DNA from: Catajapyx aquilonaris
Lineage: Eukaryota
Assembly: GCA_000934665.2 (NCBI GenBank)
Contig: JYFJ02002291.1
Coordinates: forward strand, 1-59,856
Direction of reading: 5' to 3'
Length of the DNA: 59,856 nt
Shown: one piece after another, positions 1-59,856 of the stretch
Position numbering within the stretch: the first letter of the stretch is position 1
Layout: every line of letters begins with the position of its first letter
Position numbers and translations under genes: made by a program
The notes under the pieces: model-generated
What the model was told of the DNA's origin: nothing
Database searches by the model: none
The model's input: the letters and a program-made list of their open reading frames with translations, nothing else

Positions 1-96
1 GTATGACTTGCGGTTCTCCCGATCATCTCTTCTCGACCAAAAAGGAAAATAACTGGAGCGAAGGTCAGGCACTCGCAGCAGGTTCCAGGCGTAACC

Positions 97-97
<1 letters not shown>

Positions 98-128
<31 letters not shown>
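98..128. repeat. (AAT)n microsatellite
   Basis: About 10 perfect AAT units. Confidence 0.95.
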
Positions 129-129
<1 letters not shown>

Positions 130-187
130 GGTAATCCCATGTAGTCCTGCAGTCATTCATAATCCAATCCATGCATGGTAAAGTGAT

Positions 188-1532
188 CTCACCTTTTCTA
201 GTTCATTTCCTCTCAATTGCTCCTCTCTCTCATGCTCCTTCAATAATTCCTGATTCGTCACAAATGGAGCATTTTGGGCAAAATATAATTCGATCGACCA
301 CAATAGAGAAGCGCCTCAGTTTTACCTGCAATTAAAATCACACTGTCATTTACTCCACAACACCATGAGAACTTGTGACTCACCCCCTGCACAAAGTAGT
401 GTGACGAAGTAATTTCCTTTTTGATGGCAGGATCAAGATGTTGTTCCTACACCAAGAGGAAAAAATGTCAGTCATTGCTTACTAAGCAATGAAGAAGTGC
501 AAAATAATTAAAAACTTTTCCGGCATGGAGGCCACAGTTTTGTAATGTTATCGAATCCCTGCATCCCATTGACTCTGAATGGCTTTGGCGATTTTTGCGA
601 GAAGTTGCATAGGTGGCTATATAGTGGCCTTGATTCTGTTAGTCCCATTGTATGGTTCATGATTTTACATTTAGGAATGATTCCCCAACTCATTCATGAC
701 CCTACCAGGTACAGTCCGCTAATTTTTGTCACATTCAAGTGTTCATCCATACATCACAAAAATTGATCCATAATCTGGCGCGCAATTACCATTTCACCTA
801 CCATCTTGGTCAAACCCAATTTACTTACGGCAGGTTCTTTGTTGGCGTCATCGTCATCTGCCCTCAAGTTGCCACTTGGCGAATTGGCAAGTCCTTCCCT
901 ATGAACAAGTCCGTCGTCAGATTCGGTTGCCACGGCCTGCTCGTCTTCTCCTTTGACGTGGTATGGCCACAGAGCTGGGCCTTCCTCCTAGGCCAACAAA
1001 TAGTCCATTAACATTCAATGTCTCCAGCCACGCCATGTTTAGCCTACCTCCACTTTAATATCCATCTGGAGTCCTCCATCCTCCAGACCTTCTTCCTTCA
1101 CTTGCACACCGCCATCAACTACTTCTGGTCCATCAACCTGGTCATCCTCCTCCTTCCTGACCCTGTCCCATCTGCTGTGTGTAAAGCTGTGAACTAGAAG
1201 CTGCAAGTGTGTGGGGAATGTTTGGAGGCAGCAACGGCACCTGTTCAGGCTACAAATTGGATCCATCACTGGTATTTAAAAAAATGAGCAGTGTTAATAA
1301 TAGCTTTATATGTGATGATCACGAGAATTTGGGGCAATGCAGTGGTGGCCATAATATTACCTTTTTGTTTTTTTGGGGAAAACCTTCTTCTGTGTTCGGC
1401 CATGTTGGTCCAGTCCGAATAGCCACGGTTTGTTTTTTCACCTGGACGCGTCCGAATATGCTGTGCACCAGTTCCTTTTACTGCCAACAGATGGCGAGAG
1501 TGGTCCGGGTGTTGGCTGCCACCTGACGACAA
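188..1532 (-). pseudogene. Degraded or frameshifted multi-exon C2H2 zinc-finger gene
   Basis: ORF 1039-1269 contains CRCCLQTFPTHLQLLVHSFTH, which fits C-x2-C-x3-F-x5-L-x2-H-x3-H, followed by an acidic segment with VKEE/IKVE motifs. Exon-like blocks with GT/AG ends lie at ~829-987 (SVAIHVKGEDEQAV...), ~384-447 and ~193-325, but I could not join them into one open frame. Confidence 0.45.
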
Positions 1533-1902
1533 ACGTTGTAACTATAGAATGTTTTTTTTTCGCCTGTGGAACGCTCCGGAAGGAGAACGGTCCCTGGTGA
1601 GTGCTGCCACCTTCTGATCACGGCACTAAATCATCAGCCCTTGCCAAATTTTGGCTACGGGTGCGCTATAGTTATCAATAATTATTCAATTATTGTCAGT
1701 CGTGAACACATGAACAATGAACACATGAAGTCATGAAGTAGCCTAGCTGGTGACATGCAATGTAATGAATAACAACATAATAATGTAGCGAGTTGAGGGC
1801 GGACGATAGGGCATATAGGGTATATAGGCTTTTTTCATTATAGTAAGTGGCTAATTATTTGCGCACTTATTTGTAGCGAGATAATAAAATTTTCTATGTA
1901 TC

Positions 1903-1904
<2 letters not shown>

Positions 1905-1975
<71 letters not shown>

Positions 1976-2304
1976 CCGGGTAGTGCTTGACCTCATCATA
2001 GGTATATAGCACGGACCTTTATTTTATGTCTCGTACATATATTGGAACCTTTATACGTAACGCCCGGGCCCACGGGCAGGATGACAGGAGGGGATGTGCA
2101 AGGTGCAGTGCAATGTCTTTATGTGGCCATTTTTAGTGAACTCCCCCGGGTGGTTTAGTCTGTAGGAAATACCACCCGAGACGAAGCCAGAGGTGACCCA
2201 ATGAACTCTGCACGAGATGAAGGGGGTGTCCCCGGGCTGGGATCGAACCCGGGACCTTAACATCCGTGGGCGCATACGTTACCGCAGCACCACTCCGCCT
2301 CCCC
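1905..2304 (-). mobile_element. Full-length tRNA-derived SINE with (ATT)n tail and 16-bp TSD
   Basis: Minus-strand head GGGGAGGCGGAGTGGTGCTGCGGTAA (A-box-like), B box GGTTCGATCCC (2239-2249) and tail 1905-1975. Identical direct repeats ATTTTCTATGTATCTA at 1889-1904 and 2305-2320. Confidence 0.92.
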
Positions 2305-2651
2305 ATTTTCTATGTATCTATCAAGGCAAGTAGAGTCTACCTGTTGTCGTAGGTGCAAACATCTCGTTAGGACACCTGTGTCTAATGGGATTTGTCAAAT
2401 ATTTGCACATATCATCATATAATTGCATAACTATATTTGGTAATTATTTCTATTAGGCTATGATCAGTGAATTTGTACTATTTTTAGTCATTACCATATA
2501 TGTTTGTTTTTGTAGTTTTATTGAATTTCTACAAATATTTCTGTCTCATCTCTTCTCTTGATATCCTTAATTACATTGCCCTTTCTTGTTGTCACCACCA
2601 TTTCTTCCGCAGGCCAAGCGTAACTACGCTTATTATATGAATTATTCATAA

Positions 2652-3127
2652 TTATGCTTCAACAGAAGCAGAATTTTCTAATGACTCAGGTTGTTCATCC
2701 GCCGGCTTCTTCTTCTCCTTCTTCTTCTTAGTTGTGCCATCCGCAGAATCTGAAGGATTCCAGTCTTTCGGAGGCATCCACTCAGATGGCGGCGTCCATT
2801 CTGGAGGTGGCACCCAGTCCGACGGTGGCACCCACGCTGGCGGTGGCACCCACTTAGGATTGGGTATCCAAGTAGAATTGGGAACGAATCGAGGAGGAGG
2901 AATCACAAAGTCTGGACGGAAAGAGGGGGCCGGCATGCACAAATCTGGGCAGTAGACATTAGGGAATGGTTGAGAAGGGAAAAAACCAGGTCCGTAAAAC
3001 TGACCTGCAAAATTTTAATTAATTGTTTAAACCAGAAACCATTAAAACAAAATCATGAATAGACATTACCTGATACCCAGTTGCTGGTGGCCAAGAATGA
3101 CGCCAGAACCAACGCAATTTCTGACAT
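2652..3127 (-). CDS. Secreted Pro/Trp-rich peptide (WxPP hexapeptide repeats, poly-Lys/acidic tail); 2 coding exons
   Basis: Exons 3127-3070 (MSEIALVLASFLATSNWVS, signal-like) and 3004-2652 join through a phase-1 GT-AG intron to give GQFYGPGFFPSQPFPNVYCPDLCMP...WIPNPKWVPPPAWVPPSDWVPPPEWTPPSEWMPPKDWNP...KKKKEKKK. Confidence 0.8.
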
Positions 3128-3665
3128 GGTGATGGTGATGTGCAAACTGTACTTGTAACGATCACTGTCAATTATTGTTATAACAGGATGAATGTATTAT
3201 AAACTTTAATGCCAGTTATAACATGTGCAAGAAATAGTACACATTCACAAGATAAACAACTGATCAAAAATGAGCTATTAGAGCGCAAAATATGACATTT
3301 AATCGCATTTGTAAAGATGGAAATGCCACGTTAAGTAGCACAATCATTGCTAATAACTGACAATGAAAACTCACTCACAATATCTCAACAAATAATAATT
3401 ACCTGATCCTAAGAGTGAACCAGCTGTATATTAGAAACTGTCGAGAAAACTATTCCATCTGAAACTATTTTCGCAACATATTGCTTCAAGGCTTTATCTG
3501 AAAGTCATAAAAGTCGGCATGTTGCTGGAGAAGAATAGCAATAAAAATGCTGTCTATATCAGTAAACTATTTCTAACTGTAGCGTAGATTACAATAATTA
3601 TGTTATAGAATTATTACGCAACCTGGTACAGATTTTTGAAATCGCCAAAAAATTCGGATCCAACT

Positions 3666-4216
3666 TTAATCACCCGGACCAGTCATCATATTAGGAGTCG
3701 GAGGCCAGTCTCCACTTCCGTTTCCGGCATCAGTTCCGGCGGAAGTGTCTATATCTTTACAAATCCCTCCAGACCAATAACCATTCCGACTCTCACAATA
3801 ATCCCAGCAGCACTTGTCTCCTTTCTCGCAATCCGAGTCTTTTGAGCAGGTCGTCTTGCTCTTGGAAATACACTTTCCTGAAGGAGCAGGACACCAGGGC
3901 TGACCCATTGGAACCATTGGAGCTGACCAAACAGGCATGGGCTTCATGCTGTACACTGGCTTCATTGGAAGCTGGGGCTGCTGGTACGTCCACTGACCCC
4001 AACCTGGTGACATGCTGGGGTAGTTGCCTCCGGACGAGAAGTACAATCCGCCGAATGGGAATTGGCGAGACACTGCAACCAAAAAATTGATACAATTTTG
4101 CAAAAAAAATTGCAAAATGAAATGTCACCTCTTTGGTACATCCAAGGATTATATGTGGCGTCGATCTGGCTGCATGTGGCCAACCAACATATTGCCAGAA
4201 ATATCATTGCAAACAT
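3666..4216 (-). CDS. Secreted single-WAP-domain protein with Pro/Met/aromatic-rich N-region (crustin/SWD-like)
   Basis: Exon 4216-4129 (MFAMIFLAICWLATCSQIDATYNPWMYQR), phase-1 intron, exon 4072-3666. The 8-Cys WAP core is CPAPSGKCISKSKTTCSKDSDCEKGDKCCWDYC...C. Confidence 0.85.
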
Positions 4217-5576
4217 CTGCAAAAAAATAATGTAACATTTTCATTAACCTTCATGTCAAAGTTGACTTTTGAGTTCCCTGCACATATTAAGACTTCACGT
4301 GTCAAAACTACCATTTAAATATTACAGGCTCATTCGTATAATGGAGACAAAAAGATAACAGCGAAGGTCAAACCCTTCCATTGTTCTGATAAAGAGGCGC
4401 GACATTCAGATAACTGACGAGTTTATGAATATTCAGCCTCATTGTTCCTGATACAAAAATGATTGACACGATCAATCATAACCATTCTTTAGTGTCGAGA
4501 GATTAGCAGGTGGTTCCTGTGACGTATTTGGCTGACAAAGAAATATATTTTTTGGGGATAAATTTGAACGTACCTGCTACAGGGAAAAGACAGCAGCAGA
4601 AAAAAGACACTTCCAGTATCGGATTCACACCAGCTTGTGACTTGAGGACCGAATGTTGCACAGATATCTGTGACAAACACCTTGACACTTTATTGGTGCT
4701 TTTTTCTATATACTCATTATAATAAAGTGACCCTCAGACTCTCAACTTCCTGGTTAGCATCTGCAATTCACAGGTTTCACGGTCTGCAGTCACAGGCACG
4801 TCCATGAACCTTACCCGTTTTGTTCTCTTCAATGGAGCCTCATTGTCTCATGAAGGTCTTTTTTTTTGCACAATACCACTTGTCAGCCAACAATATGACT
4901 CCACTACCTCAAAACTTGCAATTTGTTGCACTGTTACGTGTCTGTACTGGGTAATGTCCAATCATCACTTACCAAGTTTTCATAATTACATATCGCGTTG
5001 GCTGTCTAGTACTCCAGCAACCAGTATATGAAGAGGAGCTGTAGCACTTCATTCTGCGTAATTTGATCTACAAAGTCATAATGTGAATTAATCAAAGAGC
5101 CTCGACCATTCATTATCTCTGTAACGAGGCTGCCAACACTAAAATGTTACCTTGTAACATTAAAGTGATCCTCTGGTGCCCATTTCTCTGAAGAAGTTTG
5201 TCCGAATATAATAATTATTGTGCAAGGAGTACACAGCACTGATTGCATACCATATACTGAATGCAGAAAATGTTGGGAGCATCAGCATTGTCTCCATAAG
5301 CACATGACCTTTTCACAAGGACCATACCCATGACCTCCACACAAAAAAAGCAGCAGGTGATCTAAACGGTTCAAAGATCTTCCACAGGTGGAAAAACCCT
5401 TGACAGGTGATCAAAATTGGAAGTTCCTATAAATTGTATGACGAATAATGGCACCCGACTGCTGGATGTTGCGTGTATGAATGCTGCCCCTCTTGTTTAC
5501 CTTTTTCTGATGTGACACCTGTGACGCATTGTCACCAGGGACCGGACCTAACCCATCAGGGAAGGAGTTGAATGAA

Positions 5577-5615
5577 TATATAAAGGCATCCACCGATTGT
5601 GATCCTTCGTCATTT
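5577..5615 (+). promoter_or_regulatory. TATA box and initiator of the Gly-rich peptide gene
   Basis: TATATAAAG at 5577-5585, arthropod Inr-like TCATTT at 5610-5615, and a non-coding first exon ending at AG|GTAGGT (~5668). Confidence 0.7.
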
Positions 5616-5929
5616 GTCGATCGAACATTTTTGTGGCTGTTGGGAGTGATCGCTTCACTGAAAAAAAGGTAGGTAATAATTATTGGGATTAATAATTATT
5701 GTACAGGAGGTGCATTTTGACTGTTGGAGGAATATTTTGTCAAAAAATAATCGCGTTGACTAAGCAGCGATTTTTGCACTGTCATCATTTGAAGCCTGAT
5801 TTCCAAGAGAAAATATTGTATTTTGACATCTTATTCATTGTCGATGAAACAATTAGATAATAAAATACGGATTGTCAAAACCGGCATTACCTGAATAAAT
5901 AATAAGCCAATAATTTATTTCAGGCAATC

Positions 5930-6405
5930 ATGTCATACCGTGTGCTTCCCTGTTTGCTGTTCGTCTTCCTGATGTTCACCTTTGCCAGTACACAGATGCC
6001 ATTCCGTCCAGGTAAGTTATATTCACTTTCCACGGCTGAGTAATTAATCATCTAATTAATTTGTAAAAAAAATTAATTATTTAATTAATTTAAGAACCGC
6101 GTGCAAATCATGCAGGGTTTCCATTTTTCCCTGGCTTTGGAGGAGGAGGCGGCTTCGGAGGCATGTATGGAGGCTATCCGGGTATGTATGGAGGAGGATT
6201 CCCTGGGATGTACGGATATCCTGGAATGTACGGAGGATTCGGAGGATATCCGGGAGGATTCGGAGGATATCCAGGAGGATTCGGAGGAGGATATCCAGGA
6301 GGATTCGGAGGAGGAATATTTCCATTCTCGGCATCAAACAATGGAAGCAGCAGTGGAAGCAGTGGTGGCAGTGGTGGCAGTGGAAGTGGCAGTGGATCAC
6401 GCTGA
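5930..6405 (+). CDS. Secreted Gly-rich peptide (GGYPG/GGFPG repeats)
   Basis: Exon 5930-6011 (MSYRVLPCLLFVFLMFTFASTQMPFRP), phase-1 intron, exon 6116-6405 (GFPFFPGFGGGGGFGGMYGGYPGMYGG...GSGSGSR). AATAAA at ~6519. Confidence 0.88.
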
Positions 6406-7196
6406 TTTTTTAAAAATATTCCACATTTGTAATTATTTTGAGATTAAAACGACTGTTTTTGCTATTATTTTGTGTCGTCGTATGATGCAATTTATTATTT
6501 TATGCCAGGGATTTTGGTAATAAACAACATGTCGCATTGTCTTATATCAAATAAGGTTTACATGTTCTGGAAAGTCATATTTTGTCGGTGATATTGTGTA
6601 CAACATTTTTGGTCGTTGATTAAAATGTTGGCTTAAGTTGAAGTTGTATTTTTATGTGTGAATTTCCATATAGTGTGTTGTGTTTTTACATCTTGTGTGT
6701 TACTCTGCAATTTTTTGTTAAAAATCTGGCATAATATAAGCTGGAAATGATAGCTTGAGATACTACTGTAAAAAATACATGTAGCCTACAGTTGCACCTG
6801 ACACAAGTTAGTTGAAGGAATTATAATTAGCAAAAATATCCCTAAACAGCGACTTAAAACTTTAAAAAAAAGCATACATGATGATTGCCGGAGATATACT
6901 ATATACCCCTTTTACATGACGACAAACTCTCGTATTGTTTTATTATGAGGTACTCTATAATGTAACATTACAAGTATATACAATACAAGAGCTGCTTTGC
7001 ATCAGTAATCATTGGTAAATTTAAAAAAAATGTTTTAAGTGACTCATAAACTACATCAATGATGTCATCAATATTATGATAATTTCGCGGTATAAAATTT
7101 TACAATGTATATTTTAAAATTAATCAAATCAAAACAATACAAAAGTGCATAACGCACAGAGATAGTTACCATTACTGACTCAGCCATGTATAATAG

Positions 7197-7271
7197 ACTG
7201 ATCATGGTGCAATTTCCGAATGTCAAACATAACCACTATGTTTGACATTCGGAAATTACACCATGTTCAGT
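7197..7271. repeat. Near-perfect 35-bp inverted repeat (hairpin; MITE remnant or RNA hairpin)
   Basis: Arm 7197-7231 matches the reverse complement of 7237-7271 with 2 mismatches; 5-nt loop ACCAC. Confidence 0.85.
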
Positions 7272-8809
7272 TTCACCATGAAATATTAATATTTCAATAT
7301 GATTGTGTAAATGAGAGGTCTTTCTATTTTACTGCAGTTGCCACATGAATGTTACGCCCAATATTTTTATATAATTATATGGACAGATACTTTGAGCGCA
7401 AAGGTACTTGTGAATGCTGCTAATATTGTAAAACGAAGTTCAACATATTATCAATAAAAATCCTTTTATACACTAATGATGTAATACATTACAGTATACG
7501 AGCCCATTTTCAGGAAATGATGACGCACACAAAATACGGTTGCAATATTATTCATTCTGGTCTATTGCAATATAGAACAGTGCTTCGTGGAATGATGTAC
7601 TGTTCCGCATTACTACTGTTTCCGCCAACGTCAGAGGAAGAAGACGAATGATTGCATATTACAGCTGACAGAATGAAGGACTTGTGGAGTATTTTACTGC
7701 CAATAGTGCAGGAAATTGGGTCTTTTGTATGTCGAAGTCTGCCAAGATTGTGCAGTAAAGTGCACAGAGAGTGATATACGCAGCAATGCGAGCGTATAGT
7801 CACACCCTAATATCCTACACCAGCTGATACAAAACACACTCCAAGTTGGAACATTATTAATTCATTTTCTTGATTATTATTTAATTCAGATAGTTTTATG
7901 CACGTCTACAAGTCTGTGTTTTGGGTGAAAAGTTTCAAATGACAAGCTTGCACTATACCAAGTGCATAATAAATATACACGGTCAATAATAGTATGAATT
8001 CTTAGTCGTAAATCATCGCGCAGGTGTCATATGCATGGCACACTGTACAGTGCTTTAGTGAGGCAAAATTCATGCCTTTCTGCAGTCTTTTATCACTTGC
8101 GAAACACTACTTCATGCAATACATAACTTACATAATCATAAATTATGACTTTTGTGTGCACATCAAACCTGCTCAAGATCATATTATCCGTCATCACAAT
8201 GGCAGTAAATTCTGGACTGTGTTATACTCGGGAGTCCAGTTTACTGCCATTGTGATTCTTATATTGACTGATCGTCTGTTATTCAACACCATCATCTCAA
8301 ATATTCTCTGTGATGTCCCTGCTTGGTTCTAAATTCAGCTAAATTCTAGAACCTTCAATAAACAGACAGTAAAGGCATGCAAAATTCAGTTAGTGAAAGG
8401 ACGACAATGCTGCACAGGTTATTGCACGACAAATTGAACTATATAGTTTATGCAACGTGCTTTGTGATGGTGCAAACACCCTTTTTGATGAATTTGTTAT
8501 TCATTTCCACTGTAGTGTGTCCTGGTGGCATATATACAAAGAAGGCGTGCCACCTGTACACCTACAGCTATAAAGCATATAGAAGGTAATGAACTAGGAA
8601 AATTTATCAAACAGCCTTTGATGTCGAAACTAAATAAAACTAATTAACTTTGGAGCCAAACTGGTGCAATTTGCTCACAATGTATGAAAGGCAAAGCAAA
8701 AAGTGTTAATAACAGCTCATTGATTTATTAAAAATTAATTTGATGGAGATCCATGTGAGTAAAAAATTATACATTGTCTATTATACTAATACTGTATGTT
8801 CATAAAAAT

Positions 8810-8931
8810 TATGAGTCGAATTTTCCTTCCACTGCTAGTTACTGCTATAACTTAGCAGTACCAATGCCAACACTGGTACAGTACTACTAAGTTAGCAGTA
8901 TCTAGCAGTGGGAGGAAAATTGGACCCTATA
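8810..8931. mobile_element. Palindromic MITE-like element, family 1, copy 1
   Basis: Arms AATTTTCCTTCCACTGCTAGTTACTGCT and AGCAGTATCTAGCAGTGGGAGGAAAATT; related copies at 45714-45798 and 59385-59515. Confidence 0.75.
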
Positions 8932-10006
8932 TTTAAAAATTCTTCAACGTTTAAGCACTACAAAATTAATTATTATTCATGAGTTTCTCCACTTATGTTT
9001 TTACAACTCCAGCAGGAACATAAGCTATATATATTCTTTCATCTAATATGATTATGGTTAACCAGCATTAAAAATTATTATTGATACTTACAGCAAATGC
9101 AACCCTTTGTCTGAATTACGATCTCGTATTGTGAAACATGTGTTACTTTGCCCTCTATATTACATGCACGACCCTCGTACACAGCAGGAAAGTTCTGGAG
9201 TTTATCAGATTTTTCTTATATGGACCCAGCATGAAGCTGCTCGATTATTTTCATATAACAGAATCTGTATGTCACTGTCACGCTCATTAAAAGGTCAGAC
9301 GTAGGGAAACGTCCTTCAATCTACTCACATTCCGTCAAGCATGAACAATGCGTCAGTAGATCACCGTGAAAGCATCCAACGCATTTCCTCCACATTTCAA
9401 TTGCAAAATATGCCATCACAGCATTGTGTATCATTCTTCTCTTGTCCATTAATATTAATTCTCCCATCCCTTTAATGGCGTAATAACCCAGTACAAGACA
9501 TGAATTCAATCTATACAATTATTTGACGTGTGCTCTCTAGCTGCTTCTGCTTTCTGGTTTGAATGTCAGGCCGTTTGACACCAAAGGGCAGAACCAGTTA
9601 GAACCAAACGGACGCGGATGCTCCTTTTCATCTCCCAACCATTGACACATTATATGATCCGCACATACTGATGAGACAAGGGCTTGGGGTTGCATAAAAA
9701 TAGTCTCGTCGCACTGTGTCGAACGCAGTTCGCCGCCACTCGTTGTCCTGTATAGCGTGACACCCTTAGTCAGGTGCAATCTGTGGGTGAGTAAACGGTA
9801 CCGGCTTCATGTTCTTCAATAATTGATAGGCTTAGTCACGCATGGCCTACACATATTATCAGCATTAGTGAGAATAAGAGTGGTTTTGTCTGTTAGGTTC
9901 CTGAACATCACTCTTCAATAACAATTCGTCCATTTTTGGCTTTTCGTAACCGTTTAAGCAAACTGGGACAAGCACCCACACAAACTTTGCCTTTTATACG
10001 TATATA

Positions 10007-10121
10007 CTAGCAGCAGAGCCCGTTCTTCGCACTGACTGTTTCCATGGTAAATGCTAAGGTTGGCCATGGTTGCAATAGACAAGCAAATAAACCTTTCCCT
10101 ATATACATATATTGTGGTAGA
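10007..10121 (-). mobile_element. Short non-autonomous Helitron-like element in the 5' UTR intron of the 10182 gene
   Basis: Minus strand begins A|TCTACC and ends CAGTGCGAAGAACGGGCTCTGCTGCTAG|T: 5' TC, 3' CTAG, inserted between A and T, with a degenerate subterminal hairpin. Confidence 0.6.
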
Positions 10122-10181
10122 TGACGAGGACGACGAATACTAATTAATTAATTAATTATAGGATCAGATTAAACTGTGGAC

Positions 10182-10814
10182 ATGATGAAGATGCGTTTTT
10201 GTGCGACTGCCTGCCTGATGGCATTGTTGGCGGCCATATTCTTGGTGGACGAGGTCTCGTCCCAGGCATATCCGTACCCTGGTAAGCAGTACCATTGCCA
10301 TCCTATATAGCCCAAATACTACACATTTTTAAAAAATAACTAGAACCTTCGGGACCCCCCCCCCCCCCAAAAATTGCTAATTGTCTTTACTGAATGTATT
10401 CATTTTCATTTTTAAACCCAACAGCTATGGTGGGATCTATGTACCCGATGCAGCAACCTATGAACTCCCGGTTCGTAGGATACCCAGGGCCATGGAAAAA
10501 CATGTATATGTATCCAATGGGCAGCGAAGCAGGTGTGACATTATATTGGACTTTTAGACTCTACTGCAATAATTTAGAGGAAAAAAAAAAATTATTTGTA
10601 AAACTTTTGACACTCTCTTTTAGGTCGACCAGAACAAGGAGGTGAGGCAGGTAGTGAAGCAAGTGCAGGAAGAAACAATGAAGGAGGAGGTGAGGGCAAC
10701 AGAGGGGAAGGCAACAATGAAGGTGGCAACAACGAGGGTGGAAACAATGGAGGTGGAGAACCCACAATGATGAGCATCAGCGATCGAGTTGCTGGAGAAA
10801 TAGGGAGCATTTGA
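10182..10814 (+). CDS. Secreted Tyr/Pro/Met-rich and Gly/Asn/Glu-rich peptide; 3 coding exons
   Basis: Exons 10182-10281 (MMKMRFCATACLMALLAAIFLVDEVSSQAYPYP), 10425-10532 (AMVGSMYPMQQP...YPMGSEA) and 10624-10814 (GRPEQGGEAG...NNEGGNNEGGNNGGG...GSI*). Both introns are phase-1 GT-AG and the frame stays open. Confidence 0.85.
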
Positions 10815-12907
10815 ACTGGAAAAAAACCCCCGGACGGAATTGAAAACATGGAATATGGACCTAGACATTATGGATCACATATAAAAAATATGGGAAAAAA
10901 TGAAGCCTTTTTTTTCATTGAGATTATTTTTGCCAAAATGGCATAACCAGAAAACAATTTTGTTGAAAAAGTACAGTTAACGCATCATAAAGATTTTGGG
11001 ACAGCTACATTTCGCAACATAATATAACTTTAAAGTATAAATACACACAAATTATTATAAACCATATGCAAATAATGTTGGTGAAAACAGGCTGTAAACA
11101 AGTCTTATTCTCAATTCGACTTCATTTTATTCACATGGCACCTAGAGTGCTTATTTTTAAATAAATGCGATTTTTTTTGTCTGGATATAAAAATTAATTG
11201 CACAAAATTGTTTTCTGGACTGTTTTCCGAATATTTTTTTTTGCTGTTGTTGATGTTTATAAATGATGAGTATTATGGCAGTGTTGCTAAACCTGATTCT
11301 TTCACACGTTAATTATAACACTCTTTATGTGCTATACTGCATTGTAATAGAGATTTATCGTGTACTGTGACACAGTACACACGGCACAGGTATTTTTTTA
11401 TGCTTATGCAGAAAGTGTGGTGTGCAAAAACAATCACAGGATATCAGTATTCAGTTATGTATCTATCTACCTCTATATATAATTATCACATCAGTCATGT
11501 AATCAATTTAAACTTAATAATAAATGCAGTTAGAGCAGCATTAAAACTGGGTGTTGTGCTGAGGAAAGAGCTGACCTGAAGAAAAATTGAATAAATTTTA
11601 AGTGACAGGTAAAACGCTAAATACAGTGCATTAATTAAAACGTAATTTCTTATATAATCTGACAAGTGGAGTAATATTTTGTCGCAAATTCCTGAGCAGG
11701 AAGTGATGAGCTTTTTTTGGTACCGGTATATCCTTTTTTTGTGCCTCTCATGTCAGATTTCTAAGTACAGCTGTTACAATACCAATACTGCTGTCAGAAT
11801 ATCAATAGCAGCCTTGATGGGAAAAAAGTCAACATCTTGTCACACGGGCATCATATGGGCTATTCTCGAGCCTGTTCCGTTTGCCCATACGTTACAATAT
11901 GAAGGGTGTTCATGAGAGATGCAGTTCAAATAGTAGGCTACTTCCGGAACGCCACGTATAGCCTATTATATTCAGATTTGCTAAAAAAAATCACAATCGC
12001 ATTTCCACACAATATCTGGTAATAATTGTACTAGTGCATGTAACGCGCAGTTTCTATGTGGTGTATGAATAGGTGGATAACACTTCTGTTATACGAAAAA
12101 CAGCATACTGTATATATAGACGAGTTATTCCTGTGCAAAAATTAATTTGGAATATGTTCAGTGATAAAACAATAGGTATTAAATGCAATCAGACATGCAT
12201 GTAATATAGGCTATTAAGTGTAAAATTGCAAATGTACTGGTATTACTGTACAAAATAATAAAAAGGCAGATTGTTATTCCTCCTCCTCCTCTTTGTTAAT
12301 GCATGAATTGAAAATAATACTCAGCGATTCTCTATATATGTATGTATAATATAATAATATAATAACGGAGATGTGAGTGAATACTGATAAATTTGGAAAT
12401 GAGAAATGAGAATAAGCTGAGAACATTTCAGTGAATACATTTTCCAAATACAGTATTTCCAGTGTTTCAAAAAAATATTCAAATTTCAAAAAATTTCAGT
12501 AAATATTCACATCGTCGATTAATTACAACAATATTCATAAGCGCTACAGACTGTAGACCTCGGTATGAATGTTTTTCAATGTAGGCCAAATTATAAGAAA
12601 TTATAAAACCCATTTTAATCAGTAAAAAATTAATATTTCTGAAGATAACTGAGATATGCTGTATAATACGATAAAATATTGTGAATGTCGTACGAGATAC
12701 AACAAGCAAACATTCACATGTTAGTATCACTGTAGAAGATATAAAAATTATGTTGTCCTCGTGGAATGTTTTATCGCTGTATTTATCAGCTTTTGTTTGC
12801 CGATCACATTACGATACACTCTGACACTTGTCAGGCAAGTGCTTCTGTAACAAGACACTTCACAATGCATACAAAAAAAATGTAATTTATTCTAATGACA
12901 CTAACTC

Positions 12908-12975
12908 AAGGGGTCGAGGGAAAAACATGTTAACTCCACTGGCGGCTAACATGTTTTTCTTCCAAGCCCTTCAAT
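12908..12975. mobile_element. Palindromic MITE-like element, family 2
   Basis: GGGAAAAACATGTTA...TAACATGTTTTTCTTCCAAGCCCTTCAAT. Its reverse complement matches ATTGAAGGGCTCGGGAGAAAAACCTGTTAAC at ~15615; a partial copy lies at ~19391-19430. Confidence 0.65.
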
Positions 12976-13119
12976 TATAGTATGCAGCCGGTCACATATC
13001 TTTAAACAATATATTGCACTTTATTTTCTGAGCAATACAAAGAGGTACTGTACAGTACATGTGAACATGACTCTATACAGTTTATTCAGGTGTGCAACAA
13101 TGAATGTCAGCAATGATCA

Positions 13120-15259
13120 TTATTTATATGGTACATCGTCTGGCCGAGTCAGGTATACAGCCTTGATGCATTCTTCTTCGTTCTGGAATAATTCATTACA
13201 CGATTCGGGCTCGGCATCTGTACCATCTGTGTCCTCGGTACATTCAGTTTGATCCGTGACCTTTTCCTGGACGTCAACCCCCGGTATGTCATCATCGCGT
13301 GCTTCATTACTCTCAGCAACAGCACACTTATGGTGTCCGAAACGCATCTCGCACAAAAAGACCAGAGAGGACAGTAAGACACCGAGTACCAGAAGCAGGT
13401 ACGACCCGGACACATGCTGAAGACCGAACACGACTGGCTGTCCGTCTCCTTTCGAAGCTTCGTCGCTGATTGTCCACGCTTGTTCCTCTCTGTCTTTGGC
13501 TATCTCCCTCATGCTTCGGTCTATCCAAAGGCCGACGAATCCGGCTTCCAACAGCTTCTGGTGAACCCCGTTGAAAGTCTGGGTCAACAGTGACCCTCTG
13601 GGCATACCCCAGGACACTCCGGTGGTGAACGAGCTCTCAGGCGCGACTCGAATCGCGGCTCGAACGTGGTCTTTGAGCGCTATAGCCACCAGTGTCAGCT
13701 GCACGTCGATGCACGCAAACTTGGTCCTCTGCACCGCGTCTTCTATGCACGAAGACACCGAAGGGTACCGTCCGGCACGCCTGTTCAGATTGGCGTACAT
13801 GGGTATGACCGAGCTGTTCAACAACCACTCGGCCACCCCACCGGAGCTTCCGAGACCCAGACCATACTCTGACGTGTTCAGATGCTCGAAGGATACCGGT
13901 CCTTGAGGCACGATAGGCGACGAGATGCTAGCGACCAGGTTCGTGTTGTACGCGGTACGCATCAGGATCCCGAACACGAGCCACGTACCGAATATTGTTT
14001 TTGGGAACAGACGATCGGGAGCGTACACCGTATGTTCCAGAAGCGAACCGAAGATGTGGAGGACACCTAGGGTCACATGAGACGGATGCAACTTGCCAAA
14101 AAGGCTGTTTTGCATGGCCCAAGCGTAACCAGTGCAGTACAGCAACAAACTAGAATTATAAATGAAGATAATTGGTATAACTCGGGTTCACTAATATATA
14201 ATAATATGTATCTAATAAAATAATGACTTTAATAATTTAAAAAATAGCAACTAACCTGAAAAATAACCCTGTCCAAACCGTCCAGTCTAAAGTTTTGAAG
14301 ATGGACCACATGTCCACCTCAGTCTCGAGTTTCCTGAAGACGAAGGTCACGGGCACAAAATTGGTCGGAATGGTCAGCTCGATGACCTCAGCTCTGGCTG
14401 AAGTGACGCTCAGTCCACAGCTGAAGTCAGCGTGACCCTTCAGCACATCTCCCACCATACCGGTCCACGAGGTGTCGTTCCCTTCCATCGGTATGCCCAC
14501 ACTTTTGTCCTCAGGTTCGTACACCGAGGTAGTAAAGTTCAGCTTTTCTGCAGTGGCGCTCAGCAGGTACGCTTGGTATCCCCTCAGCTGTCCGTCGTCG
14601 GCTGAAACAAACACATATTTTCACTATAGGCTACCAACAATATTATTTGTAACAATTTCGTTACCATTTCTCGAGAGTCGTCCGACGATGTCTTTGCACA
14701 CGACATGCATCGTTTTTCCACGGAAGTTGGACTTGGTAGCCGGGAATATGTCATTCACGTCGTACTTTGTCACCTCTCGTGTCTCAGGTTCCTCGCAACT
14801 GATGCAGACACGCAACAACCGCACGATATCGTTACCACGAATTGAGGATTTGAATCGGACACTCCGAAGTCTACTAGAGAACAGCACGTCTATGGTGTCG
14901 TCCAGTTGTCTGAATATGAAGTAGTGGGTACCGTGTAACACCTGCATTGTCGACACGACCTGTTCGACAACACTTGAATTAGCAAAGATCACGTGCAGGA
15001 TACAGTACGACGCGTTGACTGTCGGAGAGCCAACTAATGATGTCAAGTTCCACTGTGCTTGAGGTGTAAAGTTCTGCTGCATTGTCTTCAGCCACAACTG
15101 CAAGGATGCCGGTACTGTACGGTACGGATGGGCGAAGCTGACCGTGCATGTATGGTTAACACGAGATAACAATCGCACAACAGCATCATTCCTATTTTGT
15201 GACATTACAATCCAACATGAAGCAGGTGCAATCAGCAGGTACACACCTAACAAGTTCAT
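13120..15259 (-). CDS. Divergent ionotropic receptor (variant iGluR chemoreceptor), 3 exons, 656 aa
   Basis: Exons 15259-14665, 14601-14256 and 14149-13120 total 1971 nt and join in frame. Signal peptide MNLLGVYLLIAPASC; S1 WTGMVGDVLKGHADF and VTSARAEVI; transmembrane segment WLVFGILMRTAYNTNLVAS; S2 QKLLEAGFVGLW; final TM LQHVSGSYLLLVLGVLLSSLVFLCE. Confidence 0.92.
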
Positions 15260-15613
15260 GGTGCGAACCTGACTGTCTTGAAGAAGTGCTGGGCAGTTCA
15301 CGCCCTTCTGGTCATCGATTGTCCATTTATTCTGGGAGGAGTATTCTACCGCCACAGACAGCACCGAAAGGGCGGCACGTTATTTCATTACATCGATTGC
15401 GGTAAGAGGATCAATCCCTTGGGTCTACAAATGAAAGCATGAAAGCCGCCACTTATTATTCAAGCAACACGGACGACACCTTCAGCAAATGAGGAACAGT
15501 GTATGAGACCAAGGAAAAACAAACAAAAGTATCACGGAGCTGACACATGTCAATTGCAGTGATGAAGAGACACTTACAACGAAGCAACTGAAAATAATTA
15601 TAATCAAGAACGA

Positions 15614-15660
15614 TATTGAAGGGCTCGGGAGAAAAACCTGTTAACATGTTTTCTCCCAAA
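15614..15660. mobile_element. MITE-like family 2 copy at the left edge of the aGPCR A0/A duplication
   Basis: Palindrome GGGAGAAAAACCTG-TTAA-CATGTTTTCTCCC; matches 12945-12975 in reverse complement. Confidence 0.6.
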
Positions 15661-15887
15661 CTGCAATTTTTATTACTATTGCAGTTCGAGTTTGGCACAC
15701 TAAACATTATCTTTTGGAGTTTACCTCACAGGCCGCTTTGTAACCTTCAGGATATTGCCATTTGAATCGCACAGATAAGATAAGATATCGCTTCCCCTTT
15801 TTTTGTTTTGTCACTTATAAGATGATTCAAGAGTAATTTGCCAGTAGTTGCTTGGCAAGTGGATTCTGGATGCAGGGAAAAACAACG

Positions 15888-18350
15888 ATGCAGTTTGTAT
15901 TTATTGCATCATTGATCATACTTCTTGCACATCGAAGTTTACAAAGTGAGCGAATTACTTATTGCTGTATAATGTTGTTGGTGCTTTTATTTCAGTAGCC
16001 ATTATTGAATCAATTATATAGAGTGAAACCTCGATCTATCGTATCCTGATATATCATTTTTACAAGATGAATGTGGAGAACATGCCATATTTTGTTTCAA
16101 TATGAATATTTGAACAGTGCATTAGATATCTTAATACTGTATAACTAAATTATTATTTTTAGCATGAGCTATATATGTGTCTACCCAGTGTTATTTGGAA
16201 CACACGAATGCACCAGAATAATGCGGCATAAATCACATATAACATATAGTCCATGGATTCAGCTTAATGTAGTGTATACCACAGGGTCGTGTATTGCACG
16301 ACAATCCTTCAGCTCAAGTCATGAATTGTTTACCACAGCAACCAATAGAGAAGCAACAATCACGACAGGTCTATAGTGCTACTGTTGTAGCTTCCATTTG
16401 TGCTGGTTGCTGGGAGAAACAATGCATACTTCTTTCCTTGAACTCGGGACATTCTCAGTACTGTACAGTACAACACCCTGTGAAATGGTTGCTAGCTGAG
16501 CAGTAAAGGCATGTTGTAAAATTGATAGCACGAAGACTATACCCACACCTGCTAAAACAACAAGGAACTGTCTGAGACGCACAATACCATTAATACGTAT
16601 ACCGTTTATGAATCTTTATTTTTAGACGAGGTCTGCGTCGTATCGGCAGAAGATGTCATGTCGTATGTAAATATGCAGGATCAATGTGACAGGTATATTG
16701 TCAAGGCGGCCTCCATCAAATGTGCCAAAGGTACCGTAATNCCCCTGGTGGGTGGGGCCCTTAGAAGGAGCCCTCCACTCCTTCCCTCTTTTTCCCCTGC
16801 CCACCCTTCACACACACTGTTGGCCTTTCCGATATACTTGTACTCCAGCCCCTTTTGGGGACAGTTGAGAATAAACACCTGTGTGATTCGAACCCACTGT
16901 GTATCATTTGAGTAGCCTGGGCGACGACGGTGCCTTAACCGTTACAATATTATTATTATGTCTTATTATATTTATTATCTTTTATTACACATAATATATA
17001 AAATAATTTATATCGTCTTCAAGTGCTGACTACATCGGAGTACAGAATAGTTGGAGGTTGTTCCCAATACATATTCGACATATCACTGAGCAACGACAGG
17101 AACATTACAGATTTACTTTATAACAAGATGTAAGTTGTGTTATGAGCAACATTATACATTTCAATGCAACCTGCCCTAATTCGGATGATTTAAACTTTCA
17201 GATTTGTAAACTGCACAAAATTGGCGGATGAACTGATGACAAAATTACAAGAGTTTGAAAAACCTTGCGGCAACGCATCTGTACTGCAAGTTGAACTGGG
17301 ATTTAAAACGGAGCTTACGGAGTCGACAGGACCAGTTTTTACTGAAAATATTACCAAGTATTATTGTTATCATACTTTAAGCCGAGATGTGATGCAGAAA
17401 TTACAATTGTTGACTAATTACAGCTGCATCGTAATAACTAGTAGAGACTCAACAAGTCAACGGAGAGTGCCCACGGAACTAGAATTACCCAGGAAGATGC
17501 ATGTGACGAATGCAACATTGGCCTGCTTAGATGATGGTAATAAAATAGCAGTGCAGATATACAGGGTGTATTATGAACCTGTTAAATTCTGCTTCTGATT
17601 TTTCTTCAGCCGAAAAAGCTGAAGATTATGGCTGGAAGTCAGGATCGTGCGTGAACTCATCCGTTACACTAATGCCAACTAATGTTGGACAAGCTTATGA
17701 CATTACAACATACATACGATACAGGTTAGTATAGAACTGTGTTATAGTGATTATGATTATGATTATGATGCATTTTGTGCAGTTGTCAAGGGATGGGATG
17801 GTGCTATTTGTACAACGACATATTCAAAGAAATATCTCGCTGCAATGAGAACACGCTGGCTATGATAAGAGTCGAATACTCGCTTGAAGAGGGACTGAAT
17901 TATTGCTTACCCAATAATTCAATATATTACGGAGAATTCCCTAATTCGTACGGATGCCTGTACCACTTGACAGATCAATTGCAGGGGACAGCGTCGAGAA
18001 AAAAGTGCATTGATCTCGGTGGAGACATTCCATATTACTACGACAAAACGGTCATACTACTTAAGAAATATTTGCCAAATGATACGGTCAGCACTTGGGT
18101 AAAAGGTTACGGGATGAGTCTCCGCTCGCCCACAAATAATCCCACACTGAACATCACCAAAAATATGGCCCTTGACTGGTCCAAATCTGACAACATCACA
18201 ATTCAACCAGACGGAACTGCAATGAGCACAATTTGCGTCCTGCCCACTTATCGCAAAGACGATTACCCGACCACAACCACAGCAACAACACCAGTCTCTA
18301 CTACTAGTAGTGTACCAACGACAACAACAACAACCAGCAAACCAGGTTAA
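15888..18350 (+). CDS. aGPCR copy A0: 3'-truncated duplicate, open frame of 406 aa (signal, 2 SUEL-like domains, CTLD, short Thr stalk); secreted lectin or young pseudogene
   Basis: Seven exons homologous to gene A, all in frame. An in-frame TAA (18348-18350) falls directly after the stalk (TTSKPG*), with no GAIN or 7TM downstream. The CTLD Trp is changed to Gly (LQGTASR vs LQWTASR). Confidence 0.6.
16741..16945 (-). mobile_element. Partial tRNA-derived SINE (second family) in intron 2 of A0
   Basis: Absent from the paralogous intron of gene A. Minus strand reads AACGGTTAAGGCA...GTGGGTTCGAATC (B box 16885-16894). Begins at an assembly N (16741). Confidence 0.65.
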
Positions 18351-19678
18351 AAGAAGTGTCCTCAAAGAGAAAACCTTGGAGTGACCTGGGGTCAGTCTTC
18401 GCCAGGAATTGTTGCAAGGCCATGAAAAAAATTACAACCTTTATTTTCATCGCCTCACACTTTTGCCCGAAAGATATTCTGTGGCTGTCAATTATTATAT
18501 TGTAGTTTTATAACCACAATTTGCATTGCATTGACGTTTATTGAAAGTTGAAGTTCCATTTGAAAATGCTAGAAAATGTAATAGTGGTAAGCCATATTGA
18601 AAATCTTTGTTATAATTATATCTGTTGTCTCACATGATGAATAAATATATTCCTTCTGCTCAGTCAATGTGGATATTGTTATTTCAATTGCATTGTTACC
18701 TGGGTATATGTGTGCTTGCAGAAACATTTATTTTATAATGCTTAAATTGATTTGTTCACATGATTTATTTATGCATATTAAGCTCTGGATATAAAAATTA
18801 AGCACCTTACAGTCTTCCACTAAGAACAATCTGCAATGTCTTTGTACCACAATTTTTATTGCATTGATCTTCATTGAAAGTAGTGATTTATTATGTGTAT
18901 CTGGAATTATATTGCGGACATAATTATGTAAGTGAAGGGACGAGGGAAAGAGAAAATTACCTTGGATTTTATATTCATATGATTAAGCCATCTAATGTAG
19001 ATGCACACAGCTGTCCAGCATGAAAGATCATGAAGATATGCTGTACAAATAAAGAAGTATAATATCCAGCAAGATGTGATATTATATGCCAATGTTTTGT
19101 GGATAATTTCTCTGGGGCGATTTGGACACAAATCGCTCAGTGGGTAAATCATATGGGTAGAATTGGGTGAGTGGACAGCGTTTGTCTCAGGGGCAAGCAA
19201 ATCTACATCGTCGTCTACGTCGTCTACTGTTGGTCCCTCCACATTTCCCCCACCTACATTTTAAACTTGGTTTGGGCCAAGGGATACGCTGAAGGCGACA
19301 TGCTGGACTATAGTAACATACACCCTATTTTCACTACCAGTACTATTAAAAATAGCAGTGATCAACATTGGGATTTTTAACAACAACAATATACCGCCAG
19401 GCCTGTGGCGGTTAACATGTTTTCTCTCAAACTGCAATATTACTATTGCAGTTCGAGTTTGGCACACTAAACATTATCTTTTGGAGTTTACCTCACAGCC
19501 GCTTCATGTAACCTTCAGGATGTTGCCTTTTGAATCGCACAGATAAGATAAGATATCGCTTCCTCCCTTTTTTTGTTTTGTCACTTATAAGATGATTCAA
19601 GAGTAATTTGCCAGTTGGCTCCCATCTGCTTGGCAGGCTCTTGGTTCAAGCGGCTTCTGGATGCAGGGATAAACAACG

Positions 19679-22600
19679 ATGCAGTTTGTATTTATTGCAT
19701 CATTGTTCATACTGCTTTCACAACGAAGTTTACAAGGTGAGCGAATTATTTATTACTGTATAATGGTGTAACATATTGTTCATGGATTCAGCTTATGTAC
19801 TGTATACCACAGGGTCGTGTATTGCCCAACAATCCTTCAGCTCATGTCATGAATTGTTTACCACAGCAACCAATAAAGAAGCAACAATCTCGATAGGTCT
19901 ATGGTGCTCCGAGTAGCTTCTATTTGTACTGGTTGCTGGGATAAACAATGCATTACGTTCCTTGAACTCGGGACTTTCTCAGTACTGTACAGTACAACAC
20001 CCTGCACCCTGTGAAATGGTTGCTAGCTGAGCAGTAAAGGCATGTTGTAAAATTGATAGCACGAAGACTATACCCACACCTGCTAAAACAACAAGGAACT
20101 GTCTGAGACGCACAATACCATTAATACGTATACCGTTTATGAATCTTTATTTTTAGACGAGGTCTGCGTCGTATCGGCAGAAGATGTCATGTCGTATGTA
20201 AATATGCAGGATCAATGTGACAGGTATATTGTCAAGGCGGCCTCCATCGAATGTGCCAAAGGTACCGTAATTATTTCATCCATATCACATTATTAGCCCA
20301 AGTATGGATTGCTAAATATTATTTATTATGTCTTATTACATTTATTATCTTTTACAACACATAATATTTAAAATAATTTATATCGTCTTCAAGTGCTGAC
20401 TACATCAAGGTACAGAATAGTTGGTGGTTGTTCCCAATACATATTCGGCATATCACTGAGCAACGACAGGAACATTACAGATTTACTCTATAATAAGATG
20501 TAAGTTGTGTTATGAACAACATTATACATTTAAATGCAACCTGCCCTAATTCGGATGATTTAAACTTTCAGATTTGTAAACTGCACAAAATTGGCGGATG
20601 AACTGATGACAAAATTACAAGAGTTTGAAAAACCTTGCGGCAACGCATCTGTATTGCAAGTTGAACTGGGATTTAAAACGGAGCTTACGGAGTCGCCAGG
20701 ACCAGTTTTTACTGCAGATATTACCAAGTATAATTTTTATCATACTTTAATCTGAAATGTGAAGCAGAAATTACAATTGTTGACTAATTACAGCTGCTGC
20801 ATCGTAATAACTAGTAGAGACTCAACAAGTCAACGGAGAGTGCCCACGGAACTAGAATTACCCAGGAAGATGCATGTGACGAATGCAACATTGGCCTGCT
20901 TAGATGATGGTAATAAAATAGCAGTGCAGATATACAGGGTGTATTATGAACCTGTTAAATTCTGCTTCTGATTTTTCTTCAGCCGAAAAAGCTGAAGATT
21001 ATGGCTGGAAGTCAGGATCGTGCGTGAACTCATCCGTTACACTAATGCCAACTAATGTTGGACAAGCTTATGACATTACACCATACATACGATACAGGTT
21101 AGTATAGAACTGTGTTATAGTGATTATGATTATGATTATGATGCATTTTGTGCAGTTGTCAAGGGATGGGATGGTGCTATTTGTACAACGACATATTCAA
21201 AGAAATATCTCGCTGCAATGAGAACACGCTGGCTATGATAAGAGTCGAATACTCGCTTGAAGAGGGACTGAATTATTGCTTACCCAATAATTCAATATAT
21301 TACGGAGAAGTCCCTAATTCGTACGGATGCCTGTACCACTTGACAGATCAATTGCAGTGGACAGCGTCGAGAAAAAAGTGCATTGATCTCGGTGGAGACA
21401 TTCCATATTACTACGACAAAACGGTCATACTACTTAAGAAATATTTGCCAAATGATACGGTCAGCACTTGGGTAAAAGGTTACGGGATGAGTCTCCGCTC
21501 GCCCACAAATAATCCCACACTGAACATCACCAAAAATATGGCCCTTGACTGGTCCAAATCTGACAACATCACAATTCAACCAGACGGAACTGCAATGAGC
21601 ACAATTTGCGTCCTGCCCACTTATCGCAAAGACGATTACCCGACCACAACCACAGCAACAACACCAGTCTCTACCACTAGTAGTGTACCAACGACAACAA
21701 CAACGACAACAACAACCAGCAAGCCAGGTAAAAAGTGTCCTCAACGAGAAATCCTTGGAGTGACCTGGGGTCAGTCTTCGCCAGGAGTTGTTGCAAGGCC
21801 ATGCCCTGGAAACGGTCAAGGAAATGCAAAATGGACATGCGGAAGTGACGGACAATGGAAAACAACATATCCGGACATGAGGTAAGCAATTTTCCATTGG
21901 ACAATGGACATACACACTTTTTTTAAAAATGCAGTTGAACAAACTAACAAAATCGCATTTGAAGTCTTGAAATCCTGAACAATCAATGGACGACAAATGG
22001 TCGTTTTTTCATAATTAAAACAAACCATATACACTTTTCCTGTCTTGTTGCAGCGAGTGCAGCTCCTTTGAGCCAGAATGGAACAATGCACTGAGTTTGT
22101 TGAATGCAAACAAACTTGCATCTCACGTGATGCTAAACTTGTCTGAAGTCATAGTGAGAAACGAGAGCAGCTTCCAAGCAGGAGACATCAACAAGGCAAT
22201 ACAAGTGCTGAACAAATCAATAAGTGTTCAACAGAAGCAGTACGAAGATTGCTTACACACAAAAGACCACGAGTAAGATTATAACCGACGAATATTACAA
22301 TAATAATACACTGTAAAAATATGTATTGTGAGCCACATTTTTCTTTACAAGACAATGCAAGGATATGGCAGAAATGTTCATGCAGTCTGCTTTGAACATA
22401 AGTGGGGCTTCTCTGGAAGAACCTTTGTCGTGGAAGACAAATCCGGAAATCAACAGGAAAGGGTCTGAATATTTTGATGTCATAGACAGGATTGGGTTTC
22501 AAGCCTTGACGTCCGTGACAATCCAGAACTATTCTATGAACAACATATGTAAAGCATTTATTTAAAATAATTATTAATACCTGAAATGCAGAAAAAATTA

Positions 22601-24555
22601 TTATTGACCATTTCTGCATTTCAAGTTTTTCAAAAATGGTTGAGTTTTATCCACATTTTGACAACATTTTCTTGTCAGATTTTTCGCCGAACATGGTGCT
22701 CGAAAAAGACGTCGATAACCAAACCTTGCGATACAATTTCCCAACCGGATCTCAAATTTACTTGCCGGATGAAGCAATTGCTCAAGGAACTGTGAATAAC
22801 ACATGGAGAGGAATTTATCTGACTTTTTACAACATGCACGAAATTCTAGGAAACAACTTGCAACTGTAAGTTTTTATAATGGCATTCAAAATTAAATATG
22901 TAAATTTGCGTAATTTGCAGAAATATTGGGGATGAGAAGAACTTGAGCAACATTGTGGTGAGCGTTCCTGTAGGAACATCGCTTGGAGAATATGCGAGGA
23001 ACATAAGTTTCAGCAACGGAACAGTGAGGTTGAGGGTCAAGCACGAGGTCAGCTTGAATAATTACAAGTTAATTAATCGACGGTGTGTGTATTGGGACAC
23101 GACAGAGGACGAATGGAGGACTGAAGGTTGCGAAACATTTTCTGTCGAAGGAGACATCACAGATTGCGAATGTAGTCATCTGACCAACATGGCAGTACTT
23201 ATGGATTACGATGGGGTCATACACAATGGGGGTCAGGTAAAATGGTCATCAGTTGTTATCCTATATGTTCACATACTTGATACATTTTTGTTTCAGTTTG
23301 AAGCGGCCATATCAGCCATCACGATAGTCGGTTGTTCCTTGTCCATCATCTGCCTGATCATTGCACTGATCATATTTTATGCAGTGAGATCACTCGGAGG
23401 TCTTCGCATGGTCATACATGTCAATCTGTGCTTCACATTGCTTGTGGCTCAGATGACCATGGTTGTTGGTCTGGACTCCACGGCTAACGAAGCAGGATGC
23501 AAAGTCGCAGCTCTTTTCATGCACTATTTCTTCCTATCCACATTCTGCTGGATGCTGATCGAAGGATTTCAGCTGTACCTCATGATCATTGTGGTATATT
23601 CAGAATGTTCAAACATTTTGGCAAAAGTTACACACAATTATGATTTTTTTTGCAGGTTTTTGACACCGTTGCTCTGAAGATGTGGCAGATATTTTTGGCA
23701 GGATATGGTTTTCCGCTTCTTATTATTGTGATATCAACATCTAGCTGCTGGAAAGGTTACGGAACAAAGCAGTAGTAAGTGTCTGAAAATGCAAGTAAAA
23801 TATTATGTGCTATGTGTGAATCAGTGTTATTTAAAAAAAATGTCTATTTCAGTTGCTGGTTAAGCCATGAAAACGGGCTGATCTGGGCATTTCTGGCTCC
23901 GGTTCTGATCGTTATTATGGTAAAGACTTCTTGACATTACATGTTTGAATTTTTGTCGATAATTTTTGTGACTTCAGATCAATTTGGGGATATTGGCGGT
24001 GACACTTCGAAAAGCCAGAAAGGCCATGCAAAGGTCTGAGGGTAGAAACATGCCAAACAAAACACCAGTGGTTTGGCTAAAAGGACTGACATCATTGGCT
24101 GTGCTTTTGGGAATCACTTGGCTCTTCGGATTTTTCCTCTTCTCACAAGGTTAGACTCTTCAATCAAAAACATTGAGAATGTTTGAAACGTATGATCCTC
24201 CTTATCTTTTCAGAACCTCCAGGAGTGGTGAAAGGACTGGAAGTGATATTTGCAATCCTGAATTCATTGCAAGGAGTGTTTATTTTCGTGTTTCATTGCA
24301 TAATGCAAGCTGATATCAGGAGGGCGTTCAAGAGGAGGATGTTGAATCAGTTCCCTTGGTTATCTGAGGTGTGTAAATACCTATATCGCAAATATAGATG
24401 ACAACAAAATCAAAAAATAATTATGAGATTCCGGGATGGGTATATTAATGAGCATTTAAGTTTATCTCTCAAAATATCTACAACTTCCATACTTTAACAC
24501 ATTTTCATTGCAGGTGACCAGTTCCATACGAGATATAACACAATCTAAAACATGA
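19679..24555 (+). CDS. Latrophilin/Cirl-like adhesion GPCR A (17 coding exons): SUEL-like x2, CTLD, Thr stalk, HRM, GAIN/GPS, 7TM, short tail
   Basis: Signal exon 19679-19736 MQFVFIASLFILLSQRSLQ; DITPYIRYSCQGMGWC...IRVEYSL (SUEL-like); WTASRKKCIDLGGDIP (CTLD); CPQREILGVTWGQSSPG...CP...AKWTC...W...PDMSEC (HRM); CVYWD...WRTEGC...CECSHLTNMAVLM (GPS); LFMHYFFLSTFCWMLIEG, LLGITWLFG and NSLQGVFIFVFHC (secretin-type 7TM). All exons splice in frame to TGA 24553-24555. Confidence 0.93.
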
Positions 24556-25156
24556 TGCAGTTGAAGCCAGTGAAGTGCAGAAATTTAGCAGCTGCAAGAA
24601 AAATTTTGCTGTTACATCGTCATCACCATAATAATTGTGTCATCAATAGTTGTCTCTTCAGCTTCAATCATTGCTTGTACATATTTACCATTATTTTGCA
24701 ATCTCCACAATGTCGTTTAATCAGTTCTTGTACTCGTTGGATGATGCAGTACGCGGTATACAATAAGACTATAGTCGGTACAACCATTGTATGATGTCAA
24801 ATTATTTCTGGTAAGTTACCACACTTTTATACACTAGTGTATACGCATCAAAAATAAAAATCGTTTCAGATCGTTAAAAAAACCCTGTTTTGTCTCACTT
24901 ACATTATTGAACCAAAAGCAAATAATTTAATTCCAATAATTTATCCATAGGAAAATTTCCACTGATTGTATGCTGTTGTTCTTGCACTTATTACCTCCAA
25001 GTTTGCAGTGGACAAGTGTTGACACATTTTATTGTGGACACAGAAATACAAGGAGAGACTTACAGCAGCCTATACCAAGTACGATGTGATAATACACTCC
25101 AGTAAGGGTCAGTTACAGCGTATCATTGCCAGTATCTGAAGTTGGATTTTCGCTAA

Positions 25157-25200
25157 CAGATAAATATTCGCCTATCTCGATAAGAAGATAAACCTTATCA
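25157..25200 (+). promoter_or_regulatory. Dense GATA-site cluster upstream of aGPCR B, conserved before C and D
   Basis: AGATAA, CTATCT, CGATAA, AGATAA and TTATCA within ~45 bp. Homologous blocks at ~30953-30995 and ~35376-35430; AGATAAGATAAGATA lies upstream of A0 and A. Confidence 0.5.
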
Positions 25201-25313
25201 ACTTAGTAGGTCTTAATTTTGTAATTGGCTTGTAAGACTAGGATGTCAAACATGTGTGGACTCTTTCAGTAGTAGAATGGGGAATTACTGAAAAGAGACG
25301 AACATGCTGTGAA

Positions 25314-28300
25314 ATGCATTTCTTCAGTTTGGGAATAATTCTTGCACTTACAGTCCATTTCTGTGAAGGAGGTAAGTGAATATTTGTAGCCATATGTAGG
25401 AAAATATTGACCACTTTTAAGAGCGATTTAAGATAATAATTAGAGTTGCAGTCAATTTTCTGAAATTTTTTGTTTTCTTTTTAGAATGGACGTGTTTTAC
25501 CACAAATTCAACGACGATTGCGTCTCAGCACATTAACAATGCCATCAAAACACTCGACTCAATTATGAAGGTTAATGCCAAATGTATCTCAGGTTGTACA
25601 TTTTGCTTCATTTTATACCATGTGTTTCATAATTATTTAATAATTACACGTATCTGTCTGCAAAAAAAATCTGAAAATATGCGAATGTCAATCTGACGCC
25701 GAGACATTTTCAGATATGTACGCGCGCAAAATAATATTATGAAACACACATATTTAAAACATTATTGTAAGGATATCCTTAATGGACGATTTACGATTGT
25801 GAATGGAATTATGCAATAATAATTCATCGCACATTGCTTAAAATTGTCTCATCATAATTCCACACAAGACGTTTCTTGTTTCAAGTTGTTCCTACCTATA
25901 AAACCAATTAGGCTAAATTTTAATAGAATAATATTAAGATGTTAATGATATGTTTTCTAAAGGCCCTATCATATCAGTTGAGGAGTGTGAAACAGAGGCC
26001 ACGAAGCACATAGAAGAATATGCCATTGATTTGACGGATCTGATTAAGAGAGGGTCAGCCTATACGCTTATTATTATGTCCTTATCATTACCTGATAATG
26101 AACTGATTTGGTTTGTTTTAGATGCCAAAATATTTCCCAATGTGCCTCAACAATTAACGACAGAATCATGAATCGAGGAAACTGTAGTCCACTACACAGC
26201 ATCATGATTATGATCAACTATGGGCTACACATGGGCTACACATTTGGAGTTGACATAGGCACATGTTACACGTTTGGCCCTAGTTCAGGCACGACAATAC
26301 CGCCAAATAATAGGTTTCCTATAATTCACAAGAAGAGTCCTGATGGTCATACATCGAATGATCAACTGTTCATTGCAAATGCGACACTGGCCTGCTTCAA
26401 CGGTTCTGGTCAGTATTTAATGCACTCCTTGTACTTCCCATTGCCTTTTTAAAACCAGGACATACCTACTGTACAACCAAACAATAATATTTTTCATTAT
26501 GATTATTGCGCAGAAGCTTCAGTAGAAAGATTCGGATGGATAGTGGATATCTGCACAGAAGACAGTCACAGATTCCCTCCAGACGTAGGAATTACACGTC
26601 AGGCTACAACTTACATGCGGTACAGGTAAGGATTAGTTTTCTTTTCAGAGTATGTCACAACAATCATACTCCATATTAAAATTTTAATGGTTCCTGTTGA
26701 TAACTAACAATATTTGGGCATGATAACATTAAGTTAGTTCCAAGCGTTTGTGAAAATAGTATGTTTGTGTGTGACTATGAGCCTATATAATTATACAAAT
26801 ATTACAGATGCCAAGGACGCACCGAATGCGAAGTGCATCTCGACTCATTAGTGCTTGACATAAACGACACCAATTGTCTATCGTCGTCGCCGTTTACAAC
26901 AAGAATGCTCCGAGTGGAATACCAACTGTTGCAAGACATAACACTTTGCCAGAATGTCGGTGCCAAGCTGATTTATAATGTCGACAATTTCTTTTGCTTG
27001 CTGTACGTCGAAGACAAACAACAATGGAGAGATGCAAGAAACCAATGCAGGGCATTAGGAGGAGATCTTCCATACTCTGCATGGGACACTCATGATGACT
27101 TTTTGTCCTATGGAAAGCATCAGGGGCTTGTATGGGCGAAAGGAAATTCTTCTGTAGATATACGAACTCCAACTCAAGGCGATGCTATTATAATGCCTAA
27201 TGAAGCAATCTGGTGGGTTGGAGGAACTTGCTTCCCAATCATCACGGACAAGATCATTACTTCATTTTGCGTCCTGCCTCCCTACCCACATGACTGGGAG
27301 CCAACAACACTATTCCCATCAACAACATCAACCAGCATAACACTAACGACTCCTTCCACACCCACACCCTCCTACAGTTATCCAACAACAACACTTATGT
27401 CAACAACTCATTCACTAGCCTCAACTACGACTTCACATAAAACGTCAACTAAATTATCAACGTCACCAACGTCAACATCATATAAATCACCAACAACATC
27501 AACACCAACTACGGAACCAACAACAACGAAGTCGATTCAGATATCATCAACAACTTCAGCAACATCTACTTATCACCCAACACAATCACCACCAGTGAAA
27601 TCGACAACACGTGCAACTCAGCCAACAACGAGAGGGTCAACCACTTCCACAGCACCAGGCACAACAGTCCCACCCAAAAGCATGTGCAGTGCTGAAACCA
27701 TTCAAGGAGTGACCTGGGGACCGTCCAGTCCAGGGGTGGTCACCAAGAAATGCCCCGACTCTGACGACCAAGCAACTTGGACGTGTGGTGAAGACTATCA
27801 ATGGACCACTCCTTATCCAGACATGAGGTATATAATTAAGGTGTCGGTATATGCCACATATGCGTATGTGGTGCGACAAGTGGCATTTTCCTATCACTCC
27901 TCTTTCCACAGCAACTGCAGTGCTTTTGGACCAGAGTGGGACAAGGCGTCCAAAATGCTCGATGGGAACACATCTGCTTCCCAGGTCATGCTAGATCTAG
28001 CCACCAACATTATGGGCAAGGAATCTGACTTTCAAGCGGGGGATATCAACAACGCCATTGAATTAGTGAATAAGTCAGTAGGAATTCAAGGAGTTCAGCA
28101 CCAGCAGTGTGTGGATCAAGGAAAAGGGTAATTCCACAATATTGGTGACATAATTTTTTAAATATATTTAGTAATTTAAAAAAAGGGAAGAGTGCGAAAG
28201 AGAAGCGACGTTGTATACTGAGGCCACACTGAACGTCACCGGAGCATCTCTGTCCACACCCATGGCATGGAAGACGAATCCGGATAATTACAAGATAGCC

Positions 28301-30604
28301 TCTCAATTCTTCAGTACGGTTGATATCGTCGGAATCAAGGCTACAGAGTGGATCACCCCACAGAATCTTTCTTTGGAAAATATATGTAAGGAACACATTA
28401 AATAGTATCAGTCATTGTGGAGGTTATTAAAGGGTCACTATGTTATGCTGTTAATGGCATCTTTTCATTCATTAGATTTTACTCCAGAGGTTCACACACC
28501 TGGAGAAATGAAAATGAGTGACCTGGAATATGAGTTTCCATCAGGATCAAGCATCAGTCTGCCTCAATGTGCACTCAATGTAACTGGTGTCAACGACATG
28601 TGGAGGGCAACATTTTTCACCTTCTACAAGATGCATCAAATCCTAGGAAACAACATGCTTTTGTGAGTCTCAATTTTTGCCCAGTCAATAAATATTGCAT
28701 GTCTTATCCATCATTTTTAAAATACAGAAACCAGAGTGCGGAAGAAGGCAAAAACTTGAGCGGAATAGTAGTAAGCATACCGGTGGGGACTTTACTAGGC
28801 AGCCATGAAAGTGTCAAATTTGCTCATGGAAAGGCTGTAATTGAGTTAAGGCACGTGTACAGACCCAGAGAGCACAACCTGAGCAATCCCAGATGCGTCT
28901 TTTGGGACACGGATCACAGCACATGGAGCGAGGTAGGCTGTTCGCTCACATCACATCGCGAAGAGTACAGCAGGTGTGAATGCAGCCATCTAACCAACAT
29001 GGCAGTGTTGATGGACTACACTGGTGCTATACACAGAGGAGGAGAGGTCGGTTTTACACTGCTTTGAAAATGAATGAAATAGTCCCACTTAACCTCCTGA
29101 AATCTGTAGGCCTACACATAATTTGTTAATGTCAATTTAAACGAGTGTAACACTTTTCAGTTCGAGTCAGCCATAACCATAATCACGACAGTCGGCTGCA
29201 GCATTTCCATAGCGTGCTTGATCACGGCTCTGATCATCTTCTGGGTGGTTGGATTGGGATCGAACCTGCGAGTCACTATTCACGCCCATCTCTGCCTGTC
29301 ACTACTGGTGGCTCAGGTGACAATGGTGTTCGGACTAGACGCCACTGGAAGCAGGGCAGGATGCAAAGCTGTTGCGATACTGTTGCACTACTTCTTTCTG
29401 ACCGCCTTCTTCTGGATGTTGCTGGAAGGATATCAGCTCTACAATATGATAATTAGGGTATAAGTCATTTTGCTGTGAAGTGTGATTTGCAATGTCATGA
29501 TCAAATCACCATTCCATGTAGTAATTGCGAAGTCAAAAAAATTCATCGAAACCAGTAGGCCCTAATGATAATATTTTCTCTGAATAATTTCAAAACATTA
29601 TGTGCCATTATTGAGCACTTGGAACACACTGTTGCAGGTATTTGACACAATGGGTCTGCGAAAGTGGAAGATTTACCTGACAGGTTATGGCCTGCCACTT
29701 GCTATAGTGTCGATATCAGTAGCTGTACGTTGGGATGGTTATGGCACAAGTGAATAGTAAGTGATCATTATTGGAACAAACAATTTATAACTTCATACGT
29801 ATGTATAACATGCATATATTCTTGCAGTTGCTGGCTAACCAGAAAGGATGGGCTGATTTGGGCATTTTTGGGTCCTGTAGCCGCAATAATTTTGGTGAGT
29901 TTCCTTTCAGTTAACATGTCTCAGTTAAGGCAGTAAATGTTTTCTTGCAGACGAATATTGTTATCTTGGTGGTTACTTTACGGACTGCCCATAAGGCGAT
30001 GCAGAAGAAGGAGGGTCGAGCCATGGCCACTAGGTCGTCCCTGGTCTACTTGAAGGGCTGCGTGTCGCTTATGATACTCTTGGGAGTCACTTGGGTGCTC
30101 GGCCTGTTCCTATTCGCAAATGGTAACCTCACAAAATGGTGCACTGATTGTTTTTGACAATGTGGTACAACATGATCAATTTTTTTAAAGAACCGACTGG
30201 TGTCATTCAAACGCTGGAAGTGGTTTTTGCAGTGTTAAATTCACTTCAGGGAGCCTTCATATTTATCTTCCATTGCATTTACCAAGGGGACGTCCGAAGA
30301 ACATTGCGAAGGAAAATTGACAGGAAGTTCAAATGGCTGTCTCAGGTAAATTCCAATTTTAGCACGATACATGTAAAGAAGACTGCTGATGAGTGACATT
30401 GAACTAGTGGCAATAATGACACATGCTCTCAGTTAATGATATTACAATATTATTAGCACTGTAGTGCCAGACAAATGGCTTGCAATTCATGATAAAATTA
30501 ATTCTGTCGCATTACAGGTTACTACCACATTCAACGGAAGCCAAACGACCAGCAGCACAAGCCGGAAAAACACGCTCCCCACAGTGGTTCAGAATAGTAT
30601 TTGA
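25314..30604 (+). CDS. Adhesion GPCR B (SUEL-like x2, CTLD, ~128-aa Ser/Thr stalk, HRM, GAIN/GPS, 7TM)
   Basis: Signal exon MHFFSLGIILALTVHFCEG (25314-25371); TTYMRYRCQGRTEC...MLRVEYQL; WRDARNQCRALGGDLP; CVFWD...CECSHLTNMAVLM; HYFFLTAFFWMLLEG; NSLQGAFIFIFHC. Last exon 30518-30604 ends VVQNSI*. Confidence 0.93.
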
Positions 30605-31082
30605 AATCTCCAGGAATCCCAATGGCTTATTATTTATATTCCTTACTGAAGTGCAGGGTGACTGAAATATCCATACTGTGCTCAAAAATTCTCACTTCAC
30701 AATCATGTATTTCACTTAAAAATAAATTTGCGGAACCTTCGCCAAGCAGAACTGCATGCTGTATTAATGAGTAACAGCAAGAGCTCCCGGTAAATAGTAT
30801 TAAATCACAACTTATCCCCTTTATTTATTTTGGATAACCTTCAGCGGGAGCCTATACCAAGTAAGATGTGATAATGCACATCAGTATGGGTCAGTAACAT
30901 TACAACTTTATCATTGCCAGTATCTGAAGTTGCATTTTCTGTATAACATGCATAGATAGATATTCGTCTAAAGATAAGAGGATAAACATTATCAATATAT
31001 TAATACTGTCTTGTAAGACTAGGATGTCAAACATGTGCGGACTCTGTCAGTGGTAGAATGGAGAGTGACTAAAAAGTGTACA

Positions 31083-34000
31083 ATGCATTTCTTCAGTTTG
31101 GGAATAATTTTTGGACTTACACTCCATTTCTGTGCAGGAAGTAAGTGAATATTTTGTACACACATTATGTAGGAAAATATTGCCCACTTTTGAAAGTGGT
31201 TTAAGATATAGTTGCAGTGCATTAATCTAAATTTTTTATTTCCTTTTATAGAATGGGCGTGTTTTACCACAAATTCAACGACGATTGCAGCTCAGAAAAT
31301 TAACGATGCCATCAATATACTCGACTCAATTATGAAAATTAATGCCAAATGTATTTCAGGTATGTACGGTACATGTAAAATGTACATTTTGCATCATATT
31401 ATACAATGTATTTCATAATTAAGTTCACATCACTGTATCAGCAAAAAAATCTTCAAATATATGTATGTCAATCGAATGTCTAGACATTTTCACTGATATG
31501 GGTGCGAGCTATGATCTGAAACATACCAGGGTATATTAATAATATTGATAATATGCCTTTAATTCACGATTGCAAGTGGAATATATTATATATGTAATAA
31601 TAATAAAGCCAACCCTTTGCCTTGGTTGAAATTGTCTAATAATCGCGCACAAAATATTTCCTTAATTAGAAAGGTTCCTGCCTATAAAACCCTTAGGCTC
31701 GATTTTAAGTGAATCATTTAAGATGCTAATGATGTTTTCTAAAGGTCGTGGCACATCTGTTGAGAAATGTGAAACAGAGGACACGAAGCGCACAGAAGAA
31801 TATGACATTGATTTGACGGATCTGATTAAGAGAGGGTCAGCATACGATTTGCAGAAAACTTTGATATTATGTCCTTATCAATTAGTTCATTACCTGATAA
31901 TCTACTGATTTGGTTTTGTTTTAGGTGTCAAAATATTTCCCAATGCGCCTCCACCATCAACGACCGAATCATGAATCGAGGAAACTGTGGTCCACAAGAC
32001 AGCATAATGATTATGATCAACTACGGGTCTTCCATAAAAGACGTGGTTGGCTGCACAATTATTGGAGTTGACTCAAACACATGTTACACGTTTGGCCCTA
32101 GTTCAGGCACGACATTACCACCAAATAATAGGCTTCTTACTCCCAAGAAGAGTCCTGATGGTCATACATCGAATGGTCAACTGTTCGTTGCAAATGCGAC
32201 ACTGGCTTGCTTCAATGGTTCCGGTCAGTTTTTTCTTGTACTTCTCATTGCCTTTTTTCAACCAGTATACGTACCTACTGTACAACCAAACAATAATTAT
32301 TTTAATCCTGATTATTGTGCAGAAGCTTCAGTAGAAAGATTCGGATGGATAGTGGATATCTGCAAAGAAGACAGTCACAAATTTCCTCCAGACGTAGGAA
32401 TTACACGTCAGATTACAACTTATATGCGGTACAGGTAAGGATTAGTTTTATCTTCAGAGTATGTCACACCAATCATAAGCCATATTAAAAAATTAATGGT
32501 TACTGTCGATAACTGACAATATTTGGACATGATGTTACAGTAGTTTCAAGCTTTGTTTGTGAAAATATTATACACGTTTGTTGTGTATGTGACTATTAGT
32601 CTATGCAAATTACAGGTGCCAAGGGCGAACCAAGTGCGAAGTGCATCTCGACTCATTAGTGCTTGACATAAATGACACCAATTGTCTATCGTCGTCGCCG
32701 TTTACAACAAGAATGCTTCGAGTGGAATACCAACTGTTGCACAACATAACACTTTGCCAGAATGTCGGTGCCAAGCTGATTTATAGTGACGCCAATTTCT
32801 TTTGCTTGCTGTATGTCGAAGACAAACAACGATGGACAGATGCAAGGAATCACTGCAGGACATTAGGAGGGGATCTTCCATACTTTTCATGGGACACACA
32901 CGATGACATTTTAAGCTATGGAATGCTAAATGGGTCTGCATGGGTCAAAGGAATTTCTTCTGTAGATATACGCACTCCAACTCATGGAGGCGAGATTATA
33001 AGGCCAAATGAAATAATCATGTGGACTAAAGCAAGAGCAATTACAATCTTCACTGACAGGAACATGAGTTTATTTTGCGTCTTGCCTCCCTACCCACATG
33101 ACTTGGAGCCAACAACACCGTACACAACAATATCAACAATACCATCAACAGTGTCAACCACTTCCACAGCACCAGGCACGACATGTCCTTCCAAACACAC
33201 TTGCAGTGATGAAACCATTCAAGGAGTGACCTGGGGGATGGTCACCAAGAAATTCCCTGACTCTGACGACCAAGCTACTTGGACGTGTGGTGAAGACTAT
33301 CAATGGATCACTCCTTATCCAGACATGAGGTAAAGCCTCTATGTGGTGCGACAAGTGGCATTTTCTATCACTCCTTCTCTTTCCACAGCAACTGCAGTCC
33401 TTTTGGACCAGAGTGTGACAAGGTGTCCAAAATGCTCGAAGGAATCACATCTGCTTCTCAGTTCATGCGAGATCCAGCCACCAACATTATGAGCAAGGAA
33501 TCTGACTTTCAAGCGGGGGATATCAACAACACCATTGAATTAGTGAATAAGTCAGTAGGAATTCAAGAAGTTCAGCACCAGCAGTGTGTGGATCAAGGAA
33601 AAGGGTAATGCCACGATACTGTTGGCCCAATGCTTGTACACATAGGTACCGGTATTGCTGATTTTAATTTGAAGGCAAGAGTGCGAAAAGGAAGTGACGT
33701 TGTATACAGAGTCAACATTGAATGTCACCGGAGCATCTCAGTCCACACCCATGGCATGGAAGACGAATCCGGATAATAATTGTTCCAGGTGATAATTATG
33801 CAATACTTGCGCTTCCCACATCTAAATTGGTAAATTAACTCACTGCAGTTAAAACTAATAAGAGCTGCTGAAACAAACAATTCATAACTACTTACCTATA
33901 ACAGGTGCATGTATTCTTGCAGTTGCTGGCTAACCAGAATGAATGGGCTGATTTGGGCATTTTTGGTTCTGGTAGTCGCAATTGTTTTGGTAAGTTTATT

Positions 34001-34745
34001 TTCACTTGACATGTCTCAGTTAAAGCAGTGAAAGTTATTTTTTTCCAGGTATATATTGTTATCTTGGAGGTTACTTTACGGACTGCTCGTAAGGCGATGC
34101 GGAAAAAGGAGGGTCGAGCCAATGGTCGAGCGGGTCGAGCCATGGCCACTAGATCGTCTGTGATCTACTGGAGGGGATGCGTGTCGCTTATGATACTCTT
34201 GGGAGTCACCTGGGTGATCGGCCTGTTCCTATTCGCAAATGGTAACCTCATCACAAAATGGTGCACGGATTGTTTTTGACAATGTGGTACAACATGGTCA
34301 ATTTTTTTTAAAGAACCGGCGACGGGTGTCATTCAAACGCTGGAAGTGGTTTTTGCAATGTTAAATTCACATCACGGCGCCTTCATATTTATCTTTCATT
34401 GCAGTTACCAAGGGTATGTCCGAAGAACATTGCGAAGAAAAATCGATAGGAAGTTCAAATGGCTGTCTCAGGTAAATTCCACTTTTAGCACAATACATGT
34501 AAAGAAGCCTATATGACTGCCGAGTAACATTCAACTAGTGGCTATAATGACACGTACTCTTATAGTTAATACAGTAATATTACTATATTATTAGCACTGT
34601 AATGCCAGACAACTGGCTTGCAATTCATGATAAAATTAACTCTGTGACATTACAGGTTACTACCACATTCAACGAAAGCCAAACGACCAACAGCAATACA
34701 AGCCGGAAAAACACTCTCCCCACAGTCGTTCAGAATAGTGTTTGA
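31083..34745 (+). pseudogene. aGPCR copy C: internally deleted (lacks most of GAIN, the GPS and TM1-4); retained exons still open
   Basis: Paralogous to B and D. Homology breaks at ~33778 (KTNPDN) and resumes in the intron before the CWL exon (~33880). The HRM is damaged (TWGMVTKKFPD vs TWGPSSPGVVTKKCPD) and NSLQG is changed to NSHHG. I found no frameshift or stop in the retained homologous exons. Confidence 0.7.
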
Positions 34746-35249
34746 AATCTCGGAATCACAATGGCTTATTTATATTTCTTACTGAACATCAGGGTGGCTG
34801 AAATATCCCTCCTGTGCACAAAAATTTTAAATAAATGCTTCTTCGCATATATTTTATACTTAAAAATTGTGCGGAACATTCGCCAAGCAGAACTGCATGT
34901 TGTACTAATGAGTAACAGTATTAAATCACAACTTATCATTTTTCACAGTGCAAATTCTTTATTTGGGATAACCTGCATCGACCTGTATTACACTTCGTAT
35001 ATCCGTTGTTGATGTTGTCAGACAGCTCATGTCAAACCCGCCATTAGTAATAAGTTGTTCTTGCACTAATAAATGGTATAAGTATAAGGTAATAAGTCTT
35101 ATTATACCTCCAAATTAATGGCTATAGGTGGACATTGTCCACCTATATCCATGAATTTGAACGGGCCAATCATTGTCCACTGGACCCATTTAAGGAGGAC
35201 ACAGAAATACAAGGAGAGTCCTACAGCAGCCTGTGAAGTATGCTATGAC

Positions 35250-35313
<64 letters not shown>
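35250..35313. repeat. (AAT)n microsatellite
   Basis: About 21 units; absent from the paralogous upstream regions of B and C. Confidence 0.95.
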
Positions 35314-35314
<1 letters not shown>

Positions 35315-35544
35315 ATCAGGGAGGGTCAGTTACAACGTCATTGCCAAGTATACCCGAAGTTGGAATTTTGCTATCAGATAGAGTCATAGAGATATTCGAC
35401 TATCTCGATAAGAAGATAAACCTTATCAACCTTTAGTCGGTCTTAATATTTTGTAATTGACTTGAAATATGTCAAACATCAGCGGTCTCTTTCAGTGGTA
35501 GGCATGCCCCTCCATGGAGAATGACTGAAAAGGGAACATGTGCA

Positions 35545-38500
35545 ATGCGCTTCTTCAGTCTCGGAGTAATTTTTGCAGTTACAGTACCCTTCTGTGCAGG
35601 CGGTAAGTGAAATTTTCATAGCTATATGTGCAGATAAATATTGCTCACTTTCGAGAGTTTTTAAAAACTACGGTAGTTGCAATGCCGTTTATATATTTTT
35701 TCTGTTTCTTATTAGAATGGGTGTGTTTTACCACAAATTCAACGACGATTGCATCTCAGAAGATTAGCGATGCCATCGAAATACTAGAATCAGTTATTAA
35801 AGTCAATGCCAAATGTATTTCAGGTTGTACATTTTGCTTCATTTTATTCAGTGTGTTTCGCATCAGTATCTGCAAAATAGTCAAGTAGTGTTAGACATAC
35901 TCTATTAAACTATAATTATTTTGAATAAGATACAAGTTATTAATGATATGTTTTTCTAAAGGCCTTAGCACCGCTGTGGAGGAGTGTGAAACGGAGACCA
36001 TAAATCCCATAGAAGAATATGCCATTGATTTGACGGATCTGATTAAGAGCGGGTCAGACAATGCTTTGCAGATAAACTTTGATATGTCCTTATAGTACTA
36101 CCTGATAATGAACTGATTTGGTTTGTTTTAGGTGCCCAAATATTTCCCAATGTGCCTCAGCAATGAACGACAGAATCATGAATCGAGGAAACTGTGGTCC
36201 ACAAGACATCATAATGTTTATGATCAACTACGGGTCTTCCGTCAAAGAGGAAGGTTTTGTCAGCACAACTGGAGTTGAATCAAACATACCATGTTACACG
36301 TTTGGCGCTGGTACAGACATGACATTACCGCCGATGAGTCCTAATATTACATCGTATGATCAACTGTTCATTGCAAATGCGACACTGGCATGCTTCAATG
36401 GCTCCGGTCTGTATTGATGTTCTTGTACTTCCCAGTAATATTTTTAAAAACCATTACTGTACGATCGGATATTATATTTTTCATTCTGCCTGTTGTGTAC
36501 AATCTTCAGTAAGAAGCTACGGATGGGTAGTGGAGTTCTGCATGGCAGACAGCCACCGTCTGCCGCCAGACGTAGGATATACACGTCAGGTTACAACTTA
36601 CATGCGGTACAGGTAAGTTAATTAGTTTTACTTTCAAAGTGTGTCTGTGACAATTAGCCTATGCAAATTGCAGGTGTCAAGGGCGAAACGAATGCGAAGT
36701 GGATCCCTTCATATTGGCGTCTGATATAAATGACACCAACTGTCTAGAGGAGTGGTCCCCGTTCAAAAATAGAATGCTCAGAGTAAAGTACCAACTAGTG
36801 CAAAACTTAACACTCTGCCCTAATGAAAGTAGGCCTACCAAGCTGATTCCTAATGTCAATAATTCGTTTTGCTTGCTGTTTGTTGAGGACGAACAACAAT
36901 GGTCAGAAGCAAGAAATTACTGCAGGTCATTAGGAGGGGATCTTCCATACTATGCATGGGACACTTATGGTGACTTTTTGTCCTATGGAAAGCATGAGGG
37001 GCTTGTATGGGCGAAAGGAAATTATTCTGTAGATATACGAACTCCAACTCAAGGCGATGATATTATAATGACTAATGAAGCAATCTTGTGGGGTGGAAAA
37101 ACTTGCGTCGCAATCATGACGGACAAGAACATGAGTTCATTTTGCGTCCTGCCTCCCTACCCACCTGACTGGGAGCCAACAACACTATTCCCATCAACAA
37201 CATCAACCAGCTTAACACCAACGACTCCTTCCACACCCACACCCTCCTCCAGTTATCCAACAACAACACTTATGCCAACAACTCATTCACTAGCCTCAAC
37301 TACGAGTTCACATAAAACGTCAGCTAAATTATCAACCCCACCAACGTCAACATCATATAAATCACCAACAACATCAACATCAACTACGGAATCACCAACA
37401 CTACAATCTACTCAGATATCAACAACAAAAACAGCATCAACATCTACGGAACCAACAACAATAAAGTCGACTCAGATTTCATCATCAACAACATCATCAA
37501 CTACAGAACCAACAACGCAATCAACTCAGATATCAACAACAAAAACAGCATCAACATCTACGGAACCAACGACAATAAAGTCGACTCAGATTTCATCATC
37601 ATCAACATCATCAACTACAGAACCAACAACGCAATCAACTCAGATTTCAACAACAACAACAACACCATATACAGAACCAACAACGAAGTCGACTCAGATA
37701 TTATCAACATCTTCAGCAACATCTACTTATCACACAACACAATCACCGCCAGTGAAATCGACAACACGTACAACTCAGCCAACAACGAGAGGGTCAACCA
37801 CTTCCACAGCACCAGGCACAACAGTCCCACCCAAAAACATGTGCAGTGCTGAAACCATTCAAGGAGTGACCTGGGGACCCTCCAGTCCAGGGGTGGTCAC
37901 CAAGAAATGCCCTGACTCTGACGACCAAGCTACTTGGACGTGTGGTGAAGACTATCAATGGACCACTCCTTATCCAGACATGAGGTATGGTAAGCCTCAT
38001 GTGGTGCGACAAGTGGCATTTTCCTATCACTCCTTCTCTTTCCACAGCAACTGCAGTGCTTTTGGACCAGAGTGGGACAAGGCGTCCAAAATGCTCGAAG
38101 GGAACACATCTGCTTCTCAGGTCATGCTAGATCTTGCCACCAACATTATGGGCAAGGCATCTGACTTTCAAGCGGGGGATATCAACAACGCCATTGAATT
38201 AGTGAACAAGTCAGTAGGAATTCAAGAAGTTCAGCACCAGAAGTGTGTGGATCAAGGAAAAGGGTAATGCCACAATATTGGTGACATAAGTTTTTTAAAT
38301 TAATTTAGTAACTTAAAAAAGGGAAGAGTGCGAAAGAGAAGCGACGTTGTATACTGAGGCCACACTGAACGTCACCGGAGCATCTCTGTCCACACCCATG
38401 GCATGGAAGACGAATCCTGATAATTACAAGAAGGCCTCTCAATTCTTCAGTACTGTTGATATCATTGGAATCAAGGCTACAGAGTGGATCACCCCACAGA

Positions 38501-40917
38501 ATCTCTCTTTGGAAAATATATGTAAGGAACGCATTAAATAGTATCAGTCATTGTGCAAGTCATGAAAGTGTCATTATGATAAAACCCAGAAAAATTCTCC
38601 TGTTTTTATGCATGAAAGCCCAAATATCAATTCTTTATGTGTCAACACAATGAAGTTATTTCTTCAACCACAATGGGTCATAAATATTGTTTACAATGCG
38701 GTCAAGTTTACCAAGATTTCCAGGCTCATACATGTCAACTTTTCATTCATTAGATTTTACTCCAGAGGTTCACACACCTGAAGAAATGAAAATGAGTGAC
38801 CTGGAATATGAATTCCCATCAGGATCAAGCATCAGTCTGCCTCAATGTGCACTCAATGTAACTGGTGTCAACGACATGTGGAGGGCAACATTTTTCACCT
38901 TCTACAAGATGCATCAAATCCTAGGAAACAACATGCTCTTGTGAGTCTCAATTTTTCCCCAGTCAATAAATTTATTGTAGGTCTGATCCATCATTAAATT
39001 TTTCAATACAGAAACCAGAGTGCGGGAGAAGGCAAAAACTTGAGCGGAATAGTAGTAAGCATACCGGTGGGGACATTACTAGGCAGCCATGAAAGTGTTA
39101 AATTTCCTCACGGAAAAGCTCTAATTGAGTTAAGGCACGTGTACAGACCCAGAGAGCACAACCTGAGCAATCCCAGATGCGTCTTTTGGGACACGGATCA
39201 CAGCACATGGAGCGCGGTAGGCTGTTCGCTCACATCACATCGCGAAGAGTACAGCAGGTGTGAATGCAGCCATCTAACCAACATGGCAGTGTTGATGGAC
39301 TACACTGGTGCTATACACAGAGGAGGAGAGGTCGGTTTTACACTGCTTTAAAAATGGATCAAATAGTCCCACTTAACCTCCTGAAATCTGTACACATAAT
39401 TTGTTAATGTCAATTTAAACGAGTGTAACTACTTTTCAGTTCGAGTCAGCCATAACCATAATCACGACAGTCGGCTGCAGCATTTCCATAGCGTGCTTGA
39501 TCACGGCTCTGATCATCTTCTGGGTGGTTGGATTGGGATCGAACCTGCGAGTCACTATTCACGCCCATCTCTGCCTGTCACTACTGGTGGCTCAGGTGAC
39601 AATGGTGTTCGGACTAGACGCCACTGGAAGCAGGGCAGGATGCAAAGCTGTTGCGATACTGTTGCACTACTTCTTTCTGACCGCCTTCTTCTGGATGTTG
39701 CTGGAAGGATATCAGCTCTACAATATGATAATTAGGGTATAAGTCATTTTGCTGTGAAGTGTGATTTGCAATGCCATGATCAAATCACCATTCCATGTAG
39801 TAATTGCAAAGTCAAAAAAACTCATCAAAACCAATTATTATAATATTGTGCCCCATTGAAGTTTCTCACTGAATAATTTCAAAACATTCTGTGCAATTAT
39901 TGAGCTCTTGGAACAAACTCTTGCAGGTATTTGACACAATGGGTCTGCGAAAGTGGAAGATTTACCTGACAGGTTATGGCCTGCCACTTGCTATAGTGTC
40001 GATATCAGTAGCTGTACGTTGGGATGGTTATGGCACAAGTGAATAGTAAGTAATAATTATCGGAACAAACAATTTATAACGTCTTACCTACGTATAACAT
40101 GTGCATGCATTCTTGCAGTTGCTGGCTAACCAGAGAGGATGGGCTGATTTGGGCATTTTTGGGTCCTGTAGCCGCAATAATTTTGGTGAGTTTCCTTTCA
40201 ATTAACATGTCTCAGTTAAAGCAGTGAAATGTTTTCTTGCAGACGAATATTGTTATCTTGGTGGTTACTTTGCGGACTGCCCATAAGGCGATGCAGAAGA
40301 GGGAGGGTCGAGCCATGGCCACTAGGTCGTCCCTGGTCTACTTGAAGGGCTGCGTGTCGCTTATGATACTCTTGGGAGTCACTTGGGTGCTCGGCCTGTT
40401 CCTATTCGCAAATGGTAACCTCACAAAATGGTGCACTGATTGTTTTTGACAATGTGGTACAACATGATCAATTTTTTTTAAAGAACCGACTGGTGTCATT
40501 CAAACGCTGGAAGTGGTTTTTGCAGTGTTAAATTCACTTCAGGGAGCCTTCATATTTATCTTCCATTGCATTTATCAAGGAGATGTCCGAAGAACATTGC
40601 GAAGGAAAATTGACAGGAAGTTCAAATGGCTGTCTCAGGTAAACTCCACTTTTAGCACAATACATGTAAAGAAGCGTATGAATGCAGTAATTGTAACATT
40701 AAAATATTAGCAATAATCATGCTCTCTGTCATGTACTGACATTCCTAAATTATTAGCCCTATAACGCCTTCCATTGTGAATAATTCTTGATGAAATAATT
40801 AATGTCTTGATGAACTATGTCGCATTACAGGTTACTACCACATTCAACGGAAGCCAAACGACTAGCAGCACAACCCGGAAAAACACTCTTCCCACAGTGG
40901 TTCAGAATAGTATTTGA
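35545..40917 (+). CDS. Adhesion GPCR D (as B, with expanded ~220-aa mucin stalk)
   Basis: Signal exon MRFFSLGVIFAVTVPFCAG and the same exon series as B. ORF 39497-39742 is identical in protein to 29218-29463. GPS SHLTNMAVLM; TGA at 40915-40917. Confidence 0.93.
37404..37700 (+). repeat. Coding 114-bp tandem repeat (38-aa Thr/Ser unit) in the stalk of aGPCR D
   Basis: Unit QSTQISTTKTASTSTEPTTIKSTQISSSTTSSTTEPTT starts at 37404 and 37518, with a partial unit at 37632. Confidence 0.9.
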
Positions 40918-41269
40918 AATCTCCAGGAATCGCAACGGTTTATTTAAATTTCTTACTGAAGTACAGGGTGACTAAAAATTATCCTACTACTTTCTGTAGA
41001 CCTACCTCACAGCGTTCCCCATCTTTCAATAAATACTTGTTCACATGTATTTCACTTAAAAAGAAATTTCCCGAACTTAGTCAAGCAGTGTACTAATTAA
41101 TAACAGTATTAACTCACAACATACTCATCCCCTTTTACTTCTGTGTTTGGATAACTTTCAGCAACCTGTAGTAAACTTCATAGATCAGCAGTTGATTTTG
41201 GCCGACAGCTCCTGTCAAACTTTCATTATTTTGATTATTTGTCTTGGACATTGATTATTTTCAGAAAAA

Positions 41270-41830
41270 TCACTAGTTATCGCACAAAAGGAGATAATAC
41301 AAACTTCACTATTCCGTTCTTGAAGTTCACCACCAGTGCGAACAATCAGTGTTTGCAGGGAACGACAGCATGATGCAAGCAGACCTGCACAAGTGTCGTC
41401 CAGATGAGGTGCATCGTAGATGCTAATAAGGTAGCGGAGGGATATGGTAACTTCGGTCTGGAGAAGAAGGCCTGGAAATCTTCTGAAGTTGGACTTGATG
41501 TGGTATCCATGGGAGTCGGCCTCTCATGAAATTTCCATAATTATCAACTCTGTAAGTTGCCGAAGAGCTCCTACCACAGTCAGCAAGTTGGTCTGGGATA
41601 TTCCCTTCATGTCCAGGGAGTCAAAGTCCAGGGAGAGAACGTCCATTTTCTTACAACCTGCCAGCAATTCATAGGAACGATCTTGCCACATACCATGTGC
41701 ATTGTGCAATCAGGTCTGAAATGTACTTTTTGTCAAGTGTCAGATGGGGTCACGGTTCAATTAACGGTCCAAAATAACCTATATGACCTGAGGTAGTTGT
41801 AATCGTCTCTGGAGAAAAACTTGGAAATCA
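41270..41830 (-). pseudogene. Degenerate RNI-like/F-box-type LRR gene fragment
   Basis: Repeats LLAGCKKMDVLSLDF, VVGALRQLTELIIM and LLASCCRSLQTLIV, interrupted by stops; no introns evident. Confidence 0.5.
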
Positions 41831-42014
41831 AAAGCAATGGGGTCGTTTTCATATGTTTATTTACATTAAAGCCGCGGTAAACCGGATTCAATATCATACG
41901 GTCAGTATAATTCACGTAAATTACAATACAATTCCACTATGATTACCGTTACAAAATAAAGATTATACAACTCACTCACAAACTTAGGGAAAGGCACTAC
42001 ACAACTACACTGCA

Positions 42015-42790
42015 CTGCTTGTCATCTAGGTTCAATATAGTCTGGATGAACCACCTGAATCTCTTGCTCCCAATCCTCTGGCAGGACAACCACCACTCGA
42101 TTCTCCCGACGTTTGATGTTGATAAAGATGTTCGACTGGCGAGGGCGGCGGATAATATCCACCTGCATCATATCGGAAACTTCAAGTTTCAAAATTGCTT
42201 GTTGGTCTTTAGAGACCGCCAAATATGGTTTCTCTGGCACTCTGGGACTATAATGGCCGATACATTCTCGTTTACTATAGCAGGCCAAGAAATCACTATC
42301 TTTATAAAGATCAAAATGTGCTTCCATTTGTTTGTAAAGGTATTGTGATTATTATCTCGAGTTGGTAACAAGTTGGTATGACACCATCGCATCGATACCA
42401 TTTTAAAATATTTTTAGCAATCAGGAGGGTTAAGAAATGCAGGTCAGTGGGTAAAATAGTCGACACGTTGTGTAAGGAATCTAACAACGCTCTAGGTGAT
42501 AATAAAGATGGGTGCAAGAGTCCAATATTAAGTTGTTGAAAAGCATGAATAATTAGTTCAGTAACAGCATGTCTGGCTTGGGACAAAGAGGCATGCAACA
42601 TTCGGGCTCCTGTATTAAAGGCTGATATTTCTCCCGTAATAGTTTTAAGTGTTTTTTTTGCAACTTCACCACATCGAAGTTCAAAATCAATTTCCAATTG
42701 TCTCCGGATATTGTTAGTTCTCTCCTCTTTATAAACAACAATCCAGACTGGTGAGTGTCCATCTTGCTCAACCCTCCTTGGTCCTTTCCT
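42015..42790 (-). mobile_element. LTR-retrotransposon envelope remnant (baculovirus F-like fusion protein)
   Basis: Frameshifted colinear blocks SGLLFIKRRELTISGDNWKLILNFD, GLLHPSLLSPRALLDSLHNVSTILP, LEIIITIPL, FDLYK and PEKPYLAVSKD resemble F-type env proteins. No gag, pol or LTR seen. Confidence 0.7.
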
Positions 42791-43030
42791 CAGCATGGCT
42801 ACCAAGTCTGCACATCAGCATGAACCCACACATCATGGCGATCTGAAAGGACAGCTATTACTATCATGTTCCAATTTCAAGGGTTATAACAGCACGGTGC
42901 ACCGTGTAATGTATGTAGGCTACATCTATGTATACATGTAGTATGTAACATAATGTACAGTACATATATGTAATATAATTATGTGCACATGTAATGTGTG
43001 TGGTCTGCACATCATTATGTCAAGACATAA

Positions 43031-43189
43031 GGTAGGATCTTTTAGGCTAGTTTCCGCCAGCAGCTGCGGCGTCTGTACCCAGGCATCCTACTGCCCCCAA
43101 GGGAGAACACCGGAGAGTCCGAAGCCATCCCATGATGGCCGGATGAAGAGCTTCCGGCGGAAACTTGCCTTCAAACAAAATCCCCTACC
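43031..43189. repeat. GC-rich foldback element with imperfect terminal inverted repeats
   Basis: AGGCTAGTTTCCGCCAGCAGCT (43045-43066) vs reverse complement AGGCAAGTTTCCGCCGGAAGCT (43149-43170); internal hairpin GCCATC-CCAT-GATGGC. Confidence 0.5.
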
Positions 43190-43853
43190 GTCTCTCCAGG
43201 CCAGATTATCATAGATCAGACTGTAGATATATTCTGAAAGCGCACGTTTTGGACTATCCGAATAACTCACTTCCTGATTTTTAGTCGTTGTCCCACGGAC
43301 CTTTTTTTCGCGCCTCAATAATGGCCAAAATGATGTTTCTTAAAAATACGACTGTTAATTTCTCCGAGTTTATAATTATATTGTACAACGCTAACTAATT
43401 TGCGAGATATCAGGTACATGGATAATTATGTCTCCGACAAGATATAATATTTGCAAATTAATATAATTTTATGGCTATAATTTTTTTCGAAACAGAGCAA
43501 ATTTTGCCAAAAATACACATATTGCGGAGGCTGTAACTCATCATACAATACATATATCGCATAAATGATGACATCTCCAAATTTCAGGTCCTATGATCTG
43601 AAACAAATGTTCCATGAGAAGAGTCGCTACGAAGCGTAATTTTTGAGATATTCGATTCTATGAAAGTGGCTCGCTTTGAAAGTTGCAATTTGCCCCNCCC
43701 GGACATACATAATGTAATGTGTGAAATGTGGTGTGTACATGTACGTAATGTAATATGTGTACATCTACATGTGTAATGTAACGTATGTATAGTCTACGTG
43801 TATGTAATGCAATGTAATGCACGTATACCGTACAAGTGCGTCATGTATGCGTA

Positions 43854-44004
43854 CTATCGGGTTCAAATACTTTTGGCCACTTTATCCTGGTCTTGAAGCA
43901 ACCCTTCGCGCAGACCCCACGTTAAGGAGACTGTGTGTGTGTAAAGGGTTGCTTCAAGACCAGGATAAAGTGGCCAAAGGGCCAAAAGTATTTGAACCCG
44001 ATAG
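43854..44004. mobile_element. Tc1/mariner-type MITE with ~53-bp TIRs and TA target duplication
   Basis: TA|CTATCGGGTTCAAATACTTTTGGCCACTTTATCCTGGTCTTGAAGCAACCCTT is mirrored at the right end (...TTTGAACCCGATAG|TA); the right arm has an extra 8-bp GGCCAAAG. Confidence 0.88.
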
Positions 44005-44199
44005 TACATGATGTATGTAATGTACCGGTATATGTACTGTACATGTACCGGACTACCGGTATGTTGTGTATGTACTGACTATGTACCAGCTGCTACGGCT
44101 ACTGCTGCTACTGCTACTACTATAGGCTACTACTACTATACCTCCTCCTCCTCCTCTTCTGACTCCAATACTTGTGGATAAGCTTCAGCCACTTCTTCA

Positions 44200-44560
44200 G
44201 ACGGCTACTCAGCTACACTTCAGACTAGGACACGACCAGAACCGCCAAGAACAAACTTGGAGAAAGTGATCTTTGCAGTTTGCCCCCTGCTGTCTTTATG
44301 GGGAGTTGGGCACCCCCAGTGTTTCCTTTTCCCTCCTGCACCTCCTCCCGCCACCACGGCACCAACCCTCCCGACAACATCCTGCTGGACAGCTGGAGGC
44401 TAGAGACTTATTAGCCCTCGTAGTAGTTGTCAAAGTGGTTTGTGAGAAACAAGCTCGGTGTGGACGAAATATGAAAATGTCACTTGAAGCACCTTCCTGA
44501 TGACACAAGCCCAGTCAGCCACTCTCAATGACAATTATTACTGATAGAGAGGCTCATTTT
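44200..44560 (-). mobile_element. Possible decayed piggyBac-like transposase C-terminus
   Basis: GKRKHWGCPTPHKDSRGQTAKITFSKFV resembles a decayed piggyBac Cys-rich tail (KRKRC..CP..KDRK....C.KC.KFVC). Several Cys are lost and the frames are broken. Confidence 0.3.
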
Positions 44561-44730
44561 ATCCGAACAAAATGACTTTGATGGCCGTTTTCCCCCCGAT
44601 TCAAAGCAGTTATCGAGAGATGACTTTTGAGATTGGCTCTTTCAAGTGTGCCGACAGCATGTTACGGCAGGGTGGGGCCAAATGCTTTTTGCGACAGTCT
44701 GGCTCACAGATGGGCTCATAGCGAGACGGA

Positions 44731-47700
44731 ATGGACGCATTGTATATTGTACTGGTTACTCTCAGTACTCTTTCGGTGTATCCCAGCGATGTTGGTAAGC
44801 AATCGCAACATTTATTACAAATCAGAGCAATAAATTTTGTCAATAATTTTATTTCACCAAATTCAAAGTAAGAGAACAAAGTGCTCTAGCTCTGACTTGG
44901 ACATAATTTTCACTAAAACTAGAACAACAACCATTATTAGGAGTATGTACAGTACATGTTGTCATCTAGGCAATAAGACGAATGTGACAGCACCACCAGA
45001 ATCAAGGAAACAACAGCCACAGACATCCCCGTCAAAAGCTACAAGTCATCCACCTACTTCAACCACATTTCACTCGTCACTAACCACACCAACGACGACA
45101 ACGACAACGGCATCGGCGACAACATCGACTAGACCGACATCTGAAACGACAACGACGGTGACGACAGAAACAACTCCAGCACACATGAACATGTGTCGAT
45201 CATCTGAAATAATCCAAGGCTTGAACTGGGGGCCGGTCGCCCCGGGTCGGACCCAAATACAGAAATGTCCATCAGATTGCGAAGGACAGGCGATGTGGAC
45301 ATGTGGACAGGACGGACATTGGTTGACCCCGTATCCGGATATGAGGTATTGTAAAAGGGAAACACATGCTCATGTCCACATTATGATTGTCGTGATTGTC
45401 TTTGCAATTTTCAGCAATTGCAGCGCATTCGAGTCGGACTGGACACAAGCAGTGACTCAGCTGAATGGAAGTGATTCTGCTTATCAAGTTATGACCAGTC
45501 TGGCGGCCAGGATCATGAAGAAGGAGTCCAGGTTTCAAGCGGGTGACGTCAAACATGCAATCCAAGTCTTGAGCATGTCGTTAAAAATGCAAAAATCGCA
45601 ATATCGACAATGCATGTCGTACAGAAATCCGTAAGTCGCTAACGGTACATTTTTATGCAGAAGTGTCACCATTTTGATGGCCAAGTCTACAAACATTACA
45701 AGCCACTAATAATATTGGGTGGAATTTTCGTCCCACTACTAGCTACTGCTAACAGGCTGTTAGCAGTAGCTAGCAGTGGGACGAAAATTTAACCATTATT
45801 AATAAAAAAGTGATCAAAGTCATCAATCAAAAATATTATGTGAAGTCAGACATTCCGACCAAAAATGTACTAGATCATTCATTATTATTTACCCAAGATT
45901 ATCCTCAATCCATATTCTTTATAACTTATAATTATGTCTTCCCATATCAGCAAACAGACTTTATCTGCAAAGTGTAATCAGATCTGGTATTGCCAACGTC
46001 CGGTTCCATTAGCAAGTACTTGAACTGGAGAGTACTCCAATATGCTCATAAATTCAGTAGATATAAAACTTAGATTAAAACGTGATGTCAACTTTAAATA
46101 GAACTGACTGTAAAATTAAACTACAAGTAGATTACGTATAAACATCAAAAAACTAGTGCAGAAATTGTATATAGTGTGGCACAGATTTTGATTGAAATGC
46201 TGCTTTGCTAAAATGTGAACTGTAATATTTATTTATTTATTTATTTATGTTACCCCTTACGAGGCCATAGCCCTTTTGGGGGGGGGGGAATGTGAACTGT
46301 AATACTCGTGTTATACTTTGATATCGGTTTACTTATTTGAAGGAAAAAGTGCGAAGAGGAATCACGGACGTACACTGAAGCATCTCTGAACATGAGTGGA
46401 GCGTCTCTGGGTGCAACAATGGCTTGGCTGACCAACTCTGAGATGAATCAGATGGCTTCGGATTTCTTTTTGATCCTGGAACATGTAGGATTTCAAGCTA
46501 CAGAGGCAGCAGTCACGCAGAGAAATTACTACACGGACAATATTTGTGAGCCAATTATTTGCATGCTTTCAATGAAAGGACATGAAGAAATATTTGTCTC
46601 ATACATAGCAATGAGCTATATGAAATGCGACTTTTTAAAATACAATAATACGAGTCAAGTATTGTTATCATCTGTTACAGATTTTACACCAAAGTCCTGC
46701 GCTGTTGGCAACGTCACCAGAAATAATCTTCAGTATTCATTTCTATCCGGATCGATCATTATTCTGCCCGAGTCCAGTGTTAAAGATGGATCCGTCAACG
46801 ACACTTGGACTGCGACTTTCTTCACTTTCTATAAAATGCACTACATTTTAGGAAGCAACATGCAAATGTAAATTCACGTGTTTTAAAATTAATTGCCATT
46901 TGGAGGGGGGTAAAAAGCGAAAAAGCGACAGTGTGTACGATATACGGTTATTGGAACAAACGTTTCACCATAATGATGCATAATGTTCTAGTGTATTCAT
47001 GATCATTATTTTGGCAGGAATGACTACATGAATATGGGACAGAATCTGAGCGGCATTGTTGTCAGTGTCCCGATAGGAACTTCGTTGGGTCTTCCAGGAA
47101 GAAGTGTCCGATTCAGCAGCGGTAAAGCCAGATTGGTCCTGAAGCACGTGTACAGTCCGACCAAGTTAAATCTGACCGGTCCAAGATGCATGTTTTGGGA
47201 TGTTGACCAGAGCTTGTGGAGCGACCATGGCTGCTATTTGGTTTCGTGGGGAGAAGACAGCAGCATGTGTGAATGCAACCACTTGACAAACATGGCCGTA
47301 CTGATGGACTACGCCGGTGTCATCCATCACAACAGCAGACAAGTTAGTAGAAAATGAGTAACATATAATATTGGTTGGTAATTCCAACAGTGCATGCTGC
47401 GCGAACTGTGGTGCGCACTCGGTTGCGCTCGTTTAAAAAAAAATCTCGTTTTCATATGTTTAAATACATTTTGTGGCTATTTTCAGTTCGAATCGGCAGT
47501 GACTGTGATCACCAATATCGGCAGCTGCATTTCCATAGTTTGTCTGATAGTGGCCGAAGCCATATTCGCGGTGGTGAGATCATCCGGAAATATGAGGATC
47601 ACTATCCACATTCACCTGTGCGCAACTATCCTGATCTCTCAGGCCATATTTTTGGCAGGATTTGACGCCACGGACAATCCAGCAATTTGCAAATCTGTGG

Positions 47701-48695
47701 CTATATCTCTTCACTATTTCTTTTTGTCCTCGTTTTGTTGGATGCTGATCGAGGGTTACCAACTCTATGTCGTGATTATCAAGGTGAATAATAAAATCCG
47801 TATAGAGATCATAACTCTCTTTAAAATGTATACCGATTATCATTTAGGTGTTCGACACGACTGGGTTTAAAAAGCGGCTGTTTTATTTAACCGGATATGG
47901 AATACCGCTTGTAATTGTTGGACTATCTGCAACAATACGATGGGACGGATATGCCACGCCTGAATAGTAAACAATTTTGCATTAAAATTTGTGGCTTAAA
48001 TCTTAATTATTATTATGTTACAGCTGCTGGTTAAGCTACAGCGACGGATTGATATGGGCTTTTCTTGGCCCCGTAGCTGCTATTCTCCTGGTGAGTTTTA
48101 CATCAAAATATTTTTTTAAAAAAAGGCCATTCACATTAATTCTGAAATGACAATTGTTGCAGGTGAACTTGACAATAATGGTGGTGACCTTGCAGACAGC
48201 TGGTAGGGCAATGAGACGAATGGAAGGCAGAGCGATGGCCATGAGATCTCCCATAGTCATGTTAAAAGGATGCATGTCCCTCATGGTGATTTTGGGAGTC
48301 ACATGGCTCTTTGGGATCCTCCTATTTGCGTTTGGTGATATTAATATTCAATACATGCATGTCACAAGTGATGGATAATAATTAATTATTGTCGAATTAT
48401 ACTTTGCAGTGTGGTCGGATGTTGTTACACGAGTGTTGGAAGTTGCTTTTGCAATCATGAATTCACTTCAGGGAGCTTTTATATTCATATTCCATTGTGT
48501 GTGCCAGAGAGATGTGCGGAACACATTCAAAAGGAAGGTTGAAAAGAAACTGCAATTGAAGACTCAGGTATAGCTGGCTACTGAGCTTAAAAGTTAGTGT
48601 GAAGTTTTTCAAGTTTTTAATAATCGCAGGTGTCAATCACTCTCACCAGAACTCAAACTAGAAGAAACGATGCGGATATTGTGAGGTCAACTTAA
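44731..48695 (+). CDS. Adhesion GPCR E: lectin-less (signal, ~75-aa Thr stalk, HRM, GAIN/GPS, 7TM)
   Basis: Putative signal exon 44731-44794 (MDALYIVLVTLSTLSVYPSDV, phase 1) splices to 44970 (GNKTNVTAPP...). HRM CRSSEIIQGLNWGP...PYPDMSNC; GPS CMFWD...CECNHLTNMAVLM; HYFFLSSFCWMLIEG. All downstream exons are in frame to TAA 48693-48695. The 5' exon is less certain than the rest. Confidence 0.88.
45714..45798. mobile_element. MITE-like family 1, copy 2 (intronic)
   Basis: Palindrome AATTTTCGTCCCACTACTAGCTACTGCTAACAG-G-CTGTTAGCAGTAGCTAGCAGTGGGACGAAAATT. Confidence 0.75.
46228..46288 (-). mobile_element. Severely 5'-truncated non-LTR retroelement 3' end with (TAAA)n tail and 16-bp TSD
   Basis: Direct repeats AATGTGAACTGTAATA at 46212-46227 and 46289-46304 flank (TTTA)n plus ~40 bp of unique sequence. 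Confidence 0.8.
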
Positions 48696-49429
48696 CCAAC
48701 AAATTATTGCAGAACTTGTGTAAACAACACTGATGGATACAACATACACTTTTATTGAAAAATGACCAAAAAAATATACAACAGATTTGAAGAACATAAC
48801 TTCTCTTAGAGTGAGAAACTGGGTCTTTGTCGTGTTACGCCTTCCTTAATCATAATTCTGAATCTTGGCTGAGAAATCAGTCAAGGTGGACAAGTTGTTT
48901 TTTTTCGTTTGGAGACTTGGACAAATCCATAAATGTACAGTGCCCCACAAAAATATTTAACTACTAACTACTTAACATATTCATAGGAATTCGGCCACTT
49001 CAGGTTAAGGTCACAGGGTGCATTATGACTGTACTTTCTTTTTTTAGTTTGTACTTTGCCTGCTTACATTATTATCATACTGATGAACATGAAGGGTCCG
49101 AATATGATTTCAAATTTACTGTAAGACAATAATTTAATTAGGAATTGCACTGACTAGTGCACTAATACGGCATCTATGTGATGTTATTCCCAATCTATTT
49201 ATTTGCAAGCAATTAGGTCGAATTATTTAATTATTATCCATCTTCTAAGCAATACAATGCATTCCTCTTTGCAATAAAAGTGGAATATGTTAGAATACAT
49301 TTATTGCAAACTAGGCGTAAAAAAATGTATTGGTAATGTTTCCGATCACGCTTCAATTTTACAAATAAATATGATCGAACTCGTGTGGTTCACCTGAGGG
49401 TGATGTAATTGACCGACTTATTTACACCA

Positions 49430-49806
49430 ATAACGTCATGATCTGACGTCACAGCAATCACGAAAGGGGTGTTTTCACTTCTCCGCCCAAATGATTAGAT
49501 GCGTCATACCTTCCCACGGCGAGTCTTACCCAGAAAATGACGTGTATTACACGTCATTTGAACGGTCCTTGCCCCTGACCCCGATCCGCGGTATATCCCA
49601 CGTACAGCATCCAGTAACTGCACTTGCGCAACCCAATCTTCGGTGTGTGTGGAGTAGGTGTCTTTTACACTTTCCCTTGACCAACTTGGGTCACACTCGT
49701 AATCACCCTTTACGTCACTGGTGACGTAGTGTCCGGGGCAATCCCCAAAAATGTAGCACGTTTGGTGCCAATAAATACTCGAACCCTCTGATCGAAGTGC
49801 ATCAGA
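49430..49806 (+). promoter_or_regulatory. Crustin-like gene promoter with CRE/ATF cluster and kappaB-like site
   Basis: TGACGTCA at 49444-49451, plus ACGTCA/TGACGT at 49433, 49538, 49551, 49712 and 49722. GGGGCAATCCCC at 49735-49746; ATAAATA at 49771 about 30 bp before TCAGAC. Confidence 0.5.
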
Positions 49807-49835
49807 CAGGTAACGGATATTCACCAGAGTACACC

Positions 49836-50285
49836 ATGGTTTCGAGCAATACCGCATTGTGTATGCTGCTGGCCATTGTTGCAGTGGCCACATTGTTGGA
49901 GGAAGCGAGAGCTGCAGAGTGTCGCCTGTGCTTTCATCCCAGGAGCCCACCGTTCTGCTGCACTTATGAGAAAGGTCAGTAGTTGTCACCAAACATTTCA
50001 TCACTGTTTGAGAAAACTTCGTGTGTGAAGTTGACAGGGAAAAAGTTATTCATAATATTAAGCTGTATATAAAATTAATTTCCGTTAATTTCAATTCCAG
50101 CTGCCGGAAATGATATTGCTAGATGTCCGGTCGAAGCCAGGACGTATTGCGCAGGGGTACGGTCGCCGTACGACTCGGACAACGTAAAGTCATGCAGTTA
50201 CGACGACGATTGCGGACAAGACGAAAAGTGCTGTTTGGACACTTGTTTGCAACGCAGGATTTGCAAGCCGGCTGCTTACCCTTGA
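49836..50285 (+). CDS. 12-Cys crustin-like (type I/carcinin-like) WAP peptide
   Basis: Exon 49836-49974 (signal plus CRLCFHPRSPPFCC) and exon 50101-50285 (CPVEARTYC...CSYDDDCGQDEKCCLDTCLQRRICKP); phase-1 intron. Confidence 0.9.
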
Positions 50286-50837
50286 CCAGTTTGGTGCTGT
50301 ACGCCAACCAGCATAAAAAGACATTTCAAGACTGAATGAACAAAAAAAAAATGTTAATAATGTTTCGTTGTTTCAGAGTGACGGTGATATGTAGAATTTT
50401 GTAATTTCAAAGCATTGTACTTTTTTTTAAAAAAATAAACGTGTTGCATTGATCGCAAATCTGAATTTCAATGTAATTAAATGCGCAGTTACTTTCGTAC
50501 GTCAAGTCATATTATTTTCTTGCCAGCTGCAAAGTATTTTTGTGATCATTTGTATAACGCACCTGTTCAATTTTTATGGACACAATTTTTTATGAATTGA
50601 TCATGTATAAGGTTGCCATCATGCAGCTGCTACATTTAATAATATGAATCACAAGGAAGATGAATTTCTTAAGAGTTGCGATACTCACTGTCAACAGAGT
50701 ATAGAAGCCACGTATTGCGTTGAATGAATAAATTGCTTCCTTTTCGCAAAGCATGTAGCAATCGCATAAAATACACCTCCGAGTGTCAGCTCTAGTTGAA
50801 TTCTACGAGCTATTTCTTACAAGGAACATTTTGGAAG

Positions 50838-52371
50838 ATGTTTGGCTCCTGCACACTTCTCGTCGCAATACTTATCACAGGTGAAGTTGTAATATTGCAT
50901 AGCTGCTGTAACTTATACTGTAGGCCTATATAAATGTTGAACACACACTAGTTGTGCAAGAATATTAATGATTGCATAATTCAGCAATGTTGTTCAGGAA
51001 AACTGCCTGAAGGTGATAAATCAGACAAAGCTGGACCAGAACTTGTGTTTCATGCTGATTTTGAATTTCAGTGGGAAATGGAATTGACTTGAACGCGTCC
51101 AGGAAACGACGGAGCGACAATCGTAAGCACAATTTCATATCACCCTGATTAAGTTATTTAAGTTTATTGATCTATCGCCATATCCTCAGCACCTAATTCA
51201 CAACAGAGCAGTGCAGTATTGTTTTAAAACACTTAAAAAATTTATTGTGATACATTACAGAAGGCGATCCTTGCCCATCCGGATGGAAACAAAATGGCCA
51301 AAAATGTTACTATTTCTCTCAAGACAAAGCGGAATGGGCAGCAGCGCGTGAAAAATGTTTCAATCTGGACAATCGAGCAGATCTAACCAGCATCCTGGAC
51401 AAAGAGGAATATGACTTTGTCTTCGGTGAGTATAAACGCAAACTGTTGTAGATTTCCGCTTAGCATTTTTTTTTTAAGTAATACATTTTCACAATAAACT
51501 CATCAAGAATAGAAGTTGTCCAAATCTACTGTGTTTCCAGGACAGATGTACACAGCTGTCTGGATAGGGTTAAACCAACAGGCCAAGGAGGGAGTGTTTG
51601 TTTGGAGCGATGGCACCCCTGTGACCTACACTAAATGGGAAATAGGAGAACCTAATAACTTGGGTGCTGGAGAAAAATGCGCGGAATCTTACGGATTGTT
51701 TCGCGAAGAAGGTAGAGACGAAGCTGTCTGGAATGACAACGGATGCTCCTTTTCGCGTCAGTTTGCATGCAAATTACGAGCAGGTGGGTCTGACTTAAGC
51801 ATACATTTATAGTTCCGACAATTTGCATATAGCTATTGTTGAATTCTTCACTCAGATCAATGTCCTGACAATTGGGAACAATTGAATGGATTCTGCTACT
51901 ACTTCTCTGACTATCGTACAAATTGGGACGAAGCCAGAAGCAAATGCTTGGGACTTCAAAATGGAGCAGATTTGATATCCATCAACAGTGAAGAAGAAAA
52001 CAGATTCATAGCAGGTGAGTTCATTCAATACTTCAATAAAAAAATGGAGAGAAAAAAAAATCAGCAGGAGAGATAAAAAACTGATCGCACTTTCAGATCA
52101 TTTGCATATGGATTCCTGGATTGGATTACATAATATGAGCAACTACGGAGACTTCGTTTGGAGTGATGGAAACTTGCTGGAATATCCAAAATGGGGATTC
52201 ACTCAGCCAAAAAACGGAGACAATAACAAGTGCGGGCAAATGCTGGCCTATCGAGACTATTGGAGCAACATCGACTGTCTTAGTGAAAGGAAATATATTT
52301 GCAAAATTGATCGCGCCCTACAGTCAAACGCTCTAAGAGGCTACAAAATGCCAATGAAAAGTGCTGAATAG
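50838..52371 (+). CDS. Secreted dual-CRD C-type lectin, 6 exons
   Basis: Exons start at 50838 (MFGSCTLLVAILIT), 51072 (…ASRKRRSDN), 51261 (CPSGWKQNGQKCYYF), 51541 (WIGL…GEPNN…WND), ~51856 (CPDNW…CYYF) and ~52097 (WIGL…QPKN…WSN). All introns are phase 1. Confidence 0.92.
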
Positions 52372-52515
52372 TCATAAGCAGGAAGATTGCAAAATCATTA
52401 TAATATTTCAGTATTTTTCACGCTTCTAAGGTTGAAAACTATTTCAAGTAGATGAAGGTACACCAAAATAGTGGTTTCGGGGGATAAAATTTCTATCGGT
52501 AAAAGGACACACTGC

Positions 52516-52516
<1 letters not shown>

Positions 52517-52572
<56 letters not shown>
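52517..52572. repeat. (AAT)n microsatellite between the convergent lectin and IR genes
   Basis: About 18 units. Confidence 0.95.
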
Positions 52573-52576
<4 letters not shown>

Positions 52577-52626
52577 TCAGCAGCAATATTTTGGTATTAT
52601 GAACTATATACCTTTGTCTAGACAGT

Positions 52627-54537
52627 CTAGAGATTATACATGGCCTCAACACAAAAGGTAACAAACGCAAGTGACAGTCCGCAGCACCATACTAAAAACA
52701 ACGCCTGCAGATCACGAAGGGAGTGAACGTCCTCCTGAACCTTCCTGTCCGCATATGTCCACCATATTTGTCGAATATGACTCAAACGTTCCATTTGATT
52801 TCTGAAGTCGTCCAGTCGATGCCACTCGGTCCATATCCCAGATTCGAAGATGGCCCTGTCTCCACCTTTGATTCTCTCGGAGTAAACCGTACCTTTACCG
52901 AATGCAGGACCGTAATACGTGCTCAACAATTGGATTGGAGCAAATGACAGCAAACTCTGGCCGTTGCCATCCACGAATGCGACCTTTTCCAGTTCCGATA
53001 TGTAGTTTGTTATGATGCAAGCGAAATTATGTTGCAGCGTTTTCTGCAAGCACTCATAAGGAGACGTCATCACTCTCATTTCTGATCGCATCAACAGGTA
53101 ATCACTGATGTTGCTCATTTCCAACTGGTACTTCGTTGAGACTGATTCCATGTTGGACATGCCGTACTTGAAACTTGATGTCACCAATTGTTGTACCGAA
53201 TCGGGTAGAGTTTCTTTAGGCGGTTGGGTTATGAATGAAACCAGTTTTGACTTAAACCCACAGCCAATGACCAGCACGTACAACCAAAAGAATGCCGTGA
53301 ACACTCTAAAAGCAGGATTGGAAGGCAGAGGAGCAGGCTGTTCAATCACGATTCGAAACACTATCTTCCATGATTGCAACAGAGCTTGGTGCACACTGTG
53401 TGATTTCAGAACGGTGAAGGTTATCATCAGAACTGAAACGAAAAACACGGCCGATATGGACACCCACGTGGACACTGTGTACGGATAAACCAGCACTTTC
53501 CAGGTCTGAGCTGCCCTGGGTTTCCGAGTAGCAAAAGTGATGTGAATGTACGCAGTGTGGCTGTACATGTCCAACATACCAAACCACTTCTCTGTTGGTA
53601 GCAAGAAGGCGAAGAAATCTACTTCTCCAGTTGTAACAATGTCCATTGCCTTTGATGCATTGTTGTAAAGGTTGTACGAAGCAACGTTCAGAGCTGTTGC
53701 TCTAGAGTTCAGTAGGCTCTCACGCATTATCATGGAGTGTTGCTGCAAATCTGCATGACCGAACTTGACACTCATCCGTCGTCCTGCGTCGACATCGGTG
53801 TCCATAAATGTCCCGATTGTCACGTTCCTTCCATGCAAGTCGTACGATGTGTCTGGGTACATTCCATCAACACTGTCATTTTCTCGGTACGTACCAATTT
53901 GTTGCAACGATGGTCCGCCATTGTTGCAGTAAAAACATACAGTGTGCAAAACCAGTCCTTTTTGCATGTGCGAATATGAGGCGGCCAATTTGAACCTGAT
54001 TCCATCTGCTGGCTTCTTCAGAAGGAAATGAGGTGCGTCTTCAGTCAGCCAGAAGAAGAACTTGTCCCGAATGTTCCTGGTCCTGACGTGTGTCGCCAAA
54101 TGCACGACCAGGTTTGTGACATTGTTTGTGGGCAGGAGGACGTTAAAAGAGCAGGGGCCACCAGGCCAGAGGCTTGATTTGGGCATGGTGTTGAATGAAT
54201 ACACATCATCAGACACTGGTATAGAATCCACTCGGGTGAGAACTAATGGCGAGTATGCCAATTTCACTTGCGATATGTCAAATGGAATATGAGGGCCATC
54301 CCAGGCCACCACTAATGAGCAGTCAGACCCCTCAGTTTCCAACAAAAGGCGTAAAAATTCGGACATCAGGACACGATCACTGCTGTCCACATCCAGTTTG
54401 AACCTGGCCAGAGTTGCACTTGGGATGATGATGGTTGATAAGCAGCAGATCAACAGTATTGTCTCCATCACAGTTGCACCAAGAATAGTTGAAGAGCAAG
54501 GTAGTGGCTTCTGGAATGTCAACATTAGAGATACCAT
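52627..54537 (-). CDS. Intronless divergent ionotropic receptor (start may be ATG 54468)
   Basis: 636-aa ORF with signal-like METILLICCLSTIIIPSATLA; VCFYC; DLHGRNVTI; LVYPYTVSTW; RVFTAFFWLYVLVIGCGFKSKLVSFITQP; IFESGIWTEW; LRDLQALFLVWCCGLSLAFVTFCVE. Confidence 0.92.
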   Translation of the reverse strand: MVSLMLTFQKPLPCSSTILGATVMETILLICCLSTIIIPSATLARFKLDVDSSDRVLMSEFLRLLLETEGSDCSLVVAWDGPHIPFDISQVKLAYSPLVLTRVDSIPVSDDVYSFNTMPKSSLWPGGPCSFNVLLPTNNVTNLVVHLATHVRTRNIRDKFFFWLTEDAPHFLLKKPADGIRFKLAASYSHMQKGLVLHTVCFYCNNGGPSLQQIGTYRENDSVDGMYPDTSYDLHGRNVTIGTFMDTDVDAGRRMSVKFGHADLQQHSMIMRESLLNSRATALNVASYNLYNNASKAMDIVTTGEVDFFAFLLPTEKWFGMLDMYSHTAYIHITFATRKPRAAQTWKVLVYPYTVSTWVSISAVFFVSVLMITFTVLKSHSVHQALLQSWKIVFRIVIEQPAPLPSNPAFRVFTAFFWLYVLVIGCGFKSKLVSFITQPPKETLPDSVQQLVTSSFKYGMSNMESVSTKYQLEMSNISDYLLMRSEMRVMTSPYECLQKTLQHNFACIITNYISELEKVAFVDGNGQSLLSFAPIQLLSTYYGPAFGKGTVYSERIKGGDRAIFESGIWTEWHRLDDFRNQMERLSHIRQIWWTYADRKVQEDVHSLRDLQALFLVWCCGLSLAFVTFCVEAMYNL

Positions 54538-55795
54538 CTGTCAACAGACTACAACGCATCACAATATAACGAGAGAGAAAAGAAGAAAAACCAATAGCAA
54601 ATACCAGAGTAACCCCACTAATTGGTATGCAAAGCACTGAACAAAATGTGCAGGAAAATTTGCTTTTCACAAGCCATTAGTAACATGATTGCATATTTTC
54701 TGGAAATTATCGACTGAATTCAAAATGTCACGTTTTTGCATATTTCGATCTAAACAAAATTTATCCAATAAATCCGACTATATTTTCGTATGAATGCGTG
54801 CACCTAATAATGACACTTATTACAAACCATGCAACTAGCCATTGGCACTCACCATGTAACCCAAGCAACACCCGCTGCAGTACTGTTATACTATAGGCTA
54901 CAACCCGAGTAGTGTGAATAACCGGTCTATAAAAGCTACACATTTCGAGCAGTGCACACACATGGAGGCTATAAATAACCTGAAAAACAAACCAATTTTG
55001 AAACAATGGCAACGTCTCCGATGGCTAGTTCTGAAAAGATTTGGTAGAAGGAAGTAACAATTGAATGAGGTCAGGGAACATTTTGAATAGGGAAATGTCT
55101 TCAGCAGCAATCAATCAAGTCGAGGGTATAAGAAAACACAGCTGTTAGCCTTACAGAATGTTCGCTATACAGTATACTCCAAGAAGGAATGTTGCAATAT
55201 ATCCCCTCAAAAAATGTTGCTAGCTCCAGATAATATCTTCGCAATACATCTCATTCCATAGTTCTTCTGCAAAATGTGCAATATTATCCCGCTTGCAACG
55301 TAAAACGTACGTCATCAGTTATTTTCACAATCCTATATAAGTTACATATCGCCTTCACATATAATTATAATGAAACTATATGTAACATACTATGTGCGCA
55401 ATTCCTCTCAGATATGAGAGAGAGTGTGCACATTTCGTACCACGTGTTCACAGATAATTCATTTACTTAAGCCAGGGTTTGGTACTTCTGATCAAATATT
55501 ACTCAATGCACCATTGATATATACAATCACAAGAGTTTTTCTGCATTGGAAAACTTTTTCACAGTTGCACCAATTACAATGTTATTACACAATGCGGAAA
55601 GTTTCCCCCCTTTGCAACATATGCTGTACTCTTATAAGACTACCATTTCTTTCTGGGGACTAAAATATAAAAACAAGACGAACTCTTTCACCGACATGAG
55701 AATCAAACAGGCCGATGCAGTCTATCTCAGTGCTTTAGTAAACTGCATGTACCCAGTCTAGAACCATTATTAGCCCAGGACAAGTGGTAATTACA

Positions 55796-57466
55796 ATGGC
55801 TGGCAACACGACGGCGTCTGCAGCAGAAAACAACATTGCTTTCGGAACTTACATGAAGCAATGGTACAACTACTTATTTTACGAGGATGAAGGTACTGCA
55901 TGGTTCATTATAATATTTCAACGCATATCTATTAATATTATTTATTAATAATTTCAGATCCTCGAGCGTTGGAGCTGCCATTGACGAATAATATGCACGC
56001 CCTTGCGGCAGCCATGTCTGGATACTTCTTTCTAGTGTGCTTTGTAATTCCGAGACTTATGATGGGTCGATCAGCAATGAAGCTCACTAATGCACTGACC
56101 GTGTATAATGCCTTTCAAGTGATAGTCAACTCCTGGATAATCACTTTGGTTAGTATTAAGTAAACAATACTTAATTAATTGACTATAGTTTTGTGATAAA
56201 TTGAAGAGGACATCTCTATATGCTTTGATTCAATGTAGTGCATCAAGGGAGGCTGGTTCACGTCCTACAGCTTCATTTGCCAGCCAGTGGACTACTCCAG
56301 AAGTCCTGCAGCCATGACGGTCAGTGAATAAACAATAAATTACAGTTAGGAAAAATTCATCACCATAACTTAATAATTGTTGCCCAGATGGAAACCACAA
56401 CGTTTTAGCTCCGGATTCCCGGTGGTAAAGAAACATATTATATCTCAAGTATTTCTATTGCAGATGGTTCATGCTTCCTGGCTGTTCTACATTTCCAAGA
56501 TGATCGACTGCTGCGACACTGTAAGGAACACAACAAAGCTCAAGTAATCATTGTTCAAGACGCTATCACTGAAAATACCTTGCCTATTTTCACAGGTGTT
56601 CTTCGCGCTTAGGAAAAAGTACGACCAGATCACTTTTCTTCACGTGATCCACCATGCCGCCATGCCTGGTATTACTTGGTACCAACTGAAATTTGTTGCA
56701 GGTATGGGGCTTTTGTATGCATCTGTAATGTTTCAGCAGCACAATAATTGCAACTAATTACAGGTGGACACACGTCATTCTTGTGCCTTTTGAACTCGTT
56801 TGTTCACGTGCTGATGTACTCGTATTACTTCCTGGCTGGCCTGGGATACCACAAGTACCTCTGGTGGAAGAAGTACCTTACCACCTTCCAGATGGTGAGA
56901 CATAATTATCATGTCAGGATAATTACCTTCTCCAAATACATTCGTTACATATTGTGATTTATTTAGCAACTTCAACTCAACCTGGTATGAGAAGCAAATT
57001 AATTTGCTTATTAGACGCTGAACGTAACTCCTTAATAATAATTAGCTTATGCCAGAAAAAATAATTGAAAAGCACATCTCAGTTGAGACTCTTTATCCGG
57101 TATGTAATTTAAATTAATTGCTTTCATTAAAAGGTCTAGTTTATCATCCTGGGTGTGCATCAGGGTCAGCTGCTTTTCATCGAGTGCGATTACCTATGGT
57201 TCCCTAAATTTTGGACTGTGGTTTTGGAAACCTGCATGTTCTTCTTGTTCTTAAATTTTTACCTTCAGTCATACGGAGATACACGAACCAAGGTATGTCG
57301 CCTTCAAACGCCATCAAAATACATTTCAAAGTTCCACTGTAGAGTATACAACGGATTATTATGCTTACAGCGTCAGCCCAACTTGTCTTCATACTCGGAC
57401 AAGTACGCTTGTTTTCAAGTAGAAGGAATTAAGCAGGTGAGTTGGCTCAATATTATTTTTTGCTAA
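55796..57466 (+). CDS. ELOVL-family fatty-acid elongase (TAG at the start of exon 7; 3' end uncertain, possibly extends to 57794)
   Basis: Spliced motifs DPR…PL, YNAFQV, CQPVDYS, SKMIDCCDTVFFALRKK, FLHVIHH (HxxHH), NSFVHVLMYSYY, WWKKYLTTFQM and FLNFYLQSY. Confidence 0.88.
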
Positions 57467-58984
57467 AGGGACAAATTGAGGCATTTACATCAATGGGAAA
57501 GATCGTATGTAATGTTTATATTTACATAATCGACTGGTGCTAAAGACATGTACATATTGGTAATATTTTCCCTTAAATTAATGTAGGCATATATGTATTT
57601 TACAATTTATTGCACTGGAACCAAGACTGGGACGTCATATTGTCCATTTATCAAAGAATAATATGAACCGATATGTATTGTCAAAATTCAAAGTATAGTG
57701 CCAAGTATTTGCGCTGAAATCTGAATTCTTTTGTACTTCGTTACAGAGGGACAATAATTACGACATTCGAACCGATGACAGCAACAACAATTAGTCCAAA
57801 TCTCATAGCTACTAGTACAGAAGCGAACAATTTAATGTAAGAACATGTCTATTTGTTGCAAGAAATTGACACGTTTCTCTTTCAAAACCGAAGAAATAAA
57901 GTCAAAGGACAGCATTGTTTTCCGAACACTTCATTTCTCGCAAAATTCCTCCACAATCCTACTATATACGTATACAATGCATCATAAGGCATTTATTTGA
58001 TATCCTGTTACTATACAAAATAATGTTGTAATGACCTTGAAAATTGCAATGAAATCCTCAGAATTCCCCACAAGTTGGTCAAGATATTTCTCAGCGCCAG
58101 GAGAATGGATCATATAATATACTCATTATTGCAATTATTCCATCGCAGGTGTTATAATTCCATCATTCTTCTGCAAAAAAAATGCGCAATATGCCTCTTC
58201 GCAGCCCGAAGCAAACGTCATCAGCTATTTTCACAACATCAGAGAAATTACATGCTCTTTACATAACGAAAACACAGAACATTCCGGGCGGTAATTAACA
58301 GGGCGAGCCACATCACCAGCAAATTTTGAGATTCAAAACTTAATAATCGAGATAATCTCTGCGATGAATCCTTAAATAATCTATAAATGTCGCCATATAA
58401 AAACACGGCAGGATGCGTGAATACAATAGGAATTCTATTTGTACTCGTAAGTCATGGATTCCGTTACAAGTCATCTTTGAGTGTTCGGTTTCAATTCGAT
58501 GCATTTATATTAGTGTAATAATCATGTACCAGTAGAGTACATATATTATTGAAAATCCAGAGTACATGTGAGGGGGATTAGCTGTCCACTCTTCCCCTAT
58601 TCTTGGAATAATATAAAAAGAAAAATTGTTCTTGGTGTTGCTCAAGTATTATTCAATGCACGAAGGGTAATTTCAATATTGAATTCTGGAAAACATGTTC
58701 TTTGGGATCCTCATTATATCGTTTTTCTGCAAAATGTGAAATATTGCCAGCCTTGCAGGTTACAACATACAATACTTATATCAATTATAACCACACCTGC
58801 AGTTTCTTTCTGGGCACTACTACATGAAAAAATTTAATTTGAAATAGCATTCAGTGAAGGTACAAACACTGGTAGGTTACACTTAGAGTTAGAATAACTC
58901 GCTAGACAGCGTCACCTGTGAACTGCTTTCCGCATACTATCCACAGCCTGGAACTATATTTGCGCAGGACAATAGGAAAAGACA

Positions 58985-59075
58985 ATGGCTGGCAACACGA
59001 CGATGTCTGCAGAAAACATTGCTCTTGGAGCTTACATGAAGCAATGGTACAACCACATATTTTACGACGATGAAG
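58985..59075 (+). CDS. First coding exon of a second tandem ELOVL elongase (remainder not in this window)
   Basis: MAGNTTMSAENIALGAYMKQWYNHIFYDDE|GTACTG is paralogous to exon 55796-55892 and has the same donor. Confidence 0.75.
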
Positions 59076-59093
59076 GTACTGCATTATTGTTCA

Positions 59094-59097
59094 TTAG

Positions 59098-59157
<60 letters not shown>

Positions 59158-59158
59158 G

Positions 59159-59203
<45 letters not shown>

Positions 59204-59207
59204 TAGA
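59094..59207. repeat. (GATA)n microsatellite
   Basis: About 27 near-perfect units. Confidence 0.95.
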
Positions 59208-59384
59208 TCAAAAACTTTCCCTTCAGTAAAAAAAAGAGAAGTAAGACCTCCGCGGCGGAATAAAAGTACTGAAACAAGGCAGGCGCACGTAAGACCTTCA
59301 CCAATTGATTTAAGCTGTACCATAGGTCTTACTCAAGCAATTACCAATTTACTACTCATGAAATCTCCTTTCTGAAAACAAATT

Positions 59385-59515
59385 TGTGGAATTTCTGTCG
59401 TACTACTAGTTACTTCTAACTTAGCAGTACCAGTGTAGTGCAATGGTACTGCTATGTTAGCAGTAACTACAAACCTATAGTTAATAGTAATAGTAGTACG
59501 ACCAAAATTCCACCT
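59385..59515. mobile_element. MITE-like family 1, copy 3 (diverged)
   Basis: GTGGAATTTCTGTCGTACTACTAGTTAC…GTAGTACGACCAAAATTCCAC; shares AACTTAGCAGTACCA with copy 1. Confidence 0.65.
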
Positions 59516-59856
59516 ATTAATTTTCCAAGGGCCACTCCATATTAGCGTTTTATGAAATATTAGGAACTTCAATATTAAGCACCTTGAATTTCTATGCGAT
59601 TGGTGCGAATTATTGCCATGAAACATTCATGCAGAATCGGCACCCCTTTTAGATGCTGATTTTAACTCTAATGTTTAATTTTTCACATGTAAACGTTAAT
59701 TTGAGAATTCTCTGTCTTTTTCGATTGGACAAGGTCTGTTAGGATGGGTTTAGTTTTCCCCCCCATTTTTTTCTTTTCATAATAAAATCCTGCCTACTGC
59801 TCTGAGTAGTTTGCAGCAGTCATTTTACGAGACGTTCCATACCGTACCTGAGAATT

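Follow-up and report, generated by a model that had tools for sequence, protein, structure and literature searches.

Introduction

Do the latrophilin-like receptor genes that stand in a row on one contig of Catajapyx aquilonaris form a diversifying recognition system, or do they represent an ordinary expansion of one gene family? The window, i.e., the whole stretch of DNA analysed (59,856 nucleotides), carries six paralogous latrophilin-like adhesion GPCR (aGPCR) units (A0, A, B, C, D, and E) on the + strand at positions 15888-48695, from the ATG of A0 at 15888 to the stop of the predicted last exon of E at 48695. In Drosophila, Cirl is described as the sole latrophilin homologue in the available text of PMC6422961. 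The available texts of PMC2246102 and PMC6408891 report, respectively, amphioxus adhesion GPCRs with Lectin C-type domains and octopus-specific adhesion GPCR expansions that are co-localised and show signs of positive selection. An earlier note on this DNA had proposed that variable glycan-sensing heads are paired here with a shared signalling module. We consider it probable that the cluster is a lineage-specific tandem array of divergent latrophilin-like aGPCR genes, shaped by duplication, partial duplication, deletion, and gene conversion.

Organization of the Array and Gene Models

The six-copy, same-strand tandem array described in the earlier note is borne out by exon models, Pfam searches, and self-BLASTN, and its features are as follows.

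15888-18350, + strand: copy A0, partial (5′) duplicate of A with six predicted exons; 408 aa
15888-15945, 16285-16368, 16626-16692, 17202-17536, 17610-17724, and 17783-18350, + strand: exons of A0 in the exon model
16741-16946, no strand: insertion in A0 intron 3; one N, then approximately 205 bp absent from copy A
19679-24552, + strand: copy A; 16 predicted exons, 1052 codons, full architecture
25314-30601, + strand: copy B; 16 exons, 1161 aa, open frame
31083-33792, + strand: copy C; eight exons, 568 aa
33888-34513, + strand: leftover TM5-TM7 exons of copy C; ORF pieces 3′ of the deletion
35545-40917, + strand: copy D; 16 exons, about 1246 aa, open frame
37362-37706, + strand: tandem repeat in the stalk of D; in-frame, 114 bp, 3.1 copies (TRF score 488, 87% matches)
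44731-48695, + strand: copy E; 12 predicted exons, about 750 aa

The array is flanked by an IR-like gene on one side and a C-type lectin gene on the other, as the earlier note had stated, but the crustin-like neighbour also listed there was not recovered, no crustin/WAP pattern being found among the array neighbours. Self-BLASTN identities are 87–97% between A0 and A, 75–92% between B and D, and 79–84% between B and C. In accordance with the exon models, two head-bearing copies (B and D) and one head-less copy (E) look intact, and three copies (A, A0, and C) are damaged. As read from the sequence, B and D encode complete receptors and E encodes the same receptor minus the head. Copies B and D start with a signal peptide and a Cys-rich N-terminus; a degenerate SUEL-like and a C-type lectin-like domain follow, and then a variable mucin stalk (141 aa in B and 235 aa in D), a weakly matched HRM, GAIN/GPS, a secretin/adhesion-class 7TM, and a short tail. 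The 114-bp repeat extends the Ser/Thr/Pro-rich stalk of D, the last exon of which (40831-40917) was placed by homology to the RNA-supported last exon of B. Copy A had been counted with B and D as a third full-length receptor; the frames of B and D are open, whereas A contains an in-frame TGA (20753-20755) in exon 4, within the stretch that links the Cys-rich N-terminus to the SUEL-like domain; A0 is open at this point. Copy E was correctly described as a lectin-less receptor: its frame is open, and a predicted signal peptide (44731-44794) leads straight to a mucin run, followed by HRM, GAIN/GPS, and 7TM (730 aa in the model ending at 48573, to which the last exon was added afterwards). A TBLASTN search with the A0, B, C, and D heads found no lectin-like head for E, the best match outside 15.8–40.8 kb having an E-value of 0.08.

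Copies A0 and C are truncated, as previously claimed, but their frames are open only to premature ends. Copy A0 proceeds from a signal peptide through a Cys-rich N-terminus, SUEL-like, and C-type lectin-like domains to a short mucin run and ends in the mucin exon, with SKPG directly before the stop at 18350, without HRM, GAIN, and 7TM; its head shares 94% amino acid identity with that of A, and its DNA matches 19411-21803 (copy A) at 87–97% identity. Copy C comprises the head, a mucin run of 44 aa, an HRM that lacks 6 aa and has Phe in place of one Cys, and the first part of GAIN, and then stops after NNCSR (33792) at the edge of an internal deletion of approximately 1.4 kb that takes out GAIN-B, GPS, and TM1-4 (C 33777-33869 corresponds to B 28288-29772 in self-BLASTN). 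The leftover TM5-TM7 exons are not in frame with the upstream part of C in the exon model, and they retain a Pfam 7tm_2 match (2.5e-4 on 34010-34276) and 88% identity to the 3′ part of B.

Evidence for Genuine and Transcribed Copies

An assembly artefact, such as uncollapsed haplotypes, is extremely improbable as the explanation of the copies, which we take for true paralogues. Such a reading could draw on the 97% identity of A0 and A over 1.5 kb and on the single N with non-homologous sequence within A0, where the A0/A alignment is interrupted (16741-16946). However, B, C, D, A, and E are too different for alleles (43–88% amino acid identity), and A and E cannot be aligned to the other copies by BLASTN at E 1e-20. 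Furthermore, word depth in three DNA runs was 23.5, 41, and 27.9 for A0-specific sequence, 21.1, 42, and 29.5 for unique A sequence, and 36.2, 68.3, and 49.5 for sequence shared by A0 and A; thus, the A0-specific contig has the depth of the single-copy flanks and the shared contig approximately twice that depth, in runs from one sample that may be the assembly's own source, so that this sequence support is not independent. The N lies in a high-depth repeat: 16742-16949 shows a word depth of 142–288, versus approximately 20–40 elsewhere, and many loose ends, and the interruption is either a repeat insertion or an unresolved repeat.

Copies A and B yield spliced RNA contigs (run X5) in a comparison that covered a 20-kb stretch without D and E, and the possibility of a single expressed copy, considered in the earlier note, is thereby contradicted. 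None of the three conditions named there as refuting its reading applies in full. Four of the six RNA joints fall exactly at junctions predicted beforehand: 23593/23656 and 24149/24214 in A and 29046/29161 and 30122/30191 in B were confirmed, and 24368/24514 in A and 30345/30518 in B were added. The RNA-supported stops place the ends of the A and B tails at about 35–50 aa after TM7. Since A0 is open where A has its TGA, and since spliced transcripts cover the 3′ half of A, A0 and A might constitute one transcription unit, with the intact head exons of A0 (1-5) joined across 3.4 kb to exon 6 of A. Donor 17724 (A0 exon 5) and acceptor 21156 (A exon 6) are phase-compatible, with flanks as at normal junctions. 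A joint unit would bypass the defective head exons of A and yield a third intact head-bearing receptor. We regard both the joint unit and this consequence as rather unlikely, because the own exon-6 acceptor of A0 (17783) lies just 58 bp past the donor and scores the same as that of A, and no read was seen linking 17724 to 21156.

Structure of the Receptor Body

Pfam searches confirmed GPS and 7tm_2 in A, B, D, and E, as the earlier note had expected, and HRM is weak. Among 89 ORF pieces, GPS was found in four, one each in A, B, D, and E (2.5e-12, 7.6e-13, 8.6e-13, and 1.2e-11, respectively), and 7tm_2 in 10, distributed over A, B, the C remnant, D, and E. The 7tm_2 E-values refer to the TM1-3 exons (2.4e-27 in A, 1.8e-24 in B, 1.5e-24 in D, and 5.9e-25 in E), and later TM exons also match. 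In a PDB search with the TM1-3 exon, the best 21 matches were all adhesion GPCRs, the nearest being ADGRD1 (9e-20), ADGRL3 (1.8e-17), and ADGRE5 (3.7e-17). All four copies carry GPS and Stachel sequences, CECSHLT NMAVLMD in A and CECNHLT NMAVLMD in E, i.e., CEC(S/N)HLT NMAVLMD overall; cleavage within the HL-T motif is predicted only, and in B and D the motif is followed by the tethered-agonist sequence TNMAVLMD. With 7tm_2 and GPS/Stachel, the predicted proteins of A, B, D, and E belong to the adhesion GPCRs (class B2).

GAIN is spread over four exons, and no single exon gives a Pfam match. The HRM-to-7TM part of the spliced models aligns to both units of P0026 (see below), including its Pfam-positive GAIN, with domain E-values of 1e-74 to 1e-85 in a small database (a 52-protein file), which indirectly indicates a GAIN upstream of GPS in the receptors of the window. 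HRM scored 23.3 bits in A (8.7e-5), 21.4 in E (3.3e-4), and 16.2–16.5 in D and B, all under the cut-off of 26.2, and its position and Cys pattern are conserved with relatives carrying PF02793. No olfactomedin or latrophilin-tail domain was matched by Pfam among the 89 ORF pieces; invertebrate latrophilins generally lack an olfactomedin domain, as stated in the available text of PMC6422961.

Phylogeny and Known Relatives

A quick tree of 45 rows unites A, B, D, and E in a single clade (SH-aLRT 100) with the topology (A,(E,(B,D))), which upholds the earlier claim of a lineage-specific expansion. The clade has a stem of 2.39, with Owenia and P0026 as its neighbours, and does not fall within the named Cirl/ADGRL groups, in this tree without an outgroup, midpoint-rooted and with a long-branch warning. 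P0026 is a database protein of 2365 aa whose gene model appears to fuse two tandem receptors; the two units in a row imply tandem copies in its organism, too. By tree path, it is among the rows nearest to the clade, tied with a vertebrate ADGRL2 (Lemmus) at 4.57–4.80. P0026 and its named relatives have Pfam GAIN, HRM, and SUEL, and P0026 and the array share the local order SUEL, C-type lectin, mucin, HRM, GAIN, and 7TM, SUEL and HRM being weak in the array. P0026 differs from the array in an extra N-terminal C-type lectin-like plus EGF-like domain, in a further C-type lectin domain, and in tails that are long and Ser-rich.

Most named relatives of P0026 are Drosophila and other arthropod Cirl and vertebrate ADGRL1-3, which combine SUEL/RBL, (HRM), GAIN/GPS, and 7tm_2; ADGRL2/3 are among the solved 7TMs nearest to the TM1-3 exon of the window. 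Unlike these, the receptor genes of the window lack an olfactomedin domain and a long latrophilin-type cytoplasmic tail and add a C-type lectin-like domain and a mucin stalk.

The suggestion of an undescribed system is weakened, since receptors with SUEL, Lectin_C, HRM, GAIN, and 7tm_2 are already annotated and C-type lectin aGPCRs are reported in amphioxus. P0148 of Asterias amurensis (NCBI 'latrophilin-like protein LAT-2') has Lectin_C, two SUEL_Lectin stretches, HRM, GAIN, GPS, and 7tm_2, the same domain set as in A, B, and D, where SUEL and HRM are weak, and bivalve 'ADGRL3/L4-like' P0136 and P0153 have Lectin_C, GAIN, GPS, and 7tm_2. However, Lectin_C precedes SUEL in P0148, whereas the SUEL-like domain precedes the C-type lectin-like domain in the window; the lectin domains of all three proteins clear Pfam cut-offs, unlike those of the window; and the three are located elsewhere in the quick tree, away from the window clade. 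The amphioxus and octopus expansions involve other subfamilies and other heads (LRR in octopus) than the window, and head-less or truncated copies in one array are not described in the available texts of PMC2246102 and PMC6408891.

The Lectin-Like Head

Whether the heads are lectins, as had been claimed, is answered in part: significant Pfam lectin matches are absent and the SUEL assignment is weak, but profile searches and fold matches indicate a C-type lectin-like domain. At E≤0.01, none of the 89 ORF pieces matched SUEL_Lectin or Lectin_C. At E≤10, exon pieces gave Lectin_C for B, C, and D (E 0.013–0.047), none for A, and no SUEL_Lectin. A head-exon profile retrieved 49 matches at E≤1e-3 among 1.84 billion proteins (best 8e-17); Lectin_C is present in all 15 matches checked, 14 of them over the gathering score, and 24 of 25 weak PDB matches are C-type lectin-fold proteins. 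In a 28-row alignment of the domain, W76, C83, G87, L90, W112, G115, and C157 are near-invariant. An AF2 model of the domain (pLDDT 59.7), of moderate confidence and from an alignment seeded with true C-type lectin domains, resembles CD94, mannose-receptor CRD4, and similar domains, and the top Foldseek matches are all C-type lectin-like domains (TM 0.5–0.6 on target). With these caveats, a sequence signature of WxxA...C...GG.L, a WIGL-like stretch, and a closing Cys, together with the predicted fold, identifies a C-type lectin-like domain in the head.

The SUEL-like domain is divided among three exons, which Pfam and the fold tool saw in pieces only. A SUEL2-only profile gave 10.9 bits on the SUEL domain of P0026, and Smith–Waterman Z-scores (500 shuffles) were 6.3 for B, 5.0 for D, and 2.7 for A0, versus −1.0 to 2.9 for a putative first copy. 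The head-exon profile spans the SUEL/C-type lectin boundary of P0026 (E 1.2e-5, whole library). The SUEL/rhamnose-lectin identity is thus weakly suggested.

Sugar binding is a separate question, and here the earlier claim of glycan sensing is not supported. The EPN/QPD and WND motifs are long-loop motifs of the Ca2+-dependent carbohydrate-recognition domain. Many of the aligned true C-type lectins have EPN- or QPD-like motifs and WND in the segment of approximately 45 aa from the WIGL-like strand to the closing Cys, and both motifs are absent there in A0, A, B, C, and D. According to the available text of Vakonakis 2008 (PMC2430599), a sugar-binding RBL/SUEL domain needs three residues, namely the Glu beside its first Cys, the Arg in YGR, and the Lys in KYL, and E42D/Q and K120R abolish binding. 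In the window, these residues are absent: Phe or Leu replaces the Glu (C-F or C-L), Trp the Arg (FGW or YGW), and Arg or Ala the Lys (RMLRV or AMIRV).

Divergence and Mosaic History of the Copies

The claim of variable heads on a shared module holds as regards divergence: identity between A and B/C/D is 27–30% in the head and 56–63% from Stachel to TM7, and that between B and D is 70% and 99%, respectively. A diversifying pattern-recognition or chemosensory system, in which variable glycan-sensing heads all signal through one common module and A0 and C are secreted as decoys, would account for this head divergence far above that of 7TM, for an omega of 1.22 in the C-type lectin-like domain between B and D, for stalk lengths of 39 to 235 aa, for the signal peptides and open head frames retained in A0 and C, and for the true C-type lectin and IR-like genes nearby. 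We nevertheless find this proposal very doubtful, given the missing sugar and Ca2+ motifs, the changed SUEL-like residues, the HRM cysteine lost in C, the pattern at introns and synonymous sites, and the A0–A divergence. Between B and D, dS is 0.27–0.39 in the head and 0.08–0.10 in GAIN/7TM; introns 1-5 are 63–84% identical and introns 6-13 74–97%, six of these eight being 87–97%. Since introns and synonymous sites follow the same head/tail gradient, the contrast points to gene conversion or mosaic history as much as to selection, and the notion of diversification is weakened accordingly. The 5′ half of B is nearer to C and its 3′ half nearer to D. The omega of 1.22 leaves room for positive selection on the head, and the A0–A divergence (omega 0.8 at dS 0.027) looks near-neutral.

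Perspective

In the tandem-array reading that we favour, the head of B and D would, by analogy with adhesion GPCRs, bind a partner on a different surface. Because the residues for sugar binding are absent, a protein partner is more likely than a sugar. The glycosylated stalk would keep the head off the membrane, and a pull on, or shedding of, the N-terminal fragment would expose the tethered agonist and switch on G-protein signalling. Paralogues probably differ in partner and reach, since head sequence and stalk length are their main differences, and birth-and-death evolution has most likely left A0, C, and perhaps A as decaying by-products. A recombining receptor repertoire, in which unequal crossover and gene conversion keep a single signalling body near-identical and re-pair it with divergent SUEL-like/C-type lectin-like heads and with stalks that vary in length, with the head-only A0 and C products secreted as soluble competitors in an aGPCR-based recognition of non-self or surfaces, is highly unlikely in our estimation. 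With only two head-bearing copies and one head-less copy that look intact, and with heads without known sugar-binding residues, the array is best read as an ordinary, lineage-specific expansion of a gene family; it does not demonstrate a new immune system.

For annotation, the locus provides two head-bearing genes that look intact and a head-less one, alongside three damaged copies. If birth-and-death evolution alone is involved, the array is a further case of invertebrate aGPCRs freely swapping or losing N-terminal modules. It would be more significant if the heads bind defined partners and if the mosaic of old heads and recently homogenised bodies recurs in related species; if both are true, the array would be a compact natural experiment in which ligand-binding modules are re-paired with a tethered-agonist signalling core.

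Organization of the Receptor Array

The window carries a tandem, lineage-specific cluster of latrophilin-like adhesion GPCRs, comprising six plus-strand copies (A0, A, B, C, D, and E) between the ATG of A0 at 15888 and the stop codon closing the predicted final exon of E at 48695, as located in the earlier note. The window DNA is eukaryotic, with short coding pieces joined by GT-AG introns of about 55–390 bp, and is interrupted by a lone N at each of two positions, 16741 and 43697. Unit boundaries were taken from self-BLASTN of the window, and exon models were hand-built by combining ORF frames with simple scores for splice sites and with paralogue-conserved junctions; the SUEL-like domain, which is split among three exons, and GAIN, split among four, were examined piecewise or in scripts.

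Gene models of the array and its neighbors
13123–15379, minus strand: IR-like gene, three ORF pieces (Lig_chan-Glu_bd 2.3e-13, Lig_chan 7.9e-4)
A0, plus strand: six exons, 5′ copy; stop at 18350, last exon frame-shifted in a Thr-codon run
A, plus strand: B/D-type layout, yet with a TGA at 20753–20755 in exon 4
B, plus strand: 16 exons, 1161 aa, open throughout
C, plus strand: head, short stalk, HRM, and first GAIN exons; stop at 33792
D, plus strand: 16 exons, about 1246 aa, open throughout; predicted junction 40638|40831
E, plus strand: predicted signal-peptide exon 44731–44794 joined to 44970
51513–52368, plus strand: true C-type lectin gene (Lectin_C twice, 3.9e-13 and 2e-10)
52630–54540, minus strand: IR-like gene, intron-less 637-aa ORF (Lig_chan 1.5e-5, under the gathering score)

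B and D encode, in order, a signal peptide, a Cys-rich N-terminus, SUEL-like and C-type lectin-like parts (together the head), a Ser/Thr/Pro-rich stalk, HRM, GAIN/GPS, 7TM, and a short tail. The earlier count of three full-length receptors (A, B, and D) stands for B and D, but A has a nonsense codon, which lies within a cluster of approximately ten A0/A differences at a site where A0 is open. B, D, and E are intact-looking, and A0 and C are truncated. The stop of C lies at the edge of a deletion, downstream of which the TM5–7 exons persist; the HRM of C has lost 6 aa and has Phe in place of a Cys. In E, the predicted exon joint places the stalk directly after the signal peptide, and no head exons were found upstream of E or elsewhere by TBLASTN with four heads (best E 0.08). 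For the exon 4–5 junction of B, C, and D, an in-frame short-intron reading was rejected because only C keeps frame, and the model uses a downstream acceptor conserved in all three.

Pfam was run on 89 stop-to-stop ORF pieces from the plus strand of 15.5–49 kb. The four pieces with GPS come one apiece from A, B, D, and E, at E-values of 2.5e-12 to 1.2e-11; the ten with 7tm_2 come from these copies and from what is left of C at its 3′ end. HRM turned up in two pieces (A 8.7e-5, E 3.3e-4), each under the gathering score, and neither SUEL_Lectin nor Lectin_C was found at E ≤ 0.01 among the 89. By self-BLASTN, A0 (15640–18424) and A (19411–21803) are 87–97% identical, B and D rise from 75–76% in the 5′ part to 92% in the 3′ part, and B and C share 79–84%, the counterpart of B 28288–29772 being missing from C; A and E gave no DNA-level alignment to the other copies, the A0 match of A aside.

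The IR and C-type lectin neighbors named in the earlier note are confirmed by Pfam: the two ionotropic glutamate receptor/IR-like genes lie one on either side of the array, and the C-type lectin gene adjoins its end, with a WxEA..C..GG.L motif weakly matched by the heads of B, C, and D (TBLASTN E 0.1–0.8). The crustin-like neighbor was not recovered by a regular expression for the WAP four-disulphide core in six frames of the whole window, a search that intron-split motifs escape. Further along, a fatty-acid elongase exon (ELO/GNS1 family, E 1.4e-6) occupies 55936–56160 on the plus strand, and a direct repeat of approximately 160 bp (55754–55910 and 58944–59096, 81% identity) lies near the window end. 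Within the array, a perfect (AAT)21 microsatellite at 35250–35313 precedes the D start codon by about 230 bp, and the 3.8-kb D–E spacer (40918–44730) contains several ORFs of 70–167 aa on both strands without a Pfam match, a 28-bp repeat at 43736–43809, and the N at 43697.

Copy Number and Transcription

The reads mapped on 15001–35000 came from four DNA runs, all from one sample, and from X5, a small untyped run that bears the same species label. Contigs of X5 contain six GT..AG joints that are absent from the DNA runs, and X5 was therefore read as RNA. Four of the six are previously predicted junctions (23593|23656 and 24149|24214 in A; 29046|29161 and 30122|30191 in B); the other two (24368|24514 in A and 30345|30518 in B) are new, and each adds a short last exon, with which the tails of A and B stop about 35–50 aa past TM7. 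The spliced joints indicate that at least A and B are transcribed and spliced, which answers the objection that only one copy might be expressed. In the examined interval, A0, C, and the 5′ half of A went uncovered by X5; a transcript with the A0 head and the A body (17724 joined to 21156 instead of 17783) is possible, and A0 and C might conceivably act as decoys.

A further objection, that the copies are uncollapsed haplotypes, was addressed by word depth in three DNA runs, which are of one sample, perhaps the assembly source, and gauge copy depth rather than the sequence itself. Contig word depth was 20.1/36.7/30 in a flank, 23.5/41/27.9 in the A0-specific piece, 21.1/42/29.5 in unique A, and 20.8/43.7/24.2 in a C piece, and reached 36.2/68.3/49.5, about double the single pieces, in the stretch common to A0 and A. 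The A0/A pattern is that of two real copies and not of half-depth haplotypes. Separately, 16741–16946 in intron 3 of A0, an N followed by approximately 205 bp not in A, has a word depth of 142–288 against approximately 20–40 around it, with many loose ends, and is a dispersed repeat, either inserted in or mis-resolved within the intron.

Structure of the Head

The earlier description of the receptors as lectin-headed holds for the C-type lectin-like part, by profile and fold match, although direct Pfam evidence is weak for Lectin_C and absent for SUEL. At E ≤ 10, Lectin_C was matched by D (0.047), B (0.031), and C (0.013) and not by A. A profile was also built from five paralogues over residues 1–175 of the large exon; searched against 1.84 billion representative sequences, it gave 49 matches at E ≤ 1e-3 (best 8e-17), most at profile positions of approximately 50–113. 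Lectin_C is present in all 15 of the matches that were checked and exceeds the gathering score in 14. Against PDB sequences, the matches were weak (best E 0.0031) and span only the N-terminal half of the domain, and 24 of 25 belong to proteins with the C-type lectin fold. An AF2 model from just the five paralogues reached a pLDDT of 33.2; adding 23 C-type lectin proteins from the database raised it to 59.7 and gave a beta-alpha-alpha-beta...beta-beta-beta core, for which all Foldseek matches listed are C-type lectin-like domains, with CD94/NKG2A and mannose-receptor CRD4 on top. Because true C-type lectins went into the alignment, the fold match supports a C-type lectin-like fold for the head exon but is not independent evidence. 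An hhalign comparison of the head alignment with an Asterias amurensis protein named latrophilin-like protein LAT-2 (P0148) gave a probability of 0.78 over 27 columns and was uninformative.

The SUEL-like segment is spread over three exons and was examined in scripts; Pfam reported no SUEL at E ≤ 10 on any of the four exon-4 pieces. Its profile scored 10.9 bits against the Pfam-positive SUEL domain of a database protein (P0026), and Smith-Waterman scores against 500 shuffles gave Z values of 6.3 (B), 5.0 (D), and 2.7 (A0). A first SUEL-like copy in exons 3–4 is not supported (Z −1.0 to 2.9, profile without match). The introns at 20909–20983 (A) and 17536–17610 (A0), after "...ATLACLDD," read through as GNKIAVQIYRVYYEP, which by eye resembles the strand and YG motif of the P0026 SUEL domain, GTKLQIDFAAYGHYP; this likeness may be chance or the remnant of an older exon boundary.

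The proposal that the heads sense glycans is not borne out. EPN/QPD and WND are the motif names for the long loop of C-type lectins; many of the aligned true C-type lectins carry these motifs, whereas the window proteins have a short segment at this position with neither. In the SUEL-like domain, all copies have substitutions at the residues that sugar binding requires according to Vakonakis et al. (PMC2430599), who argue that receptor-attached RBL domains bind non-sugar ligands. Given the missing sugar-binding residues and this literature, the sequences suggest that partners of the heads are more likely proteins than glycans.

Divergence Among the Copies

Amino acid identity climbs along the protein from head to 7TM. 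Between A and B/C/D, it is 27–30% in the head, 45–46% from HRM to GPS, and about 61–62% from Stachel to TM7, and between B and D, 70, 96, and 99%, respectively. Stalk length ranges from 39–45 aa in A0, A, and C through 112 aa in E and 141 aa in B to 235 aa in D, in which a 114-bp repeat extends it. The notion of diversifying heads on a shared module is retained as far as the heads diverge more, but the same gradient runs through introns and dS. B–D introns 1–5 are 63–84% identical and introns 6–13 74–97% (six of the eight at 87–97%); B–D dS is 0.27–0.39 in the head, 0.12 in the C-type lectin-like domain, and 0.08–0.10 in GAIN/7TM, with omega of 0.5–0.6, 1.22, and 0.2–0.4, respectively. Furthermore, B is nearer C in its 5′ half and nearer D in its 3′ half. 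Purifying selection on the body with diversifying selection on the head is not the sole cause; from these gradients and the split affinity of B, the shared B/D module appears to derive mainly from gene conversion of recent date or from a mosaic duplication. The divergence of A0 from A (dS 0.027, omega 0.8) looks near-neutral.

Relatives, Phylogeny, and Implications

P0026 was matched by the head profile as well (library-wide E 1.2e-5). This 2365-aa model looks like two consecutive receptors, each with C-type lectin/EGF, SUEL, C-type lectin, mucin, HRM, GAIN, and 7TM, and some 650 residues of the spliced window models align to each of the two. With P0026 as query, 306 proteins were recovered at E ≤ 1e-20; the entries listed are mostly named latrophilin Cirl or ADGRL1-3 and include P0148. 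By Pfam, P0148 contains Lectin_C, two SUEL stretches, HRM, GAIN, GPS, and 7tm_2, and two bivalve ADGRL-like proteins contain Lectin_C. The closest solved 7TMs are ADGRD1, ADGRL3/2, and ADGRE5.

In a quick IQ-TREE analysis of 45 HRM-to-TM7 segments, midpoint-rooted and subject to a long-branch attraction warning, A, B, D, and E group together in a single clade (SH-aLRT 100, stem 2.39), in agreement with the lineage-specific expansion put forward earlier; a database protein planned as outgroup (P0003) fell below the domain threshold and was not included. Under this rooting the copies branch as (A,(E,(B,D))), the grouping of E with B and D having a support of 83, and, with the same warning, the window clade lies outside the named Cirl/ADGRL groups. 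Reference receptors with C-type lectin domains occupy three separate positions. If the topology holds, the head-less E would derive from a head-bearing ancestor.

Adhesion GPCRs can act as pattern-recognition receptors, as in the case of BAI1. In the array, the heads would bind a partner as in other adhesion GPCRs, the stalk would carry force, and the tethered agonist (of the TNMAVLMD type) might then be exposed, leading to G-protein signaling. The suggestion of an undescribed system is not sustained, as the same domain set is publicly annotated under latrophilin/LAT-2-like names. Searches of open-access text turned up no array like this one; published reports describe C-type lectin-bearing adhesion GPCRs in amphioxus (PMC2246102), tandem adhesion GPCR expansions in octopus (PMC6408891), and modular N-termini of invertebrate latrophilins (PMC6422961).

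Follow-up and report, generated by a model that had tools for sequence, protein, structure and literature searches.

Three adhesion-receptor genes in tandem

The window analysed here, a stretch of 59,856 nucleotides of Catajapyx aquilonaris DNA, contains three neighbouring copies, B, C and D, of an invertebrate-type adhesion receptor gene (Table 1). Both B and D are intact adhesion-GPCR genes, position 25314 being the ATG of B and 40917 the stop codon of D. In the same order, each encodes a signal peptide, then a SUEL/rhamnose-lectin-like domain and a compact C-type-lectin-like domain (CTLD), followed by a mucin stalk, HRM, a putative GAIN domain with a GPS (site HL|T) and a 7TM region, which in B is followed by a short tail. 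The stalk of D is longer, with most of the added length being a 38-aa tandem repeat, and the alignment of exon 6 between B and D includes 291 columns with gaps. Two introns, one in each gene, are confirmed by X5 transcript contigs, which skip 30346-30517 in B and about 39331-39439 in D, both at GT..AG; one X5 contig is an exact match to 27029-27282, and exons 1-9 have no support from transcripts.

Table 1. Positions of the genes, conversion tracts and local features of the cluster
Feature	Position	Strand	Basis or description
Gene B	25314..30604	+	16 exons, 1161 aa; 15/15 introns GT..AG; ORF open
Copy C	31083..34745	+	exons 1-7, exon 8 remnant (33675-33788), exons 13-16; remaining exons open
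Gene D	35545..40917	+	16 exons, 1254 aa; B-mapped exon borders all GT/AG; ORF open
B side of B-D conversion tract, 3.2 kb	27100..30321	+	B=D informative sites, intron K2P
D side of B-D conversion tract	36975..40614	+	mapped via MAFFT alignment
Nested younger B-D tract (GPS, Stachel, TM1-3)	B 28837..29495; D 39121-39774	+	few differences
Hypervariable loop after NYG, SUEL-like domain	B 26216..26266; C 32019-32084; D 36226-36294	+	length, pN/pS
Fast-evolving CTLD 3' half, within tract	B 27100..27300; D 36975-37175	+	N/S counts
Tandem repeat, mucin stalk of D	37362..37706	+	114 nt (38 aa), 3.1 copies; Tandem Repeats Finder
GPS cleavage consensus H-L|T	B 28987..28995; D 39271-39279	+	followed by Stachel TNMAVLMDY

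By sequence homology, B, C and D are assigned as tandem paralogs of a lineage-specific adhesion GPCR (class B2). Exon 11 scores 86.8 bits against Pfam 7tm_2 (cut-off 20.6), with exons 12-14 matching as well, and Pfam GPS is matched at 49.2 bits (cut-off 22.5). The sequence CSHL|TNMAVLMDY is found in B and D and is deleted in C. Compared with solved structures in the PDB, TM1-3 matches ADGRD1 (9e-20), ADGRL3 (1.8e-17) and ADGRE5 (3.7e-17), while the GPS exon matches ADGRF1 and ADGRL3. Judging from the family, the head would bind a ligand, the GAIN domain would cleave itself at HL|T, and the tethered TNMAVLMDY peptide would activate the 7TM, the last two steps being proposed from the motif.

The label "lectin" for the heads is nominal. 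Scores against Pfam Lectin_C are 15.4 (B), 14.8 (D) and 16.5 (C) bits, all below the cut-off of 22.6 and covering the first third of the profile only. A search with a head profile retrieved 81 proteins at E<=1e-3, and Lectin_C is present in 9 of the 11 that were scanned with Pfam. One of the matches is the adhesion GPCR P0037, a predicted protein of 2365 aa that combines SUEL_Lectin and a CTLD-like stretch with GAIN, GPS and 7tm_2 and looks like a gene-caller fusion of two tandem genes. Its relationship is distant, the identity with D being about 30% (28% over the SUEL end and CTLD; 29-31% over HRM-GAIN-7TM, a span that includes the Pfam-defined GAIN of P0037). An AF2 model of the CTLD reached a pLDDT of 78.4, and among the Foldseek matches listed all were CTLDs, with a TM of about 0.5; the model leans to this fold because its input alignment contained CTLDs, an earlier AF2 model without them in the alignment having a pLDDT of 33.6. 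In the Atlas, the closest clusters are Lectin_C (score 0.81), to be taken as no more than a lead. Profile homology and modelled fold together point to a compact CTLD. The Ca2+/sugar motifs of CTLDs comprise EPN or QPD in the long loop and WND on strand 4. The alignments of A, B, C and D contain none of these. They also show a short long-loop region, and A and C lack the C2-C3 disulfide, so that sugar binding is not supported.

The SUEL/rhamnose-binding lectin domain is described as having YGR, DPC and KYL motifs together with eight conserved cysteines (PMC10817417). The motifs of the SUEL-like domain at this locus are degenerate (NYG without R, D-T-N-C for DPC, R-M-L for KYL), at least nine cysteines are present, and the domain is split by an insertion of roughly 60-70 residues. 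Scored as single-exon pieces, the domain, which spans exons 4-6, gave no match to Pfam SUEL_Lectin, and the exon 4 piece alone had no BLASTP match. The C-terminal half aligns to the Pfam-defined SUEL_Lectin of P0037 (head profile and BLASTP, E=3.5e-7).

Gene conversion between B and D

An earlier note on this DNA had described variable, mosaic heads on a nearly invariant GAIN-7TM body, and all of its specific statements on B and D are correct. The TM1-3 exon (exon 11, B 29161-29457, D 39440-39736), noted as identical in protein, is also the same at 297/297 nt. The GAIN domain, said to differ at few residues, differs at 11 of the 298 GAIN and GPS positions, in addition to 2/278 residues in the Stachel and 7TM and 1/60 in the HRM. 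The heads of the two genes are indeed strongly different (24/86, 46/144, 22/69 and 16/75 residues), and the quoted NYG...C loops of B, C and D are exact in all three cases. Exon 4 measures 287 nt in B, 299 in C and 275 in D, so that its indels are in frame, as had been proposed. The described switches in affinity are likewise exact, with C equal to B in HLDSLVLDINDTNCLSSSPF, D equal to B in YGKHxGLVWAKG, and C equal to D in TDxNMS. The combination of variable head and constant body is valid for B and D, but not for C, the body of which is truncated.

The mosaic is beyond chance. A max-chi2 analysis with two breakpoints, based on the informative sites of the triplet, gave a chi2 of 186 compared with at most 21.6 in 200 permutations (0/200 as high), with B equal to D at 193/216 BC/BD informative sites within the tract versus 133/414 outside it. 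The 5' breakpoint lies at 27031-27100, within the CTLD part of exon 6, and the 3' breakpoint at 30321-30351, at the end of exon 15; sliding identity accordingly changes from B~C to B~D and again to B~C. The likeness of B and D is limited to this tract, introns included, which agrees with the gene conversion suggested in the note. The B-D intron K2P is about 0.09 within the tract (introns 6-14: 0-0.22; 67 differences in 753 nt) and 0.15-0.44 outside it (introns 1-5), with 0.35 in intron 15. This divergence follows exon dS, introns 1-5 going with a head dS of 0.25-0.55 and introns 6-14 with a body dS of 0.056. Additionally, B and D use the same codon at conserved residues in 131/131 cases in TM1-4, 316/332 in HRM-GPS and 149/185 in the head. 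Interlocus gene conversion between B and D is strongly supported by these sequence patterns.

The idea that the body likeness arose without conversion, from extreme purifying selection alone, would fit the low dN/dS of the body as well as the identity of exons 11 and 12 next to introns that differ, but it is hardly credible, since selection on protein can explain neither why introns 6-14 show a three- to fourfold greater likeness than introns 1-5 and 15, nor why dS is 0.056 in the body but 0.32 in the head, nor why B is nearest to C on either side of the tract and to D within it. Unequal crossover as a single event, which had been offered as an alternative to conversion, is contradicted by the B~C likeness on both sides of the tract, which therefore indicates a non-crossover conversion tract. 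B might still be viewed as a chimera, formed either by a single unequal crossover of a C-like with a D-like gene or by an assembly error joining paralogs, given that the genes stand in tandem, that the 5' breakpoint is sharp and that an assembler could be misled by B-D identical runs, the longest of which has 344 nt. Such a chimera is very improbable, as one crossover makes one breakpoint, yet B~C likeness is back after 30345 (B=C at 30 sites versus B=D at 9 in intron 15; 24 versus 9 in the 3' flank). Contigs from the DNA runs X1 and X2 also match the window, including a 695-nt contig (36360-37054) that crosses the D breakpoint with 0 mismatches, a support which is weak in that the runs may be the assembly's own data.

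Within the conversion tract lies a nested, younger one, with 6 differences in 658 nt compared with 144 in 2563 nt in the rest of the tract (Poisson P=4e-10). The longest identical run, 344 nt (29151-29495), is not equalled in any of 20000 random placements. Exons 11 and 12 together have 0 differences in 416 nt, with 18 in 178 nt in intron 11 between them. A single nested tract accounts for exon 11, not for exon 12.

Judged by the 5' half and by the flanks on either side, B and C are the younger sister pair and D is the older copy (K about 0.3). Interlocus conversion then homogenised B and D along 3.2 kb that begin midway through the CTLD and run to where exon 15 ends, and a second, shorter and more recent conversion covered GPS-TM1-3. 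The conversion inference uses the three sequences B, C and D, and its direction is read from distance levels alone; on this weak basis, D probably received B-type sequence along the greater part of the tract. Introns 6, 12, 13 and 14 fit the B-to-D direction, while the CTLD 3' half and intron 7 fit D-to-B, C being about as far from B as from D in both (dS of 0.34 and 0.33 in the former, distances of 0.57 and 0.65 in the latter). As these two segments speak against B-to-D, at least three events are needed, and donors outside the window may be involved.

Selection on the heads and the fate of copy C

The dN/dS of the head is below 1 in 3/3 pairs, with values of 0.43 (B-C), 0.60 (B-D) and 0.63 (C-D), and lineages B and C have significantly too few nonsynonymous changes (P=0.001 and 0.011, respectively). 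The diversifying selection that the note proposed for the heads is not supported for them as a whole. What it had named as the outcome that would speak against it, a head dN/dS well below 1 with introns tracking exons, is largely what was found, except that the ratio in the head amounts to three times the body value (0.60 vs 0.18, B-D; Fisher P=7e-4) and that pN/pS is at least 1 in two patches, and only there.

The first patch is the loop after NYG, with 17 (B), 22 (C) and 23 (D) residues and in-frame indels, where pN/pS amounts to 0.9-3.4 in sliding windows over columns 100-160 (1.5-3.4 for B-D); the dN/dS of the NYG region is 1.8, an excess that is not significant (P=0.21). The second is the 3' half of the CTLD; over its 75 codons, B and D have come to differ since conversion by 17 nonsynonymous and 0 synonymous changes (binomial P=0.013, for a region picked post hoc; versus body, Fisher 1.3e-5). 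These changes come from both lineages (5 and 7), and in the CTLD model 12 of 14 replacements, listed by eye, are located at residues 83-108, where the long loop ends and in strands 3-5.

Such observations, together with the four in-frame indels of exon 4, could be taken to mean that diversifying selection on lectin-like heads drives the variability, as in immune-type recognition receptors, and that conversion merely keeps the chassis uniform. This is rather unlikely in view of the whole-head ratios and the nonsynonymous deficit in B and C. Moreover, the dN of the CTLD 3' half (0.104) is not above the intron divergence of the tract (K=0.089, Poisson P=0.39; P=0.022 with exon dS), the regions were chosen after inspection of the data, about 10 having been tested, and relaxed loop constraint accounts equally well for an omega of about 1. 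The heads are rather under weaker but real constraint (dN/dS 0.4-0.6), with two surface patches evolving at or above the neutral rate, namely the loop after NYG and a modelled CTLD face of the long loop and strands 3-4, and local diversifying selection in these two patches is suggested.

In copy C, the sequence corresponding to B 28288-29772 is missing, from the last part of exon 8 up to and including exon 12, so that about 1.5 kb comprising GAIN subdomain B, GPS and TM1-4 is deleted. Its stalk is very short, and its HRM has lost 5 aa by deletion as well as a conserved cysteine through a Cys->Phe change. The remaining body has diverged from B at 18/109 GAIN and 21/131 7TM residues, and the nearly invariant body ascribed to C is not confirmed. 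Copy C is most likely a young pseudogene. Whether it is alive, as a truncated head-stalk-HRM protein on TM5-7 (3-TM, correct topology) serving as a non-signalling adhesion or decoy molecule, is doubtful. Every remaining exon is open, 5/5 indels noted in its coding exons are in frame, and a join to exon 13 keeps the frame, whether made from exon 7 or from the exon 8 remnant at AG|GTGATA, although such a match occurs by chance in 1 of 3 cases. The head of the C lineage shows the above shortage of nonsynonymous changes (14 S, 21 N, omega 0.41), but this constraint may predate a recent deletion. Besides the loss of the HRM cysteine and most of the stalk, body omega is raised in C, at 0.46-0.62 versus 0-0.27 in B and D.

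Known systems and implications

The preferred reading, with a probability of roughly 0.78, is that the locus holds tandem adhesion-GPCR paralogs in which B-D conversion made the contrast between head and body, the heads being weakly constrained and C likely a pseudogene. Constant bodies and variable heads result from two divergence ages and strong purifying selection on the body, and the contrast is mainly history, that is, the recent copying of a body stretch between genes.

Latrophilins contain, among other parts, an OLF domain, a Ser/Thr-rich stalk, GAIN and 7TM, and the order of their parts is the one assigned to B and D, namely N-terminal rhamnose-lectin-type domain, second globular domain, Ser/Thr-rich stalk, HRM, GAIN/GPS and 7TM. 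The second domain is olfactomedin in latrophilins but a CTLD in B and D, the SUEL-like domain of which differs by degenerate YGR/DPC/KYL motifs and a large insertion. RBL and HRM domains are described for latrophilins/CIRL (ADGRL) (PMC6900090). The TM1-3 segment of B and D is, by sequence, at least as near ADGRD1 as ADGRL3. Membership of the latrophilin (ADGRL) subfamily was rejected, as Pfam gave no olfactomedin signal and the best solved TM1-3 match is ADGRD1.

Conversion of tandem receptor genes is a known evolutionary mode (TLR1/TLR6, EMR2/CD97), here found in a lineage-specific cluster. TLR1 and TLR6 are tandem paralogs for which sharply bounded conversions, with their limits inside domains, are reported to have occurred repeatedly and independently across nine mammals (PMC2077338). 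As described there, the membrane-proximal, transmembrane and signalling part is homogenised while the ligand-binding N-terminus diverges, and codon identity at conserved residues is higher within the tract, both of which apply to B and D as well. They are, however, single-exon LRR/TIR receptors, whereas B and D are 16-exon adhesion GPCR genes with introns in the tract, compared in one species. Concerted evolution of EMR2 (ADGRE2), CD97 (ADGRE5) and EMR3 is mentioned in the discussion of the same paper; these are, like B and D, adhesion GPCR paralogs forming conversion mosaics with different ancestry of head and 7TM. In EMR2 it is the head (EGF domains) that is homogenised with CD97, the 7TM being like EMR3 (PMC2077338), whereas in B and D it is the body that has been made uniform, with the heads remaining distinct.

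For tandem receptor genes in general, a contrast between head and body should be read first as divergence ages made by conversion and then as selection. The analysis delimits a lineage-specific adhesion-GPCR family (SUEL-like, CTLD, mucin, HRM, GAIN and 7TM) with complete gene models, and names two small patches as candidates for ligand specificity. If local selection is true, the cluster would be a tractable case of a binding surface diversifying on a conserved GPCR chassis. A further step, unlikely at present, would be a germline-diversified recognition system, with two lectin-type domains in each head driven to change at the two patches named above and repeated short conversions keeping GAIN-Stachel-7TM shared. 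If so, the cluster would represent an invertebrate set of non-self or partner-recognition receptors built on GPCR signalling, in which the truncated C might persist as a membrane-anchored, non-signalling head.

Composition of the tandem array

The sequence is eukaryotic, with about 40% G+C, and carries a series of adhesion G-protein-coupled receptor (GPCR) paralogs arranged in tandem along the forward strand. Three neighboring copies, the intact genes B and D and the truncated copy C between them, were delimited by self-comparison and a three-way MAFFT alignment. The interval 25314..40917 proposed in the earlier note runs exactly from the ATG of B to the stop codon of D.

Genes, copies, and fragments of the adhesion-GPCR array
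Feature	Position	Strand	Basis and description
Gene B	25314-30604	+	16-exon model from conserved GT..AG sites; 1161 aa
Gene D	35545-40917	+	All exon borders of B map over; splice sites canonical, frame open; 1254 aa
Copy A	about 21157-24371	+	tblastn with B; much more distant copy
Copy E	about 45188-48570	+	tblastn with B; much more distant copy
Fragment A0	17618-18260	+	tblastn with B; distant, head only

Copy A contains a tandem duplication of its own 5' half (15640-18424 and 19411-21803, 87-97% identity), with two amino acid differences in 175 across the exon encoding the SUEL end and the C-type lectin-like domain (CTLD), and the upstream fragment A0 apparently has no body. Copy E is 38-45% identical to B over the HRM-GAIN-7TM region, and nothing resembling the head of B was detected upstream by tblastn within the window. 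The interval between C and D contains a perfect (AAT)21 microsatellite (35250-35313).

Contigs from two DNA runs (X1, X2) and a run of unrecorded type (X5) match only short GPS-region stretches (28869-28908; 28978 onward) before diverging into unlike sequence, which indicates that the family has more members in the genome than in the window; one such contig corresponds to copy A. One X2 contig (depth 11.7, compared with a total of 34-111) differs at three positions of B exon 6 (26944, 26951, and 26978). All three variants are read as nonsynonymous; the contig could be allelic or derive from a further paralog at another site in the genome. Contigs of X5 skip two predicted introns at GT..AG (exon 10 to 11 of D and exon 15 to 16 of B), and their joints revealed the last exon of the gene model; a further X5 contig is identical to B 27029-27282. 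Both B and D are thus probably expressed, the type of this run being unrecorded; the joint support covers these two introns, and exons 1-9 rest on the gene model. These contigs fall on parts of B and D, and their absence over C and over exons 1-5 is uninformative either way.

Domains of the head and body

The head of these receptors comprises two domains, the first of which is encoded by exons 4-6. Its C-terminal half aligns with the Pfam-defined SUEL_Lectin of an unnamed predicted adhesion GPCR, P0037, although Pfam searches with single exons of this domain returned no family at E<=10 and BLASTP of D exon 4 against P0037 gave no match. The motifs YGR, DPC, and KYL, which characterize SUEL/rhamnose lectins according to excerpts of PMC10817417, are degenerate here, and a large insertion divides the domain; the NYG...C loop quoted in the earlier note is the loop following the YG motif. 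On these alignments, the domain is considered SUEL/rhamnose-lectin-like.

The second domain gives only sub-threshold Pfam Lectin_C scores (14.8-16.5 bits). A head profile constructed from B, C, D, and A retrieved 81 proteins at E<=1e-3, with Lectin_C present in nine of the 11 scanned. An AF2 model reached a pLDDT of 78.4, and the Foldseek matches listed for it were all CTLDs, although its alignment included 17 profile matches and thereby biases the model toward the CTLD fold; the model from the four sequences alone (pLDDT 33.6) was unusable. Searches of the PDB with phmmer yielded only weak mannose-receptor CTLD matches (E about 0.1), and an Atlas search only weak Lectin_C leads. Profile and model together point to a divergent, compact CTLD. 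The EPN/QPD and WND motifs of sugar-binding CTLDs were not seen in this domain, so sugar binding is unsupported.

In the body, GPS and 7tm_2 both exceed the Pfam cut-off, the GPS sequence of B and D being CSHL|TNMAVLMDY, while HRM gives a sub-threshold signal only. The solved structures nearest to TM1-3 are ADGRD1, ADGRL3/L2, and ADGRE5. P0037 shares the architecture at about 30% identity to D, and word-indexed searches of longer proteins with the head and with the GPS exon gave no match. The domain order resembles that of latrophilins, whose rhamnose-lectin and HRM domains are described in PMC6900090; B and D carry a CTLD at the position where latrophilins have olfactomedin. Keyword searches of open-access literature found no description of this particular adhesion-GPCR family with SUEL-like and CTLD domains, which is not proof that it is unpublished.

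The earlier note had described variable, mosaic lectin heads on a nearly invariant GAIN-7TM body in all three copies, a description that fits B and D but fails for the body of C. Copy C has no equivalent of B 28288-29772, a segment reaching from the last part of exon 8 to exon 12 inclusive, and so is missing GAIN-B, GPS, and TM1-4; its stalk is very short, and its HRM has a five-residue deletion and a Cys to Phe change. Lineage-specific omega in C is 0.41 for the head and 0.46-0.62 for the body, compared with body values of 0-0.27 in B and D. The remaining exons are open with in-frame indels, and the frame would be preserved if exon 13 were joined to either exon 7 or the remnant of exon 8. We read C as a probable young pseudogene, with a truncated functional form as a minor alternative.

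Gene conversion between B and D

The mosaic was analyzed with our own tests, comprising Nei-Gojobori counts, K2P distances, maximum chi-square with permutation, and run-length tests. In 150-column windows, B resembles C (identity 0.83-0.94) up to about B 27031, then D (0.91-1.00) to about 30290, and again C downstream. The best two-breakpoint model for the informative sites of the triplet places the tract at B 27100-30321, within which B equals D at 193 of 216 sites, compared with 133 of 414 outside (chi-square 186; maximum of 200 permutations 21.6). The 5' breakpoint lies within the CTLD, between two peptides quoted in the earlier note, and the 3' breakpoint at the end of exon 15. Gene conversion, proposed there, is thereby demonstrated as a bounded tract that includes introns. 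As the B-C similarity returns on both flanks, a single unequal crossover was rejected; this and an assembly chimera are together highly improbable sources of the mosaic. Purifying selection alone was also rejected, because the introns inside the tract are likewise more alike: B-D K2P is 0.44, 0.33, 0.15, 0.37, and 0.20 for introns 1-5; 0.13, 0.07, 0.22, 0.10, 0.03, 0.11, 0.14, 0.06, and 0.00 for introns 6-14 (67 of 753 nt when pooled); and it rises again to 0.35 in intron 15.

Nested within the tract, 28837-29495 has six B-D differences in 658 nt, compared with 144 in 2563 nt in the rest (P=4e-10), and the 344 nt spanning exon 11 are identical without interruption, a run length reached in none of 20000 random placements. 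This segment marks a second, younger conversion event.

Exons 11 and 12 (29161-29457 and 29638-29756; in D, 39440-39736 and 39927-40045) are identical between B and D over all 416 nt, whereas the intervening intron 11 carries 18 substitutions in 178 nt, and differences resume within 7 nt of either end of exon 12. The nested conversion explains the identity of exon 11; for exon 12, chance, exon-limited short conversions, and synonymous-site constraint are candidates.

Over most of the tract, the distance of C to both B and D is similar to the B-C distance outside (introns 6, 12, and 13, 0.12-0.23; dS 0.11-0.22), which weakly favors the copying of B-type sequence into D. Contrary values in the 3' half of the CTLD (dS 0.33-0.34) and intron 7 (0.57-0.65) imply at least three events. 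In the 5' part of B exon 4 (26122-26250), B is the outlier: C equals D at 15 sites, B equals C at six, and B equals D at eight, with five synonymous and 14 nonsynonymous B-specific changes and a 15-nt deletion, which could reflect a B-specific burst or micro-conversion from an unseen paralog.

Selection on heads and body

Diversifying selection, the other process invoked in the earlier note, is unsupported for whole heads. Upstream of the breakpoint, head dN/dS is 0.43 (B-C), 0.60 (B-D), and 0.63 (C-D), while the B-D body gives 0.18 (dS 0.056) and TM1-4 no difference in 139 codons, unexpected against both the dS of the rest of the tract (P=7e-4) and the intron rate (P=1e-4). Nonsynonymous changes in the head are deficient in the lineages of B (19 synonymous, 25 nonsynonymous; P=0.001) and C (14 and 21; P=0.011), and near neutral in D or the stem (27 and 76; omega 0.78).

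Sliding pN/pS reaches at least 1 in two places only, columns 100-160 (NYG loop region) and 300-392 (3' half of the CTLD), where diversifying selection is suggested. The former has 29 nonsynonymous and five synonymous changes, which is not significant (P=0.21). The latter, a region picked post hoc, has 17 nonsynonymous and no synonymous B-D changes in 75 codons (binomial P 0.013; Fisher against the body 1.3e-5), arising from both lineages. Of 14 replacements listed by eye from the alignment, 12 map in the AF2 model to residues 83-108, where the long loop ends and strands 3-5 lie; CTLDs usually bind their ligands on this face. For this patch, dN (0.104) is not significantly above the divergence of introns in the tract (P=0.39), and, given the post hoc choice of region, positive selection cannot be told apart from relaxed constraint.

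According to PMC2077338, conversion keeps the signalling part of the tandem receptors TLR1 and TLR6 alike while the binding part diverges, and the adhesion GPCR EMR2 is cited there as combining parts of CD97 and EMR3 in a chimera that conversion maintains. The B/D pair is similar, with a signalling part homogenized by conversion and a divergent binding part, and the history of B, C, and D is an ordinary evolutionary mode within a lineage-specific cluster.
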